Of a DNA stretch of 64,000 nt, positions 1-64,000 are shown piece by piece. The stretch is from the IMG/VR virus record IMGVR_UViG_3300025732_000017; one strand, given 5' to 3'. The notes below the pieces were generated by a model. The model saw nothing but the letters and a program-made list of their open reading frames with translations. It had not been told where the DNA came from and made no database searches. The stretch comes from a virus. The translations under genes and the position numbers were made by a program. Within the stretch, counting starts at the first letter, position 1. Each line of letters starts with the position of its first letter.

Positions 1-15
1 CATCACAAATAAGCC

Positions 16-44
16 TTGATTTTCCCAATACACCAATATATAAT
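16..44 (+). promoter_or_regulatory. sigma70-type promoter
   Basis: TTGATT(16-21)-17bp-TATAAT(39-44); AGGAG RBS before ATG 73. Confidence 0.8.
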
Positions 45-72
45 GTAGATACAATCAAATTAGGAGATTGAA

Positions 73-432
73 ATGAAGACTTTTACTCGTATGGCTGCTC
101 AGGGCGATTTCGTGATCTTCCGCATCAATGAGATGCCGAAGAATGTGGAGCGCATCGAGATCAAGAACAACCATCTCACGGTTGCTCACTCTGAGACTGG
201 ACATAATCATGTCGCTGTCCTGAAGCGTCCAGAGTCCGTTGAAGCGTTCAAGGAGACTGGCACCAAGGATGTGGATCTGTACAAGATGTTCCTTCTTGTG
301 AAGGATCCGACTCCGATTGAACATCTTCGGCCACACGACACACATGAAACTCTGCTTGTTGCTCCGGGCAAGTATGAGATCCGCAGGCAGCGTGAGTACA
401 CCCCGGAGGGTTTCCGTCGCGCTCAGGACTAA
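73..432 (+). CDS. Conserved small beta-rich protein, usual partner of DUF6745 proteins
   Basis: QGD...HSETGHNH...HDTHETL..PGKYEIRRQREY..RRAQD motif pattern; RBS and promoter. Confidence 0.7.
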   Translation: MKTFTRMAAQGDFVIFRINEMPKNVERIEIKNNHLTVAHSETGHNHVAVLKRPESVEAFKETGTKDVDLYKMFLLVKDPTPIEHLRPHDTHETLLVAPGKYEIRRQREYTPEGFRRAQD

Positions 433-446
433 GCTGAGACAAACAG

Positions 447-478
447 AAAAGACGGCGCCACAAACGCCGTCTTTTTTT
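447..478 (+). terminator. Intrinsic terminator
   Basis: aaaagacggcg/cgccgtctttt stem followed by T-run. Confidence 0.85.
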
Positions 479-491
479 ATTGGTGGTATTC

Positions 492-1013
492 ATGAAGCCA
501 ATGAATGATATTATAGCGGCGCCGCGCAGCTGCGAGTGGATGTATCGGCGTGCATATCGTGCCATTTTATGGGACTTGTTTCTGGTGGACTATGTAAAGA
601 CCAGAATAATGTTAGATGTGGAACATGAGGATCTAAACCATGAAGTATAGAGTTTATACCAACGTTATTCATTCCATGTATGCTCGTCTGGATGATCAAA
701 TTGTTTCGGGATGCAGGCCTGGATTATTTGACGAGGCTGGATTGACCGTTGATATGGTAACGGTAATTGAAAAGGTACGCAGACCAGTTCTGGCCCAGAT
801 ATATTCGCAAATTGAACGCCCTGACATTTCCAATCAATCGGAAGATCAGTCATGAACGAGTCATTTGATGAAGTCTGGCAACAAGCCCGAAATCAAGTCT
901 GGAATCGTGTCATGAAACGAGTCAATGATGAGGTCTGGGGCAAAGTCTTCTGGGATGAAGTCTCGGATCAAGTCGAGGATCAAGTCTTGGATCAAGTTGA
1001 GGATCAGACATGA
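492..1013 (+). repeat. QVW mini-ORF array A: ORFs 492-650, 640-855, 852-1013
   Basis: Hand-translated; 852-1013 = MNESFDEVWQQARNQVWNRV...DQVEDQVLDQVEDQT; overlapping start/stop junctions; 492-650 only loosely related. Confidence 0.6.
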
Positions 1014-1022
1014 AATTCACCC

Positions 1023-1051
1023 TTGACATTCCCAATCTATAATTGTATCAT
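1023..1051 (+). promoter_or_regulatory. sigma70-type promoter
   Basis: TTGACA-17bp-TATCAT. Confidence 0.8.
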
Positions 1052-1082
1052 TACCTCATAGTCATCAAAGGAGATAATCGTA

Positions 1083-1955
1083 ATGGCTAAGACGAAGAAG
1101 AAGCTGGATAAGCTGACGCAGGCTCAGATTGATGCGATGCCCAAGTATGTTGAGAAGTGGGTCGCGATCGGTCTTTCCACTGAGCGTGTGGATTTTGAGA
1201 AGGTCAAGCCGCTTGTGGCCAAGTGCTACGAGAAGGCTGGATACAAGGTTCCAAACTTCCACTTTGCACAGGGTCCTGACGAGGGCTATGAGACGTATCT
1301 GGCTCTCGGTGGCAAGCCTGGGCGTTCCGAGTATACCTCGGGCTGCATGTTTGGTTCGATGGAAGCATCTTGGCTTTCCTACTACGACTACTACAAGAAC
1401 GAGACGGACATCGAGATTGACAACATTGACCACATGAAGGAGCTGGTCATGTCGTCTGGTTGGGTCTATCTCGGCGACACCGATGCGATTATCCATGATC
1501 GCCCGACGATCATTGCCCGCGACGAGCAGGGTCGTCTGCACTCGGAGACTGGTCCCGCTATTCAGTATGGTGATGGCTGGGAGCGTTTCTACTGGCACGG
1601 TAACTGCATTCCGCGCGAGTGGATCATGGAGCGTGAGAAGCTGACTGCGGAGATCGCCATCGGTCAGCAGAACGTCGAGCTGCGTCGTTGCGCGTGTGAG
1701 ATCCTTGGTTGGGCAAAGATCCTTGATAGTCTCAAGGCAACTGTGCTTGACGAGGACGAGGATCCGATGATCGGGACTCTGCTTGAGGTTGAGATTCCTG
1801 AGATTGGCAAGGAGAAGTTTCTGAAGGTTCTGTGTGGCACTGGTCGCACGTTTGCAATTCCGGTTCCTCCGGATGTGAATACTGCGCTTGAGGCCAATTC
1901 GTGGACGTATGGAATGGATCCGAAGATGCTGCGGGATCTTGAAGTTCGCACCTGA
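1083..1955 (+). CDS. DUF6745-type protein
   Basis: KWVAIGLST..., ASWLSYYDY, GRLHSETGPAIQYGDGW..YWHG, NVELRR, CGTGRTFAIPVPP..TALEA.SWTYG motifs. Confidence 0.75.
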   Translation: MAKTKKKLDKLTQAQIDAMPKYVEKWVAIGLSTERVDFEKVKPLVAKCYEKAGYKVPNFHFAQGPDEGYETYLALGGKPGRSEYTSGCMFGSMEASWLSYYDYYKNETDIEIDNIDHMKELVMSSGWVYLGDTDAIIHDRPTIIARDEQGRLHSETGPAIQYGDGWERFYWHGNCIPREWIMEREKLTAEIAIGQQNVELRRCACEILGWAKILDSLKATVLDEDEDPMIGTLLEVEIPEIGKEKFLKVLCGTGRTFAIPVPPDVNTALEANSWTYGMDPKMLRDLEVRT

Positions 1956-1959
1956 GAAA

Positions 1960-1996
1960 AGGAACGCGGTTTAGAGAAATCTGGGCCGCGTTTTAC
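1960..1996 (+). terminator. Intrinsic terminator
   Basis: aacgcgg...ccgcgtt stem with T-run. Confidence 0.65.
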
Positions 1997-1998
1997 TT

Positions 1999-2584
1999 AT
2001 GAACATAGATGACAAGTTAGGAATCAAGTCAGAAATCCACAATGAATATCGATGATCAAGTCTGTGATCAAGTCTGTGATCAAGTCTGGAATCATGCTTG
2101 GCACGGTCAAGTCTGGGATCAAGTCGAGAATCAAGTCTGGATTCAAGTCTCGAATCAAGTCTGGAATCAAGTCAAGAGTCAAGTCTTGAATCAAGTCAGG
2201 AATCAAGTCAGGAATCCACAATGAACATTGATGACCAAGTAACAAATCATGTTAGCGATAGATGCCATATTGGATCCTCCGAAGAAATTTTCAAGCAAGT
2301 CTGCTGGGATTCATACTGTATGGTCTGGAGTAAAGTTAGAATTGAAGTCGGCAATCAAGTCCAAATTCTGGATTTAGTCTATCGTTGGATTCACAATGAA
2401 CATAGATGATACTGTAATAGGTTTGATTCGCAACGATCCAAACTTTACATTCCATAAAGAATGTGATAATACAAATCAGACCGTCCTATGGGAATTTGAT
2501 AGTCAGATATGGCGTAGAATATACATTGATGTTCTGCATGTAATAATGAATGATGCAGATTTTCCAGAATTCCGCGATACATGA
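1999..2584 (+). repeat. QVW mini-ORF array B: relic at 1999, ORFs 2042-2224, 2221-2409, 2396-2584
   Basis: All begin MNIDD; 12-bp units (g/a)atcaagtcNNN; later copies progressively diverged. Confidence 0.75.
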
Positions 2585-2970
2585 AAAAGAAAGATCTTGT
2601 CATAATTGCTTGTGGCGGTCGCGATTATACAGACTCAGACTTTGTTAGTGCCACACTTTCCAAACTATCACGATTGACCACTATCATCGTCGGCGGTGCG
2701 CGTGGTGCTGATACCCTTGCAGAATATTGGGCAAATCAACAGAATTGGAAAAATAAACGACAGATAACAATCCAGAGAATTGATGCTGATTGGAAGACGC
2801 ATGGCAAAAAGGCTGGTTATATTCGCAATTCAGAAATGCTAAAGGAATTATTGAAGCATCGTGATAAGGGGAAAGATGTAGGTGTTGTTGCGTTTCCGGG
2901 TGGAACTGGAACCGAAATGATGATCAAACTTGCCAAGAAATCCGATGTGGGTGTATGGCAACCAAAGTAG
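2581..2970 (+). CDS. SLOG/YspA-like (DUF2493) protein
   Basis: IACGGRDY, GGARGAD, AGYIRNSEM, FPGGTGT motifs. Confidence 0.8.
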   Translation: MKKKDLVIIACGGRDYTDSDFVSATLSKLSRLTTIIVGGARGADTLAEYWANQQNWKNKRQITIQRIDADWKTHGKKAGYIRNSEMLKELLKHRDKGKDVGVVAFPGGTGTEMMIKLAKKSDVGVWQPK

Positions 2971-3024
2971 ACCCTTGACAATAGATTGCTGATCATCTAT
3001 GATGGGTTCATGAAAGGAAATGGC

Positions 3025-3417
3025 ATGATTCCCAAGATTGGTCAAGAAGTGACTGTGCGTGTTCGCAATTCATTGGCAACGCATCGGCATCTGTATGCTG
3101 CTGGTGTTGTCACCGAGTTTGAGACATTCACTGGTAAGGTCTGTGCTCCTGAAAAGTGGCAAGATCCCAAGCGAACGCTGAATCTTACTACAGGCATTCG
3201 GTCTTTTCCCATTCGCTCCCTCTCTCTGGATAATGTTGTCTCCATTGATGGCAAGCGACATGAAGCCAAGAAAACTGACATGACCACAAAGACCTGGACT
3301 GTGCCTGGTTCCAAGGGCAATGTGTATACGATCACCGAGGTCAATGGTCAGCGTTCATGCACCTGTGTCGGATATTCGTTCCGTCGCACCTGTAAGCACG
3401 TTATTGGAGGAAAGTAA
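3025..3417 (+). CDS. Protein with C-terminal SWIM zinc finger
   Basis: CTCVGYSFRRTCKH; start moved to 3025, downstream of promoter TTGACA(2975)-17-TATGAT. Confidence 0.7.
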   Translation: MIPKIGQEVTVRVRNSLATHRHLYAAGVVTEFETFTGKVCAPEKWQDPKRTLNLTTGIRSFPIRSLSLDNVVSIDGKRHEAKKTDMTTKTWTVPGSKGNVYTITEVNGQRSCTCVGYSFRRTCKHVIGGK

Positions 3418-3584
3418 TGTATCGCTACATTATCACGTTTGAGAAGGATGGTTATCAGCATCGTGAGTTGGCATTTGCCAGCACTGCTTTTGTTTTGGGT
3501 GAGATGCTGGCGAATGGACTATTGTCTGCGTGGAATGCGACTGTGGATGATATTCTATTTATTGAGGAGACTCCCGTATCTTGA
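3417..3584 (+). CDS. Hypothetical protein, 55 aa
   Basis: Hand-translated ORF overlapping upstream stop. Confidence 0.5.
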   Translation: MYRYIITFEKDGYQHRELAFASTAFVLGEMLANGLLSAWNATVDDILFIEETPVS

Positions 3585-3700
3585 ACATATACGATCCTAC
3601 CTAGATTCCGTACATTGCATTGCAGGTATGAGTGACTGCGTTACCATGGAAGTCAGATTTCCTCCTTGACAATTCCAGAGACACCTGTCATAGTGTGTCC

Positions 3701-3838
3701 ATGATCAAGATGAAATCCAAGACGCGCCCTGCGCGCCGTCATCCGATCTTCGCGGATCTGATGACACCTAAATACCGAAAGCGAATTGTGCCTTCCAAGA
3801 AGGTCTATTCGCGCAAGCGCCAGAAGATGGAGAACTGA
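3701..3838 (+). CDS. Small basic protein, ArfA-like
   Basis: HPIFADLMTPKYRKRIVPSKKVYSRKR resembles the ArfA core; ATG lies near the predicted +1 (possibly leaderless). Confidence 0.5.
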   Translation: MIKMKSKTRPARRHPIFADLMTPKYRKRIVPSKKVYSRKRQKMEN

Positions 3839-4005
3839 TGAAGAACTATGATTCCAAATTTCTGTGTGTCGGTGTCGGTGGACGCTATTGCGTCTGCTGC
3901 TTTGACCCACCTGGATCCAAGGCACGCCGACTGGAATACCGTCGTGCCAAGCGCGCCGCCAAGCGCGAGGCCATGAAGGTCGAGGAAATGAACCTCGAGG
4001 ACTAA
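3838..4005 (+). CDS. Hypothetical basic protein, 55 aa
   Basis: Hand-translated; stop codon is the TAA of the repeat at 4003. Confidence 0.6.
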   Translation: MKNYDSKFLCVGVGGRYCVCCFDPPGSKARRLEYRRAKRAAKREAMKVEEMNLED

Positions 4006-4087
4006 GTCCTTGATCCTACTGGGCAATTTTAGCCCTTGACAATTCCCTAAGGATGTGTCATAGTGTGTTCATAATCAAACTGACCAC

Positions 4088-4429
4088 ATGATGAAGGAGA
4101 CAAAGATGCAGGACTGGAAAATGCCCACCGAGATGCCCGCCCACGACATGGACATTGCGCTGACGATGTTCGCCGATCACCTGATCGGCATCGCGCCGTA
4201 CAGCAAGCCCAATGTCACCTTTGAGCGTGGATCCAAGTTCATGCGCGTGGTGAAGTCGGATGGTTCTTCGCGATCCGCCTATGCGTTCATCGTCATGTTT
4301 GACCATGATCGGTGGATGGTTGGTGACATTCTGAAGCCCGCGTCGTGGAAGGCGCCTGCCAAGAACTTCAGTCGCGGTAATGTGCTGAATCCGAAGTCCT
4401 ATCAGAACTTCAGCTACTACGGCCTGTGA
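4088..4429 (+). CDS. Conserved phage protein, paralog of 17193-17537
   Basis: FERGSKFMRVV...SAYAFI...GDILKPASWKAPAKN..RGNV. Confidence 0.75.
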   Translation: MMKETKMQDWKMPTEMPAHDMDIALTMFADHLIGIAPYSKPNVTFERGSKFMRVVKSDGSSRSAYAFIVMFDHDRWMVGDILKPASWKAPAKNFSRGNVLNPKSYQNFSYYGL

Positions 4430-4440
4430 GGAGATAAATC

Positions 4441-4692
4441 ATGTCCAACTTTGATCTGTCGCTGTTTGTCTGGAACAAGGACAGAAAGAGCCTGGTGATG
4501 AATAATTTCACCCATGCCTTTCCACAGGAGTTTATGGTGCGTTCGCATCACACTGGCAAGGAAGTGCGGTTTTGCCGTGTGGAGCACTTTGACGTTCTAT
4601 ATGACCAGGATCAATGGGATGGTGAGCAGATGGTGTATCGCCCGGTTGGCACAGTTGCCAATGTGGAATATGCTGCACTCTGTCGCGGATGA
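4441..4692 (+). CDS. Hypothetical protein
   Basis: ORF with GAGGAG RBS. Confidence 0.6.
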   Translation: MSNFDLSLFVWNKDRKSLVMNNFTHAFPQEFMVRSHHTGKEVRFCRVEHFDVLYDQDQWDGEQMVYRPVGTVANVEYAALCRG

Positions 4693-4697
4693 GGATC

Positions 4698-4886
4698 ATG
4701 TCCATCTATTACCGAATTGAGGAAACTGTTGGCGCACACTACATCGTGTGGAATAATATGTTCACAACGATGGAAAGTGCTGTGGAGTATATTGATCAGC
4801 ACTCAGAAAATCTGAGGGATCGTCTTCACGTGGCTGCATATGATTCCAATGGTTGGTCGCCTGTTCGAATGGGAGTTGTTTACTAA
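4698..4886 (+). CDS. Hypothetical protein
   Basis: ORF with GAGGA RBS. Confidence 0.55.
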   Translation: MSIYYRIEETVGAHYIVWNNMFTTMESAVEYIDQHSENLRDRLHVAAYDSNGWSPVRMGVVY

Positions 4887-4949
4887 TGACCCTTGACAAA
4901 GGGTTGGGCACCTGTCATAGTGTAGAAGATGAATCGCAAGGAGTTGGAA

Positions 4950-5276
4950 ATGTCGCATACCGGTTTCACCGTTGAGGTTTACATCCGCGATGCCAGGATT
5001 CGTGGCAAGATGACTCGTGGACGCATTGACTGGCTTTCCAAGAACTTCCTTGGTTTTCGTTTCCTTGAGGCCATGGATTTTCAGGTTGCTTCCGAGAAGG
5101 AAGCTGAGCAGCTGGCCAAGCAGGCGCACAAGCATCGTGGGCTTGACAAGCTGCACTTCAAGGTGCATCAGATCTATGTGACGCGCCAGAATGCGATGAC
5201 GGGCAAAGATTACCAGGAGAGGTATGACACGCCGACCTGGTGCTCGCCTTCGTCGGAGTCATACTGGTCCATGTGA
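4950..5276 (+). CDS. Conserved phage hypothetical protein
   Basis: AAGGAG RBS; C-terminal DTP..CSPSSESYWSM motif. Confidence 0.65.
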   Translation: MSHTGFTVEVYIRDARIRGKMTRGRIDWLSKNFLGFRFLEAMDFQVASEKEAEQLAKQAHKHRGLDKLHFKVHQIYVTRQNAMTGKDYQERYDTPTWCSPSSESYWSM

Positions 5277-5284
5277 GGAATCCA

Positions 5285-5479
5285 ATGTCTAATATGTCAT
5301 ACTGTCGTTTCCAGAACACAGAGAAGGATCTGCGAGATTGTCTGAATGCAATGCGTAAAGCATCCAGCATTTTTGACATGGATCTATCGAATGATGAATA
5401 TGAGGCATTCCAGGAAATGACCTCGCTTATTTTACACTTTAGCATTGAAGCTGATAGGCTTCAGAAGGATGATGTATGA
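5285..5479 (+). CDS. Conserved phage hypothetical protein
   Basis: MSNMSYCRFQNT..DL.DC N-terminus; RBS. Confidence 0.65.
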   Translation: MSNMSYCRFQNTEKDLRDCLNAMRKASSIFDMDLSNDEYEAFQEMTSLILHFSIEADRLQKDDV

Positions 5480-5844
5480 TGGCCAATCCAATCTTGGATA
5501 AGATATCCAAGCTGAATGCGGAGATTGAACAGCTTCGCGCAGAGAATAGTCATCTGCGCCGTGTGGGCATGGATAGGCCTTCTGCCGAACTACATGAGGC
5601 GGCGATGGCGGAACTGCGCGCCGAAAACGAGCGCCTCCGCTCTGAGGTGGAGGAACAGGCGCGCCTGCTGGGCATGGGCAGCGAGCGCGAAGCGAGGTTG
5701 CGCGCTCGCGTCGAGGTGCTGAGCGCAGCAATTGTTCTTATGGCGTCGCTGGCACCGAAAATGACAATCGACACCAGCGACCCACAAGGCGTGGCGCGGG
5801 ATTTCGTGGAAATTGCGCGCGCCACTCTGGAGGCCAAGCCATGA
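5476..5844 (+). CDS. Coiled-coil hypothetical protein
   Basis: LRAEN heptads; ATGA coupling. Confidence 0.6.
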   Translation: MMANPILDKISKLNAEIEQLRAENSHLRRVGMDRPSAELHEAAMAELRAENERLRSEVEEQARLLGMGSEREARLRARVEVLSAAIVLMASLAPKMTIDTSDPQGVARDFVEIARATLEAKP

Positions 5845-6125
5845 CCAAGCAATATGAATCCAGTTCCAGTTATGCACAACTGAATGCCGATATTACCGCA
5901 GTAAAGAAAGACAAAATCATCGCAGATCTTATAGCTGAAAACACCGATCTTCGTACCCGCGGTACGATATTAGAAGAGGCAGTTCGGTTTTACGCGGACG
6001 TTCACACATGGAAGTCTGCATCGGTCTTCATGTGTGGCCATGACGGAAACTCTAGGGCTACGATTGATCGCGGAGAAAAGGCTCGCGGAGCCCTAAGATC
6101 CTTGGGAAAGCCTTCGGCAAAATAA
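5841..6125 (+). CDS. Hypothetical protein
   Basis: ATGA-coupled ORF. Confidence 0.55.
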   Translation: MTKQYESSSSYAQLNADITAVKKDKIIADLIAENTDLRTRGTILEEAVRFYADVHTWKSASVFMCGHDGNSRATIDRGEKARGALRSLGKPSAK

Positions 6126-6187
6126 GCCCTTGACATTGCCCAAGACCTAGTCTATACTGTGTTCATAGATCAACAAGGAGAACCCAA

Positions 6188-6634
6188 ATGGCGTTCATGA
6201 ACCAGACGATCAAGTCCGAGCTGCTTCCCGGTATCAAGGCCGTGCTCCGCAAGTATGGCCTCAAGGGTACCGTCTCCGTTGGAAACCACACCGCGCTTTC
6301 CGTCACGATCCGCGAAGGCAAGCTGGATTTCATCGGTGACGCCATCTCCGTGCTGCGCTCGCCACAGAATGCCAATATCCCCTTCCTGTCGGATTCTATC
6401 GCATCCCTCCTGAAGGAACAGTCGCTGGATGTCAATACGTACCACATCCGTTCCAACCACTCCGGCATCTGCCAAAAGGCTCTGCTGGAGCTGCACCAGG
6501 CCATGAACGATGGTAATTGGGACAAGTCCGACCCACAGACCGACTATTTCAACGTGGGCTGGTATACCTACATCAATATCGGAAAGTGGCGCAAGCCCTA
6601 CCGCTGCACCGCTCAGATGCCAAAGGTGGCATAA
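6188..6634 (+). CDS. Conserved phage protein, paralog of 10560-11021
   Basis: MAFM.Q..K..L.PGIKAVLRKYGLKG...DPQTDYFNVGWY in both. Confidence 0.8.
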   Translation: MAFMNQTIKSELLPGIKAVLRKYGLKGTVSVGNHTALSVTIREGKLDFIGDAISVLRSPQNANIPFLSDSIASLLKEQSLDVNTYHIRSNHSGICQKALLELHQAMNDGNWDKSDPQTDYFNVGWYTYINIGKWRKPYRCTAQMPKVA

Positions 6635-6637
6635 ACG

Positions 6638-6781
6638 ATGACTGAAACGTTCGGCGCCTTTCTAATGATCGTGACCTATCTTATCGGATTGGTCACGGGT
6701 TATATCATATGGGCGCCTATGTCCAATTTCAAAAGAGGATTCGTGGACGGAATCACCCTCAGATTTATTTGGAAACGATGA
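6638..6781 (+). CDS. Small membrane protein, 47 aa
   Basis: Hand-translated; hydrophobic N-terminal helix. Confidence 0.5.
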   Translation: MTETFGAFLMIVTYLIGLVTGYIIWAPMSNFKRGFVDGITLRFIWKR

Positions 6782-6846
6782 AAATCCGTCCTTGACATTG
6801 CCCAAGATCTAGTCTATACTGGATTCATACTTAGGGAGATCCTATC

Positions 6847-7341
6847 GTGTTCCAGGTTTTCGTCGGCTCCAAAAGCCAAGCCCGCAACCTCGTCCGCATC
6901 CATAATGCGACGCATTGGATCTCCCTGCTCGACCACGACGATACCCATCCACAGATGGATCGTCAGGATCATGTGCTCCGCCTCCTGCTGAATTGCGACG
7001 ATCAGCTAAAGGTCACGGATCCACACGCACCAACCCGCAACCAAGTCCAGCAGATCCTGGATTTCACCCGCAACCTCACCGATGCAACCATCGTCGTGAA
7101 CTGCTTTGCTGGTGTGGCCAGATCTACCGCGGCTGCGCTGGCCATTCTCGTCCAGCACCATGGATCCATAGATCACGCTATAAACCTGCTCCGCGCAGAT
7201 CGCCCCCAGGCCATGCCAAATCCAGTCATCAGCCAGTTCGCTGACGATATTCTAGGCCTCGATGGAAAGCTTTTCGCAGCCTCCGAGAAGGTGGCACAGA
7301 GCCGTGTTCTGGAGATAATTGACGATATGGACAATTCGTGA
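6847..7341 (+). CDS. Protein tyrosine/dual-specificity phosphatase-like protein
   Basis: CX5R loop NCFAGVARSTAAA; own promoter and RBS. Confidence 0.8.
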   Translation: MFQVFVGSKSQARNLVRIHNATHWISLLDHDDTHPQMDRQDHVLRLLLNCDDQLKVTDPHAPTRNQVQQILDFTRNLTDATIVVNCFAGVARSTAAALAILVQHHGSIDHAINLLRADRPQAMPNPVISQFADDILGLDGKLFAASEKVAQSRVLEIIDDMDNS

Positions 7342-7351
7342 GAAACCCACA

Positions 7352-7668
7352 ATGAACATCGATGACCAAGTCTGGAATCAAGTCTGGAATCAAATCTATG
7401 ATCAACTCTTGAATCAAGTCAGGAATCAAGTCTATGATCAAGTCGAGGATCAAGTCAGGAATCAAGTCAGGAATCAAGTCTGGACTCAAGCCAGGAATCC
7501 ACAATGAACATCGATGACCAAGTCTACAATCAAGTCTGGGATCAAGTCTGGGATCAAGTCTGGAATCAAGTCTGGCTTCAAGTCTCGATTCGAGCCTGGG
7601 ACCAGGTTCGGAATCAATATCTTCAAGATGCCAATTCCAGGGCGCCAGAGAACACGGACTCCGCCTAA
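7352..7668 (+). repeat. QVW mini-ORF array C: ORFs 7352-7507 and 7504-7668
   Basis: MNIDDQVWNQVWNQ... and MNIDDQVYNQVWDQVWDQ...; ATGA coupling. Confidence 0.75.
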
Positions 7669-7752
7669 GTCATTGATTCGACTCGGTAATTTCGAGGCTT
7701 GACAAGGCACAGTTTTTGCCCTACACTCAGTCCATAAAACCAAAACAAGGAA

Positions 7753-8022
7753 ATGGCAATGTTTATCTATGAAGTCACTAGATCCACGTGGGGTAGTTCT
7801 GGTAACGACGATCAGCCATTTGGCCTCTATGAATCCAAGGATATAGCTGATAAGCTGGCTAAGTCTCTTATGGAGGTTGATTTTCCTGTTACGGTTACCA
7901 TTACACAGCATGAAGTCTTTAGTGAGCCTAAGGTAAACGGAGAATGGAGCGGCAGAAAGAAGTGGCGATATGAAAACGAACACTGGATTCGCTGGGATAA
8001 ATTCTATGGTCACCGAGAATAA
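7753..8022 (+). CDS. Hypothetical protein
   Basis: Cassette ORF; stop is the TAA of the next repeat. Confidence 0.65.
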   Translation: MAMFIYEVTRSTWGSSGNDDQPFGLYESKDIADKLAKSLMEVDFPVTVTITQHEVFSEPKVNGEWSGRKKWRYENEHWIRWDKFYGHRE

Positions 8023-8105
8023 TCCATTGATTCGACTGGGTAATTCTTGCCCTTGACAAAAGGCCCGATCTAGGTTATTCTGTGACTCTGAGAAAGGAGA
8101 TGGTC

Positions 8106-8480
8106 ATGAATCTGAAGGTTCGGCAGCTGGAAACCGCATTGCTCTTTGACAGGCCGACGCCTGTTCCTGAGGGCTTTCGTCTGATCGGCCGAGATGGCTT
8201 TTATTGTCGCGGTGAAGAGGTCTGGTGGGAATACAAGGGCAAGGGCTATCTCTATGGCCAAAGCCTGAATTGCCGCGAGGATTTTGAGTACAGGCTGCGA
8301 GTGAATGATGAGGCCATCCTCATCCCACGCGAGGTGGCGGCCATGAAGACTATTCTGAAGACGACGCGGGATGCCAATGTTCGCAAGGCATTGTCGGCGC
8401 GCCTTCGCCTTCATGAGGAGGCCTATGAACTGCGCCGTATCCGTCGTGGTGTTCGTCGTGTCATGGGACCCGTTGATTGA
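8106..8480 (+). CDS. Hypothetical protein
   Basis: Cassette ORF with AAGGAG RBS. Confidence 0.65.
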   Translation: MNLKVRQLETALLFDRPTPVPEGFRLIGRDGFYCRGEEVWWEYKGKGYLYGQSLNCREDFEYRLRVNDEAILIPREVAAMKTILKTTRDANVRKALSARLRLHEEAYELRRIRRGVRRVMGPVD

Positions 8481-8601
8481 TGGCTAATTCCAGCCCTGAA
8501 GATGCCAATAATCCAGGAAAGATGCCAATTTCGTAACGTATGACGCAAAAGATGCCAATTCCAGGGCGTCAGAGAACACACAGAGACACAGGGAAACGAT
8601 A

Positions 8602-8857
8602 TATGCGCTATACAAAAGCTGACATTCCGCGGCGACCAGGTCGCAATTGGCACAAACGACGCATCATCGGCGGCATATGGATGGCAGAACAGCGATGGTA
8701 CCAAACGCCTGCGCTGCGCACCAGAGAGCGAATGGAGGACCTACAGCACCTCGCCGGACAGCCCAGGCGACGCCAGATGCCAAGGATCCTGCTATCGACG
8801 CTGCTCTGGCACGCCGCCGAGAACCGAAAAAGCCGCCTGAGGCGCCTAAGCCATTGA
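8602..8857 (+). CDS. Arg-rich hypothetical protein (start uncertain)
   Basis: Part of ORF 8540-8857; weak RBS. Confidence 0.3.
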
Positions 8858-8932
8858 TTCCATTAGGTAATTCCAGCCCTTGACAAGGCGCCTGATCTAG
8901 CATATTCTGTGACTCTGATTGCGGAGGTATCA

Positions 8933-9154
8933 ATGTCTCAGACGTTCTACACGGTCCATGTTCCTGACGGCGACGACCCTGGTCTGGGTAATTGGAAGCT
9001 GAGCACGGCCAGCCTGGCTATCGCCTTTGCACAGGATCTCGGCGTCAGGTGTGAGGTCCGAGTCCATGATGGCGACAAGATTCCCATGCGTCTATGCACT
9101 GTTCTCCCTGGGACCTTCGATGGCCATCCTAATCTTATCTGGCCCTATCCGTGA
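8933..9154 (+). CDS. Hypothetical protein
   Basis: Cassette ORF with GGAGG RBS. Confidence 0.6.
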   Translation: MSQTFYTVHVPDGDDPGLGNWKLSTASLAIAFAQDLGVRCEVRVHDGDKIPMRLCTVLPGTFDGHPNLIWPYP

Positions 9155-9259
9155 CGTGGACTTCTAACCCATTGATCTGATTGGGCAATTCCAGCCCTTG
9201 ACAAGGCGCCTGATCTAGCATATTCTGTGACTCTGATTGCGGAAGAGGAAAGGAAACCG

Positions 9260-10159
9260 ATGGCTACCATGAACCACACGGTCAGCTTTGACCGGGCTTG
9301 CGGCAAGTATGTCGCCATGTGCGATGGCAAGGTTGTCACCAAGACCAAGTCGCTGAACCGTGCGAAGCGCCTGCTCCGTATGCACCTCGACGGCCTCCGT
9401 GAGGTTGCCAAGGCTGAGGTTGATGCGGGTCTCAATTTCTCGGTGGCTGATCGGTTCACCTTTCTCGAGGCCCTGACCACGATGGTCGCGAACGGCACCT
9501 CGCCGTCGGCTATTGTCACGGGTGAGGGTGGTATCGGCAAGACGCACACCGTCACCAAGACCCTCGCCTCCATGGGCTTTGTCAATTGCATGGAGATCCC
9601 CGAGGGCGTGTCGGTGCCAACTCGCAAGACCTACACCATGGTCAAGGGCTACTCCACGCCCTATGCGCTGTACCGTACGCTGTGCGAGAATGCCGACCGC
9701 ATCGTGGTGTTCGATGACTGCGACAGCATCCTCAAGGACCCGACGGCCATCAACCTGCTCAAGGCGGCGCTCGACAGCTACTCCAAGCGTATCGTCTGCT
9801 GGCAGTCCGAGGTCAAGGGCTCCGACCTGCCCACGTCCTTCGTGTTCAATGGTGGGGTGATCTTCATCTCCAACTACACGCTGGGCACGCTGGATCAGGC
9901 CGTGCGTACCCGTGCGCTGTGCGTGGATCTGAGCATGACGGCCGACCAGAAGCTGGAGCGCATGGAGCAGATCCTGCGCGAGCCGGATTATCGCACCGAC
10001 GTGTCGCTATCCATGAAGCTGGAGGCGCTGGGTGCGATCCGCGAGAACCTGTCGAAGGTCAAGAACCTGTCGCTCCGTACGCTGAAGCAGGTGATCGACG
10101 TTCGCAAGGGCAACCGCAAGGACTGGGCCAAGCTGGCTCTGTATGTGATGTCCCAGTAA
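9260..10159 (+). CDS. AAA+ ATPase
   Basis: Walker A GEGGIGKT, Walker B IVVFDDCD, sensor FISN, Arg finger RTR. Confidence 0.85.
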   Translation: MATMNHTVSFDRACGKYVAMCDGKVVTKTKSLNRAKRLLRMHLDGLREVAKAEVDAGLNFSVADRFTFLEALTTMVANGTSPSAIVTGEGGIGKTHTVTKTLASMGFVNCMEIPEGVSVPTRKTYTMVKGYSTPYALYRTLCENADRIVVFDDCDSILKDPTAINLLKAALDSYSKRIVCWQSEVKGSDLPTSFVFNGGVIFISNYTLGTLDQAVRTRALCVDLSMTADQKLERMEQILREPDYRTDVSLSMKLEALGAIRENLSKVKNLSLRTLKQVIDVRKGNRKDWAKLALYVMSQ

Positions 10160-10259
10160 CCCCTTGATCTGACACGGTAATTCCAGGGGTTGACAAAGTA
10201 CCAATCCCTGGATATACTGGTACCAAGATTGGAAAACAGGATTCGGGAAAGGAATCTTC

Positions 10260-10442
10260 ATGCTCATTGGAATTTTGAACTACGCTACCTCTTTCATGTT
10301 GGCCTTTGCCGCCGCGTGCTGGAATCGGGGAGGCTGGGCTAATGCGTTGATCATTAGTGCGCTTCTCCTGTTGTCCTTGTTCAATCTAATCCTCGGGGCC
10401 ATGCACTACCCCGGACTCCTGGTGTTGCCGCCAAAACTGTGA
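10260..10442 (+). CDS. Small two-TM membrane protein
   Basis: Two hydrophobic segments; follows cassette promoter. Confidence 0.6.
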   Translation: MLIGILNYATSFMLAFAAACWNRGGWANALIISALLLLSLFNLILGAMHYPGLLVLPPKL

Positions 10443-10559
10443 GAGGCTAACCGAAGGCACTCATACCTAACCACTTGATCTGACACGGTAATTCCAGGGG
10501 TTGACAAAGTACCAATCCCTGGATATACTGGTATCAAGATTGGAAAACAGGAGAAACGA

Positions 10560-11021
10560 ATGGCGTTCATGGATCAGAAGCGGAAGGCGCAGCTCGCGCC
10601 TGGTATCAAGGCGGTGCTTCGGAAGTACGGCCTCAAGGGTTCGCTGAGGGTGGGCAACCACACCTCGCTGAGCCTGACCCTGACCGAGGGTTCGCTGGAC
10701 CTCATCGGTAATGGGGTGGCTGTGCTCCATCGTGAGGCTGACACCTACCCGCATGATATCAAGGGCAAGTGGATGCGTGAGGCGGCTGCCTACATGCAGA
10801 AGACCCAGTCCACGGATGTCAACACCTACCATGCGAAGGATGCGTTCACGGGCGTCTGCCAGAAGGCGATCCTGGAGCTGATCGCGGCGATGAATGTGGG
10901 CAACCACGACGAGTCCGATCCTCAGACTGACTACTTCAATGTCGGCTGGTACATCCATGTGAACGTCGGTCGGTGGAACAAGCCCTACCGGTTCACCGGC
11001 GCCAATCGGAAGGTGGCCTGA
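10560..11021 (+). CDS. Conserved phage protein, paralog of 6188-6634
   Basis: Shared N- and C-terminal motifs. Confidence 0.8.
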   Translation: MAFMDQKRKAQLAPGIKAVLRKYGLKGSLRVGNHTSLSLTLTEGSLDLIGNGVAVLHREADTYPHDIKGKWMREAAAYMQKTQSTDVNTYHAKDAFTGVCQKAILELIAAMNVGNHDESDPQTDYFNVGWYIHVNVGRWNKPYRFTGANRKVA

Positions 11022-11023
11022 TC

Positions 11024-11206
11024 ATGACGCGCAAGCAGCGATTGGAGCAGGCCCTATCCCATCTTGGGAAGGTGGAGGATCTTCTGAATCCCAAGGGTGT
11101 CGTGCCTGGACCGGACATGCTCCTCACCTCCCTGGAGAGGACCATTGAGGAGGTGGAATACCAGCTGGCTATGCTGGAGATGGCGGAAAGTGCCAACCAG
11201 GAGTAA
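11024..11206 (+). CDS. Hypothetical protein
   Basis: ORF; stop is the TAA of the repeat at 11204. Confidence 0.6.
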   Translation: MTRKQRLEQALSHLGKVEDLLNPKGVVPGPDMLLTSLERTIEEVEYQLAMLEMAESANQE

Positions 11207-11296
11207 CTGGTTGATTCCACTCACAAATTTCCACCCTTGACTAGGGTGCCAATACCAAGTATTCTGTGAACATACTGAAAGACAAAGGAGATACCA

Positions 11297-12052
11297 ATGC
11301 GTAACTATGAAATGGTTCTTATGGCCCTGAAGTCGGGCGAGACCAAGACGGCTACGGACCTCAAGGCGGAGCTGCCGGGTCTGGAGTGGTGGAACATGCA
11401 CAAGTATGTGGCGCGTGCCAAGTACCTGGCAGGTGCTGAGATTGAGCTGATGAAGGCTGGCAAGCCGCTCAAGGCTGCCCGTGCGCGGGATGCTGAGACT
11501 CTGCGCCTGGTGAATGCCGACAAGTTCAAGGCCTGGTCGCCTGTCACCAAGACTGGTGGTCCGCTGTTCCGCAAGGCCAACCCGAAGGCCAAGACCCAGA
11601 AGGCCAAGGTGAAGGCTGCGAAGCCTCCGAAGCCTGCGAAGCCGACCAAGACCAAGATCCCTCCGGCGATCCAGGCGAAGCTGAATGCCCAGCATGCCAA
11701 GTCCAACTCGCTGATCGCCGCTGCGATGGCGAAGGATCCGTGGCTCGGTCGTCGTGGCCGTGTCACCCAGGAGGCTACCAATCTGGTCAATCCGGTGGCG
11801 CCGCCCGATCAGCCCGGTCATGGTGAGCTGAAGGGTGCCAATGTCGTGGATATGATCAAGGCTGAGCTGGCTGCGACTGCGCCGGCGAAGGGTACCAAGA
11901 AGGCTGCTGCTCTTCCGCGTGGTCCGAAGGCGACGCCTGCGCCTGCTCCGGTCAAGGTCGAGCGGGTGTCGGATGTGGTGACTCCGCTGTCGGATGATCC
12001 GCTGGACATTCCGGACTTCCTCCGTATCAAGTCCACCAAGACGGAGGAGTGA
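11297..12052 (+). CDS. Lys/Ala/Pro-rich basic protein, H1-like tail
   Basis: KAKTQKAKVKAAKPPKPAKPTKTK; strong RBS and promoter. Confidence 0.7.
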   Translation: MRNYEMVLMALKSGETKTATDLKAELPGLEWWNMHKYVARAKYLAGAEIELMKAGKPLKAARARDAETLRLVNADKFKAWSPVTKTGGPLFRKANPKAKTQKAKVKAAKPPKPAKPTKTKIPPAIQAKLNAQHAKSNSLIAAAMAKDPWLGRRGRVTQEATNLVNPVAPPDQPGHGELKGANVVDMIKAELAATAPAKGTKKAAALPRGPKATPAPAPVKVERVSDVVTPLSDDPLDIPDFLRIKSTKTEE

Positions 12053-12055
12053 GGA

Positions 12056-12205
12056 GGCGCCCAGCACAACCCTGGGCTAGCGTGCTTCCGCGCGAATAAA
12101 GCAGGTGGTTCCTGCAGGAAGGCAAGTCTGCTCGGCGTAGGAGCGACGGTGGGATGGGCACCGCAGGTTAGCCGGACAAAGGGATCGGACTAACCACCCA
12201 TCACC
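12056..12205 (+). ncRNA. Candidate structured RNA
   Basis: Consecutive hairpins plus a long interrupted stem (ggtg/gatggg/ggttag vs ctaacc/cccatc/acc). Confidence 0.4.
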
Positions 12206-12296
12206 TAAGCCCTTGATCTGATTGGGCAATTCCAGCCTTGACAAAGTACCAATTCTCGCCTATACTGGTACCAAGATCGGAAAGAGGAGAGCAGAG

Positions 12297-12518
12297 ATGG
12301 TTCGCAAGTATACCAACATGGTTCTGGAGATGGTTGAAGAGGGCATCCTGGACAAGGATGTGGTCATCATGGCCTGCCTGAAGTACATGTCGGAGGCTGA
12401 GGTCCGTGACATGGCCGAGGCGAACGGGTTCGTCCCCGAGGATGAGGAGGAGGAGATTCGGTCCGACTATGAGGCCAATCGCACCTATGAGCGAGTGCGA
12501 GTGGTGGCTGGGCAGTAA
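12297..12518 (+). CDS. Hypothetical protein
   Basis: Cassette ORF; start corrected to follow the RBS. Confidence 0.65.
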   Translation: MVRKYTNMVLEMVEEGILDKDVVIMACLKYMSEAEVRDMAEANGFVPEDEEEEIRSDYEANRTYERVRVVAGQ

Positions 12519-12607
12519 GCCCTTGATCTGATTGGGCAATTCCAGGGCTTGACAGAGCGTCAATTCTCGCCTATACTGAGTTCATGATCAAGCAAAGGGA
12601 GACGGTG

Positions 12608-12853
12608 ATGCAGACGTTCCGTGTTGATATCGACCTCGACGGCGATAGCACTATTGGCGAGTTCCTGGAGACTCTCGCGGAGTATCGCGGCTCGGCGCAA
12701 ATTGTGTCCTATGACGCGGCTCCCGACGCTGGCGGTTGCCCGACGATGGTGCTGGAATTCACGTCCTATGAGGTTGCGCTGGAGTTCGCCATGGAATGGT
12801 TCGGCGAGTCGTTTGAGGATGCCAAGGAGTACGTGGAGACGATTACGGTGTAA
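12608..12853 (+). CDS. Acidic protein, paralog of 16858-17109
   Basis: MQTFRV.IDLD...YDA.PDAGG...EFTSYE...EYVETITV. Confidence 0.75.
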   Translation: MQTFRVDIDLDGDSTIGEFLETLAEYRGSAQIVSYDAAPDAGGCPTMVLEFTSYEVALEFAMEWFGESFEDAKEYVETITV

Positions 12854-12941
12854 CCCCTTGACCTGACAAGGCTTTTCCAGGGCCTTGACAGCGCCCTGGT
12901 TTCGCCCTATACTGGTACCAAGATCGGAAAGGGAAACAGAG

Positions 12942-13115
12942 ATGACCAAGACCAAGACCCCGACCAGGAAGCCCCGCAAGCCCACCATCCTCTCTTCCTG
13001 GGAATGGTCACAGTATCATCAGCAGATGATCGAGTACCTCGAGGAGAAGCTGGAGCGCAGGGAGCAGAAGATCGCGCAGCTGGAACGCCAGATCGAGCGC
13101 CTGCAGGGTAAGTAA
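12942..13115 (+). CDS. Small coiled-coil protein
   Basis: Cassette ORF; basic N-terminus. Confidence 0.6.
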   Translation: MTKTKTPTRKPRKPTILSSWEWSQYHQQMIEYLEEKLERREQKIAQLERQIERLQGK

Positions 13116-13200
13116 CCCATTGATCTGACACGGCTTTTCCAGGGCTTGACAGAAGCCTGATCCAGCCCTATACTGGTACCAAGATCGGAAAGGGAAACAG

Positions 13201-13941
13201 ATGCAGACGAACCTCCTCACTCGCGGCAACCCCAAGGTCCTGAAGGGCGAGAGCCAGGGCTACCTGACCTTCATCCTTCACCTGGCGCCGGCGTCGCTGT
13301 CGGGCTACAACACCTGCGCCGCGGCGACTGATGGCTGCAAGCTGGCGTGTCTGAACACCGCTGGTCGTGGTGGCATTCCCAATGCTCGCCCCGTGACCGT
13401 GCAGGCTCGCAATGGTGCCATGACGGTGTCCAACGTGATCCAGGCGGCTCGCATCCGCAAGACCGTGTGGTTCTTCCAGGACCGCGTCGGCTTCATGGCT
13501 CAGCTGGTCAAGGAAATCCGTGCGGGCATCCGCTATGCTCAGAAGATGGGCCTGATCCCCGTGTTCCGTCTGAATGGCACCTCCGATCTGCGCTGGGAGA
13601 GTGTCGGTGTGGATGGTGCGCGCAATGTCATGGAGCTGTTCCCGGACGTGCAGTTCTATGATTACACCAAGCTGTCCAATCGCAGGGACCTGCCTGCCAA
13701 CTACAAGCTGACCTTCTCCCTGGCGGAGAATAACGACCTCCAGGCGTGGGCTGCTGCTTCGGCTGGTCTGAACGTCGCTGCGGTGTTCCGTGGCAAGCTG
13801 CCCGCGACCTTCATGGGTCGCACGGTGATCAATGGTGATGACTCGGATCTGCGTTTCCTTGATCCGGTGGGTGTGGTGGTTGGTCTGAAGGCGAAGGGCA
13901 AGGCGAAGCGGGACACGACGGGCTTTGTGAGGGCTGCCTAA
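13201..13941 (+). CDS. GP88-family protein (radical-SAM-like Cys motif)
   Basis: NTC.....GC...C, RLNGTSD, FYDYTK, DLRFLDP motifs. Confidence 0.75.
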   Translation: MQTNLLTRGNPKVLKGESQGYLTFILHLAPASLSGYNTCAAATDGCKLACLNTAGRGGIPNARPVTVQARNGAMTVSNVIQAARIRKTVWFFQDRVGFMAQLVKEIRAGIRYAQKMGLIPVFRLNGTSDLRWESVGVDGARNVMELFPDVQFYDYTKLSNRRDLPANYKLTFSLAENNDLQAWAAASAGLNVAAVFRGKLPATFMGRTVINGDDSDLRFLDPVGVVVGLKAKGKAKRDTTGFVRAA

Positions 13942-14029
13942 GCCATTGATCTGATTGGGCAATTCCAGCCTTGACAGAGCACCAGTTTCGCCCTATACTG
14001 GTACCAAGATCGGAAACAAGGAGACAGCG

Positions 14030-14263
14030 ATGGCCAAGTCCAAGACCAAGTCCAAGACCAAGTCCAAGACCAAGTCCAAGACCAAGGTCTATGTCGTGCT
14101 GAATGAGTCGAAATGGCCCACGACGGTTGTGGGTGTGTTCAGTACGCGCGGCCTCGCCATGGCAGGCGCCAAGAAGGAGCGCCAGAAATGGCCGAACATC
14201 GGGATTCTTCGGATTTCCCATCACATGGTTGATAATCCCGAATGGTACGTGGGAAAGCCTTGA
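14030..14263 (+). CDS. Basic protein with KSKT repeats
   Basis: aagtccaagacc x4 perfect copies at 14036-14083. Confidence 0.65.
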   Translation: MAKSKTKSKTKSKTKSKTKVYVVLNESKWPTTVVGVFSTRGLAMAGAKKERQKWPNIGILRISHHMVDNPEWYVGKP

Positions 14264-14345
14264 TCTGACACAGCTTTTCCAGGGCCTTGACAGAGCACCA
14301 GTTTCGCCCTATACTGGTACCATGATCGGAAACAAGGAGACAGCG

Positions 14346-14603
14346 ATGACCAAGATCCGCTTCACGGCCCCCTCCCCTCGCGCCGACCGCATCCACGGCC
14401 TGACCAAGATGGGTCGCGCCATCGTGGACTACTTCGCGGCTCGCCCGGGTCAGGTGATCTCCCGCACCACGGTGGAGCTGCACCTCGCCTCGCGTGGCTT
14501 CAAGCGCCCCGCGGTCACCGCGACGGTCTGCTCGGATCTGGCCCACTCGGGTCATCTGAAGCCGATGCCGTTCGGCATGTACCAGTTCCGCGCTGCGGCC
14601 TAA
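14346..14603 (+). CDS. Possible winged-helix protein
   Basis: Cassette ORF; helix-turn-helix-like layout. Confidence 0.5.
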   Translation: MTKIRFTAPSPRADRIHGLTKMGRAIVDYFAARPGQVISRTTVELHLASRGFKRPAVTATVCSDLAHSGHLKPMPFGMYQFRAAA

Positions 14604-14617
14604 GGAAAGGATTGATC

Positions 14618-14728
14618 ATGCATACCATCACGTTCCTCGCTCAGTCGCTGGCTCTGGCTGGTGTTCTGTTCGCCGCTGGCGTCGGCCTGGTCGCGCTGAT
14701 CGGGTTCTTCGCTGATCGCAACCGCTAA
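14618..14728 (+). CDS. Single-TM micropeptide, 36 aa
   Basis: MHTITFLAQSLALAGVLFAAGVGLVALIGFFADRNR; AAGGA RBS. Confidence 0.55.
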   Translation: MHTITFLAQSLALAGVLFAAGVGLVALIGFFADRNR

Positions 14729-14739
14729 GGAGCAAGACC

Positions 14740-15021
14740 ATGTTTAGGATCACCGAAGGCAGGGGTTTTCAGATGACGTTCGCAAACGGATGGACGGTCT
14801 CTGTCCAATGGGGTGCTGGCAATTACTGTCCGAACCACCACGTCCTTCCGTCTGGTAAGTCGGAGAGGGCTTATGAAGATATGCAGCGTAAGCTGGGCGA
14901 GGAGGGCGTGCTTGTCGCGGAGGCAGGCTGGTGGAAGGGCTCCGGTGACGTGGAGGTTAGTGGTTTCATGACGCCCGACCAGGTTCTGGCCCTCATGGTC
15001 GAGCTGGCAGCTAGGGAGTAA
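14740..15021 (+). CDS. Conserved phage hypothetical protein
   Basis: GFQMTFANGWTVSVQWG..NYC motif; RBS. Confidence 0.65.
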   Translation: MFRITEGRGFQMTFANGWTVSVQWGAGNYCPNHHVLPSGKSERAYEDMQRKLGEEGVLVAEAGWWKGSGDVEVSGFMTPDQVLALMVELAARE

Positions 15022-15025
15022 GACC

Positions 15026-15115
15026 GTGGTCTGCATTTCCGTGGACACGCTGGCTCTGTTCGCATTTGGTATCAGTCTGGTCGTGCTGGCTCGACTGATC
15101 ACCCGCAACCGCTAA
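15026..15115 (+). CDS. Single-TM micropeptide, 29 aa
   Basis: GTG start, GGAG RBS, ends RNR like 14618. Confidence 0.5.
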   Translation: MVCISVDTLALFAFGISLVVLARLITRNR

Positions 15116-15125
15116 GGAGATGCAC

Positions 15126-15221
15126 ATGGATTGCCTTCAGCCGCTAGTTTTCTTTCTGACCTACGCTGCGGTGCTCGGCATCGCCGTGTGGGTTGTAATC
15201 GCCATCCGTAATGAGGAGTAA
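15126..15221 (+). CDS. Single-TM micropeptide, 31 aa
   Basis: AAGGAG RBS; hydrophobic core. Confidence 0.55.
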   Translation: MDCLQPLVFFLTYAAVLGIAVWVVIAIRNEE

Positions 15222-15225
15222 GATC

Positions 15226-15423
15226 ATGACAATGGATTCCAGGGAGCTGGCGAAGGCGCTGGCTGAGAAGGCGAAGGCTGCTTCCATTCCCTATTCGGAG
15301 TATGAGGCGAAGGTGGACTATCCGTTCGCCCTGGGCTATCTGACAGGCACCGTGCAGGATCTTCTGCTCCGCCTGTCGCCAGGCCAGCGCGAGACTATTG
15401 CGAAGCAGTACGGTATCAGCTGA
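15226..15423 (+). CDS. Hypothetical protein
   Basis: GAGGAG RBS. Confidence 0.6.
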   Translation: MTMDSRELAKALAEKAKAASIPYSEYEAKVDYPFALGYLTGTVQDLLLRLSPGQRETIAKQYGIS

Positions 15424-15433
15424 GGAGACAGAG

Positions 15434-15664
15434 ATGACCGAGACCCTGGAGCTGGCGAAGGCGCTGGCTGAGAATGAAGAGCTGCGCGTGGCCAATAAAG
15501 AGTTGGTGTTGGGTATCACCACCATAACTCTCCGCCTTCTGGAAGATATTGATCGACAGCGCGCGGAGAATGAAGGGCTGCGCGCGGAGAATGAAGGGCT
15601 GCGCGCAGAGCTGCGCCAGGCGATCAAGGAGCTGGCAGATTGTGAACAGTTCAGCGACTACTAA
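15434..15664 (+). CDS. Coiled-coil protein with 21-nt tandem repeat
   Basis: RAENEGL x2; GAGGAG RBS. Confidence 0.6.
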   Translation: MTETLELAKALAENEELRVANKELVLGITTITLRLLEDIDRQRAENEGLRAENEGLRAELRQAIKELADCEQFSDY

Positions 15665-15775
15665 CTCGCCGGCTCCGACCGCTAACCCCTTGATCTGACA
15701 CGGTAATTCCAGCCTTGACATAGGCCTGATCCCACCCTATACTGAGTACATAAGGTGGAAACAAGGAGACGACAG

Positions 15776-15985
15776 ATGACCCAGATCCCCGCAACCAAGG
15801 TCTATATCCTCTTCGTGGAAGAGACCGCGCATGGTGGTTGGGAGTGGGAGACCCATCTCCATGGTGTATATGCGACGCGGGAGAAGGCTCAGGAGGCCCG
15901 TAAGGCTCTCGCAGCCAAGAGGGCGTTCTCGATTCGCTGCGGTGAGTGGAAGTCGCGCATCCGCGCTGTGCCTCTGCATGCCTAA
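15776..15985 (+). CDS. Hypothetical protein
   Basis: Cassette ORF. Confidence 0.65.
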   Translation: MTQIPATKVYILFVEETAHGGWEWETHLHGVYATREKAQEARKALAAKRAFSIRCGEWKSRIRAVPLHA

Positions 15986-16077
15986 CCCCTTGATCTGACA
16001 CGGCAATTCCAGCCTTGACATAGGCCTGATCCCGCCCTATACTGAATACATAAGTTGGAAACACAAGGAGACGACGA

Positions 16078-16404
16078 ATGGCGAAGCTGCTGATCCAGAC
16101 CCAGGTCTATGAGAACTACGGCGCCCATGATTGGAACGGCGAGGGCGAGTGCCCGCAGTACTGGAAGCCGAAGTTTGGTTCGGACTACGTCCTTCCCAAT
16201 TTCACCGCCTTCACCGACGCGGCCTCGGTGGTCGAGGCGCTGAAGCCTCAGGTGGAGGCCAACGACCACAGCTGGCGCGAGTGGATCATCCACTGGGAGG
16301 TGCTGGCCGATGACCAGCCGACGCCCTGGGAGGCCGACCAGCTCCGCTGGGATGGTCGAGTGACCTTCCCAGCCAAGGTCCTCACCCTCCCGGTGGCGGC
16401 CTGA
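16078..16404 (+). CDS. Conserved phage protein
   Basis: TQVYENYGAHDW.GEGECPQYWK.K.G..Y motif. Confidence 0.7.
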   Translation: MAKLLIQTQVYENYGAHDWNGEGECPQYWKPKFGSDYVLPNFTAFTDAASVVEALKPQVEANDHSWREWIIHWEVLADDQPTPWEADQLRWDGRVTFPAKVLTLPVAA

Positions 16405-16423
16405 ACGGAACAAGGAGACAGAG

Positions 16424-16767
16424 ATGACGCAGACCTTCGATTTCGGCTTCGGCCCTGTCCCGGCTCACAAGCACCCGAATGGCGGTGGCTGGGTCGCCGA
16501 CACCGCTTATGTCGCCGACACCGCTTATGTCGGGCCTGATGCTCGGGTCTTCGGCAATGCTGTGGTCGGCAGCAATGCTCGGATCTACGGCTATGCTCGG
16601 GTCTACGGCAATGCCTGGGTCTGCGACGATGCTCGGGTCGGCGACAAGGCTCTGGTCTCCGATATGCTATAGTCAACGGCAATGCTGTGGTCTCCGGCAA
16701 TGCTGTGGTCGGCGGCAGCGCTTGGGTCGGCGGCAATGCTTGGGTCACCGAGGGTACTCACACCTAA
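16424..16767 (+). pseudogene. Hexapeptide-repeat (left-handed beta-helix) protein with frameshift near 16664
   Basis: VFGNAVVGSNARIYGYARVYGNAWV repeats continue in the -1 frame (AIVNGNAVVSGNAVVGGSAWV) to TAA 16765. Confidence 0.6.
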
Positions 16768-16857
16768 CCCATTGATCTGACACGGCAATTCCAGCCTTGA
16801 CCTGGCGCCAGATCCGCCCTATACTGAGTACATAAGTTCGAAACAAGGAGAGCAGAG

Positions 16858-17109
16858 ATGCAGACGTTCCGTGTTGTGATAGACCTTGACAGCGAGTGGA
16901 CTCTTGGCGAGTTCCTCAACCTGCTCTCTGAGCATGGCTCGCCGCGGATTGTGTGCTATGACGCGACTCCCGACGCTGGCGGCAGCCCGATGATGATCCT
17001 TGAATTCACGTCCTATGAGGATGCGCTGGGGTTCGCCCAGCTTTGGTTCGCCGAGGACGAGGCGCCATCGCGGATGTCGGCGGAGTACGTGGAGACGATT
17101 ACGGTGTAA
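16858..17109 (+). CDS. Acidic protein, paralog of 12608-12853
   Basis: Shared motifs. Confidence 0.75.
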   Translation: MQTFRVVIDLDSEWTLGEFLNLLSEHGSPRIVCYDATPDAGGSPMMILEFTSYEDALGFAQLWFAEDEAPSRMSAEYVETITV

Positions 17110-17192
17110 CCCCTTGATCTGACACGGCTTTTCCAGCCTTGACAGAGGCCTGATCGGGACCCTATACTGAGTACATGATCAAGGAGACAGAG

Positions 17193-17537
17193 ATGACCCA
17201 GACCTTCACTGCCCCGCACGACCTCGACCTCGCGCTGACGGCCTACGCCGATGCGCTGGAGCAGAAGCGCACCGCGGCGGCCAACATGGCCAGCTACCAC
17301 GTGTCGGTCACCTTTGAGCCCGGGTCCAAGTACCTGCGCGTGGTGATGGCTGATGGGTACAGGACCACGGGCACGCACCGGTCCGCCTACGCCTTCATCG
17401 TGGCGAAGGACATGGGCCAGTTCAAGGTGGGTGACATCCTGAAGGCGGCCTCCTGGAAGGCTCCGGCCAAGAACTTCGCCCGGGGCAATGTGTTCCGCCC
17501 GGAGACCTACGCGAAGCACAGCCCGTACGGGCTTTGA
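17193..17537 (+). CDS. Conserved phage protein, paralog of 4088-4429
   Basis: FEPGSKYLRVV..SAYAFI..GDILKAASWKAPAKN..RGNV. Confidence 0.75.
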   Translation: MTQTFTAPHDLDLALTAYADALEQKRTAAANMASYHVSVTFEPGSKYLRVVMADGYRTTGTHRSAYAFIVAKDMGQFKVGDILKAASWKAPAKNFARGNVFRPETYAKHSPYGL

Positions 17538-17557
17538 TCCGAACCAAGGAGTCTATC

Positions 17558-17740
17558 ATGAACCAGCCGACCAAAGCCTTCCTCATCCAGCTCCGCGACC
17601 TCTGCCGCGCCCATGGCGTGGATTTCTCTGCTGACCTGAATGGCGTGTCCTTCACCAGCGCCGATGAAAGCCCGATCTACTGGGTCCACGCCGACGTGGA
17701 GAGCCTCGAGGACCTCGAGGCCCAGCTGGCGCAGGACTGA
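17558..17740 (+). CDS. Hypothetical protein
   Basis: AAGGAG RBS. Confidence 0.6.
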   Translation: MNQPTKAFLIQLRDLCRAHGVDFSADLNGVSFTSADESPIYWVHADVESLEDLEAQLAQD

Positions 17741-17833
17741 TCTAAGCCATTGATCTGACACGGCTTTTCCAGCCTTGACCTGGCGCCAGATCCGCCCTAT
17801 ACTGAGTACATGATCAAGGAAAGGAAGACAGAG

Positions 17834-17914
17834 ATGAACCGGATCGTGATCGCCTGCCACCTGTTCAATACGGCCGTGGCTTTTACCTACCTCGCGACGT
17901 GGCTGTTCAAGTAA
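17834..17914 (+). CDS. Hydrophobic micropeptide, 26 aa
   Basis: Directly behind promoter 17775 and RBS. Confidence 0.5.
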   Translation: MNRIVIACHLFNTAVAFTYLATWLFK

Positions 17915-17946
17915 GCAACCACCCCATCCCAACCAAGGAGATCCCT

Positions 17947-18660
17947 ATGACCGTGACGTATCACGACCACTCCACCACCCCCTTCACCTACCGCACCGAC
18001 GCCTTCAAGGGCGCGACCCTGGCTGTCTGGTCCGAGTGCATCCGCATCATGTCGGATGTGTGGGCGCACGAACAGCGCGCCCTGGTGTGGGATGAGGAAG
18101 CCGGCAAGTTCGGCACCCTCTCGCTGGACAATTCCGAATTCTCCAGCAAGACCCAGCCCCAGCACGCCACCGTGGACGCGCCGGCCGAGCTGATCGCCCG
18201 CTACCGCGATTCCGTCATCGCCCGCAACCACACCCGCCTCCTCGAGGCCTTCAAGGCCAAGAAGGAAGAGGAGCGCATGGCCGTCCGCACCGGCGCCGTC
18301 GTCCTGGTCAAGCGTGGCCGCAAGGACATCGGCAAGGTGGGGAAGGTGGTCTTTATCAAGGACATGCCCTACTCCACCGGCTGGCGCTCCCACCTGGCGC
18401 CCAAGGCCTGCATCGCCCTCGATGGTCAGAAGACCACCGTCCAGGGCCGCTATGGCAAGACCTTCGACCGCTACACCAACACCATCTGGGTGTGGGTGAA
18501 GAACCTGGACCTGGCGAAGGTGCCGGCGCCCTATGAGGTCACCGACGAGGATCTGGCGCGCATCCGCCAGCAGGCTGAAGCCGAGGCTGACATGCAGCTG
18601 ATCCGCTGGGGCATGAAGGAGGTGTCGTGGCGCAAGCCGGCGAGCTGGCAGGCAGCGTGA
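17947..18660 (+). CDS. Protein with KOW/SH3-like central domain
   Basis: TGAVVLVKRGRKDIGKVGKV; AAGGAG RBS. Confidence 0.6.
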   Translation: MTVTYHDHSTTPFTYRTDAFKGATLAVWSECIRIMSDVWAHEQRALVWDEEAGKFGTLSLDNSEFSSKTQPQHATVDAPAELIARYRDSVIARNHTRLLEAFKAKKEEERMAVRTGAVVLVKRGRKDIGKVGKVVFIKDMPYSTGWRSHLAPKACIALDGQKTTVQGRYGKTFDRYTNTIWVWVKNLDLAKVPAPYEVTDEDLARIRQQAEAEADMQLIRWGMKEVSWRKPASWQAA

Positions 18661-18667
18661 GGTGGCG

Positions 18668-18712
18668 CCCCGGTGGTGTAAAGCACAGAGCGAAGCGTGA
18701 ACACCACCGGGG
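18668..18712. other. 12-bp inverted repeat
   Basis: ccccggtggtgt ... acaccaccgggg, 21-nt loop. Confidence 0.7.
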
Positions 18713-18969
18713 CTGTACAGACCTTTACATAAGGCGAAAACTATATGGGGTTTGGGAAGACACTCTTTTAGCGACCACACCGGTTCAGAGCGCGTCCCAT
18801 TTTTTCGCTGTGGGGGTCTGCATATCTCTGCACGATTCTGCACCCCCCGTCAGTTTCTGTGTTTTTTCCTCTAAGTTCTCCCCGTATTTCTCTGTGCGCC
18901 CTTATTGTTCTACATACCCCCCGTCAAATCTCTGTGGAATTCCGCTAAGTTCTACCCCGTACTTTGTTC

Positions 18970-18998
18970 TTGACTATGTGTTTTTGGAATGATACACT
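18970..18998 (+). promoter_or_regulatory. sigma70-type promoter for QVW array D
   Basis: TTGACT-17bp-TACACT. Confidence 0.65.
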
Positions 18999-19031
18999 AC
19001 CTAGTGTAGGGTATGAACAATAGGTATTATC

Positions 19032-20460
19032 GTGGAAAACATTCATTCTGATATTCTGAGTCCTCTTCATAGTATTCTACATGCTCATATATGGATGAAT
19101 GTAGGGTTCAGAGGGTTCAAATTTGATAGCAACATGGATGTTTTGAATGGTGTTTCATCAATGATTCATCCTGTTAGCTGGAGCTGTGTTCAAGAGATAT
19201 GGAAGCAGGATGTGAACTCATGAATTCTGTCAAAGATCAAGTTTGGGATCGAGTTTGGGATCAAGCCAGAATTCAAGTCTGTGATCAAGCCGGGAATCCA
19301 GTCTGGATTGTCTGGATTCAAGTCTGGAATCAAGTCAGGTATAAGTCATGAATTCTGTCAAAGATCAAGTTTGGAATCAAGTTTGGGATCGAGTTTGGAA
19401 TCAAGTTTGGGATCAAGTTTGGGATCAAGTCGGGATTCAAGTCTGTGATCAAGCCGGGAATCAAGTCTGGCTTCAAGTCTGGGATCAAGTCGGGAATCGA
19501 GCCCGGATTCAAATCAGGAATCAATCATGAATTCTGTCAAGAGTATGATTTGGGTTCAAACTCCACATCCAGTCATCTGGCATCAGCATCAAGCCTGGCT
19601 CCAAGTCTGGAATCAAGTCTGTGATCAATTCGGGAATCAAGTCTTCCTTCAAGTCGAGGATCATCAAGCCTGGAATCAAGTCTTGTATCAAATCAGGATT
19701 CAATCATGAAGTCTGTCAAGTCTAAATTCTGGTATCAAGTTAGGGATCAAGTCGGGAATCAAGTCTCCAATCAAGTCTTGTCTCAAGTCTGGGGTCAAGT
19801 CTGGAATCAAGACGGAGATACGTTGTGAAGTCTGTCAAAGATCAAGTTCATGACCAAGTCTGGCGTCAAGTCAGGAATCAAGTCTGGGATCAAGTCAGGA
19901 TTCAAGACGGACATCAAGTCTGGCATCAAGTCTTTGATCAAATCGAGAATCAAGTCATGAATCAAATCTGGGCTCAAGTCTGGTATCAATCATGAAACAT
20001 GTTGATCGAGAAGTCTGGTTTCAAGTCTGGCTTCAAGTCAGGAATCAAGTCGAGGATCAAGTCTTGGATCAAGTCGAGAATCAAATCTGGAATCAAGTTC
20101 GGGATCAAGTCGGAGATACGTTATGAATTCTGTCAAGAGTATGATTTGGGTTCAAACTCCAACTCTAGTCATCTGGCGTCAAGTGTCGCATCCCTTCTGG
20201 GATAGAATCAGGAGTGAAATCTATATGCCTGTTTGGAGGGAGCCGAATAATGTTTTGATTGCTCTGAAGCAGGATGTGAACTCATGAATTCTGTCAACGA
20301 TCCGGTCTGGAATCGAGCATCTAGTTCAGCTCCACCCGTCAGCCATCAAGTCACGCCTCGTGTCTCTGGTCCGGTCTGGAATGAAGTGTATATTCCTGTT
20401 TTGGAAACACTCAACATTGTTTTGACTGCTCTGAAGCAGGATATTACAAGTGGTTCATGA
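19032..20460 (+). repeat. QVW mini-ORF array D: nine coupled ORFs
   Basis: 19032-19223, 19220-19351, 19348-19530, 19527-19709, 19706-19828, 19825-19995, 19992-20126, 20123-20287, 20284-20460; every junction is ATGA or GTGA. Confidence 0.85.
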
Positions 20461-20551
20461 ATGGTTTGTAATGGATTCTGGTGATGGTACGCTGCGTTAT
20501 AGATAGGTATAGGGGATGTTCCCCTTACATGTCTCTCAATGGAGAATACAC

Positions 20552-20725
20552 ATGAGAACACTCGCATTTGCTATTGCTACGATTTTTGCTCTGAATACTG
20601 GTGTTGCTTTGGCTGCTGATCCACCAAAGGCTCCTGCTGCGAAGACTGACGCTGCCAACAAGAAGAAGGCACCAAAGAAGAATGCTGATGCAAAGAAGAC
20701 ACCAGCGCCAGCTGCCAAGAAGTAA
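20552..20725 (+). CDS. Small exported K/A/P-rich protein
   Basis: Signal peptide ending ALA-A; GGAG RBS. Confidence 0.65.
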   Translation: MRTLAFAIATIFALNTGVALAADPPKAPAAKTDAANKKKAPKKNADAKKTPAPAAKK

Positions 20726-20738
20726 CATGTGAGATTGT

Positions 20739-20773
20739 GGGGGGCTCTACAGTCGTGGAGCCTCCTTTTTTTT
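20739..20773 (+). terminator. Intrinsic terminator
   Basis: ggggctc...gagcctcc stem followed by T9. Confidence 0.7.
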
Positions 20774-20786
20774 ATTGGAGGAAGGA

Positions 20787-21182
20787 ATGATAGAGTGCTT
20801 GATCTTGGGTGATTCCATTGCTGTTGGCATACAGCAGCATCGCATTGAATGTGCGTCATATGCACATGTCGGATGGACATCGGAGAAATGGAATCGTACA
20901 TACCTGAACAAGGATTTGTCTGCACAAGTCGTTGTCATATCCCTTGGCTCCAATGATTGGTCCGATAAGGTTACCAAGTATGAACTGATGCGTCTCCGCG
21001 AGAAGGTTCGTGCCGATCTCGTGTTTTGGATATTGCCCGCGATAAAGCCCGAGATACGAAACGTGGTGCGTGAGGTCGCTGACATGCGTGGTGACTTGGT
21101 CGTGCCAATTACAGATATATCCAAGGATGGTGTTCATCCGACGCCAGCTGGATACAAGGAACTTGCAAGAAAGGTAAAATGA
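20787..21182 (+). CDS. SGNH/GDSL hydrolase
   Basis: LGDSI, GSND, DGVHP blocks. Confidence 0.85.
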   Translation: MIECLILGDSIAVGIQQHRIECASYAHVGWTSEKWNRTYLNKDLSAQVVVISLGSNDWSDKVTKYELMRLREKVRADLVFWILPAIKPEIRNVVREVADMRGDLVVPITDISKDGVHPTPAGYKELARKVK

Positions 21183-21183
21183 A

Positions 21184-21900
21184 ATGAAGCTGCATGAATT
21201 GAAAATGGACAAGGAGACATGCGACAAGTTGATTGCATGTGCGATCTCCATGGAATCTGCCGAGGAGACGCGAGGTGATCGTGATGGTACACCTGCGTTT
21301 GTCAGTCGCACAAAAGAGGTGATGCCAGGTCTACATAAACATCCAATTGGACCTAATGGAACTCTATCATCCATTAGTCGCACAAAAGGTGGAATCAAGG
21401 AGTCAGCTGCGATCAAGGATCGCAGCATGTTTGCTGATGACCGAGAATACCTGATTCTGAAGCACTATGAAAATCATCAGGAATCTGGATACACGAATTA
21501 TACGTCGGCTGAGATTGATGCTTTGGTTCCACAGGAAATTCTGGATCATTTCAAGTTGCGTCGTGAGGATTGTCGCATTGACGTAAAGCGTTCTTCTCCG
21601 GGAAAAATACACATTCCACACAAGGACTATTACATCAACTACAAGTACAATCTCGTGGACAACAATGGAAATCTCGAATACGTTCCAAAGGATTCCATGA
21701 ATGGCATTGATGTCATACGAATCTGGATTACATTGACGGAACCGCGCTTTGGTCATGTATTGATCGTTGAGGACACTCCATTCTACCATTTGGAGCAGGG
21801 TTCAATCGTGACATGGGATACGCATGAACTGCACACGGCTGCAAATCTTGGATATGAGGATAGGTTCATCATGACGATTACGGGAAGCATTTGTGCGTAA
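21184..21900 (+). CDS. 2OG-Fe(II) oxygenase-like protein (Asp/Asn beta-hydroxylase-like)
   Basis: IPHKD ... ELHTAANLG..R jelly-roll motif. Confidence 0.65.
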   Translation: MKLHELKMDKETCDKLIACAISMESAEETRGDRDGTPAFVSRTKEVMPGLHKHPIGPNGTLSSISRTKGGIKESAAIKDRSMFADDREYLILKHYENHQESGYTNYTSAEIDALVPQEILDHFKLRREDCRIDVKRSSPGKIHIPHKDYYINYKYNLVDNNGNLEYVPKDSMNGIDVIRIWITLTEPRFGHVLIVEDTPFYHLEQGSIVTWDTHELHTAANLGYEDRFIMTITGSICA

Positions 21901-22105
21901 GATGGAAACACCCTGCGTCAAGGTTTGCGTGATTGACGAGAAGACGACGCATTGCATTGGATGTGGGCGCACTCGCCGCGAGATTGCCGAGTGGACATGC
22001 TTGACAAAGAACGAGCGGTTGTCTATAATGGCAGAATGCTTGGTTCGCATTGAGAGGATGACGAAACGTGGAAAACTGGATTCGGGAAAAAGTAGACGCG
22101 ACTGA
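21893..22105 (+). CDS. DUF1289-type Cys-rich protein
   Basis: PCVKVC...CIGCGRT..EI.EW. Confidence 0.8.
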   Translation: MRKMETPCVKVCVIDEKTTHCIGCGRTRREIAEWTCLTKNERLSIMAECLVRIERMTKRGKLDSGKSRRD

Positions 22106-22463
22106 CATGGAGACGAAGATTGCTCTGGTCGCATGGGTCATGAAGCATATCGTGGATCATGCGAAAGATGGCGGTTCTTTTCGATATCTGATCTACACTC
22201 GTCTTGGACTGGATACGTCTGCGTATGTTCCACTGTGTGCTGATGGCATGACGATTTCCAATGAGTTTGATCTAAATCTGAAGGATGATCTGGTCGCAGC
22301 ATTGAAGGCGAAGGATTATCGCAAGATGAAGGATATCCTTGGATTGTGCGATCAGTTGGATTGTTGGAATCATGCATCTGTCTGGACACCTCAGGTTGAT
22401 GGTGTTTCCGCGCTGTGTTTCATGCATTCTGGAAAAGACTTGTGCGGTAATAAAGACGCTTGA
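22068..22463 (+). CDS. Hypothetical protein
   Basis: GTG-start ORF. Confidence 0.55.
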   Translation: MENWIREKVDATDMETKIALVAWVMKHIVDHAKDGGSFRYLIYTRLGLDTSAYVPLCADGMTISNEFDLNLKDDLVAALKAKDYRKMKDILGLCDQLDCWNHASVWTPQVDGVSALCFMHSGKDLCGNKDA

Positions 22464-22494
22464 CATTTCCAATAGTTTGGTGCATAATGACAGC

Positions 22495-22692
22495 ATGATG
22501 TACACGATACACTTCACCAATCTGGAAAGCGCGGACGCTGAGTTCGCGCATTTTCATGATGTTCTGGATCATCTTCGCACACACAACTTTACTGCTACTG
22601 TAAAGCGCGATGGGCGAGTTATCGCGACATGGTCTCCGTCTAATGGACTGGACATGTCTTTTCCTACCATGGAGAGTTTTGAAAATGTCTAG
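22495..22692 (+). CDS. Hypothetical protein
   Basis: Follows promoter TTGACA(22460)-17-CATAAT. Confidence 0.55.
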   Translation: MMYTIHFTNLESADAEFAHFHDVLDHLRTHNFTATVKRDGRVIATWSPSNGLDMSFPTMESFENV

Positions 22693-22921
22693 TAGGTCCT
22701 ACGATATTGATCCTGTGCTTGAGGAGTTTCCTGGGCGCTGTGGTTTCCAAATCTTCCTCTTTGAGGGAGATGATTGCGTGTGGGAAGATTTCTTCGCGAC
22801 GAAGGAAGACGCTGTGGATTTTGGCGAGGACTTCCTTGAGGGTTGGTTCCGCGATGGCTTTCCGACCTCGCATGTCAAGTGGCATCAGGAGAGGGAGACG
22901 CGAATTCCATACGATGCATAA
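22685..22921 (+). CDS. Acidic hypothetical protein
   Basis: GGAGAG RBS. Confidence 0.5.
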   Translation: MSSRSYDIDPVLEEFPGRCGFQIFLFEGDDCVWEDFFATKEDAVDFGEDFLEGWFRDGFPTSHVKWHQERETRIPYDA

Positions 22922-22929
22922 ATATTCGT

Positions 22930-23520
22930 ATGGATACATTCAAAAGATTTCTAGAAGAGCGTTTCGTCAATTTGTTGCATGATGATCCTCGCAAGCATCA
23001 ATATGCTGATGAGGTTCATGGTATGCTGCAGAAGGCTTATGAGAAGATCGGAGGCATTCATGGCTCTGGCTTCCGCGACAAGCACGACATGATCAAGAAC
23101 ATTCCGATGTGGAAGCTGAAGAAGAAGGGTGGCAAGATCGTCTCTGCTGTCTTCTACAAGGACAAGGATGGGCGCAAGTCCGTTGCTACTGCTTCCGATG
23201 GTTCGGAAGAAGGTAAAAAGGGTGTTGCTGAGATCTTTCGTGATGATCTGAAGCGTGGTCGTGCATATGGCGAGAGATCTTCCGCTGCTCTATCATTCAC
23301 CAAGAGAGTAGTTGGTGCAGATGAGTTGGGCAAGCATGTTGTTCCATATCATCATGTACACAAGCATTTGTCTCCAGGTGAGGAGATTCGTCGCCCACCA
23401 GAGAATGATCCTGAGTTACAAAGACATCCAGAATATAGAGATCATTTTTATCAGAGAAAGATTGGTGATGCGTGGCACACCAAGTTGATGATTGGCAAGC
23501 CAGGGATGAAGTTGAAATGA
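22930..23520 (+). CDS. Hypothetical protein, possibly late
   Basis: CATAAATA at 22917; FKRFLEE-type N-terminus. Confidence 0.6.
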   Translation: MDTFKRFLEERFVNLLHDDPRKHQYADEVHGMLQKAYEKIGGIHGSGFRDKHDMIKNIPMWKLKKKGGKIVSAVFYKDKDGRKSVATASDGSEEGKKGVAEIFRDDLKRGRAYGERSSAALSFTKRVVGADELGKHVVPYHHVHKHLSPGEEIRRPPENDPELQRHPEYRDHFYQRKIGDAWHTKLMIGKPGMKLK

Positions 23521-23699
23521 GATCTTATAGAATTGTTGAAGTGATTTCCAACCTGCACAAGAACTATGTGGTTCATTTGTATGAGGCTGGGATTGAGGAA
23601 GAGAAGCGGCTTGTATTTGAGAGCCGTGATCGTGCCGAAGAAGCAGCTCTGCATTATGTCACCGAGTACAGTGGTTATTTGCCATTTGATGATGAGTGA
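23517..23699 (+). CDS. Hypothetical protein
   Basis: ATGA-coupled. Confidence 0.5.
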   Translation: MRSYRIVEVISNLHKNYVVHLYEAGIEEEKRLVFESRDRAEEAALHYVTEYSGYLPFDDE

Positions 23700-23776
23700 C
23701 GCTGTTCGCTAAATAATTTCGTATATCATGTATCTGATGAAACATACAGACACTCCAATGATGTGGATTTCAGAAC

Positions 23777-24100
23777 ATGAACATAAACATAGACAAGATC
23801 CTAAGGGATCCAAGGCAAGACCTATTCGTTTATGATAATATCTCCAAGAGATGGTATTGCCGAGAATACTCCGATTCCATTTGTCCAGAACCAAGCATAG
23901 AGTTTTATACCAAACTCGTCGTCATGGAAATTTTGGTGATGTTGGGTGAATGCGAAAATCCCCAGAAAAAAGTCCTTGACGGCGCTGATCGCATTGACTA
24001 TAATAGATTCATTGATATGGTTCGTGAAAGGTTCAATGTACCATGGAAAAGTACTTCATCAAGCCCACCGAAGGATTCCATTTCTCCAAAAATGGACTGA
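23777..24100 (+). CDS. Hypothetical protein
   Basis: ORF track. Confidence 0.4.
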   Translation: MNINIDKILRDPRQDLFVYDNISKRWYCREYSDSICPEPSIEFYTKLVVMEILVMLGECENPQKKVLDGADRIDYNRFIDMVRERFNVPWKSTSSSPPKDSISPKMD

Positions 24101-24510
24101 AGATGGTTCAGGAGCACTACGGCGGAACATATGTCGGATACTTCTGCACGAAGCGTCGCGACGGAAGCTGGAATGATACTCCTGTAGATGTTTTCTATCA
24201 GCCGAATCCTGATGTGTCCAAGGGACATTCACATTACTTTGGTGTGTTTCGTCGTGATGTTGGCGTGTACATTACCAATGCGATTTCGGTGACTGAGCAG
24301 CCGATGCTTGGTGTTGTTGCGAACGATGGCGAAGTTGTAGTGTCCAGATATAGACATGATTATAGGAGGAGCAATGATGGATCCGTATTCATTGATGGGG
24401 GTCGAGATTATACTAAGTATGGCTGGGCTAATTCTTCTGGTGATGTTGGCGGTGTTCTACCGAAGCTGACCCAGGTCAAGATCGTGGAAGACAAGCTGGT
24501 CGCAGAATGA
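24043..24510 (+). CDS. Conserved phage protein
   Basis: SRYRHDY...FIDGGRDY motif. Confidence 0.7.
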   Translation: MEKYFIKPTEGFHFSKNGLKMVQEHYGGTYVGYFCTKRRDGSWNDTPVDVFYQPNPDVSKGHSHYFGVFRRDVGVYITNAISVTEQPMLGVVANDGEVVVSRYRHDYRRSNDGSVFIDGGRDYTKYGWANSSGDVGGVLPKLTQVKIVEDKLVAE

Positions 24511-24713
24511 TCGTCCAGCTGCATCCTTCCATTCCTGTTGTCACACCGCAGGGTAATGCTCAGGCCATGATGGTAATTGATTATGGTCCTGAGCATGATC
24601 TTATTTGGGTTTGTTTTCTTGACAGCAATGGTCAATGCTGGTCATATAGAAATTCGGAGATTCGTGGACAGAAGAATATAACGATGGGGCGTTTTGATGT
24701 TGAAACACGATAA
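24507..24713 (+). CDS. Conserved phage protein
   Basis: IPVVTPQG...IDYGPEHDLIWVC motif. Confidence 0.7.
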   Translation: MIVQLHPSIPVVTPQGNAQAMMVIDYGPEHDLIWVCFLDSNGQCWSYRNSEIRGQKNITMGRFDVETR

Positions 24714-25154
24714 TTCTCCTCTAGTCAGAACCAATACACAGATCAAGGACAATCTGCGAGAATTGTCCAAAGCAATTCATGCATATCAGCAGTCATTGGA
24801 CAATGCTGTCGCGGAGATTGAGTTTCTTGAAAAGCAGAGGCTTCAGCTGCAATATCAAATTGAATTTGCATTTACATTTCCTGATGGCGAGTCTTTGTCA
24901 TTGGAACAGTTGGCTGACGATTATTATCGTCTGAAAAAGCAGGTCGGTGAATGGTGACTGAATTTGATCGCATCATGAACAAGATCTCGGATCGTCAGGA
25001 TGGTCGCATCTATCAGATGTGGCGAGCATGGATGGTGATGCCCGAGCCTAGATTACAGTTCCATGAAATTATCTCCAGGGAGTTTGGTTTGTCATTGAAT
25101 GAGGCCTACATACTGGTGAGGCACTTATTTCCTTCAAACAGGAGTGGTCAATGA
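24694..25154 (+). CDS. Two hypothetical proteins (24694-24957, 24951-25154)
   Basis: Overlapping operon ORFs. Confidence 0.5.
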
Positions 25155-26098
25155 AAAAAATCATAATCTCTACACTATCAGTTCTCTTTAGTGCGTCCGT
25201 TTACGCTCAAACATTAGATCCAAACTTGAAAGCATACTCATCGGTACCAGCTGTATCAGGAACCATTAAGTCAATCGGTTCTGATACACTCAACAATCTG
25301 ATGACACTTTGGGCTGAAGGTTTTAGAAAAGTTTATCCAAATGTTCAGATTGAAATTGAAGGAAAAGGTTCTTCTACTGCTCCACCAGCTCTCGTAGCAG
25401 GAACAGCTCAGTTTGGTCCAATGAGTCGCCTAATGAAAGGCGCTGAGATTGATGCATTTGAAAAGAAGTTTGGTTATAAGCCCACAGCTATCAATGTTTC
25501 CCTTGACAGTCTAGCTGTCTATGTTCACAAGGATAATCCAATCAAGTGCTTGACCCTTCAGCAAGTTGACGCCATCTTCTCCAAGAATCGTCGCGGCGGT
25601 TATGTAGGGGATATTACTAACTGGTCTCAAGTTGGTGTGACCAACGCAGGAGTCATGAGTATTTATGGTAGAAACTCTGCATCTGGAACTTATGGGTTTT
25701 TCAAGGAAACCGCTCTATTCAATGGCGACTATAAGGATTCTGTAAAGGAACAGCCAGGAAGTTCTACGGTGGTGCAAGGAGTTGCATCTGATAAAAACGG
25801 AATTGGCTATTCTGGTATTGGGTACAAGACTGCTGACGTTCGCGCAGTTCCAATTGCAAGCAAGCCAGGAAGCGAATGCTTTGAGGCAACCGAAGAAAAC
25901 GTGCTGAGTGGCGACTATCCTCTAGCAAGATTCCTCGTTGTCTATGTAAACAAGAATCCAACCCAAAAGATGGATCCTCTGAGACTTGAATTCATCAAGT
26001 TCATTCTTTCTAAAGAGGGACAAGAAGTAAACATCAAGGACGGTTACTATCCAGTAACTTCTGCAATAGTTGAAGATGAACTAAACAAAGTAAAGTGA
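25151..26098 (+). CDS. pstS: Phosphate-binding protein PstS
   Basis: Signal peptide; GSDT, GSSTA, RNSASGTYGFF, YPLAR motifs. Confidence 0.93.
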   Translation: MKKIIISTLSVLFSASVYAQTLDPNLKAYSSVPAVSGTIKSIGSDTLNNLMTLWAEGFRKVYPNVQIEIEGKGSSTAPPALVAGTAQFGPMSRLMKGAEIDAFEKKFGYKPTAINVSLDSLAVYVHKDNPIKCLTLQQVDAIFSKNRRGGYVGDITNWSQVGVTNAGVMSIYGRNSASGTYGFFKETALFNGDYKDSVKEQPGSSTVVQGVASDKNGIGYSGIGYKTADVRAVPIASKPGSECFEATEENVLSGDYPLARFLVVYVNKNPTQKMDPLRLEFIKFILSKEGQEVNIKDGYYPVTSAIVEDELNKVK

Positions 26099-26109
26099 GG
26101 AGAAATATT

Positions 26110-26406
26110 ATGGCAAAGTATATCTTGAAGTGCATTGATGATACGAATGATGCTCTTGGAGCAACTGTGACATATGAGTTTGAAGCTGAAGAGATGACGA
26201 ATATCACATATCATCTTGCTCAGTTTCTTCGTTCAGCAGGATTCACTTGGGTTGATGATGTTGAGGTCGTAAAGGATAATTTTCTTGATGATCCCGATGC
26301 GCCTGCTGAGGACATAATTGATGATTCTTCTATCATGTATAGTGCGGGTGGTTCTGATCGTGCTGATGACAACATGTCAGTATCGCACGATAGGGATACG
26401 AAGTAA
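26110..26406 (+). CDS. Acidic conserved phage protein
   Basis: FLRSAGFTW motif; GAGGAG RBS. Confidence 0.6.
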   Translation: MAKYILKCIDDTNDALGATVTYEFEAEEMTNITYHLAQFLRSAGFTWVDDVEVVKDNFLDDPDAPAEDIIDDSSIMYSAGGSDRADDNMSVSHDRDTK

Positions 26407-26952
26407 TCAGTCTGTTGGACGGATGTTCATTGAGATGTCTTGGCCAACCATGTGGCTTTTGAGCATCCATCCAATTTTTGCATGTTTGTCGAGGCGATCT
26501 TCTAGGTAATTGACAAGACCGAAGTTACTATCTCTCTCGGCAAAACTTCTGGCAGCAATCAACGAATCATGGGTTGAGGTGTTTGCAGCAAATAGACGAG
26601 CAAACATTGTTTTTGGGCCAGGCACTTCTGAAGAATCTGACATGGTCGACATCATTTCAAATTCCTTGAATGTGCCTGGTGCATAACTTCCCAATGCACG
26701 AATTTGTTCTGCTGTCTTGTCAATTTCTTCAAAGATCTGTTCATATAGTTTTCCAAAGAAATCGTGATATGATGAGAAGAAAGGACCCTCTACATTCCAA
26801 TGATACTTGTGTGCAAGTAGATACATGCTGAATGTATTGGCTAGAACGACATGCATTGAACGGACAAGATCTGATTTGCCCATGAATTGCTCATTGAGTT
26901 CTTGTTCCAACAAAAGTTCGGTGTTGTTTTCTTGTTCGTTCTGTTCTTCCAT
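26407..26952 (-). CDS. dps: Dps / ferritin-like DNA protection protein
   Basis: HKYHWNVEGPFF..YH.FF..LY...D..AE.IRALG, H.K..WML. Confidence 0.92.
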   Translation of the reverse strand: MEEQNEQENNTELLLEQELNEQFMGKSDLVRSMHVVLANTFSMYLLAHKYHWNVEGPFFSSYHDFFGKLYEQIFEEIDKTAEQIRALGSYAPGTFKEFEMMSTMSDSSEVPGPKTMFARLFAANTSTHDSLIAARSFAERDSNFGLVNYLEDRLDKHAKIGWMLKSHMVGQDISMNIRPTD

Positions 26953-26990
26953 GATTGACATTCCCTCTCAACTATGATATATTTATAACC

Positions 26991-27566
26991 ATGAATATCT
27001 TCTATCTCTCCCATGATCCCGTTCAATGTGCCGAGTGGCATGTTGACAAGCATTGCGTAAAGATGATTCTGGAAAGCGCACAGTTGCTTTCCACTGCTCA
27101 TCGCGTAATTGATGGCACGCCGACGACTGAAAAACGTCTTATTGCAGGATCGTCTCCTGCACGTTGGCGTAATATCAAGCGTTGGTCATTGCCAAATGAT
27201 TCGCGTTTTCCAAATGATCGTGATGCAATTGTCTATCAGGCTACGCACATGAATCATCCATCTGCGGTTTGGTCGCGAGAAAACAATGAAAACTACAGTT
27301 GGCTTTTCAATTTGTTTACATGCCTGATGGACGAATATTCGTATCGTTATGAGAAGGAACATGTCTGTCGTAAACTTGTTCCATATTTGCAATTTGCTCC
27401 TGCAAATATTCCTGTGAATAAGTTTACGCAGCCAACTCCTGCAATGCCAGATGAATACAAGGTGAATGGTGACAGCATTGCATCATATCACAATTATTAT
27501 CGTGGAGCCAAGGCACGAATGGCTGCGTGGAAGAAGCGTGATGTACCGTCATGGTACAATAAATAA
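26991..27566 (+). CDS. Pyrimidine-dimer DNA glycosylase-like protein
   Basis: MNIFYL...HVDKHCVKMILESAQLLSTAH...THMNHPS..W motifs. Confidence 0.75.
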   Translation: MNIFYLSHDPVQCAEWHVDKHCVKMILESAQLLSTAHRVIDGTPTTEKRLIAGSSPARWRNIKRWSLPNDSRFPNDRDAIVYQATHMNHPSAVWSRENNENYSWLFNLFTCLMDEYSYRYEKEHVCRKLVPYLQFAPANIPVNKFTQPTPAMPDEYKVNGDSIASYHNYYRGAKARMAAWKKRDVPSWYNK

Positions 27567-27592
27567 ATTGTATTATTTTTTGGAAATATAGA

Positions 27593-28804
27593 ATGAGTTC
27601 TACTTTTTGTGCGAGAAACTATGATTATTACTTCGTAGAGTTAGATAGACTTGTTTGGAAAATGTGTTGTCACACCACTCCAAGGACCATGGCTGCTGGT
27701 GCTGATTGGTTCAATGGTGCAGAAATGCAGGATCGTAGACATGCAGCTAGCAATAATATAAAACATAAAGACTGTCATTTTTGTTGGAAATTAGAAGATT
27801 CTGGATTTCTAAGTCCTCGTCATCATTCTTTAAAAACATATAAAGACTCCAGTGAATTTGGTAATAAAGATATTTTAGAAATAAAACTTAGTAATATTTG
27901 TGATTTAGCATGTAGATATTGTGATGCTCCATTTAGTACTATTTGGGCCCAGAGAAAAGGATCTTATGTTAAAAATGACATAAATGGTGTTCCTACGGTA
28001 CAACAATATGATAAAAAATTTATGAGTAATTTTACGTCTACTGCTGATTATAAAAAAGTTTTTCAACAATTTGTTGATTGGTTGAATAGAGAAATGCCCA
28101 GATTTACCAAAGGTCGTGGCATAACATTTACAGGTGGTGAACCATTTTTAGACAATAATTTGTACGAACTTATTGAACAATTAAATTTAAAAGACACAAG
28201 AATAGTATTTAATACAAACATAAACACACCCGAAAACAAATGGAAACAACAAACTGATTTGTTGCAAAAACTTATTGCAAAAAATAATACAGTCATGCTA
28301 AGATGTAGTATTGATGGAATTGGTGCTCAACAAGAGTGGCAAAGACAAGGCTGTGATTGGAATCTCATGAAAGAAAATTGGATGAGACTTGGTTCTTTGC
28401 CGCTAACAATGGGTGCCGCCCTTACTGTAACACCTTTAACTCTAGAAAGTATGTGTGGTGTTGGTGCTTTTGTAAAACTAACCTCAAAAAAAATGAATAA
28501 AATACCAATATGGTTTCCTTCATCTGTAGTAAATTTTCCAAAACAACTTTGTCCAATAGAATGGTTTTCTTCTTTTAAAAAAGAAATAGAGACAATGTTA
28601 AAATTGGTTAGAGCTGATACTGTATTTTCTGGTGAAGTTGTTTTAAACGAATTAAATTCTTGGCTAAGTAGTTCAAATATTCAACCTTCAATACAAGCAA
28701 AAGACATGCTTGTGTCCAAATTGGATGAAGCCGAAAAACTTTATGGTGGCGGTTCTTGGAGAGAAATCTATCCTAAAGTTGCAGAAATAGCCACAAAGAA
28801 ATAA
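27593..28804 (+). CDS. Radical SAM protein
   Basis: CDLACRYC, FTGGEPFL, SIDG. Confidence 0.85.
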   Translation: MSSTFCARNYDYYFVELDRLVWKMCCHTTPRTMAAGADWFNGAEMQDRRHAASNNIKHKDCHFCWKLEDSGFLSPRHHSLKTYKDSSEFGNKDILEIKLSNICDLACRYCDAPFSTIWAQRKGSYVKNDINGVPTVQQYDKKFMSNFTSTADYKKVFQQFVDWLNREMPRFTKGRGITFTGGEPFLDNNLYELIEQLNLKDTRIVFNTNINTPENKWKQQTDLLQKLIAKNNTVMLRCSIDGIGAQQEWQRQGCDWNLMKENWMRLGSLPLTMGAALTVTPLTLESMCGVGAFVKLTSKKMNKIPIWFPSSVVNFPKQLCPIEWFSSFKKEIETMLKLVRADTVFSGEVVLNELNSWLSSSNIQPSIQAKDMLVSKLDEAEKLYGGGSWREIYPKVAEIATKK

Positions 28805-28849
28805 TAAGCATAAATAATAGCATGTTCAACTCTAACCCAGGATTATATA

Positions 28850-29107
28850 ATGCCAACGTATGACTTCATCAATGAAGAGACTGGTGAGATCTTTGAGATG
28901 CAGATGTCCATCGCTGAGAAGGAAAAGTATCTAAAGAAGAACAAGCATATCAAGCAGGCTGTGACGAAAATGTCTATCGGCGATTCAGTTCATCTTGGAA
29001 TCACGAAGCCGCCAGCCGATTTCCAAAAAGGAGTTATTGGTCGCATGAAGGAAAAGATTCATGGAAACAAGATCAATTCCAAATTCGGTATTCCGAGAGA
29101 GTGGTGA
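28850..29107 (+). CDS. FmdB-like small protein
   Basis: MPTYDF...TGEIFE; CATAAATA late motif at 28809. Confidence 0.65.
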   Translation: MPTYDFINEETGEIFEMQMSIAEKEKYLKKNKHIKQAVTKMSIGDSVHLGITKPPADFQKGVIGRMKEKIHGNKINSKFGIPREW

Positions 29108-29207
29108 GTGATTAGTCCCATTTCTCCCGTGTATAGAACAGTATTCAACACCAAAAGAGGATCTCGCGAAAATGCAGGATCCTCTTTGTCATTTCAGAGA
29201 GGCGTAC

Positions 29208-29906
29208 ATGTCAAAGAAAAAGAAGAGACTGCAAAACCAGCAACAGCAAAATCATTTCTCTCTACGAACAATCTCTCCACTAACACTCAATCAATCATCA
29301 ACATTCAAGGCCTTTGAGCAGGGCAAGCACCTTCTTCTACACGGCGTCGCAGGCACAGGCAAGACATATATCTCTCTCTATCTTGCACTAAACGAGGTGC
29401 TAAACAAATCAAGATACAAACAAATAGTCATCATACGAAGTGTCGTTCCATCACGCGACATGGGATTTCTTCCAGGAACTGCAAAAGACAAAGCCAGAGT
29501 CTATGAAGATCCATACAAGATGATTTGCGATGATCTTTTCAGTCGTGGTGATGGATATGAGATTCTAAAGACCAAGAGACTTGTAGATTTCAATACGACA
29601 TCATTCTTGCGCGGTGTTACATTCAATGATGCGATCATCATTGTTGACGAATGTCAGAACATGATAGGTCAGGAATTGGATACTGTGATGACTCGCGTTG
29701 GAAACAACTGTCGTATTGTTTTCTGTGGTGACTTTAGGCAAACTGATTTGGCCAAGCATGAGGAAAAGCGAGGACTCTTGACATTCATGAATATTCTTGA
29801 TAAAATGTCTTGTTTTGAAAAGATTGAGTTCGGAAAGGAAGACATTGTTCGTTCCGCACTTGTCAAATCATACATTATTTCCAAACTGGAGTTAGGATAC
29901 GTTTGA
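29208..29906 (+). CDS. phoH: PhoH-family ATPase
   Basis: GVAGTGKT, MGFLPG, FLRGVTF, VDECQN, GD..Q.D, DIVRS.LV. Confidence 0.93.
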   Translation: MSKKKKRLQNQQQQNHFSLRTISPLTLNQSSTFKAFEQGKHLLLHGVAGTGKTYISLYLALNEVLNKSRYKQIVIIRSVVPSRDMGFLPGTAKDKARVYEDPYKMICDDLFSRGDGYEILKTKRLVDFNTTSFLRGVTFNDAIIIVDECQNMIGQELDTVMTRVGNNCRIVFCGDFRQTDLAKHEEKRGLLTFMNILDKMSCFEKIEFGKEDIVRSALVKSYIISKLELGYV

Positions 29907-29907
29907 T

Positions 29908-30069
29908 ATGTTGATTTATGCTGCGCCTTTGATCATTTGGATGATCATGCAATTAATGAGGACAATCATGCTCACTTGGCCAAATGCATTCAATGCTTGG
30001 ATGTGCGTCTTTACATATTTGGCAATTGGATTGATTTTCCTAAACTTCTTGTTTTCATTGGCACAGTAA
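29908..30069 (+). CDS. Small membrane protein, 53 aa
   Basis: Hand-translated; two hydrophobic segments. Confidence 0.5.
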   Translation: MLIYAAPLIIWMIMQLMRTIMLTWPNAFNAWMCVFTYLAIGLIFLNFLFSLAQ

Positions 30070-30722
30070 TGAAGAAGTTTCGTCATGCATTTGTGAATCT
30101 TCCGCAGTTGACGGAAGAATATATTGACGGAAGGAGACACTACAAGACTCCAGAAGGTAATGTGTATCCTTCCGTCACTACCATTCTCTCGCGTCTACCA
30201 AACGAAAGTTTGCGTGAGTGGCAAAAGAGAGTTGGTGAAGAAGAAGTAAATCGTGTTTCCAAAGTATCTGCTCGTCGTGGCACCAATCTTCATGAAATAT
30301 GTGAGCGATATCTATTGAATGAAGAAAGACCGATGCGTGGACACATGCCGGATGTTCAAGGCATGTTTGTAGAATTGTGCAAGTATATTGATCGGATAGA
30401 TGAGATTTATGCGATTGAAGCACAGTTGTATTGTGACACATATCAATTTGCCGGACGATGCGATGTCATTGGTACATTTGATGGGCATCCTGCAATCATG
30501 GACTTCAAGACTACGAAGTCTGAAGTTGATTCCAGCATGGATAAGGTCAAGAAGTATTTCATGCAGTTATCCGCATATTCTCTTGCGTTTGAGGAAAGAA
30601 CTGGTCAGGAAATAAATCTTGGTGTGCTGTTGTTTGCATCCAATGAGACTGAACCTAGTTGCATTCAAGCGGACTTGACCAAGTACAAGATGGAATTTAT
30701 TTCAGTTCTTGACAATCCCTAA
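30069..30722 (+). CDS. PD-(D/E)XK (RecB/Cas4-like) exonuclease
   Basis: YPSVTTIL, RGTNLH, AGRCD, IMDFKT, QLSAY. Confidence 0.85.
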   Translation: MKKFRHAFVNLPQLTEEYIDGRRHYKTPEGNVYPSVTTILSRLPNESLREWQKRVGEEEVNRVSKVSARRGTNLHEICERYLLNEERPMRGHMPDVQGMFVELCKYIDRIDEIYAIEAQLYCDTYQFAGRCDVIGTFDGHPAIMDFKTTKSEVDSSMDKVKKYFMQLSAYSLAFEERTGQEINLGVLLFASNETEPSCIQADLTKYKMEFISVLDNP

Positions 30723-30737
30723 ATATTAGATTATACT
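30709..30737 (+). promoter_or_regulatory. sigma70 promoter for tmRNA
   Basis: TTGACA-17bp-TATACT. Confidence 0.85.
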
Positions 30738-30743
30738 ATGGAT

Positions 30744-31070
30744 ATTGCTGTTGATGACGACGCAATAAGCAGGCTGGACCCGGCTTCAATGCCGGCATCT
30801 CCACCAGTAGATACAATGTGAGGGGCTAGTTGCATGGCACACGCGAACAGAGTGCAACCCATCACATAATAGTCGCGATAAAGGTGATGAGCATTGTATC
30901 TACTAATGGGGATGTAAGGGATCGACAGATGCGTAAAGGTTGTCGGAGGTAATCGGTAAGGAACGACCGTCAATTAGTCCAAACAATAGATGCAAACGAT
31001 AATTACGCATCTGAGATGGCTCTAGCAGCCTGAACGGGGTTCGGTGGGGACCTGGCAACAGAATCCCACC
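30744..31070 (+). ncRNA. ssrA: Circularly permuted (two-piece) tmRNA
   Basis: T-arm CCGGC/GCCGG plus CATCTCC-ACCA ending 30806; GGGGATG at 30908 gives G3-U70; tag ANDNYASEMALAA* at 30992-31033; outer ends approximate. Confidence 0.92.
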
Positions 31071-31100
31071 ACTTTCATAAATCGTAGAGGAGTAATCACG

Positions 31101-31283
31101 ATGACTGAAGTATCTTGCTATGTTATGCGACCATTGTCTTTCGCAACTGATAACGAATGCACCTATAAGAATCTGCGTTCGGTCAATTTGAATCGTGCCA
31201 AGAAGCAGAAGAATGTCTATAAACTTTCTTATGGACAGTATGGCACGGAAAATTATGTTTGCTATCTAGCAACACGCGACTAA
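31101..31283 (+). CDS. Hypothetical protein
   Basis: GAGGAG RBS. Confidence 0.55.
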   Translation: MTEVSCYVMRPLSFATDNECTYKNLRSVNLNRAKKQKNVYKLSYGQYGTENYVCYLATRD

Positions 31284-31288
31284 TTACC

Positions 31289-31894
31289 ATGAAGAAACTA
31301 CTGGCAATAGGATTAGTCCTATTGGCTAGCACTCTTGCTTTGAGACAGTATCCATACGATACTGCGCCAAAAGCCTATGCTCAATTACCCGACACAGACA
31401 AGGTTTATGAGTATAGACACGAACTTCCAGATCTTAGCGAGTATAAGCTGGAAGAGCCTGAGATCAAGATGGTATATGTTGATCCGAAGGAAAGAGAGTG
31501 TTTGGCTAAGGCGATATATTGGGAGGCTCGCAATCAGTCCCTTGATGGAAAGATTGCGGTTGGCTTTGTCGTGATCAATCGTGTCAATGCTGGTCTATGG
31601 CATGACAGCGTTTGCAAGGTCGTGTTTCAAGGTTGCCAGTTCTCTTGGGTTTGCACAGCAAATGCAAAGAAGAATCCTGCAAATAACAAGAACTACGACG
31701 AGCAGATTGCGTGGGCTGAATCAATTGCCCTTGCAAACGAGTTACTTTCAGAGTATAATGAAATTCAAGACGTTACATATGGTGCGGTTTTCTTTCATGC
31801 TCACTATGTGAGACCAGATTGGTCAAAGTGGAAGAAGGTTGAACGTACTGTGCGTATTGATGATCATATCTTTTATCGTTTGAGGTCCATGTAA
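31289..31894 (+). CDS. SleB-type cell wall hydrolase (Hydrolase_2)
   Basis: CLAKAIYWEAR, V.NRV, CQFSW, FFHA.YV.P.W, HIFY; N-terminal anchor. Confidence 0.88.
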   Translation: MKKLLAIGLVLLASTLALRQYPYDTAPKAYAQLPDTDKVYEYRHELPDLSEYKLEEPEIKMVYVDPKERECLAKAIYWEARNQSLDGKIAVGFVVINRVNAGLWHDSVCKVVFQGCQFSWVCTANAKKNPANNKNYDEQIAWAESIALANELLSEYNEIQDVTYGAVFFHAHYVRPDWSKWKKVERTVRIDDHIFYRLRSM

Positions 31895-32115
31895 TGCCCA
31901 CTAAGGATGAAATGCTTTCCTTTGCCAAAAACATTGAAAGCATCGTGAAGGAAAAAGACCTAAACTACATTGATGCCATCACGCATTTTTGTGAGGTCAA
32001 TTCATTGGAGATTGAGTCTGTGACAAATCTCATCAATCAATCGCTCAAGGCCAAGATTGCATATGATGCATCACAGCTCAATCTTCTTCCAAAGAGTAAT
32101 ACGCTTCCCGTATGA
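31894..32115 (+). CDS. gp33: Late transcription coactivator gp33
   Basis: YIDAI...C..N.LEIE...LI...LK.KI..DA..LN.L. Confidence 0.85.
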   Translation: MPTKDEMLSFAKNIESIVKEKDLNYIDAITHFCEVNSLEIESVTNLINQSLKAKIAYDASQLNLLPKSNTLPV

Positions 32116-32768
32116 AAATTGTTGCTATAGAAGCATACAAGTTATTTCAGGCGATCAGACTTCACTTTGTTCGCAAGAGTTTCAACTACTTCAAGAGTGG
32201 TGGAAGCGTGAAAATAACCGAGAAAGCGTTTCTTGCCCGAAGGGACAAGTTTGCTTTCTATAGATTGGCCAAGATGTATGATCGTGATACATTCATTGAT
32301 TTGTCATTGTCAAATGTATTGTATAGTGTATCATATTCAAAGAACAATCAACTTGTTTTGAGAACGAACAGTTCATTGTATTCGCTGGCTCTTCTTGAGC
32401 CAGAAGCAGAAGATATTTTGATTGAGTATCAAAAAAGATTTCAAGCATTGACATACAATTTCAAGCAGGACTTGAAAAAGATTTTAGATTGGGCGCATGA
32501 TAATGAATGTACTGTGGATAGGATTCTTGATCCTGGTGATTCTTATCCTCCGCTCTTGACTATGGTGATGCAAGAGAATATTTCTTTGGAAACTCTTGTG
32601 ATCATTAATGGTGTGATAAACTTTTTACCCATGTGGAATCGTCGCATCAAGGACGAAATCATATGGCCCGATTTTGCATTCAAATGCGAGAAGTATACTC
32701 CATTTGTTTTGCAGAGAATTGATTTGGAGAGCATGAAAAAGATCATCAAAAATGAACTTTGTTCTTGA
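32112..32768 (+). CDS. gp59: Helicase loader gp59
   Basis: AI.LHF....NYF...G.V.....F..R.DKF.F; I.LET..I; KY.PF. Confidence 0.85.
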   Translation: MKIVAIEAYKLFQAIRLHFVRKSFNYFKSGGSVKITEKAFLARRDKFAFYRLAKMYDRDTFIDLSLSNVLYSVSYSKNNQLVLRTNSSLYSLALLEPEAEDILIEYQKRFQALTYNFKQDLKKILDWAHDNECTVDRILDPGDSYPPLLTMVMQENISLETLVIINGVINFLPMWNRRIKDEIIWPDFAFKCEKYTPFVLQRIDLESMKKIIKNELCS

Positions 32769-32862
32769 CTTCAATTCAACGCATGATATATAATAGTGAT
32801 TATTATGAATCATGTGAACAAGCTGATATACAAAACATACAACGCATACGAAAGGAAATACA

Positions 32863-33741
32863 ATGTCTACATTTGCAGCACTAAAGAAGTCCAGCGGTTC
32901 GATTGACAAGCTGGCACGCGAGTTAGAGAAACTCAACGCTCCCGCAACAAATTCTTCTGAAGATACACGTTTTTGGAAGCCAGAACTTGATAAGGCTGGT
33001 AACGGCTTTGCGACCATTCGCTTTCTTCCTGCGCCAGCAGTTGATGGTGATGATGCGCTTCCTTGGGTTCGTATCTTTGATCATGGCTTCCAGGGTCCTG
33101 GCGGCTGGTACATTGAGAATTCGTTGACGACTCTGGGTCAGAAAGATCCTGTGTCTGAGCATAACTCGGTTCTTTGGAATTCTGGTATTGAGGCTAACAA
33201 GGAGATTGCTCGCAAGCAGAAGCGTCGCTTGAAGTATATCGCCAACATTCTTGTCATTAGCGATACGAAGAATCCAGACAACGAGGGCAAGGTATTCTTG
33301 TTCAAGTTTGGCAAGAAGATCTTTGACAAGATCACCGAAGCAATGAATCCTCAGTTTGATGACGAGAAGGCAACCAATCCTTTTGATTTCTGGGCTGGTG
33401 CAAACTTCAAGTTGAAGGTTCGTAAGTTTGAAGGTTATCCAAATTACGATAAGTCCGAGTTTGAGAAGTCTTCAGCACTTTATGATGGTGATGATGCGAA
33501 ACTTGAGAAACTTTGGAAGATGGAATATTCACTCAAGGAATTCCTTGATCCGAAGAACTTCAAGAGTTATGACGAACTCAAGACCAAGTTGAATCGTGTT
33601 CTTGGTCTTGATGGTGCAGCGCCTGCACCAAAGACAAAGGCTTCAGATGAAAAGTCATCTTCAAAGGAGACTCCGCCTTGGAGTGGAGATGATGACGACG
33701 ATGATATGAAGTTGTTTGAGAAGTTGGCTCGGGAAGACTGA
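32863..33741 (+). CDS. gp32: ssDNA-binding protein gp32
   Basis: FWKPELDKAGNG.A.IRFLP, WYIENSLTT, FKFGKKIFDKI; acidic tail. Confidence 0.97.
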   Translation: MSTFAALKKSSGSIDKLARELEKLNAPATNSSEDTRFWKPELDKAGNGFATIRFLPAPAVDGDDALPWVRIFDHGFQGPGGWYIENSLTTLGQKDPVSEHNSVLWNSGIEANKEIARKQKRRLKYIANILVISDTKNPDNEGKVFLFKFGKKIFDKITEAMNPQFDDEKATNPFDFWAGANFKLKVRKFEGYPNYDKSEFEKSSALYDGDDAKLEKLWKMEYSLKEFLDPKNFKSYDELKTKLNRVLGLDGAAPAPKTKASDEKSSSKETPPWSGDDDDDDMKLFEKLARED

Positions 33742-33751
33742 GTCAATATGG

Positions 33752-33781
33752 AAGAGGGGAGCAAAAACTCCCCTCTTTTTT
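33752..33781. terminator. Bidirectional terminator
   Basis: aagagggga/tcccctctt stem between convergent genes. Confidence 0.8.
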
Positions 33782-35735
33782 ATGACAGCGCACCAGCTGC
33801 TATCATGTTTTGCATTCTAACAAGAGAACTTTCTTCATTTCTAATACTTGCAACGGGTCCTTGTTGAGCACCAGCACCAATCGAAGGTGCATTATTTGTT
33901 GTGTTGTTTATTATTGTTGGTGCACCGCCGGCTTGAGTTTCGTCTCTTGCGCCCGCTAATTGTGCTTCCATCGCACCAAGAACTGGACCTGTCTGACGAG
34001 ATTGCGGTACTGGTAGACCACTAGGTGGCATTTTATTAAGATCAAAATCCGGTGGTAAGTTCTGCATGTGTTGTGGTCTATATGGACCAGATCCTGTTGA
34101 AGGTTGAATCGATCCATCAGAAGATGTGTTTGGTTGTATTGGAACCATTTTTCCTGTATTCGGATCCATGACCGGAGAAACGGGTAATTGTGGTTGTGAT
34201 GGTAAAGTTATTTTTCCAAAATTATTTGCAGGACCAACAAACGGTTGTGATTGTGCCTGTGCTTGTTGTAAGTTATTTGTTCTTTTATTTTTAGGAACTA
34301 ATGGATCATATAATTCCGTTTCAAGACCTTCAAACTTTTTTGTATCGAGTTTTTTATTTGGATCTAATATTGCATCTGCCCTATCATTTGCTCTTTTTAC
34401 TAATCCACCTAATACTTTTCCATCGGCTGTGTGCATCGAACCTCTAACAGTTTCAGCAAGATCGCCGTAGTCGCCTGTTGTTTGACCTTTTTTTAATCCT
34501 TCAACTATCTTTGGATTTTTATTGAATATTGCAGGTCCATTAAACCCTAGGTCTTTCATCACATCTTGTACATGTGGTGGTAGTTTGTCTAGATCAATTC
34601 CTTTATTTTTCAGAGTTTTTCTTGTCAAGTCATCGAGTTTTGATCTATCACTTTGATATAATTTTTCGGCATCTTCTTTCGTTATTCCCTTGTTTACATC
34701 CAACTCTGTTCCATCAGGTAATTTTATTTTACCTGTTCTTAGTTCTTCATCTGTTAATCTGTGTCCATATCCTATATGATCACTGCCTCTTCTTCCACCA
34801 ACTCTATCTGCTCTATTTGTTGGTTCAACTGGTGGTGTGGGTTGAGATGGCTGTATTGGCTGAACGGGCTGTGGTGGAATTACTGCACTTCCGCCAGGCA
34901 CGGCTGGTTGTATAGGAATTGTGGGTTGAGCGGATTTTGGCATTTCACGAACACCTAGTCCGCCAGATAGTTCTATTGGAACTTTTGTAAAGTTAGACTT
35001 ATCAAGATAAGTTGCTCCAGTACTAGGATCGTGTTTCCAGCCCGGAGGTAGTTTTGATGGATCAATTTTTGATGTTTGATTTTCAATTATTCCAATATTC
35101 TTAGCAATTTCGGCTAGATCTTTTGCCGAATCTGATGACTTTGAGAACTTTACTGCTATTGTATTTTGAGATTCTAATTTTTCTCTTATTGCTTCTAGTT
35201 CTTGAACGGCAGGATTCATAAAATCATTTAAGCCTTCTACAAGATTCATTGCTGATGAATTTTGTGCCCCAGGAATCATTGCTGAAGTTGGTCTACCACC
35301 AGGAATAGCTGCACTCGCACCACCACCATGGCCTCCAGGAAGAAGTCTTCTCATTCCGCCAAAGAGTGTTTCTAATATTCCACCCCCGCCACCTTCTTCA
35401 ACCGCTGTTTTTATTTCCTTTAGTGTCTTTGACATTTCTGTCAAGATACCTTTTATTTCACCCAATTGTCTATCTACATTTTTAACATGTGCATTTGTTG
35501 CATTTTGTCTAAATGCTTCAACTTCTCTAGAGGTTCCTGTTGGACTTGAACTTGATGTTTTTGTCTGTCTATCTGGATATAACGGCTCAAATTCAGAGCC
35601 AAAAAGTTTTGTGTATGCACTTCTAACTTTTCTTGTTATTGCATAGTCAATTTTAGCAGCGGTACTTCCTTCTGCGAAGGGGCTTTTACCCTGAAATGAT
35701 ACTCTGCGCGTGTTTGTATTGCGTCTTCTTGCCAT
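33780..35735 (-). CDS. Tape measure/baseplate hub (gp29-like) with internal lysozyme domain
   Basis: Position after gp26/gp51; HIGYGHRL...ITKEDAEKL...GLVKRA; C-terminal INNTTNN..IRN.ESSL. Confidence 0.75.
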   Translation of the reverse strand: MARRRNTNTRRVSFQGKSPFAEGSTAAKIDYAITRKVRSAYTKLFGSEFEPLYPDRQTKTSSSSPTGTSREVEAFRQNATNAHVKNVDRQLGEIKGILTEMSKTLKEIKTAVEEGGGGGILETLFGGMRRLLPGGHGGGASAAIPGGRPTSAMIPGAQNSSAMNLVEGLNDFMNPAVQELEAIREKLESQNTIAVKFSKSSDSAKDLAEIAKNIGIIENQTSKIDPSKLPPGWKHDPSTGATYLDKSNFTKVPIELSGGLGVREMPKSAQPTIPIQPAVPGGSAVIPPQPVQPIQPSQPTPPVEPTNRADRVGGRRGSDHIGYGHRLTDEELRTGKIKLPDGTELDVNKGITKEDAEKLYQSDRSKLDDLTRKTLKNKGIDLDKLPPHVQDVMKDLGFNGPAIFNKNPKIVEGLKKGQTTGDYGDLAETVRGSMHTADGKVLGGLVKRANDRADAILDPNKKLDTKKFEGLETELYDPLVPKNKRTNNLQQAQAQSQPFVGPANNFGKITLPSQPQLPVSPVMDPNTGKMVPIQPNTSSDGSIQPSTGSGPYRPQHMQNLPPDFDLNKMPPSGLPVPQSRQTGPVLGAMEAQLAGARDETQAGGAPTIINNTTNNAPSIGAGAQQGPVASIRNEESSLVRMQNMIAAGALS

Positions 35736-35767
35736 CTATTTTTCCTGCTTTATTTGTCCTTGATCAT

Positions 35768-35911
35768 TTACTTTTTTCTTGCTGCGTTTAAGTCTTTCAA
35801 TCTTTGATTTTCATTTTCAATATACTGTATCAATAATACTGTGTATATGTCTCTTTCCCAAGGTATCATATTTTCAAGTTCTGTTAAACTATACTTATGA
35901 TGCTGCATCAT
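35768..35911 (-). CDS. gp51: Baseplate hub assembly protein gp51
   Basis: Hand-translated MMQHHKYSLTELENMIPWERDIY... Confidence 0.85.
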   Translation of the reverse strand: MMQHHKYSLTELENMIPWERDIYTVLLIQYIENENQRLKDLNAARKK

Positions 35912-35958
35912 TGAAAAATTTGTTTGAAAATAGTTCGCTAGCGTTTCATGACCAAGGC

Positions 35959-36690
35959 TTATTCGAAAAAACTTGTTAGGCCCTCCAATGGTATCTTGTG
36001 ATCAAAACCACATTTTTCACACTTATGTTCTATGATAGACTTTACATATGGAATTGTATTAAAAAAGTTTTGAATCTTATCAAAACTTGCTTTAGGAATA
36101 CTTTCAACGTATTCTAGAATTTCTTCTTTTTTCATTTCTTTTAAGTAGTATATGTTATCTTTGTCAAAAATATAGTCAATGCTATTAATAATTGATTCCA
36201 AAGCATCTTCAACATTTCTTTTCTTATTACTTTTTAATCCTATTTCACCAAAACTTAATGTTGGATATTTCATTACAACACCTATATCCTTTGTAAAGAA
36301 TATTGTTTTTTCATGATTTGGATTTTTTTCAACTGTAGCAGTTAGAATGTCGTGTTCAAATTCCATCAAATGACCACACTCTTCATCTTCAATCATATTT
36401 TTGCATTTAAAAGATAGTGAAACTTTTTCACTAATTGATCTTGCTCTTAGATGAATGAAAAAATACTCGATGTCAAATGTTGACATTTCATCTACTTTGA
36501 AATCTTTGTCGATAATACAATTAGAAACTATTTGTTTTACCGCATCTACGATATCCTTTTCTTTACCAGACTCTAGTGCTATTAGCAAAATTTTTTGTTC
36601 TTTGACTAAAAATGGTCTAAATTTTACTTTTTTACCAGAAGAAGGTATTTCAAAATCATAAGTTGGCAAATCAATTTTGGGTAATTTCAT
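35959..36690 (-). CDS. gp26: Baseplate hub subunit gp26
   Basis: LPKID.P.Y...PS.G....FRPFLVKE.K.LL; EY.F..LRA.S; C..CG....I.LEGL..FF. Confidence 0.9.
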   Translation of the reverse strand: MKLPKIDLPTYDFEIPSSGKKVKFRPFLVKEQKILLIALESGKEKDIVDAVKQIVSNCIIDKDFKVDEMSTFDIEYFFIHLRARSISEKVSLSFKCKNMIEDEECGHLMEFEHDILTATVEKNPNHEKTIFFTKDIGVVMKYPTLSFGEIGLKSNKKRNVEDALESIINSIDYIFDKDNIYYLKEMKKEEILEYVESIPKASFDKIQNFFNTIPYVKSIIEHKCEKCGFDHKIPLEGLTSFFE

Positions 36691-36724
36691 ATTATAATCC
36701 TTTCATGAAATCAAAATCATGTTT

Positions 36725-37555
36725 TCATTGATTCGGTTGTTGTCCAGGAAGAGACGGATTAACCGGAAATCCTTCCAATTCCAGCAAACCCTGTTCTCTG
36801 GTTTGTGGTGGAAGAGTTTCAGCAGTTTCCGGAGTAATTGGAGGACCTTGTCTTTGTGCTTCAGATTTTCTAGGAACCTCTTGCTGTGTTGTTGCGTATA
36901 GTATGGGTTCTTCGGTTTTGCACTCGCACATGTTCGTGTATCTAAAATACTTATATGTGAACGTTACAGAAACTCTAGCAACTTCCTCACTACCCCAAGT
37001 CATTGAAACTGGACTAACTACAATAGGATATGCTTCTTCAAAATCCATCATATATGATGCTACGTCAGAGGTATCATAACAAATTATATTGATTGGTGCA
37101 ACATAATCATTTCTATATCTAAAGTTATGATACACTTGATTTTGTGGAGTGCTAGATCTTGATGGATAAGAATTTATATAATTCATCCAATTTTCAAAAG
37201 TGACTTTTTCGTCCATTCCCGTAAAAGGCGGACTGGATATACTTCTTCCGCTTATTCCCAGTCCGTCATCTCTAACTTGTAATCTTCCTGATTTATTTGA
37301 TGAACATAAAAAAGTTAAGGTGATTTCACTAAAAAAAGATTGTGTTGGATACTTTATTATTGGACCATATGTTCTATGATCAAACGTGTTAAATGATCTT
37401 CCGGGTAAATCTACAGATTCGCATCTTAGAGTTAGATCTGCTAATGTAGGACAGCACTTAGGTATGCTGGGAAAAAAAACCTTGAACCTACTTTGTCTTT
37501 GTAGACTATGATATTTGTTTATGCTTGAAATGAAAGTTTGTACTGATGAACTCAT
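36725..37555 (-). CDS. Tail tube-like / gp54-type initiator
   Basis: RF.V, C....LPG, F..W...I, AYP.......WG, V.FTY. Confidence 0.75.
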   Translation of the reverse strand: MSSSVQTFISSINKYHSLQRQSRFKVFFPSIPKCCPTLADLTLRCESVDLPGRSFNTFDHRTYGPIIKYPTQSFFSEITLTFLCSSNKSGRLQVRDDGLGISGRSISSPPFTGMDEKVTFENWMNYINSYPSRSSTPQNQVYHNFRYRNDYVAPINIICYDTSDVASYMMDFEEAYPIVVSPVSMTWGSEEVARVSVTFTYKYFRYTNMCECKTEEPILYATTQQEVPRKSEAQRQGPPITPETAETLPPQTREQGLLELEGFPVNPSLPGQQPNQ

Positions 37556-38133
37556 TGATATTTCTTTCTAGAATCTGAAAAGACTTTTTGTTTTCTTGCG
37601 CCTATAAAACTTTCAACTGGCAAGAATATTGCAATATCCCATTCATTTGCATTTATACGCAAGAATTGTGATCTTATGTGATGTGAAAGATATCTTTTCA
37701 AGCATGGACGAAATGCTTCTGTGCTAGATAAGCCCTTCAACATTTGATATGACGCGGCTATTCTTGTCTTATCATCATATTTGTCGTTTGTAGAAAATTC
37801 GCTCAAAGCATCAAGTAATTTTGCACGAGGAACTGGGGCCAAATAGTGTAGATTTAATCCCAAAAATCCATCCGAGTACGTTTCAATGGGTATTACAAGA
37901 GGAAATAAATCATAAAATGGTAAATTATCCTTTAGTTTGGGATTATATACAAAAAAGTACATTCCCCCTAAATCAAAGGTTGTTTGTTTGCGTTTCAAAT
38001 CACGCATGAGCGTATTTGGTCTGAGACCGGTAAGATCTCTAACTTTATTTTTGATCCATTGTCTAGCCTTGTTTGAACTTACAGCTAGATTCTGTTTCTG
38101 TAATTCTTTTTGTAGTCTATCTATTAGTGCCAT
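37552..38133 (-). CDS. gp2: DNA end protector gp2
   Basis: MYFF.Y.PK....LP.YD.FPL, GF.GLNLHY, C.KRYL..H. Confidence 0.9.
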   Translation of the reverse strand: MALIDRLQKELQKQNLAVSSNKARQWIKNKVRDLTGLRPNTLMRDLKRKQTTFDLGGMYFFVYNPKLKDNLPFYDLFPLVIPIETYSDGFLGLNLHYLAPVPRAKLLDALSEFSTNDKYDDKTRIAASYQMLKGLSSTEAFRPCLKRYLSHHIRSQFLRINANEWDIAIFLPVESFIGARKQKVFSDSRKKYQ

Positions 38134-38141
38134 GAATATAT

Positions 38142-38579
38142 TTATTTGATTCCTAGATCCTCTTCCGTAAGCACTTTGAACTGCCAATTCCGATCAAGAC
38201 AGTATTCTTCAGCCGCTTTCCACTTTGCTTCGTTTACTCCCCATGTGACAACTTCGGATATGTATTTTTGAGTAATACGCGATCTTTTCTTTGGTGGTGC
38301 TGACTCTTTTTTGGGCTTTATTTCCCAAACCATCTCGCGAACTTTACCTTCTTTATCGCGTACTTTGACATAAAAATCTGGAAAATAACGATGTACTTTT
38401 CGATCCACTGGCGAGAAATAAGGTATCACGATTTCTTCAGAAGACCATTGCATCACGGACGGGTTTACGTCAAGAAAGACCATGACACGACGTTCCCAAA
38501 GACTACGATATATTATCCGTGTAGGGTCCCCGCGATATTTACTACTATTTGTTGGAATGAAACGGCCTTTGTACGACAT
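38142..38579 (-). CDS. gp4: Head completion nuclease gp4
   Basis: YKG.F.P.N..KY.GD...I.YRSLWE, W.SEE, HRYFPDF, EIKP. Confidence 0.92.
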   Translation of the reverse strand: MSYKGRFIPTNSSKYRGDPTRIIYRSLWERRVMVFLDVNPSVMQWSSEEIVIPYFSPVDRKVHRYFPDFYVKVRDKEGKVREMVWEIKPKKESAPPKKRSRITQKYISEVVTWGVNEAKWKAAEEYCLDRNWQFKVLTEEDLGIK

Positions 38580-38612
38580 GATAAATATATGGAAAGAGTA
38601 TAGGATATTTAG

Positions 38613-39659
38613 ATGGCAGAGCCCAATAGATTTAGTATAAGAGAAGATGATAGAGATATTGCAGGTGGTCATCAATCTCAAGGTGCTGGACCTCTAGCAA
38701 CTCTTCCTGAAAACAAATTTAAGTTTTCGGCGTATAATTATCCGATTGATATGGAAAATCTATCTCATTGCATGTTGTTCAATATCAACGTTCATACAAA
38801 ATCAAAGGATTTAGAAACAGGCCGTGAACAAGAACTCGGTGAAGTAGAGACTGCCGATGGGGCAAAAGGTCCAATAGTTAGAAGACAGGATAGATTAACA
38901 GCTCGTCAATTAGGATTGACAAGAAGATATAAGAGAGTAAAACGAGCAATTTCATTATATGTACCAGATAGTGTTGTATTTGATAATAGACAGCAATATG
39001 AGCAGGCAAGTCTTATTGATAAGTTAGGAATTAGTGGAACTCTTGCGGCTTCTGCAGCCTCAAAGATACAATCACAATCTGGAGATTTGGGACTTGGCGC
39101 TGCTGCTGCTGGAGGAACTGCAGCTGCGGTGTTGGGTTCAATTGCAGCAGGCGGAACAGCAATGACACTACTCGCTGGAGCGGCAATGTTAAATAGAATT
39201 GATAGAACTTTCGTTACGCCTGCGATAAAAACTGGTTTGCAGCTAATGGGTTATGCTATAAATCCTGTAATTGAAGTATTATATACAGCCCCTCAACTAA
39301 GAAAATTTAATTTTGATTTTGTTTTTGCGCCAAGAAGTCGTCAAGAAGCCGATATGGTTTGGCAAATAATTTACGAATTTAGAAGACATTCAGCACCAGA
39401 ACTGCTTTTAAACGGAGTACTATTTCTTCCGCCTTCAGAATTTGAAATTACTTTTTTAAGAAAAACTACTGGTGGATTTGTTGAAAACACAAATATTCCT
39501 CGAATGACAACTTGTGTTTTAGAAGATGTGCAAGTTGATTATGCATCTTCGGGTTCATTTGTAACGTTTGAAGATGGTATGCCTGTGCAAATACGAATGA
39601 GACTAAGTTTTGTAGAACTCAATCTCATAACCAGAGAAGCAATAGACAAGGGTTACTAA
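38613..39659 (+). CDS. gp48: Baseplate tail tube cap gp48
   Basis: I.LY.P, INP..E.L...P.LR.F.F.F, P.EF.I, CVL....VDY. Confidence 0.85.
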   Translation: MAEPNRFSIREDDRDIAGGHQSQGAGPLATLPENKFKFSAYNYPIDMENLSHCMLFNINVHTKSKDLETGREQELGEVETADGAKGPIVRRQDRLTARQLGLTRRYKRVKRAISLYVPDSVVFDNRQQYEQASLIDKLGISGTLAASAASKIQSQSGDLGLGAAAAGGTAAAVLGSIAAGGTAMTLLAGAAMLNRIDRTFVTPAIKTGLQLMGYAINPVIEVLYTAPQLRKFNFDFVFAPRSRQEADMVWQIIYEFRRHSAPELLLNGVLFLPPSEFEITFLRKTTGGFVENTNIPRMTTCVLEDVQVDYASSGSFVTFEDGMPVQIRMRLSFVELNLITREAIDKGY

Positions 39660-40282
39660 TGGCATATTTTGAAAATTTTCCCCTAACAGGATATGATCTT
39701 GTAGATTCAAGTTTTAAAAATGTCAAGATCGTTACGGACATATTTTTAAGAACGAGAATTCTTGAAAGTATTCAAAATCAAACTTTTATATTCTACAAAT
39801 ATACTGTTACAGATAACGATACGCCAGAATCCTTAGCATTCAATTATTATGACAATCCAAACCGTCATTGGATAATATTATTAGCAAACAATATAGTTGA
39901 TCCATTTTACGATTGGCCTTTAAAATATGAAAATTTCGTGGATTATGTTGAGTCAAAATACGGTTCAATTTCAACCGCAAAAACGACAACACATCATTAT
40001 GAAAAGATAATTACAAAAACAGATTCGGTTACAAGCACAGTGACTATAGACAAGTATAAATTAGATTATAATACATATGCTAATTTGGCATCAACAAATA
40101 CTGAAACGGTAAATTTGAAAGATGGAAATGCAGTTACAATAGTAACTACAAAAAATGCTGTTTCATATTATGATTACGAAGAGGAAGCAAACGAGGCTAA
40201 AAGAAATATAAAGATATTAGATAAAATCTATGTTCCTCAATTAGAGGATGAATTGTTGAAGTTGCTTTCAAATAATGTTTGA
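39659..40282 (+). CDS. gp53: Baseplate wedge gp53
   Basis: YF..FP, TPE.LA..YY.....HWII.L.N, WP, NE.KR.IK. Confidence 0.9.
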   Translation: MAYFENFPLTGYDLVDSSFKNVKIVTDIFLRTRILESIQNQTFIFYKYTVTDNDTPESLAFNYYDNPNRHWIILLANNIVDPFYDWPLKYENFVDYVESKYGSISTAKTTTHHYEKIITKTDSVTSTVTIDKYKLDYNTYANLASTNTETVNLKDGNAVTIVTTKNAVSYYDYEEEANEAKRNIKILDKIYVPQLEDELLKLLSNNV

Positions 40283-41648
40283 AAACGATTATAGTTCAGA
40301 AAAAAGTTTTGTCTTAAAAAGTCTAAACATCATTAGTACAAATGGTGAGTTTATAAACATATATCCACAATTAATAGAATTATCTATGTTTGAAGACATA
40401 TACAATTCTACAATTTCTGGACAAATATCATTGTCGGATTCTCAAGACTTTTTTGCAAGAATTCCGTTGTCGGGATTTGAATTTATTGCAATAACAGTAG
40501 GAAAACCGGGCTCTGAAAGAGAAGTTGTTTTTGACAAGATTTTTAGAATTTATAAAATGACTGGCGGTGAAATAAAATCAGCAACAACTTCAAATCAAAT
40601 TTATGTGCTTCATTTCTGTTCCGAAGAAAACATCATATCTGCATCAAGACGCATTTCAAAGTCTTATAGGGGTAAAACAACGTCTGAAATAGTTAAAGAC
40701 ATTTTAATCAAAGAACTGGTCGTATCTCCGCAAAAAATACAAAATCAAAACATAGAGCCGACATTTGGTATTCATGATATCATTATTCCATATATGAATC
40801 CATTTGCTGCAATTGGTTGGCTTGCAGCAAGAACAGTATCAGCAAGTTCAAAAAGTTCTGGTGCAAATTTTATGTTTTATGAAAATACGCAAGGATATAA
40901 TTTCAAATCTCTTGAAACACTATTTCAAAGATCATCAAAGGGAAAATATACATACAAGATCAAAAACGTTGACTATCCTGATGATACCTCAGTAAGTGAA
41001 ATACGAGATGTAATAAAATACGAATTCATGAACAATTTTGACGTTCTATCTGGTATAACGTCTGGTATGTTTTCTAGTGTTCTACGAGGTGTCGATCTTG
41101 TTAAATTAAAAGTAAATGATACAGTAATGAATTATGAAAACTTCTTTAATAATTCTGTACATGTTGAAAATAAAAAGGCATTTTCATTTCAGAATGAGTA
41201 TCAAGACAGATTGAAAAATAAAATATATGAAAACTATTACTCAGTTATGAGAATGTATCCAACAAATAGAGGACATGATACAGATCCAACAATATCTTCT
41301 AAGCAACCATCAATAAAGCAAAATTTGGTAGAGTCTTGGATGCTTCAAAGAATATCTCAAATTAATCAATTGAATTATTTTAAATTGAAAATGGTAGTTC
41401 CTGGAGACACATATCTAACTATTGGTGATATAATTGAGTTTGATCTACCACTTGTCTCTACAAAAGATCCTGGAAGTAAAAACATAAATCCATATTATAG
41501 CGGAAGATATTTGATTACAGCCATAAGACACATAATAGATGTTCATCGTTACGAAATGATAATTGAAGCAACAAGGGACTGTTTATCAGTATCATATCCT
41601 GAAGCACAAAATAGTGATCGAGGAATTGACATGATGAGGAAGCAATGA
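40275..41648 (+). CDS. Baseplate hub protein (gp27-like)
   Basis: Position; FEDI...I.G, HF.S.E, F.F.S...L, PG......G..I, SG.YLIT...H. Confidence 0.75.
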   Translation: MFENDYSSEKSFVLKSLNIISTNGEFINIYPQLIELSMFEDIYNSTISGQISLSDSQDFFARIPLSGFEFIAITVGKPGSEREVVFDKIFRIYKMTGGEIKSATTSNQIYVLHFCSEENIISASRRISKSYRGKTTSEIVKDILIKELVVSPQKIQNQNIEPTFGIHDIIIPYMNPFAAIGWLAARTVSASSKSSGANFMFYENTQGYNFKSLETLFQRSSKGKYTYKIKNVDYPDDTSVSEIRDVIKYEFMNNFDVLSGITSGMFSSVLRGVDLVKLKVNDTVMNYENFFNNSVHVENKKAFSFQNEYQDRLKNKIYENYYSVMRMYPTNRGHDTDPTISSKQPSIKQNLVESWMLQRISQINQLNYFKLKMVVPGDTYLTIGDIIEFDLPLVSTKDPGSKNINPYYSGRYLITAIRHIIDVHRYEMIIEATRDCLSVSYPEAQNSDRGIDMMRKQ

Positions 41649-43348
41649 TAAATCGTAATAATTTTATGGGTCTTGATGGTTTTGTGTGGTGGTTTGGTGT
41701 TGTTGAAAATCGTAAGGATCCTTTATCTTTAGGCAGATGTCAAGTTCGTATATTTGGCTGGCATACTGAAGACAAAAATAGAATACCAACTAGAGATTTA
41801 CCTTGGGCCCATCCAATAGTTCCTTTAGGTTCTAATACGTCAAGTATGGTTGCTCCTAAAGAAGGTGAAATGATATTTGGTTTCTTCATGGATGGCGACG
41901 ACGGACAATTTCCTGTTATGCTTGGCACTGTACCTGGTATTCCTGAAGGAACACCGAGAATAGATAAAGGATTTTCAGATCCAAGAGATTCGTCTGCTCT
42001 AAATCAAGCACCAAGAGTTGTTGCAAAGAGAACTTATAATCAAGATAGTAGCGGAGCCATAATTGAGGATGAATCACAAAAAAGATTTCCCAGTTTTGCA
42101 AATGAACCTAGCGTTAGTCGTCTTGCGAGAAATCAAGGAATAGACGACACGATTGTTGGTGTGAAGAAACAGACAGCTGTACAAAATATACTAACTGCTA
42201 GTGAAGGTTTTTGGTCTGAGCCGCAAACAAAATATGCAGCGCAATATCCATACAATCATGTATACGAGTCTGAATCGGGTCATGTTGTAGAATTGGACGA
42301 TACGCCTGGTGCTGAAAGAGTGCATATTGCACATCGTACAGGAACTTTTGATGAAATGCATCCTGATGGCACTCGTGTGATGAAGGTAGTAAAAGACAAA
42401 TATGAAATAGTATTGTCTGATAATAATGTAATTGTTTATGGCGATTGCAATATTACAATCAATGGTCGAGGATCAATATTTGTAAGAGGTGATGCCGACT
42501 TGAAAGTTGGCGGCAACATGAAAACATCAGTAAAAGGAACATATGAGGTTGTTTCTACTGGCAACATGAAGTTTGTATCACCTAGAATTGATTTCAATCC
42601 ACCAGGAGATACGCCGACATATCAAGAACAGCAATATGATCCCAAGACAGCAGTTTTTGAAAAACGTCAAGTTCCGGGGGGATCCGGCTCTTTCAATTTT
42701 GCGGGCGTTGATCTACAAGTAAGTCCAAATTATTCAGCATCACCCGATTATGTGCCTAATGATGCACCAAAAGATACTTCACCAGAACAAGCAAACACAG
42801 AACCATCGCCTCCAGTAACTTGTGGAGATTTTTCCGATCCATTAACTGAGGCAGATTATGATAAAAATCTTAGTGCAAATTATAAATTAAGAAATCTAAC
42901 TATAGGACCTGGAATTTTATTTCCATATAGAATCAATGCTCAAAGGGGTCGATCAAAAAGAACTGAGTCCTTTAGACTGTTTAGTGAATCTGAAATTGCT
43001 TGCAATCTTCAAGCGTTGGCTGAAAACTGTCTTGAACCACTTCGCAAACAATATCCAGGTATGCGTATCAATAGTGCATTTAGAATTGGTGAAGATCAGG
43101 CTCAGCATGGAATAGGAGAAGCTGCCGATGTCTCTTGGCCAAGTAAATCAAAAGCTGAACTTCTAGAAATTTGCAAATGGGCCTCTACAAATTTAAATTT
43201 CGATCAATTGATTTACGAGGTTCCTTCAAACTCTCCCAATGGATGGATGCATATTAGTTTTAATCGTAGAGGAAATTTGACAGGAACTGGTAGACCCAGA
43301 TTATTGACATGGAGAGGTGGTGGTTATGAAACAGGACTTAACGCATAA
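41645..43348 (+). CDS. gp5: Baseplate spike gp5 with C-terminal peptidase M15-like domain
   Basis: W.GVVE.R.DP...GR..VRI.G.H, YP.NHV.E.ESGH..E.DDTPG.ER; SAFR..QH..G.AAD..WMHIS. Confidence 0.9.
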   Translation: MINRNNFMGLDGFVWWFGVVENRKDPLSLGRCQVRIFGWHTEDKNRIPTRDLPWAHPIVPLGSNTSSMVAPKEGEMIFGFFMDGDDGQFPVMLGTVPGIPEGTPRIDKGFSDPRDSSALNQAPRVVAKRTYNQDSSGAIIEDESQKRFPSFANEPSVSRLARNQGIDDTIVGVKKQTAVQNILTASEGFWSEPQTKYAAQYPYNHVYESESGHVVELDDTPGAERVHIAHRTGTFDEMHPDGTRVMKVVKDKYEIVLSDNNVIVYGDCNITINGRGSIFVRGDADLKVGGNMKTSVKGTYEVVSTGNMKFVSPRIDFNPPGDTPTYQEQQYDPKTAVFEKRQVPGGSGSFNFAGVDLQVSPNYSASPDYVPNDAPKDTSPEQANTEPSPPVTCGDFSDPLTEADYDKNLSANYKLRNLTIGPGILFPYRINAQRGRSKRTESFRLFSESEIACNLQALAENCLEPLRKQYPGMRINSAFRIGEDQAQHGIGEAADVSWPSKSKAELLEICKWASTNLNFDQLIYEVPSNSPNGWMHISFNRRGNLTGTGRPRLLTWRGGGYETGLNA

Positions 43349-43357
43349 GGAAAAAAC

Positions 43358-43693
43358 ATGGCAGAGAATGATTTTGGTTTTAGCGCAGTAGATGAAGAGG
43401 AGTATCTGAAGTCATTGACGATACCACCAACTCCTATTGCACCTGCTGCAACTGAAGATGTAAAGAAACTTGAAGAAAAATTAGATAATCTTTTGTCTAA
43501 AGTAGATGTTGATGAACATAAACGTCTTGTTGAACTTGAGATAAGAGATAGATTAAAAAAGGTAGAAGAAATGATTTTACCTTTGTTAAATAATTTGGCA
43601 AAAAACCCAGAAAAAATATACATCAAATGGCCAAATCGTAAAGAAATTATAGAAAAGCAAATAGAAAAATTCTTACAAATAACCAGAGAATAA
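43358..43693 (+). CDS. Conserved T4-like hypothetical protein
   Basis: DFGFSAVD ... YI.WPNR. Confidence 0.7.
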   Translation: MAENDFGFSAVDEEEYLKSLTIPPTPIAPAATEDVKKLEEKLDNLLSKVDVDEHKRLVELEIRDRLKKVEEMILPLLNNLAKNPEKIYIKWPNRKEIIEKQIEKFLQITRE

Positions 43694-43694
43694 T

Positions 43695-43985
43695 ATGCCG
43701 GCAGTAACATTACTATCAGATGTTTGTTCGGGACACGATTGCTATCCCTCAAGACAAAATGACACAGCCAGTCCTGATGTTTTCATAGAAGGTCGTGGCA
43801 TTCATCGTCAAACTGATCATTGGGCCAGTCATTGTTGTCCTAATCAAGGTTGTCACGATAGCATTTTGGCTATAGGTTCGACTTCAGTTTTCATAAACGG
43901 TCTCGGCTGCGGGCGTGTTGGAGATTTGATTGAGTGTGGTTCCATAGTTTCTACAGGAGCCATAACTGTTTTTGCTGGCGGTTAA
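43695..43985 (+). CDS. gp5.4: PAAR spike tip protein
   Basis: D.CSGH..., VFI.G, R.GD...CG....G...VF.G. Confidence 0.88.
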   Translation: MPAVTLLSDVCSGHDCYPSRQNDTASPDVFIEGRGIHRQTDHWASHCCPNQGCHDSILAIGSTSVFINGLGCGRVGDLIECGSIVSTGAITVFAGG

Positions 43986-44006
43986 TAAAATTGAAAGAGG
44001 ATAATA

Positions 44007-44765
44007 ATGACTGTAAATCCATCATCAACTTCACCAATCGCAATACCTGATCCATTTGCATATCCGGGAAATATTCCTGCAGGATCTATTGCGTCACCAA
44101 CTCAAAAAAGTATTTTTGAAACTTTCGTCAATGAAGGTCGCGGTGGTATATTTCAAAACCCTCTTACTGATGCCATAGGTGGATTGGGTGATAATTTAAC
44201 TCAATTATATGATATTGTCAATAGTAGTTCATGCCTATCTTCCGGAGAAAAAACGACAATAACAAATGCATTAGGAACAGGGGGTGTTGGTGGATTGTCT
44301 GAACAATTATCATTGTTTAGCACACATGTGCAAATACTTTCTGGTGTCATACCTCAAGGAACAAGTTCAACTCCCGGACTAGATAGAATTTTATCTGTTG
44401 GACGTTCACTTGGAAATCTATCTAATGCAATAGATGGAGTTTCGGACTGTTTTAGTTTACTTAATAGCATGACAGGACTATTTTCCGAAGAACTACTAAA
44501 TGGATATACGGGTGAAATTGCAAACATGATTGCTCAGGTCAATAATTGCTTGGCCGATGCTATTGCGATTGCAGATAGATTGAATGAAATAACCAATATT
44601 TTACAGTCAATTATAAATTCGGATAGAAACTTCTTTCAAAATTCTTTGGATAGATTAATTCAATCTTCACTATCGTCTCTATTAGAAAGCATGTATGACA
44701 ATCCTTGTGGAAAAGTTCTTCTAGAGAGAATCGGACAAGATAAACTACTTGGATTTCTTAGATAA
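44007..44765 (+). CDS. Hypothetical virion protein
   Basis: Long ORF in baseplate cluster. Confidence 0.6.
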   Translation: MTVNPSSTSPIAIPDPFAYPGNIPAGSIASPTQKSIFETFVNEGRGGIFQNPLTDAIGGLGDNLTQLYDIVNSSSCLSSGEKTTITNALGTGGVGGLSEQLSLFSTHVQILSGVIPQGTSSTPGLDRILSVGRSLGNLSNAIDGVSDCFSLLNSMTGLFSEELLNGYTGEIANMIAQVNNCLADAIAIADRLNEITNILQSIINSDRNFFQNSLDRLIQSSLSSLLESMYDNPCGKVLLERIGQDKLLGFLR

Positions 44766-44773
44766 ATAAAATC

Positions 44774-45169
44774 ATGGCAATAAATTCAGTTAGAACGTTT
44801 AGAGATCTTGACTTAAATTTCACAAAACATCCGGCAACAAAGGATGTGGCTACTCGCGTGGGCGATCAATCCGTCATCAGATCAATTAGAAACTTGTTAT
44901 ATCTGGGAAATTATGAAAAACCATTTCATCCAGAAATAGGAAGTTCTCTTCGCCAAATGTTGTTTGAAAATTTATCATCTTTGACCGCACAGCACATAAA
45001 GCAGGCAGTCAAAGATGTTATAAACAATTTTGAACCAAGAGCAAGATTGAGAGACGTTGTCGTTCAAGTTAAAGAAGATACGAATGCATATGAAGTTTCC
45101 ATATCTTTTTATGTGATAAATCAAGCAACACCAATAGATATAACTGTATTTTTAGAAAGAGTAAGATAA
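44774..45169 (+). CDS. gp25: Baseplate wedge gp25
   Basis: DLDL.F..HP, SIRNL, PF.PEIGS, EPR. Confidence 0.92.
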   Translation: MAINSVRTFRDLDLNFTKHPATKDVATRVGDQSVIRSIRNLLYLGNYEKPFHPEIGSSLRQMLFENLSSLTAQHIKQAVKDVINNFEPRARLRDVVVQVKEDTNAYEVSISFYVINQATPIDITVFLERVR

Positions 45170-45170
45170 T

Positions 45171-47249
45171 ATGGCTGGATCTAACACAGTTTTTAGAATT
45201 GCTGAACTTGATTTTGATACCATCAAGTTAAATCTTAGAAACTATTTGCGTAGTCAAAACCAGTTTACAGATTACGATTTTGAAGGTTCAGGTTTGAACA
45301 TTCTACTAGATGTTCTCGCATATAACACCCATTATATGGCCTACTATCTAAACATGATTGGGAATGAAATGTTTTTAGATAGTGCAATACTAAGAAATTC
45401 TGTTGTTTCACACGCCAAACATTTGAACTACGTTCCTACGTCTCTTCGTGGTTCAGTTGCAAAAGTAGATGTTGTTGTTGAAGATACAAATCCAACCAGC
45501 GGCCTTTCTACAATTACTCTTCCAAAGTATTCACAATTTCAATCACAACAAATTAATGGTATAAATTATACTTTTGTAAACTTAGATGCGTATATAGCAA
45601 GTAAAAATGTAACTTCAAATACATATACATTTAGTAACGTATCAATTGTCCAGGGTGAAAAAATTTCATATAATGTTTCTGTTGATGTATCAAACTCGAA
45701 AAGAAGGTTTTTGATACCCGAGGCAAACATTGATACGTCAACTCTTATTGTTACAGTGCAAAATTCTTCAGCTGATCTAGTAAAGACAACTTATAGTCTG
45801 GCTGATGATGTTACTACTTTAGATTCAAACTCAAAAGTTTATTTTTTGGAAGAATCTAATGGAAATCAATATACGTTATATTTTGGAGATAACTATATTG
45901 GAAAAAACTTAGATGACGGGAATATTGTTCAACTGGTATATCTCTCAACAAGTGGAGAAGCATCAAATAAAGCCAACTCATTTACTTTGACAACACCAAT
46001 CAATAGTTTTTCAAACGTTGTCGTGAATTCTATTTCTGCAGCAGCTGGTGGTGCCGAAAGAGACACGATTGATAGAATCAAGTTTTTAGCACCAAGATTT
46101 TATACTACTCAAAACCGAGCAATTACAAAAGACGATTACGGAACTCTTTTGTTGAAAGATTATCCAAATGTTGAAACAATATCCGTTTGGGGTGGTGAGG
46201 AAAATGATCCCGTTGTTTATGGTAAAATTTTCATATCCATGAAACCAAGAAGTGGATATGTCATCACCGACATTGAAAAAGACAGAATCATAAATCAATT
46301 GGTTTCAAATAGAAATGTAATTACAGTTACACCTGAAATAATAGATCCGGACTATCTGTATCTAAAATTAGAAATTACAGTAAATTATGATACAACAAAG
46401 ACAACTTCAGATGAAACTACTTTGACAAACATTGTCAAAAATATTGTCAATTTGTACAACGATACCGATCTTGAAAAGTTCAATTCAACATATAGAACTT
46501 CAAAATTGCAAGGTCAAATAGCATCAGGCGATGTATCATTTTTGGGAAGCGATTTGAAGACTATTATTCAAAAAAGATTTGAGCCCACTTTAAATGTATC
46601 AAAAAATTATACTATTGATTTCAATGTACCCCTGAGTCGTGGACTTTACACCGAAAAACTATATTCTTATCCAACTTTTGCCATTCTAGATGGTCAGGGC
46701 ATTTCAAGAAATGCACTCATAGAAGAAACACCATTATCATTTACTGGAGTTGAAAGTGTTGATATAACAAACTCTGGTTCTGGTTATACTGATAGTCCTA
46801 TAGTTACTGTAACAGGTGATGGATCTGGTGCAACCGCAAAAGCAGTAGTTGTAAATGGAAAAATAACTTCAATCATGATTGAAAATCGCGGTTCAAATTA
46901 TACAGCTGCTGTTATAACAATCACGGATTCAAGTGGGTCTGGTGCAACTGCAACCGCAGTTCTATCTGTCTCTATAGGAACATTAAGAAGTTATTACATA
47001 GCATCTACAACAGGCGAAAAAGTTATAATAAATGAAAACTTTGGCGACATAAATTATGAGACAGGCAGAATAAACATCTATAATTTTAGACCACTATCTA
47101 TTGCGTCAAATCCAAATTATGCATCTGGTGTACTAACTTTGAACATGTATCCCCTACAATCAACAATACATCCTCTTAGAAATAGATTATTGTCAATAGA
47201 TTCTGAAGATCCTACTGCCATTGAGGTTACAATGGAGATTGATACCTAA
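45171..47249 (+). CDS. gp6: Baseplate wedge gp6
   Basis: LDFD.IK..L...L, DY.FEGSGL, AYNTHY, QNRA.T..DY, WGGE. Confidence 0.95.
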   Translation: MAGSNTVFRIAELDFDTIKLNLRNYLRSQNQFTDYDFEGSGLNILLDVLAYNTHYMAYYLNMIGNEMFLDSAILRNSVVSHAKHLNYVPTSLRGSVAKVDVVVEDTNPTSGLSTITLPKYSQFQSQQINGINYTFVNLDAYIASKNVTSNTYTFSNVSIVQGEKISYNVSVDVSNSKRRFLIPEANIDTSTLIVTVQNSSADLVKTTYSLADDVTTLDSNSKVYFLEESNGNQYTLYFGDNYIGKNLDDGNIVQLVYLSTSGEASNKANSFTLTTPINSFSNVVVNSISAAAGGAERDTIDRIKFLAPRFYTTQNRAITKDDYGTLLLKDYPNVETISVWGGEENDPVVYGKIFISMKPRSGYVITDIEKDRIINQLVSNRNVITVTPEIIDPDYLYLKLEITVNYDTTKTTSDETTLTNIVKNIVNLYNDTDLEKFNSTYRTSKLQGQIASGDVSFLGSDLKTIIQKRFEPTLNVSKNYTIDFNVPLSRGLYTEKLYSYPTFAILDGQGISRNALIEETPLSFTGVESVDITNSGSGYTDSPIVTVTGDGSGATAKAVVVNGKITSIMIENRGSNYTAAVITITDSSGSGATATAVLSVSIGTLRSYYIASTTGEKVIINENFGDINYETGRINIYNFRPLSIASNPNYASGVLTLNMYPLQSTIHPLRNRLLSIDSEDPTAIEVTMEIDT

Positions 47250-50200
47250 TGGCAACAAATAACAAGATCTCTACGGTAGTTAGTAATCAATTACCCGATT
47301 TTATAAAATCGGATCATCCTACATTTATTGCATTTGTAAAAGCGTATTATGAGTATTTGGAACAATCAAATACAACTTTAGCATTTGGTAAAACAGTAGA
47401 ACGCGCAAAAAATATTCCAAATTATTTTGATACCGACAAGATAACTGAAACTGGATTGAATGAATTCAATGATCATTTGTACAACGAATTTATATCAGTC
47501 ATACCCAAGGAAGCATTAACAGATAAGTCTAAACTATTAAAGAATATTAAGGACTTCTATCGCGCAAAAGGAACAGAAAAAGCATACGATTTTTTCTTTA
47601 GACTCCTATACAATGAAACGCCTGAAATATATTATCCAAAAAATGATATATTGATTGCATCTTCTGGCAAATGGCTTGTTGAAAGATCAATAAGACTTGC
47701 CAATACCTATGTCAATGGAATTTTAGACGAATCCATCGCTAGTTTAAAAAAGTTTGAAAGCACTCTAATAAGAGGAAATGTTTCTACAGCAACAGCACAA
47801 GTTGAAAGGGTTTCCATATCATACGAAGCGGGAACACGAATAAACGAATTCTTCATTTCAAAAAAGAAGGGCGATTTTTCTGCGGATGAAGAAGTTTTTA
47901 CAACAACAATTGATGGTGAGACATTATCAGCAAAAATAGTTAGCGGATTTATTTCTTCTGTAACATTGAAAAATGGCGGATCAGGTTATACTATCGGAAC
48001 TTCAATACCTGTTGTTGGTGGTGGTGGATCTGATGGAACAGTAGTTGTTTCTGAAGTGTCATCTGGAAATATATCAAACGTTACAGTTGTCGTTGGTGGT
48101 GCTGGTTTTAGAGTTGGTGATTTTGTTTTGTTTTCTGGTGGCGGCGGCGTTGGTGCAAATGCAAATGTCGTTGAAGTCTTTGATGATAATTTCACGCACC
48201 CGAACACATACAATATAAATTCCGACGTTATCAATACATATAACTTGACTGCAATTGGTGCATATAGCAATTCATCTGGCGGAAATGCAAATACGTCAAT
48301 GGCAAATACATTGACATTTTTTGCATATGCAAATACCGGTCCGGCAAGATCAATTGTCTTGATATCTGGAGGAAATAACTATACTTCACTTCCAACTGCG
48401 TCAATACAAGGAAATACACGAATAAAGAATCTAGGTATTATTGGTAAATTGACAATCAATAATGGCGGAACTGGATATTCAAATGGTGCACAGTTAATAT
48501 TTACAAATATTCCTGGTGGATTTGGATATGGCGCTAACGGTAATGTAGTAACGAATGCAACGGGCACGATTGTAAATACAAACTTGACGCTTTTAGGTCC
48601 AGGTCATCTAATAGGTGGTGCTGGTTATGATATAAATTATCTACCGACAGTTTCTGTTTCTGGTTCTGGATCTGGGGCTAACATAGTTGTTTCTTCTCTT
48701 TTGGGATTTGGAGAAACTCTCGTATCTAATACAGGTTCAATTGGAGTTATTGAAGGACTTACAATTACTAATCGAGGTTCAGGATATGCAACTCCACCAA
48801 CTCTTGATTTTACAGGAAGTGGTGATGGTCTTGCAAATGCAAATGCTTCAGTTGTTTCTGGTACATTCACTTACGCGGGTCGATTTAAGGACGATACGGG
48901 ACTACTAAGCAGTTCAAATTATTTGGAAGATAGAGATTATTATCAAAACTTTAGTTATGTGATAAGAATTCGAAAAGCATTACAAGAATACAAGCAGCAC
49001 GTTTTGAATTTCATTCATCCTGCAGGATTGAAGTTCTTTGGTGAATTTTTATACGAATCAGAACCAGTTGTTAATAATGTTGTTGTCATTGAGGATTCAA
49101 ATACAAGAACATATATTCCATATGTTGCAAACTCGATTGATTTCAATGGTTCAAATTCTGTAATCTACAAGACATCATCTTTGGGCAATACAACAAATGG
49201 CTCAACGGGAACAATTAGTTTCTGGTTTAGACCCAATAGTCTTGCCAACGATCAAACGATTCTATCGCTATCAAATACATCAAATTCAATGTATTCGCCA
49301 AGAGTTTCTGTATCTCTTGCAAAGAGAGCAAATTCTCTAGTTGGTAGAATTTCAGGATTGACTGTTGTTTATGGTGGTGCAGGATTCACAGTAGATGACA
49401 ATGTGATCTTTACAGGAACTGGAACAAACGCAAATGCAACGATAGTTACTGTTCTTAGTGACGGGAGTTTTCATCCAAATACATATAATATCAATTCTGA
49501 TGTTATCAATACATACAATGCAACTGTTATTGGTGCATATAGCAATGGTGCAAGCGGAAATGCAAACACAGCACTTCTACCAACATTGACATTTTTTGCA
49601 TTATCTGGTCTAGGTCCAATTTCAGCCGTTTCCCTAAACGCTCAAGGAAATGGTTATAATGTTTTGACAACGACGGTTAATGCTACAGGAAATACTTATC
49701 TAAGAAATCTTGGTATAATTGGTAGATTGAAGATCAATTCTACAGGTACAGGATATTCAAATGGTAATATTATCACATTTACCAATATTATTGGTGGTTA
49801 TGGATTTGGTGCAAATGCAACTGTCACAGTAAATGCAACAGGTGCAATTATAGCAACTACGATGACTCCATACTCAAGTGATTCGGGTCATCTAGTTGGT
49901 GGTTTTGGATATAGTACAGATGCATTACCTATCGTTGCTGTATCTGGTTCTGGTTCAGGTGCAAATCTAACGATTGGTGCATTGATAGGAGATGGTGATA
50001 TCATATCACCAGATACTTTTGCAAATACATCCAATAATGATGGTGATATTATCAAGATTGTTGCTAGAGATTCGACAAATACAAAGTTGCTTGAATTGAC
50101 AACAAACACTTCAACCTTGATATTCAAGAATTCTTGGAATCACATAGTTGCAACTTGGGATCTATCTTCAAATTCAAATTGTCATGTATACTTGAATGAT

Positions 50201-50578
50201 ATCAATTCAACGAGACTCGACACAATCAATTTCGGTGTAATTGACTATACGGGCGGAAGTAACGTTTCAATTGGTGCTGAAGTAGACTTGAGTCGTGCGT
50301 ATGATGGTTGCTTGTCCGAAGTTTGGTTTTCAAATTCACATGTCAATGTTTCAAATGCTACGATAAGAAACTTCTTTATTGGAGCAAATGGTGATCTATT
50401 ACCAAGTAATATGCTGCAGTCAAATGGATACATGGGTAGAGTGAGTGTAGAGGTCACTCCATCAATCTATCTAAGAAGCAATGCACTTTATGCAAATATC
50501 AATAGCGGAATTGCAAATAACTTCACGTTTGCAAATAATATCACGGATTGCTCAAACTCCTCAAGTACTCCAGCATAA
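47249..50578 (+). CDS. gp7: Baseplate wedge initiator gp7, with internal duplication and LamG-like domain
   Basis: QLPDFI..DHP.F, FY..KGT, YQ.FSYVI, HPAG.K.FG. Confidence 0.85.
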   Translation: MATNNKISTVVSNQLPDFIKSDHPTFIAFVKAYYEYLEQSNTTLAFGKTVERAKNIPNYFDTDKITETGLNEFNDHLYNEFISVIPKEALTDKSKLLKNIKDFYRAKGTEKAYDFFFRLLYNETPEIYYPKNDILIASSGKWLVERSIRLANTYVNGILDESIASLKKFESTLIRGNVSTATAQVERVSISYEAGTRINEFFISKKKGDFSADEEVFTTTIDGETLSAKIVSGFISSVTLKNGGSGYTIGTSIPVVGGGGSDGTVVVSEVSSGNISNVTVVVGGAGFRVGDFVLFSGGGGVGANANVVEVFDDNFTHPNTYNINSDVINTYNLTAIGAYSNSSGGNANTSMANTLTFFAYANTGPARSIVLISGGNNYTSLPTASIQGNTRIKNLGIIGKLTINNGGTGYSNGAQLIFTNIPGGFGYGANGNVVTNATGTIVNTNLTLLGPGHLIGGAGYDINYLPTVSVSGSGSGANIVVSSLLGFGETLVSNTGSIGVIEGLTITNRGSGYATPPTLDFTGSGDGLANANASVVSGTFTYAGRFKDDTGLLSSSNYLEDRDYYQNFSYVIRIRKALQEYKQHVLNFIHPAGLKFFGEFLYESEPVVNNVVVIEDSNTRTYIPYVANSIDFNGSNSVIYKTSSLGNTTNGSTGTISFWFRPNSLANDQTILSLSNTSNSMYSPRVSVSLAKRANSLVGRISGLTVVYGGAGFTVDDNVIFTGTGTNANATIVTVLSDGSFHPNTYNINSDVINTYNATVIGAYSNGASGNANTALLPTLTFFALSGLGPISAVSLNAQGNGYNVLTTTVNATGNTYLRNLGIIGRLKINSTGTGYSNGNIITFTNIIGGYGFGANATVTVNATGAIIATTMTPYSSDSGHLVGGFGYSTDALPIVAVSGSGSGANLTIGALIGDGDIISPDTFANTSNNDGDIIKIVARDSTNTKLLELTTNTSTLIFKNSWNHIVATWDLSSNSNCHVYLNDINSTRLDTINFGVIDYTGGSNVSIGAEVDLSRAYDGCLSEVWFSNSHVNVSNATIRNFFIGANGDLLPSNMLQSNGYMGRVSVEVTPSIYLRSNALYANINSGIANNFTFANNITDCSNSSSTPA

Positions 50579-50603
50579 ATATGAGTTACAATAGAGTTTT
50601 TTA

Positions 50604-51926
50604 ATGACAGCCATAACAACAAGAAATTTAAGAATCAATTCAGCCGAGCAACTTCTAGAATCGGTCTCAGAACCTGCCGCAACGTATTTGTACGTTGCTT
50701 ATGGCAAAAATACACCTTGGGCAAATGATTCTCTTCCCAATACAGCCGTAGATACGACAAGCGACAGAGACGATGTCTGGAGAAACATTATTGGCGGAAA
50801 ACGAGTTACAGGTAACGATATTACTCTTGCAATAAAAAGAGTTAATTGGACAACAAATACAGTATATCAAGCGTATGATGACACTTCAAGCACGCTTTAT
50901 GATGCCAACACTCAATTTTATGTAATGACAGATGACTATAACATCTACAAGTGTCTATACAATAATAATTCAGCAAACTCTACAGTAAAACCAACATATG
51001 TTCAAGCAAGTTTCTCAAGCACAGAAGCTGATGGATATATTTGGAAATACATGTACACCCTCAATACCAGAGATAGACAAAAATTTCTGACAAATGATTG
51101 GATGCCGGTTCGTACATTGACAATTGATGATGCATCACAACAGTATGCTGTCGAACAAGCTGCCGTTGATGGTGCAATAGATGTTATTCTTGTCACAAAT
51201 GGCGGATCAAATTATACAAACACATCAAATGTTACGGTAACAATTTCTGGTGACGGTAGTGATGCGACAGCAGTTGCATATGTAAATACGATTAGTAACA
51301 CGATTGCTAATGTCGTTGTAACTACAAGAGGAACAGGATACACAACCGCAAATGTTACTGTGTCTGGTGGCGGTGGATCAAATGCGTCACTTCGTGCTAT
51401 AATTGGACCTCAAGGTGGACACGGAAAAGATCCTGTTTATGAATTGGGTGGCTCAAACATTCTTATGAGCGTTAGAATTGATGGTGATGAAGATGGAGCA
51501 TTGATTGCAAACAACGATTATAGACAAGTTAGTATAATCAAGGATCCATTGATATACAATTCATCAAATGCATTTACAAATACTGTATTTTCACAAACAT
51601 TGACTTTGTCAATTGCCGGTTCTGGTCCTGATTATGTTTCAGACGAATATGTTTATCAGGGTGCGTCTCTCGATTCTGCAACGTTTAGTGCCCGAGTTCT
51701 TTCTTGGAATACTTCAACAAACATAATGAAGGTTACAGAATATACGGGAACACCAACAACAACCACATTGAATGGGCAAGTTTCTGGCGGAAATCGTTTC
51801 ATAACTTCCATTTCAAATCCAAACTTAAAAAATCGTTCTGGACAAGTCATATACATAGACAATATAACACCAGTAACAAGAGTTGATGATCAAGCAGAAA
51901 TAATGAAGATAGTCATAAAATACTAA
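50604..51926 (+). CDS. gp8: Baseplate wedge gp8
   Basis: WT.NT.Y..YDD, VYKCL.N, DGY.WKYMY, GHG.D...ELG. Confidence 0.88.
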   Translation: MTAITTRNLRINSAEQLLESVSEPAATYLYVAYGKNTPWANDSLPNTAVDTTSDRDDVWRNIIGGKRVTGNDITLAIKRVNWTTNTVYQAYDDTSSTLYDANTQFYVMTDDYNIYKCLYNNNSANSTVKPTYVQASFSSTEADGYIWKYMYTLNTRDRQKFLTNDWMPVRTLTIDDASQQYAVEQAAVDGAIDVILVTNGGSNYTNTSNVTVTISGDGSDATAVAYVNTISNTIANVVVTTRGTGYTTANVTVSGGGGSNASLRAIIGPQGGHGKDPVYELGGSNILMSVRIDGDEDGALIANNDYRQVSIIKDPLIYNSSNAFTNTVFSQTLTLSIAGSGPDYVSDEYVYQGASLDSATFSARVLSWNTSTNIMKVTEYTGTPTTTTLNGQVSGGNRFITSISNPNLKNRSGQVIYIDNITPVTRVDDQAEIMKIVIKY

Positions 51927-51935
51927 GGAAGTCAG

Positions 51936-54900
51936 ATGACAGATAAGATTGTTCCATCAGAAACCGTATCAACACCATACTATAATGATTATGACGAAAC
52001 AAAAGATTTCTATAGTGTTTTATTTCGTCCTGGATTTGCCGTTCAGGCTCGCGAACTAACACAGCTTCAAACAATTCTACAAAAGCAAGTACAGCGCTTT
52101 GGTGATCACGTTTTCAAGAATGGTAGCATTGTAACTGGCGCACAAATTTCAACATCGTTCGCTACTGCTTTAAATCTATCATCTCAATATTCTGGCTCTG
52201 ACATTACTGTCACAAACTTTGATCGCAAATATGTAAACAATACGACAAATACGACTTCAACAATTGCATCCGCATTCGTTCTTAAGACTGAATCTGGCAC
52301 AACTCCAGTTTTGATGGTCAAGTATATTACCGGCGATGAGTTTGCAAATGATACGATCAATGCAGCTAACTCTAGTGATTTTGCTGTAGTTTCTGGTCCC
52401 CAGGGAACAGGTTCAGTTGCAAGTATTTCAGAAGGCGTGATGTTTGTTGATGGTTATTTTGCTAGAGTTGCTGATCAAACAATCATTTTGGAAAAATATT
52501 CAAAAACACCATCTTATAGAGTTGGTCTAGAATTAAACAAGACTATCGTTTCTCCAACTTCAGACACATCTCTTCTTGATCCTGCACTGGAAGCATCGAA
52601 TTATCAAGCGCCGGGTGCGACAAGATACAAGTTGGAACTCGTTCTTGCAAAAAGAACACTAACAAGTACTGACGATAGTCAATTCATTGAACTTCTTCGT
52701 GTTGAAAATGGTGTGATAAAAAACATCATCAAATATCCTATCTATTCAGAATTAGAAAAAACATTGGCAAGAAGAACCAATGACGAGTCAGGTAGTTACA
52801 CTGTACGTCCATTCAATATTCGTCTAAGAGATCATGCGAATACGACACCAAATGCTGAATTGTTCACTGTTAGCCTAAGTCCAGGAAAAGCATATGTTCA
52901 AGGATTTGAGTATGAATTAGTATCTCAACTAGACTTGACAAATGAACGTTCTCGCACGACATCAAACGTAAATAATTATCCACTATCATTGAACTATGGT
53001 AATTATGTAATTTGTACAAATGCAAATTCAACAGGTGGAGCAACAGCAACTGGATTCTTCAAGATTGATGATTCCGGTATTGGTCCACAACTTGTAGACC
53101 TGCATTCAGTAATTCGTAGTTCAATTAACACCAATAATTCTACTGTATATGCTGCAACAAAAATAGGTACGGCAAGAGTTGTGAGCGTTGACTATGATAG
53201 TGCATCAAATACTCAAAATTCACAAACATATAATTACAGAGTTTATTTGAATGATTTTACATTTTCAAATGTAACGGGAACCATATTTGCAAATACATCA
53301 AATGATAGGATTGTTCTTGCAAATATTGCTAATTTAGCAGCTGCACAAACTGTCTCAGCAGTTGCAAATGCATATACTGGTGCAATAATAAGAATTGCAA
53401 ACGGGTCTCTGTCTGGATTAACAAGAACAATCGTGAACTATGACGGTTCAACAAGAACCGCAATCCTAGATTCTAATTTGTCAATGACATCAGTTTCCGC
53501 AAATGTAGATCGTTGGTCGATTGATTTCTCGGCTAAAGATGTTGAAGCATTTGCAAACATCGTCGCCGGAACAACGACAACACCAGTTTCCATTGGTGGT
53601 TCGATGGATGTGTCTGCATCAAGTAGAGTTACAAATCCATTGACCGCAAATACATCGGGTTCGACGCAGATTACTGACCCAAGATTTAGCAAATATTTGT
53701 TTGAACTGCCGCAAAATTATATTGCAACTGGTATAAGCGATCAGACATACGACTATTTCAAAGTACTTCAAACTGCAGTTCCTTTCACTTCAGGCGTAAC
53801 TAGCGCAATTAGTGCTGGCGCAGGAGAGGTCTTCCTTTCAAATGGAACTCAGTCGTCAACCCAAACTCTAGAAAATTTCATTGTCATAATTCGTGACAAT
53901 CAAGGATCCACAATTGGAGCAAATGGTTCAATTCTTCCATTTACGCCAACTGGCGCTTCAATCGTAGTCAACAACGGCGGAACACCAACTGCAACATTTA
54001 CCGCATATCGTGCAAATACGTTTACTGCAGATATTCTTGCAAAGGTTACGATCAATTCTGGCACGAAGATAAACGAAAAGTTAAAAACGTTCATTTCCTC
54101 AAACTCTACTCATATTCTGACACAAGGTGGAACTGCAAATGCTACATTTGCAAACGTGTCTGTTTATTCAGCAGTGGGTCAGGTTCACTTGTCAAATCCT
54201 AATAAGACACCGGGTCTAAAGGATAGTCTATATACTTCAGACGTATATCAAATTGACAAGATTTATGATATTGGAACTGCAGCGTTTACTTCAGGAACCG
54301 CATTATCCGCATACACAGATATCACAGCAAGATATTCTATTGATACCGGTCAGAGAGACGATCATTATGATCACGGCGGTATCACATTCTTACCAGGATA
54401 TTCTCCACCTACAGGTAATGTCGTGGTGTGCTTTAGTTACTTCAAGCACGAATCAGGTAGTAGCGATGGATTGGGCTATTTCTCGGTCGATTCATATCCA
54501 TTCTATGCAAATATACCACAGTATATAAGTGCATCTTCTGGCGAAACACACGATTTAAGAGATTGTATCGACTTTAGACCAAGAAGACAAGACAATTCAA
54601 ATACATCGCCCGGTTATACTCTTCAAAACTTTAGAATTGGATTACCAAATCAGGAATTCTCTGCCGATTATCAGTACTATTTGGCAAGAAGAGATAAAGT
54701 TGTTCTTACAAAAGATAGAGTATTTCAAGTTATAAAGGGTGTTCCATCTCTAAATCCAGTCTCACCACGAGAGCCTGAAGGATCAATGGTTCTTTATAAC
54801 TTGACCGTGCCTCCGTATACAGCAAGTCCTGCAAACGTAATCATAAAGTTTGTAGAAAACAAGCGTTACACCATGCGAGATATTGGCGCGATTGAAAAGC

Positions 54901-56555
54901 GTGTTGAAAATCTAGAGTATTATACAGCATTGAATCTTCTAGAAAAAGATACCGAAGTCATGTCGATCAAAGATGTCAACGGTCTTGATCGCACAAAGAA
55001 TGGTATTCTTGTTGATTCATTCAAGGGACACTCAATAGGTGATGTAAGAAATCTTGATTATAAGTGTTCTATTGACTTTAGAACAGAAGAATTAAGACCA
55101 CAAACAAATACAAACGCACATTTCTTGGATTATGATTTTTCAACAAGCACCGCAGTTGTTTATAACTCGGGTCTTGTCACTCTTCCATTTACGGAAGAGA
55201 TCATGATAACTCAAAATGTAGCATCGCAAACAGTAACTGTTCAGCCATACTTGTTTGCAAGATTTGTCGGATCTGTATACATGATTCCTGAGTCTGATTG
55301 GTACTTTGAAAAGTACGAATTGCCAGATGTCAATATAAATTACTCGGGTGAAAATGATGGATACTCAAGTCTACAATCTGCTCTCACAGGTGCAGTATCT
55401 ACGTTTGATACTGAGTTTGGTCATTGGGAAACAAGATCAACCGGTGCAGAAATTGTTACATCCGAAGTAAACGAGCAAGGCAGAAACGGTCTTCAAATTT
55501 GGGAAAACGGAGTAAATAGAACAACAACAGTTGGTGGATTCCAAAATGGATTCCTTAGACGTTCATCATTTGATCAAATATCTCAAGTTGTCAATGACCG
55601 CGTCGTTAATCTTGGCGTAACACCAATCATGCGTCAAATTGACATTGACTTTGTCGGAATGTCATTGAAGCCTAGAAAAGTCGTTTATTATTACTTTGAC
55701 GATGTCAACGTTACGGGTTATGTGCAAAGGGCAAACGAACTTGTATTTTCTGGTAATAATTTCTTTGATATTGTGAATAGTGAAAAAATTACGTCTGGTG
55801 CAAATGCTGCAAACGTGATTCTATCACGAACATTATCTTCAACAAACGTTGCTTATATCACCGATGTCGTAGGAAATGTTCTTGTAGGTCAAACATGGAC
55901 AGGTGCAAGATCTGCAAATACCGCGACTGTTGTGTCGTATAGACATTATTCAGGAACAGCAAGAAGTGCAAATTCAACTGCAATAAATCTATCGTTTGAT
56001 GCGGCAAATACTGATAGTTTTTATGTCGGAAATACAATGTATTTTGTTGATGGTCTTGGTGTTGGCGAGTCTTATAGAATCGACTCATATGTCGGCTCAA
56101 CAAGAACCGCTTCAAACACAGCAGGATTTACAACTATACCAGGATCAAATACAAGATATTCGATTGGTAACTCAAAGACAAATGAATTTGGTCAAATTGC
56201 AGGTACATTTGTAGTGCCTAAGAATTCAACGATCAAGTTTAGAACTGGCGAAAGAAAGTTCAAGATCATTGACGTTGCAAATGGAGTTTCTGCAAATTCA
56301 ACGACCGTCGGTGAAGGCCGATTCATAGCACAGGGTCTACTCGGCGTTTCAATTGGAGTTACAGCAACCAGAGTACCATCACCAACTTATTATCCAAGCG
56401 GTTCATATTATTACGATTCTGACGCCATGGGAGCATCATCTGGACATGGTGGTTTGGGTGATCCTGGTACTATGGGTGGTGGTGGCGGATCATTTGGTCC
56501 AGATGGAAACGACGGCTCCGGCGACGGCGCCGCCGGAGGTGGAATTGGAAATTAA
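51936..56555 (+). CDS. Large structural protein (VrlC/DUF4815-like), N-terminal part
   Basis: PYY.DYD, LFRPG.AVQARELTQLQ, LARRT.DESG.Y, LE.YT.L.LLE. Confidence 0.85.
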   Translation: MTDKIVPSETVSTPYYNDYDETKDFYSVLFRPGFAVQARELTQLQTILQKQVQRFGDHVFKNGSIVTGAQISTSFATALNLSSQYSGSDITVTNFDRKYVNNTTNTTSTIASAFVLKTESGTTPVLMVKYITGDEFANDTINAANSSDFAVVSGPQGTGSVASISEGVMFVDGYFARVADQTIILEKYSKTPSYRVGLELNKTIVSPTSDTSLLDPALEASNYQAPGATRYKLELVLAKRTLTSTDDSQFIELLRVENGVIKNIIKYPIYSELEKTLARRTNDESGSYTVRPFNIRLRDHANTTPNAELFTVSLSPGKAYVQGFEYELVSQLDLTNERSRTTSNVNNYPLSLNYGNYVICTNANSTGGATATGFFKIDDSGIGPQLVDLHSVIRSSINTNNSTVYAATKIGTARVVSVDYDSASNTQNSQTYNYRVYLNDFTFSNVTGTIFANTSNDRIVLANIANLAAAQTVSAVANAYTGAIIRIANGSLSGLTRTIVNYDGSTRTAILDSNLSMTSVSANVDRWSIDFSAKDVEAFANIVAGTTTTPVSIGGSMDVSASSRVTNPLTANTSGSTQITDPRFSKYLFELPQNYIATGISDQTYDYFKVLQTAVPFTSGVTSAISAGAGEVFLSNGTQSSTQTLENFIVIIRDNQGSTIGANGSILPFTPTGASIVVNNGGTPTATFTAYRANTFTADILAKVTINSGTKINEKLKTFISSNSTHILTQGGTANATFANVSVYSAVGQVHLSNPNKTPGLKDSLYTSDVYQIDKIYDIGTAAFTSGTALSAYTDITARYSIDTGQRDDHYDHGGITFLPGYSPPTGNVVVCFSYFKHESGSSDGLGYFSVDSYPFYANIPQYISASSGETHDLRDCIDFRPRRQDNSNTSPGYTLQNFRIGLPNQEFSADYQYYLARRDKVVLTKDRVFQVIKGVPSLNPVSPREPEGSMVLYNLTVPPYTASPANVIIKFVENKRYTMRDIGAIEKRVENLEYYTALNLLEKDTEVMSIKDVNGLDRTKNGILVDSFKGHSIGDVRNLDYKCSIDFRTEELRPQTNTNAHFLDYDFSTSTAVVYNSGLVTLPFTEEIMITQNVASQTVTVQPYLFARFVGSVYMIPESDWYFEKYELPDVNINYSGENDGYSSLQSALTGAVSTFDTEFGHWETRSTGAEIVTSEVNEQGRNGLQIWENGVNRTTTVGGFQNGFLRRSSFDQISQVVNDRVVNLGVTPIMRQIDIDFVGMSLKPRKVVYYYFDDVNVTGYVQRANELVFSGNNFFDIVNSEKITSGANAANVILSRTLSSTNVAYITDVVGNVLVGQTWTGARSANTATVVSYRHYSGTARSANSTAINLSFDAANTDSFYVGNTMYFVDGLGVGESYRIDSYVGSTRTASNTAGFTTIPGSNTRYSIGNSKTNEFGQIAGTFVVPKNSTIKFRTGERKFKIIDVANGVSANSTTVGEGRFIAQGLLGVSIGVTATRVPSPTYYPSGSYYYDSDAMGASSGHGGLGDPGTMGGGGGSFGPDGNDGSGDGAAGGGIGN

Positions 56556-56596
56556 TAAAGATATTTACAAATTAGATTGAACAGGAAAAATAAAAA

Positions 56597-58108
56597 ATGC
56601 CAGCATTAGTAGCACAAACATTTTCTATAGACGCATTTCTCTATCGTGAAGGCGTGTTTCTATCTAGTGTCGATCTATTTTTTGTCAATAAGGATTCCTC
56701 AGGCATTCTTCCCATCGAAGTTCAATTACGACCAACAAGAAATGGATTTCCTCTTTCTAGTTACGCAATTCCAAATTCGCGTGTTTCGATTGATGCAATT
56801 CGTGTAAATACATCTGATTTGCCTGATACGACAGATCCTGATACAGCAACAACATTTAAATTTCCTGCTCCAGTTTATCTTGAGCCAGGGGGTGAATATG
56901 CACTTGTAGTCTATTCTGATAGTCCTGAGTATGTTCTTCACTCCGCTAAAATTGGCACACCAATTCTTGGAACAGATAGACTTGTCTCTAAACAGCCAGC
57001 ATCAGGTGTGTTATTCAAGCCGCAAAATGCTTCACAATGGGTTCCTTTTGCAGATGAAGACTTGATGTATGTTCTTCGTAAATGCGTATTTACGACAGGT
57101 AGTACTGGAACTGCAATCTTCAATGTTCGTGCACCATCTTCAAATGTTGAAATGGATGCAATGTATGTTAGAACCGATCAAGTAAAATTTGCAACTTCTA
57201 GTGTTGATTACGCATATAAAGCAACATTGAAATCAACAGGAACTCTTGATTCTTCTTACACATCCTTTCTAACAAACAAAGACTATGAGTTCATTGATGG
57301 TTTTGGTCGCAGAAGAATTGATGTAAATAGATCAGATCAGTTTGTTCTCAAGTCTGAAATGTCAACATTAAATGAAGACGTTTCTCCATATGTTGACGTA
57401 CAGAGAGCGGGTTTGTTTACGATTGAAAACATCATCAACAATGCAAATCTATCAAATGCAGTTGTAGTCGTTACCGACGGTGGCGCAGGTCATAATCTAT
57501 CAAATAGCATGACTGTAACAATCTCTGGTGGGAATGGAAGCGGAGCGACAGCAGTTGCAAACGTCACACCTTCCGGAACAATTGATAGGATCTATATTAC
57601 CAGCTTTGGTTCAGGATATACAGAAACACCAACAATCACAATAGAAAATGCATTTGCAACAAGAAATGCATCTGCCATCATCTTGGGTGAGACCAGAAGT
57701 TCTGGTGGTAATTATCTTGCTCGCTATATTAGCCGTCGTGTTACCTTAAATGACGGTTTTGAATCAAGTGATCTTCGAGTATTCTTGACTGCATACAAGC
57801 CTCCAGCTACAGGTATTGAGGTATATTACAAGATACTAAATGCCGATGATTCGGATGATTTTGATACGAAACCATATACAAGAATGTTACAATACACACC
57901 ATCTGGAGTAACATCCACAAACTACAATGATTATATTGAATATGAATATCGTCCATCGTTGAACACGGATTCAATTCTTTATACAAGTGGAACTACAACG
58001 TATGATACCTTCAAATATTTTGCGATAAAAATCGTGCTAAGTAGTTCGGATACAACACTTGTGCCTAAAGTTCGTGACATGAGAGCAATTGCTCTACCAG
58101 CAGGATGA
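56597..58108 (+). CDS. VrlC-like protein, C-terminal part
   Basis: AQTF.....GVFL.SVD.FF; F..F..K.VL.S.....P...D.RAIA. Confidence 0.8.
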   Translation: MPALVAQTFSIDAFLYREGVFLSSVDLFFVNKDSSGILPIEVQLRPTRNGFPLSSYAIPNSRVSIDAIRVNTSDLPDTTDPDTATTFKFPAPVYLEPGGEYALVVYSDSPEYVLHSAKIGTPILGTDRLVSKQPASGVLFKPQNASQWVPFADEDLMYVLRKCVFTTGSTGTAIFNVRAPSSNVEMDAMYVRTDQVKFATSSVDYAYKATLKSTGTLDSSYTSFLTNKDYEFIDGFGRRRIDVNRSDQFVLKSEMSTLNEDVSPYVDVQRAGLFTIENIINNANLSNAVVVVTDGGAGHNLSNSMTVTISGGNGSGATAVANVTPSGTIDRIYITSFGSGYTETPTITIENAFATRNASAIILGETRSSGGNYLARYISRRVTLNDGFESSDLRVFLTAYKPPATGIEVYYKILNADDSDDFDTKPYTRMLQYTPSGVTSTNYNDYIEYEYRPSLNTDSILYTSGTTTYDTFKYFAIKIVLSSSDTTLVPKVRDMRAIALPAG

Positions 58109-58109
58109 T

Positions 58110-58319
58110 ATGACAAAAGTCAAAATTACAGATACTCAATATGTCCGCGATATTCATTCAAAAGCCATTTTGAATACAAATAAGGCGCAACTTGATGAAT
58201 ACAAGGTAAAGAAGAACATGATGGCCAAAGTCAATGAAATAAATACATTAAAGCAAGAAGTTTCTGAAATCAAGGATACCATGAACAAGATACTAGCATT
58301 GTTGTCGGAGAACAAATAA
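58110..58319 (+). CDS. Small conserved virion protein
   Basis: VRD..S.AI.NT motif plus coiled coil. Confidence 0.7.
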   Translation: MTKVKITDTQYVRDIHSKAILNTNKAQLDEYKVKKNMMAKVNEINTLKQEVSEIKDTMNKILALLSENK

Positions 58320-59206
58320 TGGCAGTCAGTAATGTTGCATTGACAAATACTTTTGATCAATGGAGATTGGTTACCAATCAACTTGCTGTCATTGCAAATG
58401 ACATCCTCGATGATGGTCGTCAAACATATCGCAACTTGATTGCAAATGTTGCAACGTCAAATACCGTTGTTTCAAACGTCGTTACAATTTCGGCGATGAA
58501 TGTTGAACCAACAATTATCGCAGCCTTTGCAAAGGCTAATGCCGCAAACGTTGCATTTGATGTTGCTAATGCTGGATTTAACAAAGCAAATACTGCTGCA
58601 TCAATAGGTTCTGCGGCTTTTGACAAGGCAAACACTGCTAATGTTGTTGGATCTGGTGCATTTGACAAGGCAAATAGTGCGAATGTTGTAGCAGTCTCCG
58701 CGTTCAATGCAGCAAATACAGGTACACCTGCGGGCGTCATAATGCCTTATGCGGGATCATCTGAACCATCTGGTTGGTTGTTCTGTTCCGGTAATGCTGT
58801 TTCCAGAACAACATATTCTGGACTATTTTCTGCAATTGGAACAACATATGGTCCAGGAGATAATTCAACGACATTCAATCTACCCGATCTTCGTGGTCGT
58901 GTAATTGCTGGTCGAGACGACATGGGCGGCACTGCAGCATTGCGTGTTACTGATTCTGGCTCAAATGCAAATAGTGGCATTGCTGGAACTACGCTTGGTG
59001 CAAATGGCGGTACACAGACACACATACTAACAACAGCTCAGCTGCCTACGTTTAACATGAGAAGCACTACAGCCACAAGTTCTCCTGCACATGGTGATTT
59101 TGCACCATTCCCTGTTGCTGATGATGTAAATGTCACAGTCGGTGAAAATTATCCACACTTGAATATGCAGCCAACAATAATTCTCAATTACATAATTAAA
59201 ACATAA
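58319..59206 (+). CDS. Tail fibre with tail-collar domain
   Basis: P.G.I.PYAG...P.GWL.C.G..VSRT.Y..LF..IG..YG.GD.STTFNLPDLRG. Confidence 0.85.
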   Translation: MAVSNVALTNTFDQWRLVTNQLAVIANDILDDGRQTYRNLIANVATSNTVVSNVVTISAMNVEPTIIAAFAKANAANVAFDVANAGFNKANTAASIGSAAFDKANTANVVGSGAFDKANSANVVAVSAFNAANTGTPAGVIMPYAGSSEPSGWLFCSGNAVSRTTYSGLFSAIGTTYGPGDNSTTFNLPDLRGRVIAGRDDMGGTAALRVTDSGSNANSGIAGTTLGANGGTQTHILTTAQLPTFNMRSTTATSSPAHGDFAPFPVADDVNVTVGENYPHLNMQPTIILNYIIKT

Positions 59207-59217
59207 CGGAAATTTAA

Positions 59218-59625
59218 ATGTCAAATAGCACTCAATTTGAAGCCGAAAAACACAAAAAATTTGCTCTTTTAGTTAGTGAATTTACTTTTGGGTTTTCACA
59301 CAAAGATTTTTTGTGTGATGGTGTAACATATTGTTTTAGTCTACACGAATTTGCACATCTACTTATAGGCTATATCGGTGGTGTTCAAACATTTCCTGTT
59401 AGAACACATGACGGAACATTGCTGACATTAAATAGACAGCAGCTTGAAAAACTATTTGGTGCAGCATACATGAACGTACTAAAGCAGAGAGATATTGAAT
59501 TTGCAGCAAATTATAAAAAATGGATTGATTGCGAGACAATTGAAGATCTGAATAATTTGAATCCAAAAGAAGGATGGAGTTATAGATCAGTCGCACTTGA
59601 AGCCTATGAGAATGCTAAAAAATAA
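59218..59625 (+). CDS. Putative tail fibre assembly protein
   Basis: Position after fibre gene. Confidence 0.5.
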   Translation: MSNSTQFEAEKHKKFALLVSEFTFGFSHKDFLCDGVTYCFSLHEFAHLLIGYIGGVQTFPVRTHDGTLLTLNRQQLEKLFGAAYMNVLKQRDIEFAANYKKWIDCETIEDLNNLNPKEGWSYRSVALEAYENAKK

Positions 59626-59639
59626 CGGAGTCGATTTAG

Positions 59640-60350
59640 ATGGCCATCAGTAATGTATCACTAACGAATACGTTTGACGAATGGAGAGTGACTACAAATC
59701 AGCTTATCGTTGTAACTAACGATTTGCTTGGTGATGGCTTAACAACATATCGTAGTGTTACTGCAAATGTCGTTACTGCAAATACATTATTTTTTGGTTC
59801 ATTGAATGTAGTTACACTTTTAGCATCAACATTTGATCGTGCAAATGCAGCTAATCTTGTGGCAAATGTTGCATTTGATACAGCAAATGCAGCTTTTGCA
59901 AAAGCAAACATAGCAAATAACAATGCTAGCAATACGGTCTTAAAAACTGGCGACACGATGACAGGAACACTCGTTGTTCCTACAATAAATGTTAGTCAAA
60001 ATTTAAGAGTTACTGGCGGAACAGTAGATATAACAGCTGCAAATATTCTATCACAAACGCTGACTGACGCAAACACAATTTCTTGGGACGCTTCTCTCGG
60101 TCAGATTGCTACAGTAACACTTGGTGGCAATAGAACTCTTGCAAATGCAACTAATCTGAGAGTTGGTACATATGTTCTGCACGTTATTCAAGATGGAACT
60201 GGTGGTAGAACATTGACATTCTCAAATCAATATAGATTTACAGGAAACGTTTCTCCACCATTAACAGCGAATGCAAATTCGAGAGATATGTTTTCATTTG
60301 TATCCGATGGCACTAGATTATATGGCGCTCTAATACCTGATGTCGGATAA
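59640..60350 (+). CDS. Second fibre/adaptor sharing N-terminus with 58319
   Basis: MAISNVSLTNTFDEWR..TNQL; K.GDTMTG.L. Confidence 0.75.
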   Translation: MAISNVSLTNTFDEWRVTTNQLIVVTNDLLGDGLTTYRSVTANVVTANTLFFGSLNVVTLLASTFDRANAANLVANVAFDTANAAFAKANIANNNASNTVLKTGDTMTGTLVVPTINVSQNLRVTGGTVDITAANILSQTLTDANTISWDASLGQIATVTLGGNRTLANATNLRVGTYVLHVIQDGTGGRTLTFSNQYRFTGNVSPPLTANANSRDMFSFVSDGTRLYGALIPDVG

Positions 60351-60358
60351 TTTCTAGC

Positions 60359-61264
60359 ATGTTTACAACAATAGTCACACGACCAAATCAAGTAATAAGA
60401 ATTTCAAGCATTGCAAATAATGTGAATTTGCGTGCAAGTGCAAACACACCAACATATCCTGTAAATCTATTTTGTTTTGTTGATGCAAATGTATCAAGTA
60501 ATGTTTTTAATGGTCCTGCGCTAAGACTTGGAACAGGATGGGCCAACTCGACATATTTCTTCATAAGAAATACCGCAAACATTGTTGGTAATGTAGGCAA
60601 CACGGGAGTTAGTGGGACAGGTGGTGCTGGTGGAAGAGGTTCCGGTTATAATGGTTCTCCTGTTGATGGACAATCGGGTTCAGCTGGAGGAACAGGATTG
60701 GCTGGTGCAAATGGTTCTCCGGGATTTCAAGCAGAAACAGGCAATCAAGTTCTAAAAATATATTTTAATAATTTAGGAATAGTTAGAGGCGGCACTGGTG
60801 GTCCAGGTGGTTTTGGCGGTGGCGGCGGTGGCGGCGGTGGATCAACTGGTTATCTATTGGTTCCTAGCAAGGGCGTCCCGTACTATAATTATTATGGTGG
60901 TGGTGGCGGTGGCGGCGGTGCAGGTGTTTCTGGAGGAACTGGTGGTGCTGGTGGCGTATCATTGTACGTTCCTTCAGGCTCCGCGGGATCAAACGGAACG
61001 GCATCACTAGGTGGAGCTGGTGGTGCAGCATCACCTGGCGGCAGTCCGCCCGGCGGCGCTGGGGGTCCTGGCGGAAACACGGCACAAGCAGGATTTGGTG
61101 GCGCAAATGGAGGCGGTTATGCATTCAATGCAACTCTTGGAGCAAAACCGGGAGGCACTGCTGGTGCTACAGGAAATATAGGAAACACAGGCTTTGCTAT
61201 TGCAGGAAATAATTTAATTACGTTTATTGCTATTGGAACTCTAAGCGGCAACACAAGCAATTAA
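60359..61264 (+). CDS. Gly-rich adhesin (gp38-like)
   Basis: Poly-Gly motifs with aromatic residues at fibre tip position. Confidence 0.65.
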   Translation: MFTTIVTRPNQVIRISSIANNVNLRASANTPTYPVNLFCFVDANVSSNVFNGPALRLGTGWANSTYFFIRNTANIVGNVGNTGVSGTGGAGGRGSGYNGSPVDGQSGSAGGTGLAGANGSPGFQAETGNQVLKIYFNNLGIVRGGTGGPGGFGGGGGGGGGSTGYLLVPSKGVPYYNYYGGGGGGGGAGVSGGTGGAGGVSLYVPSGSAGSNGTASLGGAGGAASPGGSPPGGAGGPGGNTAQAGFGGANGGGYAFNATLGAKPGGTAGATGNIGNTGFAIAGNNLITFIAIGTLSGNTSN

Positions 61265-61894
61265 TTATATAAACTTTGGTCCAACGACCCATATGACAAT
61301 TGATTTTCTAATTCCTCGTGTCACGGGATTTACTCTATGAATGAGATATGAGGGGAAAAATATGATTCTCCCTCTTTTCATGATTACTTTTTCTGGTTCA
61401 TTTTGATTTCCAACATTTATTTCAAATTCACCACCCTCAAAGTCTTTTTCTGGATCTGATAGACACATAACAACTGATAGTTTTCTCGTCGTATTTGGAG
61501 TGCTTTGACCATGCAATATGTCCATATGCCAGTCATATTTTCCATCCTCGGAAGCGTGATATTCGGTATATTGAATATCACGATATCCGTTTAAATTATA
61601 GTTATAGTAGTTTTCATTTATCGTTGTTATGATTGAATTGAATTTATCAAATATCCAACTTGTGTTTTCATCTTTTGTATAAAAGTGAACTTTTGATTTT
61701 CTTATTTTTTCAAGTTCTTGCTCATCTTGGGTTCCAACAACTGTCGCTTTTTGCAATTCGTTCGAAGAACATATTTCTTCGATTTTTTTTAGTTCATCAT
61801 CATTAAATCCATTATCCCAATAAGCCCATGAATATGTTACATTTGATCTTTCTTCAGGATTGTTGGATAATACTTTGTACATGAAGTTCTCCAC
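61265..61894 (-). CDS. 2OG-Fe(II) prolyl-hydroxylase-like oxygenase
   Basis: YDWH.D, RKLS, FEGG, FPS...HRV.PV..G.R.S...W..GP. Confidence 0.9.
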   Translation of the reverse strand: MENFMYKVLSNNPEERSNVTYSWAYWDNGFNDDELKKIEEICSSNELQKATVVGTQDEQELEKIRKSKVHFYTKDENTSWIFDKFNSIITTINENYYNYNLNGYRDIQYTEYHASEDGKYDWHMDILHGQSTPNTTRKLSVVMCLSDPEKDFEGGEFEINVGNQNEPEKVIMKRGRIIFFPSYLIHRVNPVTRGIRKSIVIWVVGPKFI

Positions 61895-61909
61895 ATGACA
61901 ATTTTTTCA

Positions 61910-61917
61910 TATAAATA
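61910..61917 (+). promoter_or_regulatory. T4-type late promoter
   Basis: TATAAATA; related NTAAATA motifs at 22917, 28809, 38580, 44761, 50576, 63617 and on the minus strand at 26980-26987. Confidence 0.7.
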
Positions 61918-61949
61918 TATAGTATATGTACTAGAACACGAGGAAAAAG

Positions 61950-62396
61950 ATGGAAGTCAAGTATCGAATAATTGATGTTGATCCCAATCAGCACTCTATC
62001 ATCGTTAGATATTATACAAATGTATTGACAGAAGATAGTTTGGCCATTTCGTTCAATACCGACGGATCAATTGCAAGAAGAGCAGATGGCTCTCCGCAAA
62101 GATGTCAAACAGACTATCACATCAATATATGGAAAACAGAAACACCGCCAACGGAAGAAGAAATACAAAAGATTGCGAATGATTCCGCTCCATATGACTG
62201 GTTCAAGTTGAAACACGACATTTTGGATCCAAACATAGATACATCTCTATCAAATGTTTCGTCTCTTGTTGGTAAAGAATTTGCAGCAATAAAACCTGTT
62301 ATTGCTATCGTTGAAGAAAAAACAACAGAAGAAAACATTGAAAACGAGATTCAAAAAATAATCGATTCACTAACAGCAAATACATCAAATACCTAA
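61950..62396 (+). CDS. Hypothetical protein
   Basis: GAGG RBS after late promoter. Confidence 0.6.
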   Translation: MEVKYRIIDVDPNQHSIIVRYYTNVLTEDSLAISFNTDGSIARRADGSPQRCQTDYHINIWKTETPPTEEEIQKIANDSAPYDWFKLKHDILDPNIDTSLSNVSSLVGKEFAAIKPVIAIVEEKTTEENIENEIQKIIDSLTANTSNT

Positions 62397-62411
62397 TTAG
62401 TTTTTTTCGTC

Positions 62412-63587
62412 ATGAACAAGAAGTTGGGCTTTTATACTATAGGCACAAGTGTGTTTGAATCCAAGATACAAGCATGTGTTTTGGCAAATAAAGTCTTGAA
62501 AGAAATGAATCAAAGTATTCATCCTTTGAGATTGCTACAGTGGAATTTCAATGATGAAGTATTTGAAGCATATGACTGGACAAAAGAGCCAGAAAAAACT
62601 CTTGACGAATTATACAATGCAAGGGCGCGAGACATTCGTGAAAAATATGATCATGTGATTGTTAGTTATAGTGGAGGTGCTGATAGTCATAACATGCTTA
62701 TGGCTTTTCTAAGACAAGATCTATTTGTCGATGAAATCATAGTCACGCACATGAATAAGGCCATGAATGATTATGCTATAATTGATCCATCCGAAAAATC
62801 AGCAAGGTATGCATATTCATCTGAATATGCTCTTCAAACGATTCCAAGATTAAAAGAAATATCAAATCTTTCTCCACAAACAAAGATAAGAATATTTGAT
62901 GTAAGCGATTCTGTGTTCAACGCATTTGCAAGACATAATGATGAAAGTTGGATCTTTCAAGTCAGGGAAGAATTGAATCCTATAGATGCATCGCGATACA
63001 ATTATCTTCAATTTCCAGAATTCAAGAAGCAGCTTGATCACGACAAGAAAACAGCAATAATTCTTGGTGTTGATAAACCAAAGATTCGCATATTTGAAGA
63101 CACAAAAAAAGTTTGTATGTATTTTAGCGATAGAATGGCAAACATAACACCAATAGGTGAATATGCTAAAGATTATACAAACACGACAATTGAATATTTT
63201 TATTGGTCACCTGATGCATGTGACATGATATGCAAACAAGCACATGTCATCATGAATTGGTTGAGAATAAACACGAAGTTTCAACCTTTTTTTTACAAGA
63301 TGCCAAAGCCCCTTGAAATGGGAAGAATACCTTCCGAGAGAATCATAAGACCCTTGTTATACACAACGTGGAATGGTTCATGGTTTCAAGCCAATAAGGC
63401 AATGTTTGATTGGTATTCTGAGTTTGATTACTGGTTCATAGAAAATCATAGAAACACCATTGAATATTCTTTATGGAAAAAAGGTCTTGCTCATGTCATA
63501 AAAAATTGCGACTTGTACATACAAAATAGACATAGACCCGATGCTTTAATGACTATTGAAAAGCAATATTTTGTTGGTTTGATGTAA
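62412..63587 (+). CDS. PP-loop (adenine nucleotide alpha-hydrolase-like) protein
   Basis: VSYSGGADS motif. Confidence 0.65.
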   Translation: MNKKLGFYTIGTSVFESKIQACVLANKVLKEMNQSIHPLRLLQWNFNDEVFEAYDWTKEPEKTLDELYNARARDIREKYDHVIVSYSGGADSHNMLMAFLRQDLFVDEIIVTHMNKAMNDYAIIDPSEKSARYAYSSEYALQTIPRLKEISNLSPQTKIRIFDVSDSVFNAFARHNDESWIFQVREELNPIDASRYNYLQFPEFKKQLDHDKKTAIILGVDKPKIRIFEDTKKVCMYFSDRMANITPIGEYAKDYTNTTIEYFYWSPDACDMICKQAHVIMNWLRINTKFQPFFYKMPKPLEMGRIPSERIIRPLLYTTWNGSWFQANKAMFDWYSEFDYWFIENHRNTIEYSLWKKGLAHVIKNCDLYIQNRHRPDALMTIEKQYFVGLM

Positions 63588-63641
63588 AATAGCATTTGTC
63601 TTGTTTTTCTTGATATACTAAATAGTCAAAAAGGCACGAAG

Positions 63642-63977
63642 ATGGCATCTTACGCGGAACTAATAGTCGATCAGGGCTCTACTTTTAGCACGATTTTGAC
63701 GCTAACTGACGATACAACCAATTTACCGATTAATGTTTCGGGTTATTCAATCAATGCAAATATCAAGAAATCATATTATTCTGCAAACAATACTGCAGTT
63801 TTCACTTCTGTAATAAATGATGCTGCAAATGGAAATGTAAGTATTTCACTTTCGGCAGACACTTCCTTAAATATAAAGGCAGGTAGATATGTTTATGATG
63901 TAAAAACAACAAGCACGGGAAATGTTGTTACTAGAATTATTGAGGGTATTCTAACGGTAACACCAAGAGTATCATGA
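63642..63977 (+). CDS. Conserved small virion protein
   Basis: L..DQG..F, G......IKK.Y, GRY.YD, R..EG..TV.P. Confidence 0.7.
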   Translation: MASYAELIVDQGSTFSTILTLTDDTTNLPINVSGYSINANIKKSYYSANNTAVFTSVINDAANGNVSISLSADTSLNIKAGRYVYDVKTTSTGNVVTRIIEGILTVTPRVS

Positions 63978-64000
63978 TATGGCAATATCCGTAAAAATAA

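Follow-up and report, generated by a model that had tools for sequence, protein, structure and literature searches.

Does the set of small QVW-repeat genes around the DUF6745 gene of this phage represent a part of DUF6745 that has moved into genes of its own? An initial annotation of the window (the whole 64,000-nucleotide stretch analysed here, from virus record IMGVR_UViG_3300025732_000017), made from sequence alone, inferred that a variable repeat module had been externalised into many small genes, which could act as exchangeable specificity subunits, decoys or a recombination reservoir. Our analysis supports this inference computationally, with binding resting on models only.

A repeat-less DUF6745 gene is flanked by repeat mini-genes

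The features on which the analysis rests are listed by position in the window.

16-44, plus strand: sigma-70-like promoter preceding the partner gene (TTGATT-17-TATAAT; consensus match only)
73-432, plus strand: 119-aa His-rich partner protein (phrog_27831 match)
445-478, plus strand: intrinsic terminator hairpin, then U7 (-18.6 kcal/mol, z -7.15)
492-855, plus strand: two small overlapping ORFs (492-650, 640-855) leading into the upstream QVW ORF (family membership inferred)
852-1013, plus strand: 53-aa QVW-type mini-gene with an ATGA overlap with the preceding ORF (ORF, TRF array)
1023-1051, plus strand: near-consensus sigma-70 promoter of the DUF6745 gene (TTGACA-17-TATCAT)
1083-1955, plus strand: repeat-less DUF6745 gene, 290 aa (PF20530 match, AF2 model, alignment)
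1961-1994, plus strand: terminator hairpin after DUF6745 (-21.5 kcal/mol, z -5.99)
1999-2041, plus strand: collapsed remnant unit with an MNIDD start, then QVRNQVRNPQ and a stop, one base out of frame
2042-2224, plus strand: 60-aa QVW mini-gene with about 12 repeats; the chain taken for the complex model
2221-2584, plus strand: two degenerate siblings (2221-2409, 2396-2584), each still with the MNIDD start and about 62 aa long
7352-7668, plus strand: third cluster, in a separate promoter cassette and following a phosphatase-like gene, with two QVW mini-genes (7352-7507, 7504-7668)
19220-20460, plus strand: fourth cluster, eight mini-genes chained by ATGA/GTGA overlaps, with MNSVK/MKSVK starts; the last two are degenerate

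The product of 1083-1955 matches PF20530 across residues 89-282 (E 3e-29; 102.2 bits, where the gathering cut-off is 27), and a whole-genome search of the 196,948-bp virus record found a single DUF6745 copy (102.5 bits). The usual neighbour of DUF6745, a His-rich partner gene of about 115 aa, is present at 73-432. Homologues of this partner, which share the invariant motifs AAQGD, HSETGH.H and H.R..DTH, adjoin DUF6745 at 74/80 viral loci and at 29/31 bacterial/MAG loci. A Pfam search with the partner alignment found nothing, and an Atlas search with the partner returned unnamed viral clusters only.

The AF2 model of the DUF6745 protein has a pLDDT of 92 and a pTM of 0.80. The protein has the helical N-terminal part (..KW..IGLS..) and, after it, the G.(H/M)(D/E)A.WL.(F/Y)YD(F/Y) helix, and it can be aligned with the fused, tract-bearing forms of the family. 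W26 and G30 are invariant, and A95, W97, L98 and Y101 are nearly so. The stretch ..QGPDEGYETYLALGGKPGRSEYTSGCMFGSMEASW.. is free of repeats, and no tetrapeptide tract occurs in the 290-aa protein or in its close relatives of 281-296 aa. Searches for a function returned little: Foldseek of the model against the PDB gave a best E no lower than 0.22, VIA-align gave a Z of at most 4.4 that was confined to the C-terminal beta part, and Atlas and BFVD searches with the model returned only DUF6745 itself. PDB sequence and profile searches found nothing for DUF6745, the partner or the mini-ORFs, PADLOC (defence families) and NCBIfam gave no match that indicates function, Megablast of the region against GenBank phages gave no match, and DUF6745 was not mentioned in any paper of the literature searched.

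On either side of DUF6745 lies one clear QVW ORF (852-1013 and 2042-2224), each associated with a 12-bp array detected by TRF (949-1006 and 2055-2216) and each chained with degenerate siblings through ATGA overlaps and AGGA-type ribosome sites. Both sets come after a strong terminator hairpin, and neither hairpin was matched in folding by any of 200 shuffles. In the ORFs at 492-650 and 640-855 the repeat has mostly decayed, leaving the remnants DDQIV and LAQIYSQIE, and the siblings at 2221-2584 are coupled through ATGA to a SLOG/YspA-like gene at 2581. The initial annotation was thus correct in placing a DUF6745-type gene with its small partner here (PF20530, phrog_27831), in describing this copy as lacking the tract, and in placing mini-ORF arrays on both of its sides, each behind a terminator (TRF, ORFs, hairpin folding). 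It omitted the two further clusters at 7352-7668 and 19220-20460, which belong to other transcription units 5 and 17 kb from DUF6745. The phage encodes about sixteen small (D/N)-Q-V-x repeat genes in four clusters; the same repeat-ORF criterion gave zero matches over the rest of the 197-kb genome, outside positions 852-20126 of the window.

The mini-genes have the layout of coding units, with AGGA sites about 8 nt upstream, ATG or GTG starts of their own and stops that overlap the next start. Several frames of the 12-bp repeat are open, and successive mini-ORFs shift frame, yet each reads QV again. Even where divergence has erased the repeat, the copies retain open frames of 54-71 codons and the family start motif.

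The repeat is a built-in tract in most DUF6745 relatives

The initial annotation had stated that many DUF6745 homologues carry a variable tract between the N-terminal helices and a GxxxAxW.xYYDY motif, and this was borne out. When a profile of the mini-genes was searched against 1.84 billion representative proteins, 143/149 best matches were DUF6745 proteins, and a profile of the repeat alone matched 2,965 representative clusters. Among eleven longer proteins retrieved with the mini-ORF, 8 are annotated as PF20530 and 10 match the DUF6745 profile. In alignment A3 the tract falls after the N-terminal 'SP..' helix and ahead of the G.HDA.WL.FYDF helix (GxxxAxWLxFYDF). The 143/149 matches and this alignment show a QV tract that is close to specific for DUF6745 and located in a single loop. 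In a model of a fused homologue the tract forms two long helices (59-93 and 98-123), which are predicted with low confidence (pLDDT 54-75).

Other lineages use QL, SSL, SV, AAT or NAT units with different codons. The repeat DNA units of MW202476 (AGCAGCCTCNNG) and Mycobacterium (GRCCAGCTCNGG) both differ from the window unit (GATCAAGTCTGG), which indicates that the conserved feature is the peptide pattern. We had also considered conservation at the DNA level across lineages, as the SSL-type tract of MW202476 resembled the QVW repeat in another frame; this candidate was rejected, as the units differ. The same tract occurs in a second, unrelated family (L065, L067, L083, L085, P0131) and a stand-alone 220-aa ORF in L016 consists entirely of repeat; both are in records without PF20530, and the tract is therefore a portable module.

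Direct searches for mini-ORFs were less informative. A tblastn search with the mini-ORF, in which the low-complexity filter was in force, found nothing, and a protein search at near length gave one weak match among 11 candidates; the word index and gene callers miss such ORFs.

Free mini-genes accompany repeat-less DUF6745 genes and turn over quickly

Free mini-genes were found near 44/61 repeat-less DUF6745 genes versus 0/32 tract-bearing ones, and 50/78 repeat-less viral DUF6745 genes have mini-ORFs within 1.5 kb. The remaining 17/61 had no array, as judged from the fetched flanks only. This association comes mostly from one large clade and provides just three phylogenetically independent contrasts, for which a test of tract loss against free arrays gave p 0.5. 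In the DUF6745 tree the deep branches are tract forms, and the repeat-less genes make up one clade of 56 rows (support 90) plus three to four small ones; judged from this tree, the repeat-less state is likely derived. Arrays mostly abut DUF6745 or the partner, also in separate small repeat-less clades (L175, L165, L156).

The design seen in this phage, namely x-x-Q-V ORFs of 40-90 codons, each with its own ribosome site and joined in 4-nt-overlap chains beside a repeat-less DUF6745, recurs in L002-L005, L097, L098, L100 and many others. Relatives carry 1 to 27 tandem copies per locus, which share a length of about 60 aa, MKSVK-like starts and KARTEP-like ends, and these start and end motifs recur in many phages whose DUF6745 proteins are only 40-64% identical. 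Across five contigs (L131-L135) the DUF6745 DNA is 100% identical and the mini-genes number 1, 2, 2, 2 and 3, which indicates rapid turnover of the arrays; these contigs also give evidence of unequal recombination inside arrays.

A mini-protein is predicted to dock on DUF6745

In complex models of DUF6745 with the mini-protein encoded at 2042-2224, three runs gave ipSAE values of 0.80, 0.57 and 0.81, versus 0.01 for the best control. The ipSAE mark was reached by 58/80 solved complexes and by 2/110 mismatched pairs, a calibration that is rough since own alignments were used. The runs shared at least 33% of contacts, with a partner-chain pLDDT of at least 71. In the model, the mini-protein makes contact through V36, Q39, V40, Q43, V44, V48, Q51 and Q55, and DUF6745 through W26, G30, L31 and helix 93-103; 24/25 of the tightest modelled pairs involve Q or V of the QV dipeptide. 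Enrichment of conserved columns among the predicted interface residues was not significant (odds ratio 1.6, p 0.30), and it is possible that the model partly recalls intramolecular packing of fused relatives. Binding of the mini-protein to DUF6745 is a prediction from modelling alone.

The initial annotation had named two outcomes that would refute it, and neither was met: homologues do carry the tract at the expected position, and, against arrays that occur independently of DUF6745 without interaction, we found the 44/61 versus 0/32 association and a predicted ipSAE of 0.80. Among its three options for the mini-genes, exchangeable subunits fits best.

The locus as a proposed split module

Our best explanation is that the locus is a split form of a widespread phage/prophage accessory module composed of DUF6745 and a small His-rich partner. 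We regard this reading as being as likely right as wrong. Architecture and synteny are shown, as are the quick turnover of the arrays and the derived nature of the repeat-less form; the docking is modelled only. DUF6745 in most relatives bears a hypervariable tetrapeptide tract in a surface loop, of the form [D/N/G/S]-[Q/S/A]-[V/L/A]-[W/R/G/E/Y..] with 12 to 70 repeats, which is predicted to fold as a helical hairpin. One clade of large T4-like phages, to which this one belongs, has lost the tract from the DUF6745 gene, and the same repeat is encoded there by tandem, translationally coupled genes of 40-70 codons. In the likely mechanism, each mini-protein would be a helix whose invariant Q-V stripe docks in a groove of DUF6745, flanked by the N-terminal KW..IGLS helix on one side and the WL.(F/Y)YD(F/Y) helix on the other. 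By inference rather than from coordinates, this groove appears to be where the end of a built-in tract would be expected to pack. The repeat's variable fourth residue would face outward, and a single scaffold could then take up any one of about 16 alternative surfaces that change quickly. By analogy only, early in infection the complex may recognise proteins of the host or of rival phages, one example being a tunable counter-defence like that of Tweety gp54.

Alternative explanations

The strongest alternative is that the mini-proteins descend from the DUF6745 tract and now act alone, as self-assembling helices, decoys or binders of other targets, with their position a record of their birthplace. 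In its favour, two of the four clusters are in other transcription units, 17/61 repeat-less genes have no nearby array, the tract is portable (the second family and the 220-aa repeat ORF in L016, in records without PF20530), and the modelled interface residues are not enriched for conservation. Against it stand the predicted docking, which scores 0.80 where the best control reaches 0.01 and has the invariant QV face in the interface, the absence of free arrays beside tract-bearing DUF6745 (0/32), and the usual location of arrays directly next to DUF6745 or the partner, small repeat-less clades included. We consider independent action possible but clearly less likely than not.

A second alternative, which we regard as unlikely, is that the arrays are an expanding 12-bp minisatellite, serving as a recombination hot-spot or protein-binding array, in which the ORFs are incidental and untranslated. 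This would fit the Q-V codons, which are CAA GTC in about 95% of cases in nearly all T4-like loci despite diverged neighbouring genes, and this near-uniformity leaves a constraint at the DNA level possible. It would also fit the shifts in copy number at identical DUF6745 DNA, the several open frames of the repeat and the collapsed unit at 1999-2041. However, each unit has an AGGA-type site, an ATG/GTG and a stop overlapping the next start; the QV reading is retained as the frame changes between ORFs; diverged copies without the repeat keep frames of 54-71 codons and the start motif; and distant lineages keep the peptide pattern with quite different DNA units.

Finally, the arrays are numerous, variable, adjacent to DUF6745 and visibly subject to unequal recombination, as silent cassettes that recombine into a DUF6745 tract would be (like pilS cassettes or orphan toxin modules), but this reading is very unlikely, and the recombination reservoir of the initial annotation is disfavoured with it, because the DUF6745 gene of this phage lacks a 12-bp repeat as a target and the units have ribosome sites and start codons of their own, and the whole clade of 54 repeat-less genes remains repeat-less.

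Implications of the proposed split module

The split-module reading permits a bolder version, which is possible but improbable: combinatorial recognition by an invariant DUF6745-partner scaffold and a library of rapidly diversifying helical cartridges. The Q-V face of each cartridge would plug into the scaffold, the variable W/R/G/E face would read targets, and the His-rich partner may bind metal. If true, one phage would hold many specificities at once, with the varied defence proteins of hosts as one example of targets, and unequal recombination could renew these specificities. DUF6745 and its partner are among the commoner unstudied accessory modules in phages and prophages, and the split form offers a clean experimental handle, as scaffold and repeat are separate small proteins that can be independently expressed, mixed and mutated. 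The model also makes a sharp prediction: binding is through the Q-V stripe, with the fourth residue exposed.

Comparison with known systems

The closest known systems are the tract-bearing DUF6745 proteins (PF20530 / phrog_31813), such as Mycobacterium prophage prophiGD102-1 gp38, MW202476 UOF77368 and the Microcystis phage LMM01 protein. They have in common with this phage the N-terminal helices, the G.HDA.WL.FYDF helix, the C-terminal core, the adjacent His-rich partner and the repeat peptide pattern; they differ in that the tract is in cis, whereas here it is distributed over about 16 separate mini-genes.

For function, the best analogy is Tweety gp54, and it is an analogy only. This protein contains 40-48 tetrapeptide repeats between unique ends, and changes in repeat number tune its activity against the prophage defence Phrann gp29/gp30 (PMC9262239, PMC2884959). 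As in Che8 gp57 and PMC gp51, the repeat is 12 bp long and in frame, and two of its residues are fixed and the other two vary. Tweety gp54 is unrelated to DUF6745 in sequence, with no Pfam match and an hhalign probability of 0.15% against the DUF6745 profile. Its repeat lies in cis, a layout found in the fused DUF6745 relatives, in contrast to the separate mini-genes of this phage, and it is not known to have a partner gene or a mini-gene array. If the analogy holds, the arrays would amount to a naturally occurring library of specificities for counter-defence, diversified at the protein level via tandem micro-genes and not through diversity-generating retroelements or the shuffling of cassettes.

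Rosetta-stone (fusion/fission) pairs are a classical hint that two products interact. The present case resembles them in that many genomes have the module in fused form and others have it as a gene of its own next door, and it differs in that the detached part of DUF6745 is a fast-turnover tandem family and not one gene.

Repeat-encoding mini-ORFs surround the DUF6745 gene

The window spans bases 66,436-130,435 of a virus record that is complete at 196,948 bp, and it contains T4-type baseplate genes (tail tube cap, hub/lysozyme, and wedge subunits). Across its initial 20 kb, short early-type cassettes follow one another on the plus strand, with sigma-70 promoters close to consensus. The DUF6745 gene, which is single copy genome-wide, and its associated features are as follows.

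Features of the DUF6745 region and related repeat-ORF clusters (window positions)
73-432 (+): partner gene, 119 aa, phrog_27831
445-478: hairpin terminating the partner gene (-18.6 kcal/mol, z -7.2, then U7)
492-650, 640-855, 852-1013: small-ORF chain 5' of DUF6745, after hairpin 445-478
1083-1955 (+): DUF6745 gene, 290 aa (Pfam DUF6745, 102 bits against a cut-off of 27)
1961-1994: hairpin terminating the DUF6745 gene (-21.5 kcal/mol, z -6.0)
1999-2041: collapsed mini-gene unit
2042-2224, 2221-2409, 2396-2584: small-ORF chain 3' of DUF6745, after hairpin 1961-1994
7352-7668: third repeat-ORF cluster, absent from the initial annotation
19220-20460: fourth repeat-ORF cluster, an eight-gene chain, absent from the initial annotation

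The layout initially proposed, with DUF6745, its partner, and post-hairpin repeat-ORF chains on both sides, held and was confirmed in sequence. A 12-bp repeat encodes the (D/N)-Q-V-(W/R/E/S..) units that make up ORFs 852-1013 and 2042-2224, and the remaining chain ORFs around DUF6745 retain the MNIDD start and family size, with the repeat mostly gone. All clear repeat ORFs of the genome lie within 852-20126, and our detection rule gave zero matches across the genome outside this interval.

Other features of the region were also observed. A SLOG/YspA-type protein (2581-2970; PF10686, E 9e-13; phrog_289) overlaps the final mini-gene of the 3' chain through an ATGA. A 164-aa protein with a CFAGVARS motif (6847-7341; Cys-X5-Arg, phosphatase-like), for which a family search gave no significant match, lies immediately 5' of the third cluster and shares one promoter cassette with it. 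An 18/36-bp tandem array of ~11.6 copies (16539-16751) is unrelated to the QVW repeat.

Mini-ORFs resemble genes and their arrays change rapidly

Each mini-ORF has an AGGA-/GGAG-like element ~8 nt 5' of its ATG or GTG, and stop codons overlap the following start (ATGA/GTGA). Consecutive mini-ORFs change frame, with the Q-V reading restored in each. This design, which features MKSVK/MNSV-type starts, ~60 residues, and KARTEP or RNPQ-type ends, is common to many phages with a DUF6745 only 40-64% identical to that of the window, and copies that have diverged from the repeat keep frames of 54-71 codons open. Taken together, these sequence features indicate that the mini-ORFs are genes, an inference for which there is no RNA evidence. 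At two loci from different samples that encode an identical DUF6745 protein (L097 and L098), orthologous mini-genes show W to R at a variable slot (..SFQVWNQVEDQP vs ..SFQVRNQVEDQP).

In five contigs (L131-L135), the DUF6745 DNA is 100% identical and the interval separating it from the partner contains one, two, two, two, and three mini-genes; in the single-gene form, the first and second mini-genes are cleanly fused in register. Therefore, unequal recombination altered these arrays faster than nearby point substitutions accrued. In mini-ORFs across a T4-like clade (those of the window, L002, L004, L113, L131, L140, and others), ~95% of units use CAA GTC for Q-V, even in phages whose DUF6745 shares only 40-64% identity with that of the window; L144, which uses CAG GTC, is an exception. 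Such near-uniform usage may reflect concerted evolution, with which it is consistent, and still allows a DNA-level constraint.

The mini-ORF repeat corresponds to a tract within DUF6745 homologues

When a 60-aa mini-ORF was used as a query against longer proteins, 11 matches were returned, of which 8 are annotated PF20530 and 10 match a DUF6745 profile derived from 120 homologues without the repeat. Among 1.84 billion representative proteins, a profile made from 20 mini-ORFs matched 2,965 at E <= 1e-3, and DUF6745 proteins constitute 143 of the 149 best matches. In a broad alignment of DUF6745 homologues, the tract has a constant location, after the short helix past a conserved 'SP' and before the G.HDA.WL.FYDF helix. 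The initial annotation had stated that many homologues carry a variable tetrapeptide tract before the GxxxAxW helix and had claimed that the window's DUF6745 has none; the alignment and profile matches bear out the former, and the latter also held, as the protein reads ..YETYLALGGKPGRSEYTSGCMF... at this position. All of its close relatives (281-296 aa) likewise lack the tract. Other lineages have alternative units at the tract position (xxQL, SSLx, xSQL, xxSV, TxAA, xATx), the DNA of which is strongly dissimilar. Tract conservation resides in a peptide pattern (small/polar, Q/S/A, V/L/A, variable residue), with no conserved DNA word.

Similar repeats were observed elsewhere. An unrelated second phage protein family (L065:3206-4015, L067:5350-6144, L083:11500-12291, L085:233-1165, P0131) has the same x-x-Q-V tract, an N-domain of ~150 aa, and the C-terminus ..SYWA.K..HP.FD..LG..GK.GK.LGEYD, and is found in records without PF20530. 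A 220-aa ORF with x-N/D-Q-V repeats nearly throughout (L016:4283-4945, minus strand) derives from an 80-kb phage record (92% complete) with no DUF6745 match. In the ESM Atlas, DUF6745 is joined to leucine-rich repeats in a 62-protein cyanobacterial cluster (LRR_4 in 89%, LRR_8 in 81%), which hints that another repeat type may attach to the DUF6745 core.

Free arrays accompany repeat-less DUF6745

Among 80 viral loci chosen solely by DUF6745 similarity, 78 encode a repeat-less DUF6745, and free repeat mini-ORFs occur in 56 of these 78 (within 1.5 kb in 50) and in 25 of the 43 repeat-less loci with at least 2 kb of flank on each side. Loci fetched through a (DQVW)-type DNA pattern comprised two classes: ~40 with the tract inside DUF6745, none of which has free mini-ORFs, and those with free mini-ORFs, ~20 of which share their piece with a repeat-less DUF6745. 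The other free-mini-ORF pieces are mostly small fragments; for two near-complete virus records (G017 and G019) whose fetched piece has arrays without DUF6745, the gene is present elsewhere in the record. Most of 31 DUF6745 genes in bacterial genomes/MAGs are tract-bearing. Co-occurrence across phages, which had been proposed as a check, was thus seen: when pooled, free arrays accompany 44/61 repeat-less genes versus 0/32 tract-bearing ones. These data contain only three independent contrasts, which are too few for statistics.

In a FastTree phylogeny of the DUF6745 core that excluded tract columns, tract forms occupy the deep branches, and repeat-less forms comprise one 56-row clade (support 90) and three or four small groups, which suggests that tract loss is likely derived, with the root being midpoint only. 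Arrays are also present in some small repeat-less groups (L175, L165, L156).

The partner is present in 74/80 viral loci (within 700 bp in 66) and adjoins DUF6745 in 29/31 bacterial genome/MAG cases. Searches of Pfam, PDB, and Atlas revealed no family for it. Across 18 distant homologues, H39, E41, H44, H46, H84, D89, and H91 are invariant (motifs HSETGH.H and H.R..DTH), and these His/Glu/Asp positions raise the possibility of a metal site.

Modelling predicts docking of a mini-protein onto DUF6745

An AlphaFold2 model of DUF6745 with 72 homologues reached pLDDT 92 and pTM 0.80. Fold searches with this model found no similar solved structure, and its only matches in BFVD and the ESM Atlas were DUF6745 entries. 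In the model of P0130, a fused homologue, tract residues 59-93 and 98-123 each form a long helix; confidence there is low (pLDDT 54-75), and the model tentatively predicts a helical hairpin exiting and re-entering the body.

Structure modelling of DUF6745 with a QVW peptide, part of another proposed check, was run with mini-protein 2042-2224 using a separate alignment for each chain. The complex gave ipSAE values of 0.80, 0.57, and 0.81, compared with 0.01 for the best of three controls. The benchmark mark is met by 58/80 solved complexes and 2/110 mismatched pairs, counts that are only approximate here because custom alignments were used. Runs had at least 33% of contacts in common, with partner-chain pLDDT of at least 71. 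Repeat Q or V residues (V36, Q39, V40, Q43, V44, V48, Q51, Q55) contribute to 24 of the 25 tightest modelled pairs, and on the DUF6745 side they touch L152, residues 19-31 (among them the invariant W26 and G30), and the WL.YYDY helix at 93-103. The mini-protein helix is modelled antiparallel to DUF6745 93-103, the orientation that the final helix of an internal tract would be expected to take. Variable fourth residues are nearly missing from the tightest contacts, which suggests that they point outward. No conserved-column enrichment was detected among the modelled interface residues as a whole (p 0.30). The prediction supports binding without demonstrating it, and the model may partly draw on intramolecular packing of fused relatives.

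Assessment of the split-module interpretation

The initial annotation inferred that the repeat module of DUF6745 has been externalised. As an evolutionary and architectural statement, this reading held, and we consider it well supported. On the physical side, a controlled model backs it in the absence of binding data, and the biological function of the module is not established. The leading reading, about as likely as not, is that the mini-ORFs are translated and their products serve as exchangeable modules by docking on DUF6745. A less likely alternative is that mini-proteins are related to the tract yet independent of DUF6745. The notions that the arrays act only as DNA, for which near-uniform CAA GTC leaves some room, or form a silent reservoir are both very unlikely.

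Comparison with known systems

No paper containing 'DUF6745', 'PF20530', or the repeat strings was found in the literature searched, and PADLOC and NCBIfam searches returned nothing. The nearest characterised counterpart is mycobacteriophage Tweety gp54, which contains 40-48 tetrapeptide repeats (A-A-x-x) flanked by unique ends, and for which mutants that escape the Phrann gp29/gp30 defence differ in repeat number alone (PMC9262239; PMC2884959). Gp54 resembles the module in repeat design but has no relationship to DUF6745, and therefore the comparison suggests a way of working rather than family membership. By this analogy, the DUF6745 module may possibly work as gp54 does.

Follow-up and report, generated by a model that had tools for sequence, protein, structure and literature searches.

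Hairpin-less, promoter-bearing gene cassettes of the PeSL type in a probable early region of an uncultured T4-like phage

Examination of a 64,000-nucleotide stretch of the viral record IMGVR_UViG_3300025732_000017 (hereafter the window) revealed a plus-strand array of small genes punctuated by 23 promoters, most of them embedded in a common repeat unit of about 100 nt, and comparison with relatives showed that cassettes of one to a few genes are lost, replaced, inserted, duplicated and reordered at joints lying mostly within these units. The array is probably an early-gene hyperplastic region of a T4-like phage, composed of cassettes comparable to the PeSL (promoter-early stem-loop) cassettes but devoid of their hairpin. 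Its components are as follows.

3666..18992, + strand, whole putative early-gene cassette array: 23 promoters, ~43 small genes, modules of one to six genes
3666..3709, + strand, promoter unit without box (TTGACA-17-CATAGT)
4003..4105, + strand, full unit; upstream gene ends on its TAA (4005)
4893..4949, + strand, promoter unit without box
6130..6187, + strand, promoter unit without box, near-twin of 6792
6792..6846, + strand, promoter unit without box
7666..7758, + strand, full unit, TTGATT variant; upstream gene ends on its TAA (7668)
8020..8105, + strand, full unit; upstream gene ends on its TAA (8022)
8847..8932, + strand, full unit; stop of the upstream gene is the TGA inside TTGATT (8855-8857)
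9165..9259, + strand, full unit, twin of 8847; the g18 cassette between the twins is missing from relative L135
10157..10259, + strand, full unit; TAA is the stop of a 299-aa gene
10468..10559, + strand, full unit, 98% twin of 10157; the g20 slot lies between
11204..11296, + strand, full unit, divergent box
12206..12296, + strand, full unit; site of an extra g37-like cassette in L159
12516..12607, + strand, full unit
12851..12941, + strand, full unit, TTGACC box variant
13113..13200, + strand, full unit, preceded by the g26 slot
13939..14029, + strand, full unit, left partner of the g28 slot
14253..14345, + strand, full unit without TAA; g28 stops at the TGA in TTGATC
15683..15775, + strand, full unit
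15983..16077, + strand, full unit, twin of 15683
16765..16857, + strand, full unit, right side of the L165 deletion joint
17107..17192, + strand, full unit, 18-nt spacer
17743..17833, + strand, full unit, core identical to 16797

The first-pass annotation had reported 23 co-oriented, near-consensus sigma70 promoters in this region, and a relaxed genome-wide scan returned exactly these 23 plus-strand sites, from 3666 to 17775 (promoters spanning 3666-17803 of the window). The exact sequence TTGACA-N16-18-TATACT was found 14 times in the window against 0.04 expected, always on the plus strand and 13 times within the array, and a consensus scan of positions 1-20000 gave 44 promoter-like sites against 14.0 +/- 4.1 in shuffles. 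From first to last, the promoters precede 2, 3, 4, 2, 3, 1, 2, 1, 1, 1, 2, 1, 1, 1, 1, 1, 1, 6, 1, 2, 1, 2 and 3 genes.

A complete unit consists of a TAA-N4-TTGATC box, an A/T patch at about -42, a C-TTGACA -35 element, a 17-nt spacer, a C-TATACT -10 element, a short leader of ~30 nt, and an AAGGAG-type RBS placed 5-10 nt ahead of the ATG. The earlier claim that every promoter is embedded in this repeat stands for 19 of the 23, which carry the upstream TAA-N4-TTGAT(C/T) box, and fails for the four at 3666, 4893, 6130 and 6792, where only the A/T patch, -35, spacer, -10 and leader are shared. The strict form of the box was encountered 14 times in the 197-kb genome, every one on the forward strand and within the array. 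A tally of unit anatomy on 119 copies (94 distinct) found TAA in 82/94 distinct units, TTGAT(C/T) in 93/94, a 17-nt spacer in 92/94, TTGACA in 79/94 and TATACT in 74/94. Judged by sequence only, the units contain a putative early promoter of the sigma70 type, in which the -35, the 17-nt spacer and the -10 are conserved. It fits the alphaproteobacterial pattern CTTGAC-N17-CTATAT, the sigma70 consensus of Sinorhizobium meliloti (PMC2873474).

The box also ends the upstream genes. All 11 positions at which a gene had been proposed to stop at the TAA of the repeat proved to be ends of RBS-supported plus-strand ORFs, and the TGA within TTGAT ends two more genes, at 8857 and 14263. All three reading frames are closed within 20 nt in 72 of the 94 units, compared with 0.7% of control 20-mers, and the stop in use lies at offset 0, +8 or +13 in 64, 23 and 6 cases, respectively. 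Such three-frame closure by a 5' box, with all three stops in use, looks new.

The units are themselves mosaic. All four gametes were present in 67% of site pairs, the PHI-like statistic was 0.553, whereas permutations gave 0.675 and none of the 2000 came out as low, and incompatibility was distributed across all unit segments. Near-identical promoter pairs, announced by the first-pass annotation, were recovered as well: identity is 98% across 85 nt for 10190/10501 and 93% across 80 nt for 8880/9198, the same 29-mers occur within 13971/14287, 16797/17775 and 8880/9198, and 15715/16015 are one base apart.

The reported lack of a PeSL-like stem-loop was confirmed, with an empty RNAalifold consensus and a mean MFE z-score of about -0.8 for 64 distinct units. 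The C-rich N4 and the G-rich bases preceding the -35 did not covary, and terminator-like sites were not above shuffles (17 vs 15.5). With neither a stem-loop nor a terminator ahead of the promoter, the cassettes would not be transcriptionally insulated.

The phage carrying the array is uncultured and T4-like, as indicated by its baseplate genes gp5, gp6 and gp8. It is a distant relative of the Pelagibacter and Methylophilales myophages, its nearest isolates at ~40% amino-acid identity; relatives of gp6 are found in Pelagibacter phages, Methylophilales phages and cyanophages. It encodes a UvsX-like RecA and a tmRNA gene of the alphaproteobacterial type (alpha_tmRNA RF01849, 127 bits), and an alphaproteobacterial host is probable. 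The array occupies the variable (hyperplastic) region of this T4-like myovirus, varying among relatives while its downstream flank is collinear, and its cargo is GC-rich, with a GC3 of 0.78 against 0.24 in the baseplate genes.

The same unit was retrieved from 40 metagenome contigs and one IMG/VR contig (G001), of which ~33 metagenome contigs and the IMG/VR contig served as relatives. A fixed gene order, or breakpoints lying off the repeat, would have spoken against gene shuffling; instead, relatives at 70-99% nucleotide identity show the whole range of cassette changes, including tandem duplication and wholesale reordering, with joints mostly in units. Inside the array, 80 of 142 homology-block edges fall in repeat units, which make up 21% of its length, and 35 of 44 distinct novel gene adjacencies have a unit at the joint, counts that are partly ascertained because the contigs were retrieved by the box pattern itself. 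Relative to plain gene boundaries (14/24, 58%), the enrichment of units at novel adjacencies (80%) is weak (Fisher p=0.09), and the nine other novel adjacencies (~20%) were made at stop-RBS-start microhomologies of 10-17 nt.

Individual events illustrate this plasticity. The g18 cassette, between units 8847 and 9165, is absent in L135, and the g20 slot, between 10157 and 10468, has no occupant in L135, is taken by a g38-like gene in L162 and contains other DNA in L154. L159 carries its additional g37-like cassette at the 12206 unit with two flanking unit copies, and L142 has different DNA in the g26 slot before the 13113 unit (284 nt vs 166 nt in the window). Gene g28 has been lost via a single hybrid unit in three relatives (L131, L145, L159) and replaced by 582 nt in two (L132, L155), and in L165 position 16029 is joined to 16845, with loss of g36 and g37. 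A distant lineage shares one consistent alternative order in five contigs from five metagenome assemblies (L130, L136, L140, L149, L167), and G001 shows yet another. In nine junction types the overlapping homology of 78-98 nt corresponds to one hybrid unit, the L159 and L135 cases having been read base by base; such single hybrid units are what homologous recombination between direct repeats would leave.

Three other explanations were weighed against recombining cassettes. The units may be promoters only, alike by functional constraint and recent tandem duplication, in which case turnover would reflect the general plasticity of hyperplastic regions at any gene boundary. The unit-free adjacencies and the non-significant enrichment over gene boundaries are in its favour, as are the paralogous cargo pairs g3/g39, g10/g21 and g25/g38, which show duplication; ascertainment by the box pattern inflates repeat counts, and recent tandem duplication alone could give the high similarity of adjacent units. 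We nonetheless regard it as unlikely: spacer and leader, unconstrained in promoters, are identical between units preceding unrelated genes, loss junctions coincide exactly with single hybrid units, and box, spacer and leader types recombine freely among units, and an orthologous promoter in L135 carries a different spacer half. Most of the cassette variation could also stem from mis-joining or collapse of short-read assemblies at ~100-nt repeats: a good number of the contigs are short and break off within a unit, assemblers can skip from one near-identical repeat to another and so mimic a clean deletion, and the clean deletions separate those unit pairs that are most alike and therefore ambiguous in a de Bruijn graph. 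However, the g28 loss and the alternative order recur in independent assemblies, the replacement DNA is absent from the window, G001 has its own order, and parts of the window's order are reproduced at 98-99.5% identity by L139, L151, L146 and L166; moreover, the flanks of the relatives diverge from the window by 3-30%, so these are different genomes. We consider a mostly artefactual origin very unlikely, although single mis-joins may be present.

A dedicated site-specific, integron-like system would have a phage or host protein, possibly aided by IHF, recognise the TAA-N4-TTGATC box and catalyse the excision and insertion of promoter-bearing cassettes. It could explain why conservation of the box exceeds any known need of a promoter, and why the box is kept where it is unused as a stop (7 of 8 such window units, 82/94 overall). 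The sharp onset of inter-cassette homology at the TAA and the IHF core consensus in fixed orientation point the same way. Against it, no integrase, transposase or recombinase domain was detected in the 20 largest array ORFs with Pfam or in the 10 scanned with PHROGs; there is no attC-like hairpin; exchange points lie along the whole unit with no single core, and unit-free junctions exist; and the box was not found in the other genomes searched, bar one chance coding-region match. We consider such a system very unlikely. The array does share with integrons co-oriented, small single-gene cassettes, one recurring boundary element, and a content and order that vary among relatives. Integron cassettes, however, are promoterless and are moved by IntI at folded attC sites (imperfect palindromes), whereas those of the array each have their own promoter and no conserved hairpin; no IntI-type domain was found in the scanned ORFs, and exchange points are spread along the unit.

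Recombining cassettes have a precedent in the T4-type phages RB49/phi1, T4/PST and KVP40/nt-1, and the comparison with PeSL made by the first-pass annotation holds (Arbiol et al. 2010, PMC2839356; Comeau et al. 2014, PMC4122927). In PeSL, a stem-loop acting as an effective terminator lies directly upstream of the promoter, the unit ends with the SD and start codon of the downstream gene, and exchange is proposed to proceed by homologous recombination, with crossovers inside the unit (PMC2839356, PMC4122927) and excised mini-circles arising from recombination between neighbouring units (PMC2839356). Both systems are located in the hyperplastic region of a T4-like phage, among small genes mostly of unknown function; both have a composite unit with A/T patch, near-consensus sigma70 promoter with 17-nt spacer, SD and ATG; and in both the units flank genes inserted, deleted, replaced or displaced between relatives, with crossovers within the unit. 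The array differs in having a 24-nt three-frame stop box with an IHF-like core where PeSL has the stem-loop, in its density (23 promoters in 14 kb) and GC-rich cargo, and in its lineage, another and very distant T4-like one whose host is probably alphaproteobacterial. It is thus a hairpin-less, terminator-less variant of the published PeSL and no new kind of system.

The host-takeover module of Bacillus phage SPO1 clusters ~24 small early genes behind about a dozen strong host-type promoters. It resembles the array in its dense, one-directional small early genes, with a strong host-sigma promoter for each gene or few genes and a strong RBS, but belongs to an unrelated phage family, and the likeness is functional only. 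To our knowledge it has not been described as a shuffling substrate, and we know of no shared upstream box there.

On its reverse strand the box reads GATCAA-N4-TTA and matches 12 of 13 positions of the IHF consensus WATCAANNNNTTR (PMC8942017) with constant spacing and orientation ahead of the -35, a match noticed after the fact. The core ATCAA-N4-TTR occurs 18 times in the array against 0.25 expected, in a single orientation and in 17 window units, while the W position of the consensus is a C in 82/94 units and is satisfied in only 4 window units. IHF assists sigma70 promoters in phages, as at Mu Pe and lambda pL, and is a cofactor of several site-specific recombinases; we know of no translational stop that doubles as an IHF site. 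Strong IHF sites typically have a flanking A/T tract, which is weak at the array box, here a predicted site only, and no HU/IHF homologue is encoded by the phage. A core match in one fixed orientation nevertheless looks new as a putative feature. The 24-nt box might even have evolved into a universal cassette joint, combining an all-frame stop with a site for a host IHF-type bender that would stimulate early transcription and recombination, within a hairpin-free, promoter-bearing exchange system with site preference that draws on a GC-rich gene pool distinct from the AT-rich backbone; we view this as quite doubtful.

Our preferred model remains that of recombining promoter cassettes. Each unit would be, first of all, a strong promoter for the host primary-sigma RNA polymerase, and because the units would be such promoters, ~43 small takeover or accessory genes could be transcribed in one direction with no terminators between them. 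Given that at least 19 units resemble one another over 60-100 nt and that the phage encodes a UvsX-type recombinase, units would recombine by homology and thereby rearrange cassettes. Within one genome and between co-infecting relatives, it could delete, duplicate, insert, replace and reorder promoter-plus-gene cassettes, each product bringing its own promoter and RBS. Any upstream ORF would be closed at the joint, since the 5' box TAA-N4-TTGATC-TGA stops all three frames, and the box, which sits ~65 bp ahead of the predicted start, may in addition attract a DNA-bending protein of the host. The shuffling may be a selected function or a by-product of repeated promoters in a recombination-proficient phage.

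As an instance of a published mechanism, the array adds to the known range of PeSL-type shuffling an uncultured freshwater branch, with relatives in lakes, that lies very far from the T4-type phages studied so far, and the evidence is population-level, drawn from many metagenomes and not from a single phage pair. It suggests that such cassettes can do without a hairpin or terminator, since a box stopping all three frames can form their 5' boundary. Codon usage differs to an extreme between the early cassettes and the late genes, which is relevant to the question of why phages have large tRNA sets, and the ~40 putative early genes of unknown function, with their defined expression signals, are candidates for roles in host takeover or anti-defence.

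Pattern scans and a relaxed scan of the genome bore out the first-pass annotation's 23 co-oriented, near-consensus sigma70 promoters. The 64 kb contain 14 exact copies of TTGACA-N16-18-TATACT where 0.04 would be expected, 13 of them on the + strand of the array, the stretch 3666-18992. A consensus scan of positions 1-20000 returned 44 promoter-like sites against 14.0 +/- 4.1 in shuffled sequences, with terminator-like sites at background level (17 versus 15.5 in shuffles). The relaxed scan found 54 sites in the whole genome, 23 of which form an uninterrupted + strand run at 3666-17775 with a spacing of 261-1428 nt. The promoter matches the alphaproteobacterial consensus CTTGAC-N17-CTATAT (PMC2873474).

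Aligned on the -35 hexamer, 19 of the 23 repeat units share a 5' box, TAA-N4-TTGAT(C/T)-TGA(CACGG/TTGGG)-Y(AA/TT)TTCCAG, followed by 2-4 G/C bases, the -35, a 17-nt spacer, the -10, a leader of about 30 nt, an AAGGAG-type RBS and ATG. The remaining four (3666, 4893, 6130 and 6792) carry an A/T patch and a core promoter without the box, and the earlier statement that all the promoters are embedded in one repeat holds to that extent only. All 14 genomic matches to the strict box pattern are forward and within the array. RBS-guided gene calling gave about 43 + strand genes (designated by g numbers), one to six per module, and agreed with all 11 of the TAA stops said to be shared with the repeat; two additional genes end on the TGA within TTGAT. 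The near-identical promoter pairs are likewise real on sequence comparison.

The box closes all reading frames. Its TAA, the TGA of TTGATC and the TGA of TCTGA lie in three different frames, and 72 of 94 distinct units from the window and its relatives have a stop in every frame inside a 20-nt stretch, compared with 0.7% of control 20-mers. The ORFs upstream end at the TAA in 64 cases, at the TGA of TTGATC in 23 and at the TGA of TCTGA in 6, and the TAA is retained even in units where the upstream ORF does not end on it. On the reverse strand the box reads GATCAA-N4-TTA and contains the IHF core ATCAA-N4-TTR, present 18 times in the array in a single orientation (0.25 expected). Per-base conservation of the box parallels the IHF consensus (PMC8942017), a post hoc match in which the W position is mostly C. 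GATC is about four-fold enriched in units (42 versus 10.3 expected, window 3600-18000), at three fixed places in box, spacer and leader. No HU/IHF homologue was found among the phage genes, nor a Dam-type methylase that might account for the GATC excess, and phage-encoded versions of either were dropped as the reason for these features. A search for conserved secondary structure across units found no stem-loop, as the first reading had stated, and no terminator.

Most products of the array have no family; the exceptions are listed below.

Cargo genes of the array (+ strand) with family or repeat assignments
6847-7341, dual-specificity protein phosphatase among the early cassettes (Pfam DSPc, E=9e-9)
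13201-13941, GP88-family protein
16424-16780, hexapeptide-repeat (beta-solenoid) gene built of 18-nt DNA repeats
array, two DUF7717 proteins
array, weak AAA-like protein, member of phrog_1250

The phosphatase is plausibly a host-takeover enzyme. In the hexapeptide-repeat gene the frame appears to switch at about 16670-16690 (ORFs 16424-16672 and 16687-16767), possibly a frameshift or repeat-length variant. Two cargo genes have homologues scattered among unrelated phages of Proteobacteria and mycobacteria, and three paralogous gene pairs occur inside the array. Runs of tiny genes with 12-nt (QV-type tetrapeptide) repeats flank and interrupt the array at 73-2584, 7352-7668 and 19032-20460, and vary in length in six relatives (contigs L137, L146, L151, L160, L166 and L167). 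Positions 8552-8580 nearly repeat the 3' end of the QV gene (7628-7660) and contain AATTCCAG without a -35 (window 8480-8590 and 7628-7665 compared); a piece of about 68 nt (8520-8587) is also found after g19 in L154 and L162. The segment around 8480-8590 has the look of a decayed unit or of a scar left by recombination.

No GenBank phage matched the array at the nucleotide level in a megablast search. The one further IMG/VR contig found to have the box, G001, is a 55.7-kb piece of a related T4-like phage with core proteins 40-95% identical. It carries one complete unit, with a spacer equal to that at window 13146 and a leader equal to that at 16015, and its cargo runs in the order of homologues of g33, g28, g40 and g4. 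A loose promoter pattern gave more than 100 single matches in IMG/VR; a whole-unit profile applied to those loci was convincing for L009 only (E=3e-21), with two others marginal (E about 1e-4). Searching 241 million metagenome records brought up 40 contigs with the box, many of which hold arrays; these reach 10 exact box matches, or 13 unit matches by profile. About 33 of the 40 are relatives at 67-99.5% nucleotide identity. Six (L141, L152, L156, L157, L163 and L168) have a 23-nt box in common with the array and no genes, and are probably chance matches. Among 185,579 prokaryote genomes the strict box matched once, in coding sequence of a Shimia MAG; the site lacks both a promoter and homology, and this match was set aside as chance.

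Gene order is not fixed among these relatives. Block maps against the window and gene-order strings revealed five kinds of change: loss, replacement, insertion, tandem paralogues and reordering. In close relatives single cassettes (a unit with its gene or genes) are missing exactly between unit pairs.

Cassette changes in relatives (slot, the space between two units)
Loss: g28, absent in L131, L145 and L159
Loss: g18 and g20, absent in L135
Loss: g36 and g37, absent in L165
Replacement: g20 slot, a g38-like gene in L162 and other DNA in L154
Replacement: g26 slot, different DNA in L142 (284 nt versus 166 nt in the window)
Replacement: g28 slot, 582 nt of other DNA (L132:617-1199 and L155:5251-5833, oriented copies)
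Insertion: unit 12206, an extra g37-like cassette between two unit copies in L159
Tandem paralogues: three consecutive g25-family cassettes in L136
Reordering: g42'-g25-g24-g39-g27-g30-g33-g36-g19-g43, in a lineage at 67-86% identity (five contigs from five metagenome assemblies)

In the 582 nt that occupy the g28 slot no + strand ORF is convincing; the segment may be a gene on the minus strand or encode a non-coding RNA. A non-coding gap of about 150 nt (12053-12205) between g23 and unit 12206 is precisely missing in L144, where 12056 is joined to 12203; L159 retains it, with its extra cassette inserted just beyond. The downstream flank of the reordered lineage is collinear with the window. 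In L150 (Ga0194115_10003382), a more distant relative, homologues of g2, g24 and g31 are opposite in strand to a full unit (oriented copy, 750-5520), so cassettes can also be inverted relative to the unit.

Breakpoints were compared with the units. Of 142 homology-block edges in the array, 80 fall in unit intervals, which make up 21% of its length, and 54 of 81 junction types have a unit at the joint, in contigs that were selected by the box itself and in which repeats are over-represented. Within the same contigs, a unit lies at 35 of 44 novel adjacencies versus 14 of 24 conserved ones (Fisher p=0.09). Against this gene-boundary baseline the difference is not significant, and we therefore do not claim that breaks are confined to units or strongly favour them. 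Units are absent from nine novel adjacencies, and the four of these joints that were read lie at short conserved stop-RBS-start words, for example TAAGGAG-AAGA-CATG or AACCAAGGAG. The gene-shuffling proposal is supported with these qualifications. At nine junction types the homologies overlap by 78-98 nt, indicating a single hybrid unit; read base by base, the L159 joint combines the box of unit 13939 with the leader of unit 14253, the exchange falling within 59 nt common to both.

The 94 distinct units are themselves mosaics in which box, spacer and leader types are freely combined, one spacer type being found in 11 box/leader combinations. All four gametes are present at 67% of informative site pairs, and compatibility is higher between sites close together than between sites far apart (PHI-like statistic 0.553 versus 0.675 in permutations, 0 of 2000 as low), a pattern that fits repeated homologous exchange or gene conversion. 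The incompatibility is distributed across all segments with no single core, which counts against one site-specific crossover point. Searches of the 20 largest array ORFs (Pfam) and of 10 array ORFs (PHROGs) found no recombinase domains, and an integron or recombinase reading was dropped for that reason. Short-read assemblers can skip between near-identical repeats and the contigs are exposed to such mis-joins; the recurrence of junctions in independent assemblies, the new DNA in slots and the diverged flanks argue that most variants are real. On these sequence comparisons, homologous recombination between the repeated early-promoter units is the most likely mechanism, and we hold it to be probable.

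The window corresponds to positions 66436-130435 of a 196,948-bp virus record in IMG/VR, complete by CheckV. It encodes the T4-type baseplate proteins gp5, gp6 and gp8, a PstS-like protein and a radical-SAM protein; the phage also encodes a UvsX-like RecA, and its genome (G000) carries 34 tRNA genes at 47.9-60.0 kb. The closest isolates by gp6 are the Pelagibacter phages Mosig and HTVC008M and the Methylophilales phage Melnitz (about 40% amino-acid identity), with cyanomyophages next. A permuted tmRNA gene at 30705-31073 (Rfam alpha_tmRNA RF01849, 127 bits; tag ANDNYASEMALAA) was the only Rfam family in window 1-32000, and its type points to an alphaproteobacterial host, as an indication rather than a proof. 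A consensus promoter, TTGACA-17-TATACT, at 30709-30737 overlaps the annotated start of this gene. Codon usage is extremely split between array genes g19-g43 (GC 0.60, GC3 0.78; window 9200-18700) and baseplate genes (GC 0.37, GC3 0.24; 40000-58000). In codon usage the early cassettes may resemble a GC-rich host or some pool of foreign genes, and the late genes would then depend on phage tRNAs.

PeSLs, the promoter-early stem-loop cassettes first defined in RB49/phi1 and later in T4/PST and KVP40/nt-1, consist of an A/T region, a stem-loop terminator, a sigma70-like early promoter, SD and ATG (PMC2839356, PMC4122927). They cluster in hyperplastic regions at indels and replacements, and form mini-circles via crossovers inside the element; these presumably rely on the recombination system of the phage itself, which needs less than 50 bp of homology (PMC2839356, PMC4122927). 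The array resembles them in every feature compared except the stem-loop, which is the defining feature of PeSLs and is absent from the array units. Taken as a whole, the promoter-cassette array is confirmed, and its PeSL-like behaviour without a stem-loop leads us to class it as a variant of PeSL cassettes. Particular to it are the hairpin-free box combining three-frame stops with an IHF-like core, the depth of environmental variants and the GC-rich cargo.

What the first reader, a model, noticed from the sequence alone, without database searches (positions are those of the whole stretch)
19032..20460. Nine-gene translationally coupled chain of Q/V/W tetrapeptide-repeat peptides
Nine ORFs of 40-63 aa are joined by 4-nt ATGA/GTGA overlaps. 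Each has an AGGA/AGGT/GGAG element 7-9 nt before its start, and the chain has its own promoter (18970). Preserved frames and coupling argue for translation. Units are mosaic: junction gaagcaggatgtgaactcATGAattctgtc recurs at 19202 and 20266, and a ~38-nt start recurs at 19527 and 20123, indicating recombination between units. With arrays A-C there are about 17 members. The 4-residue V/W periodicity with high Q/N/D content suggests coiled-coil or amyloid-like polymers. I do not recognise a described function.
Basis: partly seen in the sequence, partly recalled or inferred. Interest (0 to 1): 0.85.

Follow-up and report, generated by a model that had tools for sequence, protein, structure and literature searches.

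The report
Detached QV-repeat minigenes of phage DUF6745
A large T4-like phage encodes a chain of nine tiny overlapping genes. Most are free-standing copies of a fast-changing four-residue repeat that thousands of related, unstudied DUF6745 proteins carry internally, and they are predicted to clip back onto the phage's own repeat-less DUF6745 protein.

Summary
Nine + strand ORFs of 40-63 aa (19032-20460) are joined by ATGA/GTGA overlaps. They follow an early-type promoter-like site and precede a terminator.

- **Composition of the chain.** Six ORFs are x-Q-V-x tetrad repeats. Three (ORF1, 8, 9) are degenerate relatives.
- **Not an isolated oddity.** The peptides match (E down to 2e-35) the variable insert of long Pfam DUF6745 proteins.
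- **Local partners.** The window has a repeat-less DUF6745 core (1083-1955) with its conserved 119-aa partner (73-432). It also has three further minigene arrays.
- **Recurrence.** The same design, a repeat-less core plus chains of coupled 48-106 aa QV minigenes, occurs in about 25 of 79 viral contigs.
- **Codon evidence.** Q/V codons differ between lineages but are uniform within an array. This indicates protein-level selection plus concerted evolution.
- **Docking model.** A model of ORF3 on the core passed its controls (ipSAE 0.65 vs 0.01). That pass may partly reflect the fused relatives.

Best reading: these are translated, interchangeable variable subunits of a split DUF6745 system. The target is unknown. 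I found no paper on it. This scan has already noted the same arrangement in other phage genomes. The coiled-coil/amyloid idea remains untested.

The parts
18970..18998 (+). promoter-like site TTGACT-17-TACACT with TG, of the window's early-promoter type
   Evidence: consensus match only
19032..19223 (+). ORF1, 63 aa, GTG start, degenerate member; C-terminal end ..KQDVNS shared with ORF8/9
   Evidence: start uncertain
19220..19351 (+). ORF2, 43 aa QV-repeat minigene (MNSVKDQVW...)
19348..19530 (+). ORF3, 60 aa QV-repeat minigene; used for homology searches and the docking model
19527..19709 (+). ORF4, 60 aa, half-degenerate QV-repeat minigene; first 39 nt identical to ORF8
19706..19828 (+). ORF5, 40 aa QV-repeat minigene
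19825..19995 (+). ORF6, 56 aa QV-repeat minigene, GTG start
19992..20126 (+). ORF7, 44 aa QV-repeat minigene; weak SD
20123..20287 (+). ORF8, 54 aa degenerate member (hydrophobic residues still about every 4th position)
20284..20460 (+). ORF9, 58 aa degenerate member
20739..20776 (+). terminator-like hairpin plus T run, probable end of the transcription unit (after a small signal-peptide ORF 20552-20725)
1083..1955 (+). repeat-less DUF6745 core (N-domain + C-domain, 290 aa), the only one in the genome
73..432 (+). 119-aa partner gene conserved next to DUF6745 genes
   Evidence: (33 loci, counting this genome's own L080)
852..1013 (+). array A: one 53-aa repeat minigene just upstream of the core (ATGA-coupled to ORF 640-855)
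2042..2584 (+). array B: three coupled minigenes (2042-2224, 2221-2409, 2396-2584; MNIDD starts), then ATGA-coupled to a YspA/SLOG gene
7352..7668 (+). array C: two coupled minigenes (7352-7507, 7504-7668)

Best explanation
The chain is one early transcription unit of a T4-like phage. It makes up to nine small proteins by coupled termination and re-initiation.

Six of them are free-standing versions of the hypervariable x-Q-V-x repeat. In most DUF6745 proteins that repeat is an insert between the N-domain and the C-domain. The other three are decayed copies.

This phage keeps a repeat-less DUF6745 core and its partner gene, and it has moved the repeat into about 15 separate minigenes.

I infer the following steps:
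- Each peptide folds as a helix.
- Its constant N-terminus (M-N/K-S-V-K) anchors it at the site where fused relatives carry the insert.
- The two variable residues of each tetrad are displayed, so a single core can carry many alternative recognition surfaces.
- New variants arise by slippage and patchwise recombination among the 12-nt units.

The target is unknown. A host component or a defence component is a reasonable guess.

Shown here: the anatomy, the homology, the co-occurrence and the codon pattern. Inferred only: binding in trans, helicity and a recognition role.
For: **Homology.** ORF3 hits 57 long proteins at E down to 2.4e-35, most carrying PF20530. The architecture is N-domain, QV array, then DUF6745.

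**Family size.** The core has 8445 cluster representatives, in both fused and repeat-less forms.

**Recurrence.**
- About 25 of 79 viral loci carry chains of 48-106 aa QV ORFs with 4-23 nt overlaps and lineage-specific fixed ends.
- A profile search found 771 small proteins of this kind.

**Linkage to the core.**
- A repeat-less core lies beside the chains in 14 or more loci.
- The partner gene is present in 33 loci, counting this genome's own L080.
- Two records whose arrays have no core within 4 kb do carry one elsewhere on the contig. One of them is a complete 209-kb phage.

**Protein-level selection.**
- Q is encoded by CAA 1374 times and CAG 1363 times across lineages. V uses four different codons across lineages.
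- Within any one array the Q and V codons are uniform.
- Variation sits at nt 1, 2, 10 and 11 of the 12-nt unit.

**Close relatives of another minigene phage.**
- Array indels are +12 and -3 nt. There is one 1-nt change, in a tail.
- Substitutions come in patches.
- Divergence is 8.1 per kb in the arrays against 1.7 per kb in the flanks.

**Docking model.**
- ipSAE median 0.65, best of 3 controls 0.01.
- That mark was reached by 58 of 80 solved complexes and 2 of 110 mismatched pairs.
- The runs share at least 56% of contacts, and partner pLDDT is at least 64.
- Peptide residues 1-9 sit against core residues 86-89 and 129-132, next to the insertion site.

**A different recognition repeat in the same family.** In one cyanobacterial DUF6745 cluster, 89% of members carry LRR repeats.
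Against: - There are no expression data.
- Fused homologues exist, so the docking pass may come from likeness. This is the split-gene effect.
- Only ORF3 was modelled.
- This chain lies 17 kb from the core.
- Arrays B and C use a different N-terminus (MNIDD).
- The core has no recognisable fold or catalytic assignment, so 'recognition' is argued by analogy.
- AlphaFold2 confidence for the repeat in a fused homologue is only 50-65.
- No close relative of this particular phage was found, so frame conservation at this locus could not be tested.
Confidence: 0.55

Rival explanations
1. The peptides act on their own and independently of DUF6745. They would be self-assembling helical, coiled-coil or amyloid-like polymers, or small inhibitors that bind host proteins directly.
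For: - They are Trp-, Gln- and Val-rich, with a strict 4-residue period.
- The chain is 17 kb from the core.
- In three small fragments and one phage population, no core lies within the DNA held.
Against: - A period of 4.0 is not a heptad.
- No test of self-association was possible.
- Every sufficiently complete record examined has a core.
- The same repeat is covalently part of DUF6745 in most relatives.
- The docking model passes its controls.
Confidence: 0.2
2. The peptides dock on the core as regulators or inhibitors, for example antidote-like lids that hold it inactive. They would not be recognition subunits.
For: - The same docking model applies.
- Most of the peptide lies along the core surface rather than protruding (interface list).
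Against: - Hypervariability at two residues per tetrad, together with many paralogues, is unusual for a simple inhibitor.
- Fused forms carry the repeat permanently.
Confidence: 0.1
3. The ORFs are non-functional debris. On this view an expanding 12-nt repeat stays open in several frames by its own composition, and the ORFs are decaying copies.
For: - The repeat has no stops in three + frames or in some minus frames.
- ORF1, 4, 8 and 9 are visibly degenerate.
- Gene callers sometimes call the minus strand.
Against: - Eight precise start/stop overlaps are present, with SD elements and a fixed N-terminus.
- The same design has different junction sequences in many lineages.
- Q-V is conserved through different codons.
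- Indels are in frame in close relatives of another array.
Confidence: 0.08
4. The arrays matter as DNA. They would be GATC-dense tracts acting as a methylation sink, a nicking or recombination hotspot, or a decoy.
For: - The chain has 22 GATC per kb against 5.8 per kb genome-wide.
- In GC-rich fused genes, Asp in the repeat is GAT in 78% of cases, against 32% elsewhere in the same ORFs.
Against: - About half of the x1 positions in this window are AAT (Asn) and carry no GATC.
- Conservation across lineages follows the protein sequence.
- The units are not independent, so the codon statistic is inflated.
Confidence: 0.07

Closest known systems
Pfam DUF6745 (PF20530) proteins with an internal QV tetrad array. 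Examples are the 'hypothetical protein' gp38 of Mycobacterium phage prophiGD102-1 (MW584211) and metagenomic proteins P0004, P0008 and P0018.
   Same: They share the x-Q-V-x repeat with W/R/G and D/N/A at the variable positions. The window also encodes the DUF6745 core and its partner.
   Different: Here the repeat is not part of the DUF6745 polypeptide. It is encoded as separate 40-63 aa genes in four arrays. The function of DUF6745 is itself unknown, and neither of my two structure searches of PDB chains found a fold match.
Chains of stand-alone QV minigenes in uncultured phages. Examples are IMG/VR loci L001, L026, L040, L041, L065 and L078, and the JGI/ENA population L081-L084.
   Same: ORFs are 48-106 aa, with 60 aa very common, and have a fixed N-terminus and tail. 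Stop and start overlap. A repeat-less core and partner lie nearby.
   Different: This window's chain is more degenerate, with three non-repeat members. It lies 17 kb from the core and sits in a 197-kb T4-like genome. None of these elements is described in a paper I could find.
Short-period repeat recognition modules, namely LRR domains and pentapeptide repeats.
   Same: They are tandem short repeats with fixed structural residues and variable exposed residues. One cyanobacterial DUF6745 cluster carries LRRs.
   Different: The period here is 4 residues. There is no Pfam LRR or pentapeptide hit. The predicted structure is helical rather than a solenoid.
Diversity-generating retroelement variable regions.
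   Same: Variation is focused on amino-acid-changing positions of a phage gene.
   Different: The genome has no reverse transcriptase. The changes are not adenine-specific. Variation looks like unit shuffling and patch conversion.

Membership tests
QV-repeat insert of DUF6745 (PF20530) proteins | Tetrad x-Q-V-x repeat with near-invariant Gln-Val | tested here: met
   There are 91 tetrads in the window's minigenes. Gln and V/I/A were the selection criteria. Among them, Gln is CAA in 89 of 91 and the third residue is Val in 76 of 91. x1 is D or N in 61 of 91, and x4 is W in 33 and R in 17.
QV-repeat insert of DUF6745 (PF20530) proteins | Significant sequence similarity to the repeat region of PF20530 proteins | tested here: met
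   57 long proteins match at E from 2.4e-35 to 7e-3, most annotated PF20530. The repeat lies between the N- and C-domains.
DUF6745 domain proteins (PF20530) | Presence of the DUF6745 domain in the same polypeptide | tested here: not met
   No PF20530 hit for the chain's four tested ORFs (ORF1, 3, 6, 9) or the array B ORF 2042-2224; one search found none for ORF8 and the other two array B ORFs. Only 1083-1955 carries it.
Split DUF6745 system (core + partner + minigenes) | A repeat-less core and the 119-aa partner are present in the same genome | tested here: met
   The core is at 1083-1955 and the partner at 73-432. The same trio occurs in L001, L012, L019, L026, L041, L043, L065 and L070/71.
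Split DUF6745 system (core + partner + minigenes) | The minigene product binds the core | tested here: inconclusive
   In silico only. ipSAE was 0.65 against a best control of 0.01, a mark reached by 58 of 80 solved and 2 of 110 mismatched pairs. The pass may stem from likeness to fused homologues.
Coiled coil / amyloid-forming peptides | Heptad (or 11-residue) periodicity, or demonstrated self-assembly | tested here: inconclusive
   The period is 4.0. AlphaFold2 draws two long helices at pLDDT 50-65 in a fused homologue. Self-assembly cannot be tested with these tools.
Pentapeptide / LRR repeat families | 5-residue A(D/N)LXX or LxxLxLxxN repeat; Pfam match | tested here: not met
   No such Pfam hit at E<=0.1, and the period is 4.
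Diversity-generating retroelement target | Reverse transcriptase with a template repeat; adenine-specific changes | tested here: not met
   PF00078 is absent from the complete 197-kb record. Variable positions involve all four bases.

The most novel reading that the evidence does not exclude
Phages run a combinatorial plug-in recognition system. One DUF6745 core is retargeted by a genomic library of hypervariable QV-repeat micro-proteins. The library diversifies quickly through recombination of 12-nt units, possibly helped by their GATC density. This would be a protein-subunit analogue of variable-receptor systems, used against changing host factors or defences.
Probability: 0.25. Interest if true: 0.85.

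Novelty: new variant of a known kind. Interest (0 to 1): 0.66.

Why it matters
DUF6745 is a large, mostly viral and wholly unstudied family, with 8445 sequence clusters. Its variable repeat is one of the fastest-changing parts of these phage genomes.

The split form found here separates the variable module from the core. That makes the system easy to test: express the core with individual 40-60 aa peptides, measure binding, and look for targets.

If the peptides are interchangeable recognition subunits, this would be a new way for phages to diversify specificity. It would also give a function to hundreds of unannotated micro-ORFs that gene callers often miss or place on the wrong strand.

Tried and rejected
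- **Close relatives of this phage.** Megablast of the locus against cultured phages found nothing. Neighbour proteins 20775-21182 and 17899-18660 gave no viral-contig relatives. Frame conservation at this exact locus therefore could not be tested. I used a different phage population instead.
- **Function of the core.** Foldseek against the PDB found no match at E<=1e-3. VIA-align wide gave a best Z of 4.3 on a 49-residue piece. The atlas search returned only DUF6745 clusters.
- **Function of the partner.** It has no Pfam hit and no PDB sequence match. The atlas returned only viral hypothetical clusters.
- **Weak family hits.** The Pfam DUF4816 and SurA_N_2 hits and the weak phrog_5189 and phrog_7690 hits are below threshold. 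I take them as compositional.
- **RNA element.** Rfam finds only the tmRNA in the window.
- **DGR.** The genome has no reverse transcriptase.
- **Minus-strand PDLI ORF chain.** I rejected this. All its ORFs start with TTG, and the 4-nt overlaps follow from the reverse complement of TCAATCATGA. Arrays B and C do not show it. Fused homologues fix the QV frame.
- **Literature.** Searches for DUF6745, QVWDQV-type strings, and tetrapeptide repeat with phage found nothing relevant.

Full report
**Setting**

The window is bases 66436-130435 of a single 196,948-bp virus record. The record is 40.8% GC and CheckV rates it 100% complete.
- It has T4-type baseplate genes.
- It has PhoH, a PstS-like protein and a radical-SAM gene.
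- It has an alphaproteobacterial two-piece tmRNA.

The first 20 kb is an early-type region. Almost every gene is on the + strand. It holds 44 sigma-70-like promoters against 14 expected, mostly TTGACA-17-TATACT.

**Observation**

Nine ORFs on the + strand run from 19032 to 20460 and are joined by ATGA or GTGA. Each next gene therefore lies one base back in frame.
- Upstream of eight of the nine starts, an AGGA, AGGT or GGAG lies 6-9 nt away. It is encoded by the last codons of the preceding gene. The site before 19992 is weak.
- A promoter-like site ends at 18998, and a terminator-like hairpin begins at 20739.
- The duplicated junction (19202 and 20266, 90% over 52 nt) and the 39-nt shared start of ORF4 and ORF8 are both present.
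- ORFs 2-7 are built from 12-nt units (TRF: 73.8 copies) that read x-Q-V-x. They are 19% Gln, 17.5% Val and 9% Trp.
- ORF1, 8 and 9 have lost the clean repeat. They keep a hydrophobic residue about every fourth position and share a C-terminal end.
- Six more members lie at 852-1013, 2042-2584 and 7352-7668. There are none elsewhere in the genome.

**Which strand and frame**

The minus strand also shows a chain of ORFs (PDLI repeats) with 4-nt overlaps. I reject it for four reasons:
- All of its ORFs start with TTG.
- The overlap is simply the reverse complement of the TCAATCATGA junction.
- Arrays B and C do not show it.
- In long homologues the QV frame is continuous with two conserved domains, which fixes the reading frame.

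**What it is related to**

ORF3 finds almost nothing among proteins of similar size when searched alone. Among longer proteins it finds 57 hits, at E down to 2.4e-35, most with Pfam PF20530 (DUF6745).

Those proteins have a 70-aa N-domain, a QV array of very variable length, and the DUF6745 C-domain.

The window's own DUF6745 gene (1083-1955; Pfam 3e-29) has both domains but no array. The family is large: 8445 cluster representatives at E<=1e-3, in both fused and repeat-less forms.

**Recurrence of the split form**

I fetched 79 viral contigs with ORF3.
- About 50 carry fused genes of 350-580 aa.
- About 25 carry chains of 48-106 aa stand-alone QV ORFs with overlaps of 4 to 23 nt. Each lineage has its own fixed N-terminus (MNSVK, MKLKSV, MKSVSNQV, MNKVEVQV, MKNL) and its own tail.
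- I built HMMs for the two DUF6745 domains. They place a repeat-less core of about 290 aa directly beside the chains in L001, L002, L012, L019, L026, L039, L041, L043, L049, L054, L065, L070/71 and L075.
- The 119-aa gene at 73-432 has homologues next to the DUF6745 gene in 33 loci, one of which (L080) is this genome's own.
- I checked five records that have chains but no core within 4 kb. The complete one (209 kb) and a 26-kb fragment carry a core 6-15 kb away. The three without one are fragments of 3-17% completeness.
- A profile of 28 minigene products finds 771 small proteins in public data, all unnamed.

**Selection**

Across lineages, Gln is CAA 1374 times and CAG 1363 times. Val is GTC, GTT, GTG or GTA. 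Inside any one array the codons are uniform. The protein is therefore conserved while arrays are homogenised internally.

In this window, variation is concentrated at nt 1, 2, 10 and 11 of the unit. These are the amino-acid-changing positions of x1 (D/N) and x4 (W, R, E, C, G, L). Third positions are quiet.

No close relative of this phage was available, so I compared four near-identical contigs of another phage that has about 25 minigenes, many of exactly 60 aa.
- Differences in the arrays are one +12-nt unit (GATCAAGTCTGG), one -3-nt change, and one 1-nt change that lengthens a tail.
- Substitutions fall in tight patches of 5-12, as conversion between units would produce.
- Divergence is 8.1 per kb in the arrays and about 1.7 per kb in the flanks.

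**Structure and docking**

| Model | Result |
|---|---|
| Core alone, AlphaFold2 | pLDDT 94, pTM 0.84 |
| Core vs PDB, Foldseek | no match at E<=1e-3 |
| Core vs PDB, VIA-align wide | best Z 4.3 |
| Fused homologue (P0018), AlphaFold2 | array drawn as two long helices (61-119, 127-176); pLDDT 50-65 |
| Core + ORF3 complex | model supports binding but does not show it; ipSAE median 0.65, best of three controls 0.01 |

For the complex model:
- The mark it reached was reached by 58 of 80 solved complexes and 2 of 110 mismatched pairs.
- The runs share at least 56% of contacts, and partner pLDDT is at least 64.
- My own alignments were used, so those calibration counts hold only roughly.
- The best-defined contacts join peptide residues 1-9 to core residues 86-89 and 129-132. 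The rest of the peptide lies along helices 16-31 and 93-118, around the point where fused relatives carry the insert.
- Because fused homologues exist, this pass may reflect likeness rather than independent evidence of binding.

The atlas search adds one further point: in one cyanobacterial DUF6745 cluster, 89% of members carry LRR repeats. That fits a recognition role for the variable module.

**Reading**

The chain is a set of real, co-translated minigenes. They are the detached variable module of a split DUF6745 system. Docking in trans and target recognition are inferences. The function of the core is unknown.

Rivals are independent polymers or inhibitors, regulators of the core, neutral debris, and a DNA-level role of the GATC-rich tracts. 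Each is weighed in its own section.

**Novelty**

No paper mentions DUF6745 or these repeats.

This scan has already recorded the same arrangement in other phage genomes, and in this window's first 2.6 kb. I re-tested its main claims here on this genome. The family is catalogued only as a DUF, and the split minigene form is undescribed.

Noticed in passing
window 19220-20126; loci L003-L079: The repeats are GATC-dense: 22 per kb here against 5.8 per kb genome-wide. In GC-rich fused genes, Asp inside the repeat is GAT in 78% of cases, against 32% outside the repeat in the same ORFs. This hints at a DNA-level constraint such as Dam-type methylation, nicking or recombination. The units are not independent, so the statistic is inflated.
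   Followed up: partly
window 19190-20108, minus strand: A mirror chain of six TTG-start ORFs (PDLI repeats) has TTGA overlaps. It is a by-product of the junction sequence. Gene callers do call such minus-strand ORFs in related contigs.
   Followed up: yes
window 1-18000: There are 44 sigma-70-like promoters against 14 expected. Most are exact TTGACA-17-TATACT on the + strand and precede one- or two-gene cassettes.
   Followed up: partly
window 8000-18700: This block is 56-60% GC. The late-gene region beyond 26 kb is 32-40% GC. The QV chain sits exactly at the switch.
   Followed up: no
window 30705-31073: A phage-encoded alphaproteobacterial two-piece (permuted) tmRNA with tag ANDNYASEMALAA.
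   Followed up: partly
window 2581-2970 and 6847-7341: A YspA/SLOG-family gene is ATGA-coupled to the end of array B. A dual-specificity phosphatase gene lies directly upstream of array C.
   Followed up: no
window 20552-20725: A small ORF with a signal-peptide-like start and a Lys/Ala/Pro-rich tail lies between the chain and the terminator. It is probably in the same transcript.
   Followed up: no
L081-L084 (JGI/ENA contigs of 12-41 kb): A phage population with about 25 QV minigenes, many exactly 60 aa (183 nt), in several coupled chains. No DUF6745 core lies within the 10-12 kb held. The protein P0259 is seen on 64 contigs.
   Followed up: partly
ESM Atlas cluster (row 2): A cyanobacterial DUF6745 cluster in which 89% of members carry LRR_4 and 81% carry LRR_8. 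The family therefore combines its core with more than one kind of repeat.
   Followed up: no

Follow-up and report, generated by a model that had tools for sequence, protein, structure and literature searches.

A conserved three-way-junction RNA in the gap of a two-piece tmRNA gene from a T4-like phage

What lies between the two halves of a split tmRNA gene? This discarded part of the gene is treated as filler. At the locus described here it is a segment of 101 nt, and comparison with its homologues shows a strongly conserved, single-copy and portable RNA fold. Within the collections searched, this fold was limited to aquatic T4-like phages, all of them uncultured. The window (the whole stretch of DNA analysed, 64,000 nucleotides) is part of a 196,948-base IMG/VR virus record, IMGVR_UViG_3300025732_000017, rated 100% complete. 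T4-type baseplate, gp5-like, gp59, and gp32 proteins are encoded, and the source is a 197-kb T4-like phage. By the baseplate wedge protein, the nearest cultured relatives are the pelagimyophages Mosig and HTVC008M and the OM43 phage Melnitz (40-43% identity). The whole genome carries 34 tRNA genes and the tmRNA, and a search of all of it found no SmpB gene.

Three protein-coding genes frame the locus:

29937-30722 (+): PD-(D/E)XK exonuclease, the upstream neighbour, used as synteny anchor for 23 related phage loci
31101-31283 (+): downstream ORF of 60 aa with a GAGGAG ribosome-binding site, without family match
31259-31894: cell-wall hydrolase, after the 60-aa ORF

Elsewhere in the window there is a phosphate-transporter-subunit-like gene (25151-26098, PHROG 5385) and a PhoH gene (29172-29906), auxiliary genes typical of aquatic T4-like phages. 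The region 8000-18000 has 56-60% G+C versus 32-45% in the rest of the phage, and its ORFs match phage families of no assigned function (PHROGs 1250, 10415, and 1617; Pfam GP88). This block may have been acquired horizontally, as an island, or result from a chimeric assembly.

At the level of gene calls, ARAGORN and two Rfam models agree on a circularly permuted alpha-type tmRNA at 30744-31073 (+). It is the single gene that ARAGORN reports in the 64-kb window, with the tag ANDNYASEMALAA, and the Rfam scan of the same 64 kb matched two families only: RF01849 (alpha_tmRNA) at 30705-31073 with 127.1 bits against a gathering cut-off of 50, and RF04321 (tmRNA_permuted) at 30744-31033 with 109.5 bits against a cut-off of 47, both over the full length of the model. 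These matches bear out a reading of the sequence made without database searches (hereafter, the sequence-only reading), which had proposed a phage-encoded two-piece tmRNA with an alphaproteobacterial-style tag. The gene order is permuted, as the T arm, the acceptor 3' strand, and the CCA all precede the acceptor 5' strand and the tag frame. The parts are as follows:

30709-30737 (+): sigma-70-type promoter, TTGACA-17 nt-TATACT, with 11/12 consensus matches; the stretch aligns to the first positions of the Rfam alpha_tmRNA model
30744-30806 (+): acceptor piece of the tmRNA, 63 nt, including the helix-2 5' strands (sequence, ARAGORN, Rfam)
30780-30795 (+): T arm, CCGGC-UUCAAU-GCCGG, with a 6-nt loop at 30785-30790 (sequence, Rfam alignments)
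30796-30802 (+): acceptor 3' strand, CAUCUCC, followed by the discriminator A (sequence)
30804-30806 (+): encoded CCA (sequence)
30908-31073 (+): coding piece of the tmRNA, including the helix-2 3' strands and the tag frame (sequence, ARAGORN, Rfam)
30908-30914 (+): acceptor 5' strand, GGGGAUG, in which G3 pairs with U30800 to form the G3:U70 alanine identity pair
30992-31033 (+): tag reading frame with GCA resume codon, ANDNYASEMALAA, and stop TGA at 31031-31033 (ARAGORN, 281-322 of a gene starting at 30712)
31043-31048 with 31065-31070 (+): alpha-type 3' hairpin, GGUGGG/CCCACC (sequence, Rfam)

The predicted transcription start, at about 30744, coincides with the first base of the RF04321 match. 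The piece boundaries proposed earlier, with CATCTCC-ACCA ending at 30806 and GGGGATG starting at 30908, are exact in the sequence. GGGGATG and CATCTCC form the 7-bp acceptor stem, including G3:U70, and relatives show a compensatory A:U to G:C change in it (GGGGGTG/CACCTCC). By script, 22 relatives were found to have both the T arm and the acceptor stem with its G3:U70 pair, with compensatory changes. The tag frame has the pattern of a tmRNA: an alanine resume codon, a hydrophobic end in LAA, and a stop codon directly after it.

The T loop departs from the canonical 7 nt. It was already read as a 6-nt loop (TTCAAT), and UUCAAU, closed by C:G, is indeed one base short in both covariance-model alignments, where it appears as a deletion; related lineages keep it with compensatory stem changes. 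Since the stem covaries in relatives, the arm looks functional, and we treat the short loop as a deviation and not as a ground for exclusion. A 6-nt loop with C:G closure is common to the window's clade and to two other loci (L169 and L239), whose stems covary, while most of the other phage alpha-type tmRNAs examined have 7-nt loops of the GGCAGUA or GUGCAAU type.

The exonuclease anchor gave 23 related loci, and all 21 that were scanned with Rfam carry a tmRNA. A tag-word scan of viral sequences added about 80 further loci. Among 185,579 species genomes, a degenerate pattern of the tag retrieved one record only (JAFMJQ010000169.1), a 4.1-kb contig binned in a Thermoleophilia MAG, with a phage-type tmRNA, a 76-nt spacer, and the same tag as the window. 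Probably, this contig comes from a phage and was misbinned.

A phage two-piece tmRNA is by itself of a known kind, as published work shows: an alpha-type one was described in Melnitz, together with 53 two-piece tmRNAs among 18,146 phage genomes, mostly aquatic (PMC9004378), and a tmRNA database lists 79 phage tmRNAs and also records permuted genes in which the intervening sequence contains a complete tRNA-Ala gene or, in a gene of 1152 bp, a repetitive element (PMC11915505). What is new here is the content of the spacer.

Is the spacer unusual in its length? The sequence-only reading held it to be far longer than the short loop of Caulobacter, and an unusual length stands only if the yardstick is the alphaproteobacterial consensus of Rfam: there, about 28 positions separate CCA from GGGG, and the window has a 73-nt insertion relative to it. 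It does not stand among phages. A script applied to IMG/VR relatives, which asked for a 7-bp acceptor stem containing G3:U70 together with a T arm and, further downstream, a tag, yielded 46 distinct phage tmRNA spacers of 12-266 nt (median 81), 11 of which exceed 101 nt; in the cultured phages the spacer measures 142 nt in Melnitz, 44 in Mosig, and 49 in HTVC008M. Thus, an exceptional length was rejected, as 101 nt is unremarkable in this range.

What most phage spacers share is their closing stem. In about 38 of the 46, whatever the interior, a stem of 9-15 bp starts 0-1 nt after the CCA and ends 4-5 nt (UGAU or UAAU) before G1. The closing stem is therefore a general feature of phage tmRNA precursors, and part of the spacer structure may serve only precursor folding. 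This observation opens a first alternative for the 101-nt segment, namely a cis-acting aid to folding or processing. The closing helix would hold the tmRNA ends, or neighbouring tRNAs, in register, insulate them against misfolding, present the CCA end and the RNase P site, and then be degraded. Besides the frequency of the CCA-adjacent stem, the same flanks occur in tRNA arrays, and in the fold of the full precursor the closing stem stacks on the acceptor stem. Against it, other phages achieve the same with a simple hairpin of 29-30 nt.

At the structural level, the segment has the following layout:

30807-30907 (+): intervening segment, 101 nt, a copy of a three-way-junction RNA family (covariance model R1, 113.8 bits; the model was partly built from the window's clade, so that the score is not an independent test)
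30807-30818 with 30892-30903 (+): P1, a perfect 12-bp closing stem
30819-30828 (+): J1/2, UGAGGGGCUA
30829-30835 with 30852-30858 (+): P2, GTTGCA(T)/(G)TGCAAC, loop at 30836-30851
30859 (+): J2/3, C
30860-30865 with 30884-30889 (+): P3, CATCAC/GTGATG, loop at 30866-30883
30872-30879 (+): self-complementary centre of the P3 loop, GUCGCGAU, a candidate kissing-dimer site
30890-30891 (+): J3/1, AG
30904-30907 (+): leader, UAAU

The perfect 12-bp closing stem was thus read correctly. The two inner hairpins and the three-way junction that had been proposed with it depend on the comparative data. Thermodynamic folding of the window copy gives a minimum free energy of -30.0 kcal/mol versus -27.2 for the three-way junction, which lies 2.8 above; alone, it keeps only the closing stem (mean pair probability 0.87), prefers a different interior, and assigns P3 a low predicted pair probability. 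We consider the three-way junction of the spacer supported by comparison among homologues and not by thermodynamics.

For this comparison, 30 distinct sequences were gathered through two word scans of IMG/VR, one metagenome scan, and an nhmmer profile; the use of exact-word scans biases the sample towards conserved cores, and the effective number of independent sequences in the build of R1 is 1.36. Covariation was computed on a MAFFT alignment of 21 sequences. On it, the three-way junction pairs 96.8% of the cells and shows double-sided changes in 18 of 25 pairs, which upholds both inner hairpins. The changes fall in 11 of 13 pairs of P1, in 6 of 6 of P3, and in 1 of 6 of P2, where the remaining pairs are invariant. 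RNAalifold arrives independently at these three helices and extends P2 by a seventh pair, which covaries. Covariation among the phage homologues thus supports all three helices, and for the nearly invariant P2 the support is mainly conservation plus two covarying pairs.

Controls in which the 3' partner was slid by 1-3 columns paired 23-49% of the cells. None of 500 shuffles reached the observed cells paired, the double-change pairs and cells, or the covariation score, and 15 of 500 reached the observed count of further pair types. Moreover, there are about 26 G:U cells versus about 8 A:C cells, an excess that indicates the tmRNA strand. At another phage locus (L081), where the tag differs and the T loop has 7 nt, the spacer measures 99 nt and aligns with that of the window over its whole length, with compensatory changes in all three helices and conserved loops. 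From this comparative evidence, we regard the spacer as a well-supported structured RNA family that is not yet catalogued.

The unpaired parts, about 45 bases, are the most conserved, and J1/2, the P2 loop, and the P3 loop are near invariant over the 30 copies. J1/2 reads UGAGGnGCUA, the P2 loop GGCAnnnnnGAACAAAG (also given as GGCA...GAACAAAG), J2/3 CC, J3/1 GAG, and the P3 loop rUAAUAG-xxxxxx-AUAAAr. A search by eye found no covariation for tertiary pairs between loops, since the loops barely vary. All full copies have a self-complementary P3-loop centre, spelled in six ways: GUGAUCAU, GUCGCGAU (the window), GUGUACAU, GUGGCCAU, CGUACG, and CCUGCAGG. A palindrome in a hairpin loop cannot pair within that loop, and a loop-loop contact between two copies of the RNA is therefore the simplest reading, which suggests a kissing dimer. 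Folding or processing in cis leaves both the conserved unpaired bases and this covarying self-complementary loop unexplained.

The family is not confined to tmRNA genes. Its copies were found in four settings:

Spacers of tmRNA genes: about 19 distinct copies, with at least 10 different tags, including ANTNVLAMSAAA, ANNNVAYAVAA, VNDNVAHDYALAA, ANDNDAFEYRLAA, and ANDNVVIEDIRLAA
Between tRNA genes of phage arrays: 6 copies, for example between Thr and Met (L242), Arg and Leu (L226), and Glu and Thr (L153 and L244)
Intergenic beside protein genes, free-standing: about 4 copies, without tRNA-like flank
In an odd tRNA-like split gene: 2 copies (L160 and L253)

Between tRNAs, 0-4 nt separate the module from the encoded CCA upstream of it, and 4-5 nt (AUAU) from the first base of the tRNA downstream. 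Among the tmRNA spacers, the lineage with the tag ANTNVLAMSAAA (L151 and L248) holds the same three-way junction. Exactly one module was counted in each of the six phage records searched whole, and the four records that carry it outside the tmRNA gene each have a permuted tmRNA elsewhere.

Within the window's clade, the same tmRNA and tag come with four unrelated spacer forms, of 101, 76, 84, and 82 nt, and R1 does not match the 76-, 82-, and 84-nt spacers of sister phages with the same T arm and tag. As these sister phages carry unrelated spacers with the same tmRNA, the module is, by this comparison, dispensable for tmRNA maturation. The earlier suggestion that the excised piece could be a processing timer finds no support here. 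The other suggestion of the sequence-only reading, a separate small RNA, is favoured, as the module also occurs between tRNAs and free-standing, once per phage record.

Several arrangements around these copies are recorded here as side observations. In the two odd split genes (L160:1768-1865 on the minus strand, and L253:1-91), a T arm, an acceptor 3' strand, and a CCA precede the module, GGGGCUU and a D-arm-like segment with complementary ends follow it, and the outer ends are joined by a 9-bp pairing of AGGAAUGUU with AACAUUCCU. They may be permuted tRNA-like or tag-less tmRNA-like genes without an ARAGORN call. In L228 (2180-2520), three cassettes follow one another with a common closing stem, AAAACAyAyUG...CAGUGUGUUU, and UAU/AUAU flanks; their interiors differ, the three-way-junction module is the middle one only, and short tRNA-like hairpins ending in GCCA separate them. 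The 82-84-nt spacers of sister tmRNA genes (L019:4741-4824 and L022:3370-3451) contain a T-arm-like word, GGTTCGAATCC, which may be the remnant of a tRNA. In the phage of the window, the array of 34 tRNA genes lies outside the window (G000:C1:47900-60100 of the same record). Stable folds are predicted for many of the 48-251-nt spacers that lie between adjacent tRNAs in it, and one spacer holds a TTGACA/TATAAT promoter; none of the spacers of this array matches R1.

The distribution bears on two alternatives. For the cis-acting aid, the free-standing copies beside protein genes have nothing to process, and a single copy per genome is at odds with the many tRNA junctions available. We therefore rate such an aid as unlikely, albeit the strongest of the competing explanations. 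The distribution could also be that of a selfish or neutral insertion, a functionless palindrome-ended mobile element or recombination scar in tRNA-like junctions. The perfect terminal inverted repeats fit this, as do the different sites in different phages and the other inserts at the same site in sister phages. However, the module is single-copy in 6/6 records, its helices covary with G:U pairs, which agrees with selection on one RNA strand and not on DNA repeats, and the unpaired loops are the most conserved parts. We give this explanation very little credence.

We searched for known relatives of the module in several collections. Ribozymes, riboswitches, and other families of Rfam 15 gave no match to the spacer at E up to 10, apart from a chance miRNA hit of 12.7 bits. 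Rfam found neither GOLLD nor ROOL in the window, nor a glutamine riboswitch such as that of Melnitz in the window or the spacer. In 50,697 GenBank phages, blastn found nothing with either the tmRNA gene or a module copy from a tRNA array, and R1 had no match in Mosig, Melnitz, HTVC008M, phiM19, and C48C1. Homology to T4 rnaC and rnaD was rejected: with filters off, R1 matched neither and its best hit, of 10.5 bits, was elsewhere in the locus. A full-text literature search for the conserved words of the module returned unrelated primers only. The motif may be listed, unnamed, in a published catalogue of 10,006 viral candidate RNAs (PMC10690425).

These searches also bear on a catalytic or ligand-sensing module, either a self-cleaving ribozyme that would free the upstream CCA end or an aptamer that would gate processing, which corresponds to the timer of the sequence-only reading. 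The module starts right after the encoded CCA, and a stable helix at that point would be an obstacle to 3' exonucleases; its dense conserved junction and loop bases are typical of both classes, and theta ribozymes beside phage tRNAs provide a precedent (PMC10879173). On the other side stand the lack of any Rfam ribozyme or riboswitch match and the free-standing copies without an upstream CCA. The topology and the junction sequence led us to reject a hammerhead or HDV-like reading: the 5' and 3' ends are paired in P1, unlike in HDV-like ribozymes, and the junction strands misfit the hammerhead core. Besides, a CCA end that carried a 2',3'-cyclic phosphate could not be charged. We consider a catalytic or sensing role improbable, more so than a cis-acting aid and less so than a selfish insertion.

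How would the segment become an RNA of its own? A host-type sigma-70 promoter would give a precursor of about 330 nt. Its acceptor and coding pieces pair into a tRNA-like domain, with the G3:U70 visible in their letters. By the known tmRNA and tRNA pathway, RNase P would cut after the UAAU leader at G30908, and 3' processing would free the encoded CCA end at 30806. A leader ending in AU is a good context for RNase P. Two-piece processing, alanylation, and SmpB-dependent tagging are inferred for this tmRNA: host AlaRS and host SmpB would use the two-piece RNA and add ANDNYASEMALAA to stalled proteins. Because of the two predicted events, 5' of G30908 and at the CCA end, the module of about 100 nt would be released. 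The gap of a tmRNA gene, or in other phages that between two tRNA genes, would thus give the module a place in the transcript where tRNA-processing enzymes set it free as a separate RNA of about 100 nt. This RNA would probably act in trans, possibly as a homodimer through its self-complementary loop.

The comparative data show the spacer to be a conserved, portable three-way-junction RNA and not mere filler. Its most likely identity, judged from conservation and genomic placement, is a small RNA released by tRNA-type processing. That the released RNA is a functional product which acts in trans and may dimerise is, in our estimate, an even bet. A further step is tentative and we hold it to be possible but doubtful: an undescribed class of phage small RNA, a kissing-loop homodimer made via tRNA-type sites, that would serve specifically to commandeer or safeguard the translation or tRNA apparatus of the host, for instance as a regulator or a decoy.

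If the RNA is stable and active, it would be a new phage non-coding RNA tied to tRNA clusters, beside T4 species 1 and 2, GOLLD, and ROOL. The functions of these RNAs are long-standing puzzles. With about 100 nt, three helices, and a candidate dimer interface, the module is small enough for direct biochemistry and structure work. In that case, phages would also be exploiting tRNA-processing sites more generally, as places from which other RNAs can be released.

Among known systems, the two-piece tmRNA of Caulobacter and other Alphaproteobacteria, as far as PMC9004378 (citing Keiler, Shapiro and Williams 2000) and RF01849 describe it, has the same permuted order and a precursor cut by tRNA-processing enzymes, to which we liken the gene of the window. 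The window gene matches the alpha-specific 3' element of RF01849 (GGUUCGG...ACCUGGCAACAGAA) well, whereas the 5' hairpin of that model is missing. Melnitz, Mosig, and HTVC008M (PMC9004378) are closer, as all are T4-like myophages with the same gene form, an alpha-type model, and an ANDN-type tag. Melnitz has an equivalent sigma-70 promoter (TTGACA/TATAAA), a spacer longer than that of the window, and a glutamine riboswitch downstream of the tmRNA and not in the spacer, which the window is without. The T loops of the three phages have 7 nt versus 6 nt in the window, and their spacers are unmatched by R1.

Other phage RNAs resemble the module in their setting. The T4 stable RNAs species 1 and 2 (rnaC and rnaD) are also small RNAs placed head-to-tail with tRNA genes in a T4-type phage, but they are not homologous to the module and fold differently. 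Theta (HDV-like) ribozymes (PMC10879173) are likewise structured RNAs directly downstream of phage tRNA 3' ends; they form a double pseudoknot instead of a three-way junction, and no model match links them to the module. GOLLD and ROOL (PMC12286853) are phage-encoded non-coding RNAs, often near tRNA islands, that self-assemble through kissing loops. They measure 500-800 nt and build cages of 8 to 14 copies, whereas the module has about 100 nt and gives a hint of no more than a dimer.

Finally, the cargo genes of PMC11915505 are a parallel for the gap itself. They show it to have room for other sequences, among them a functional RNA gene whose product the same processing would set free. Each is an isolated example, either of a tRNA or of a repeat, whereas the cargo in the window is an unnamed, widely conserved fold that is not a tRNA.
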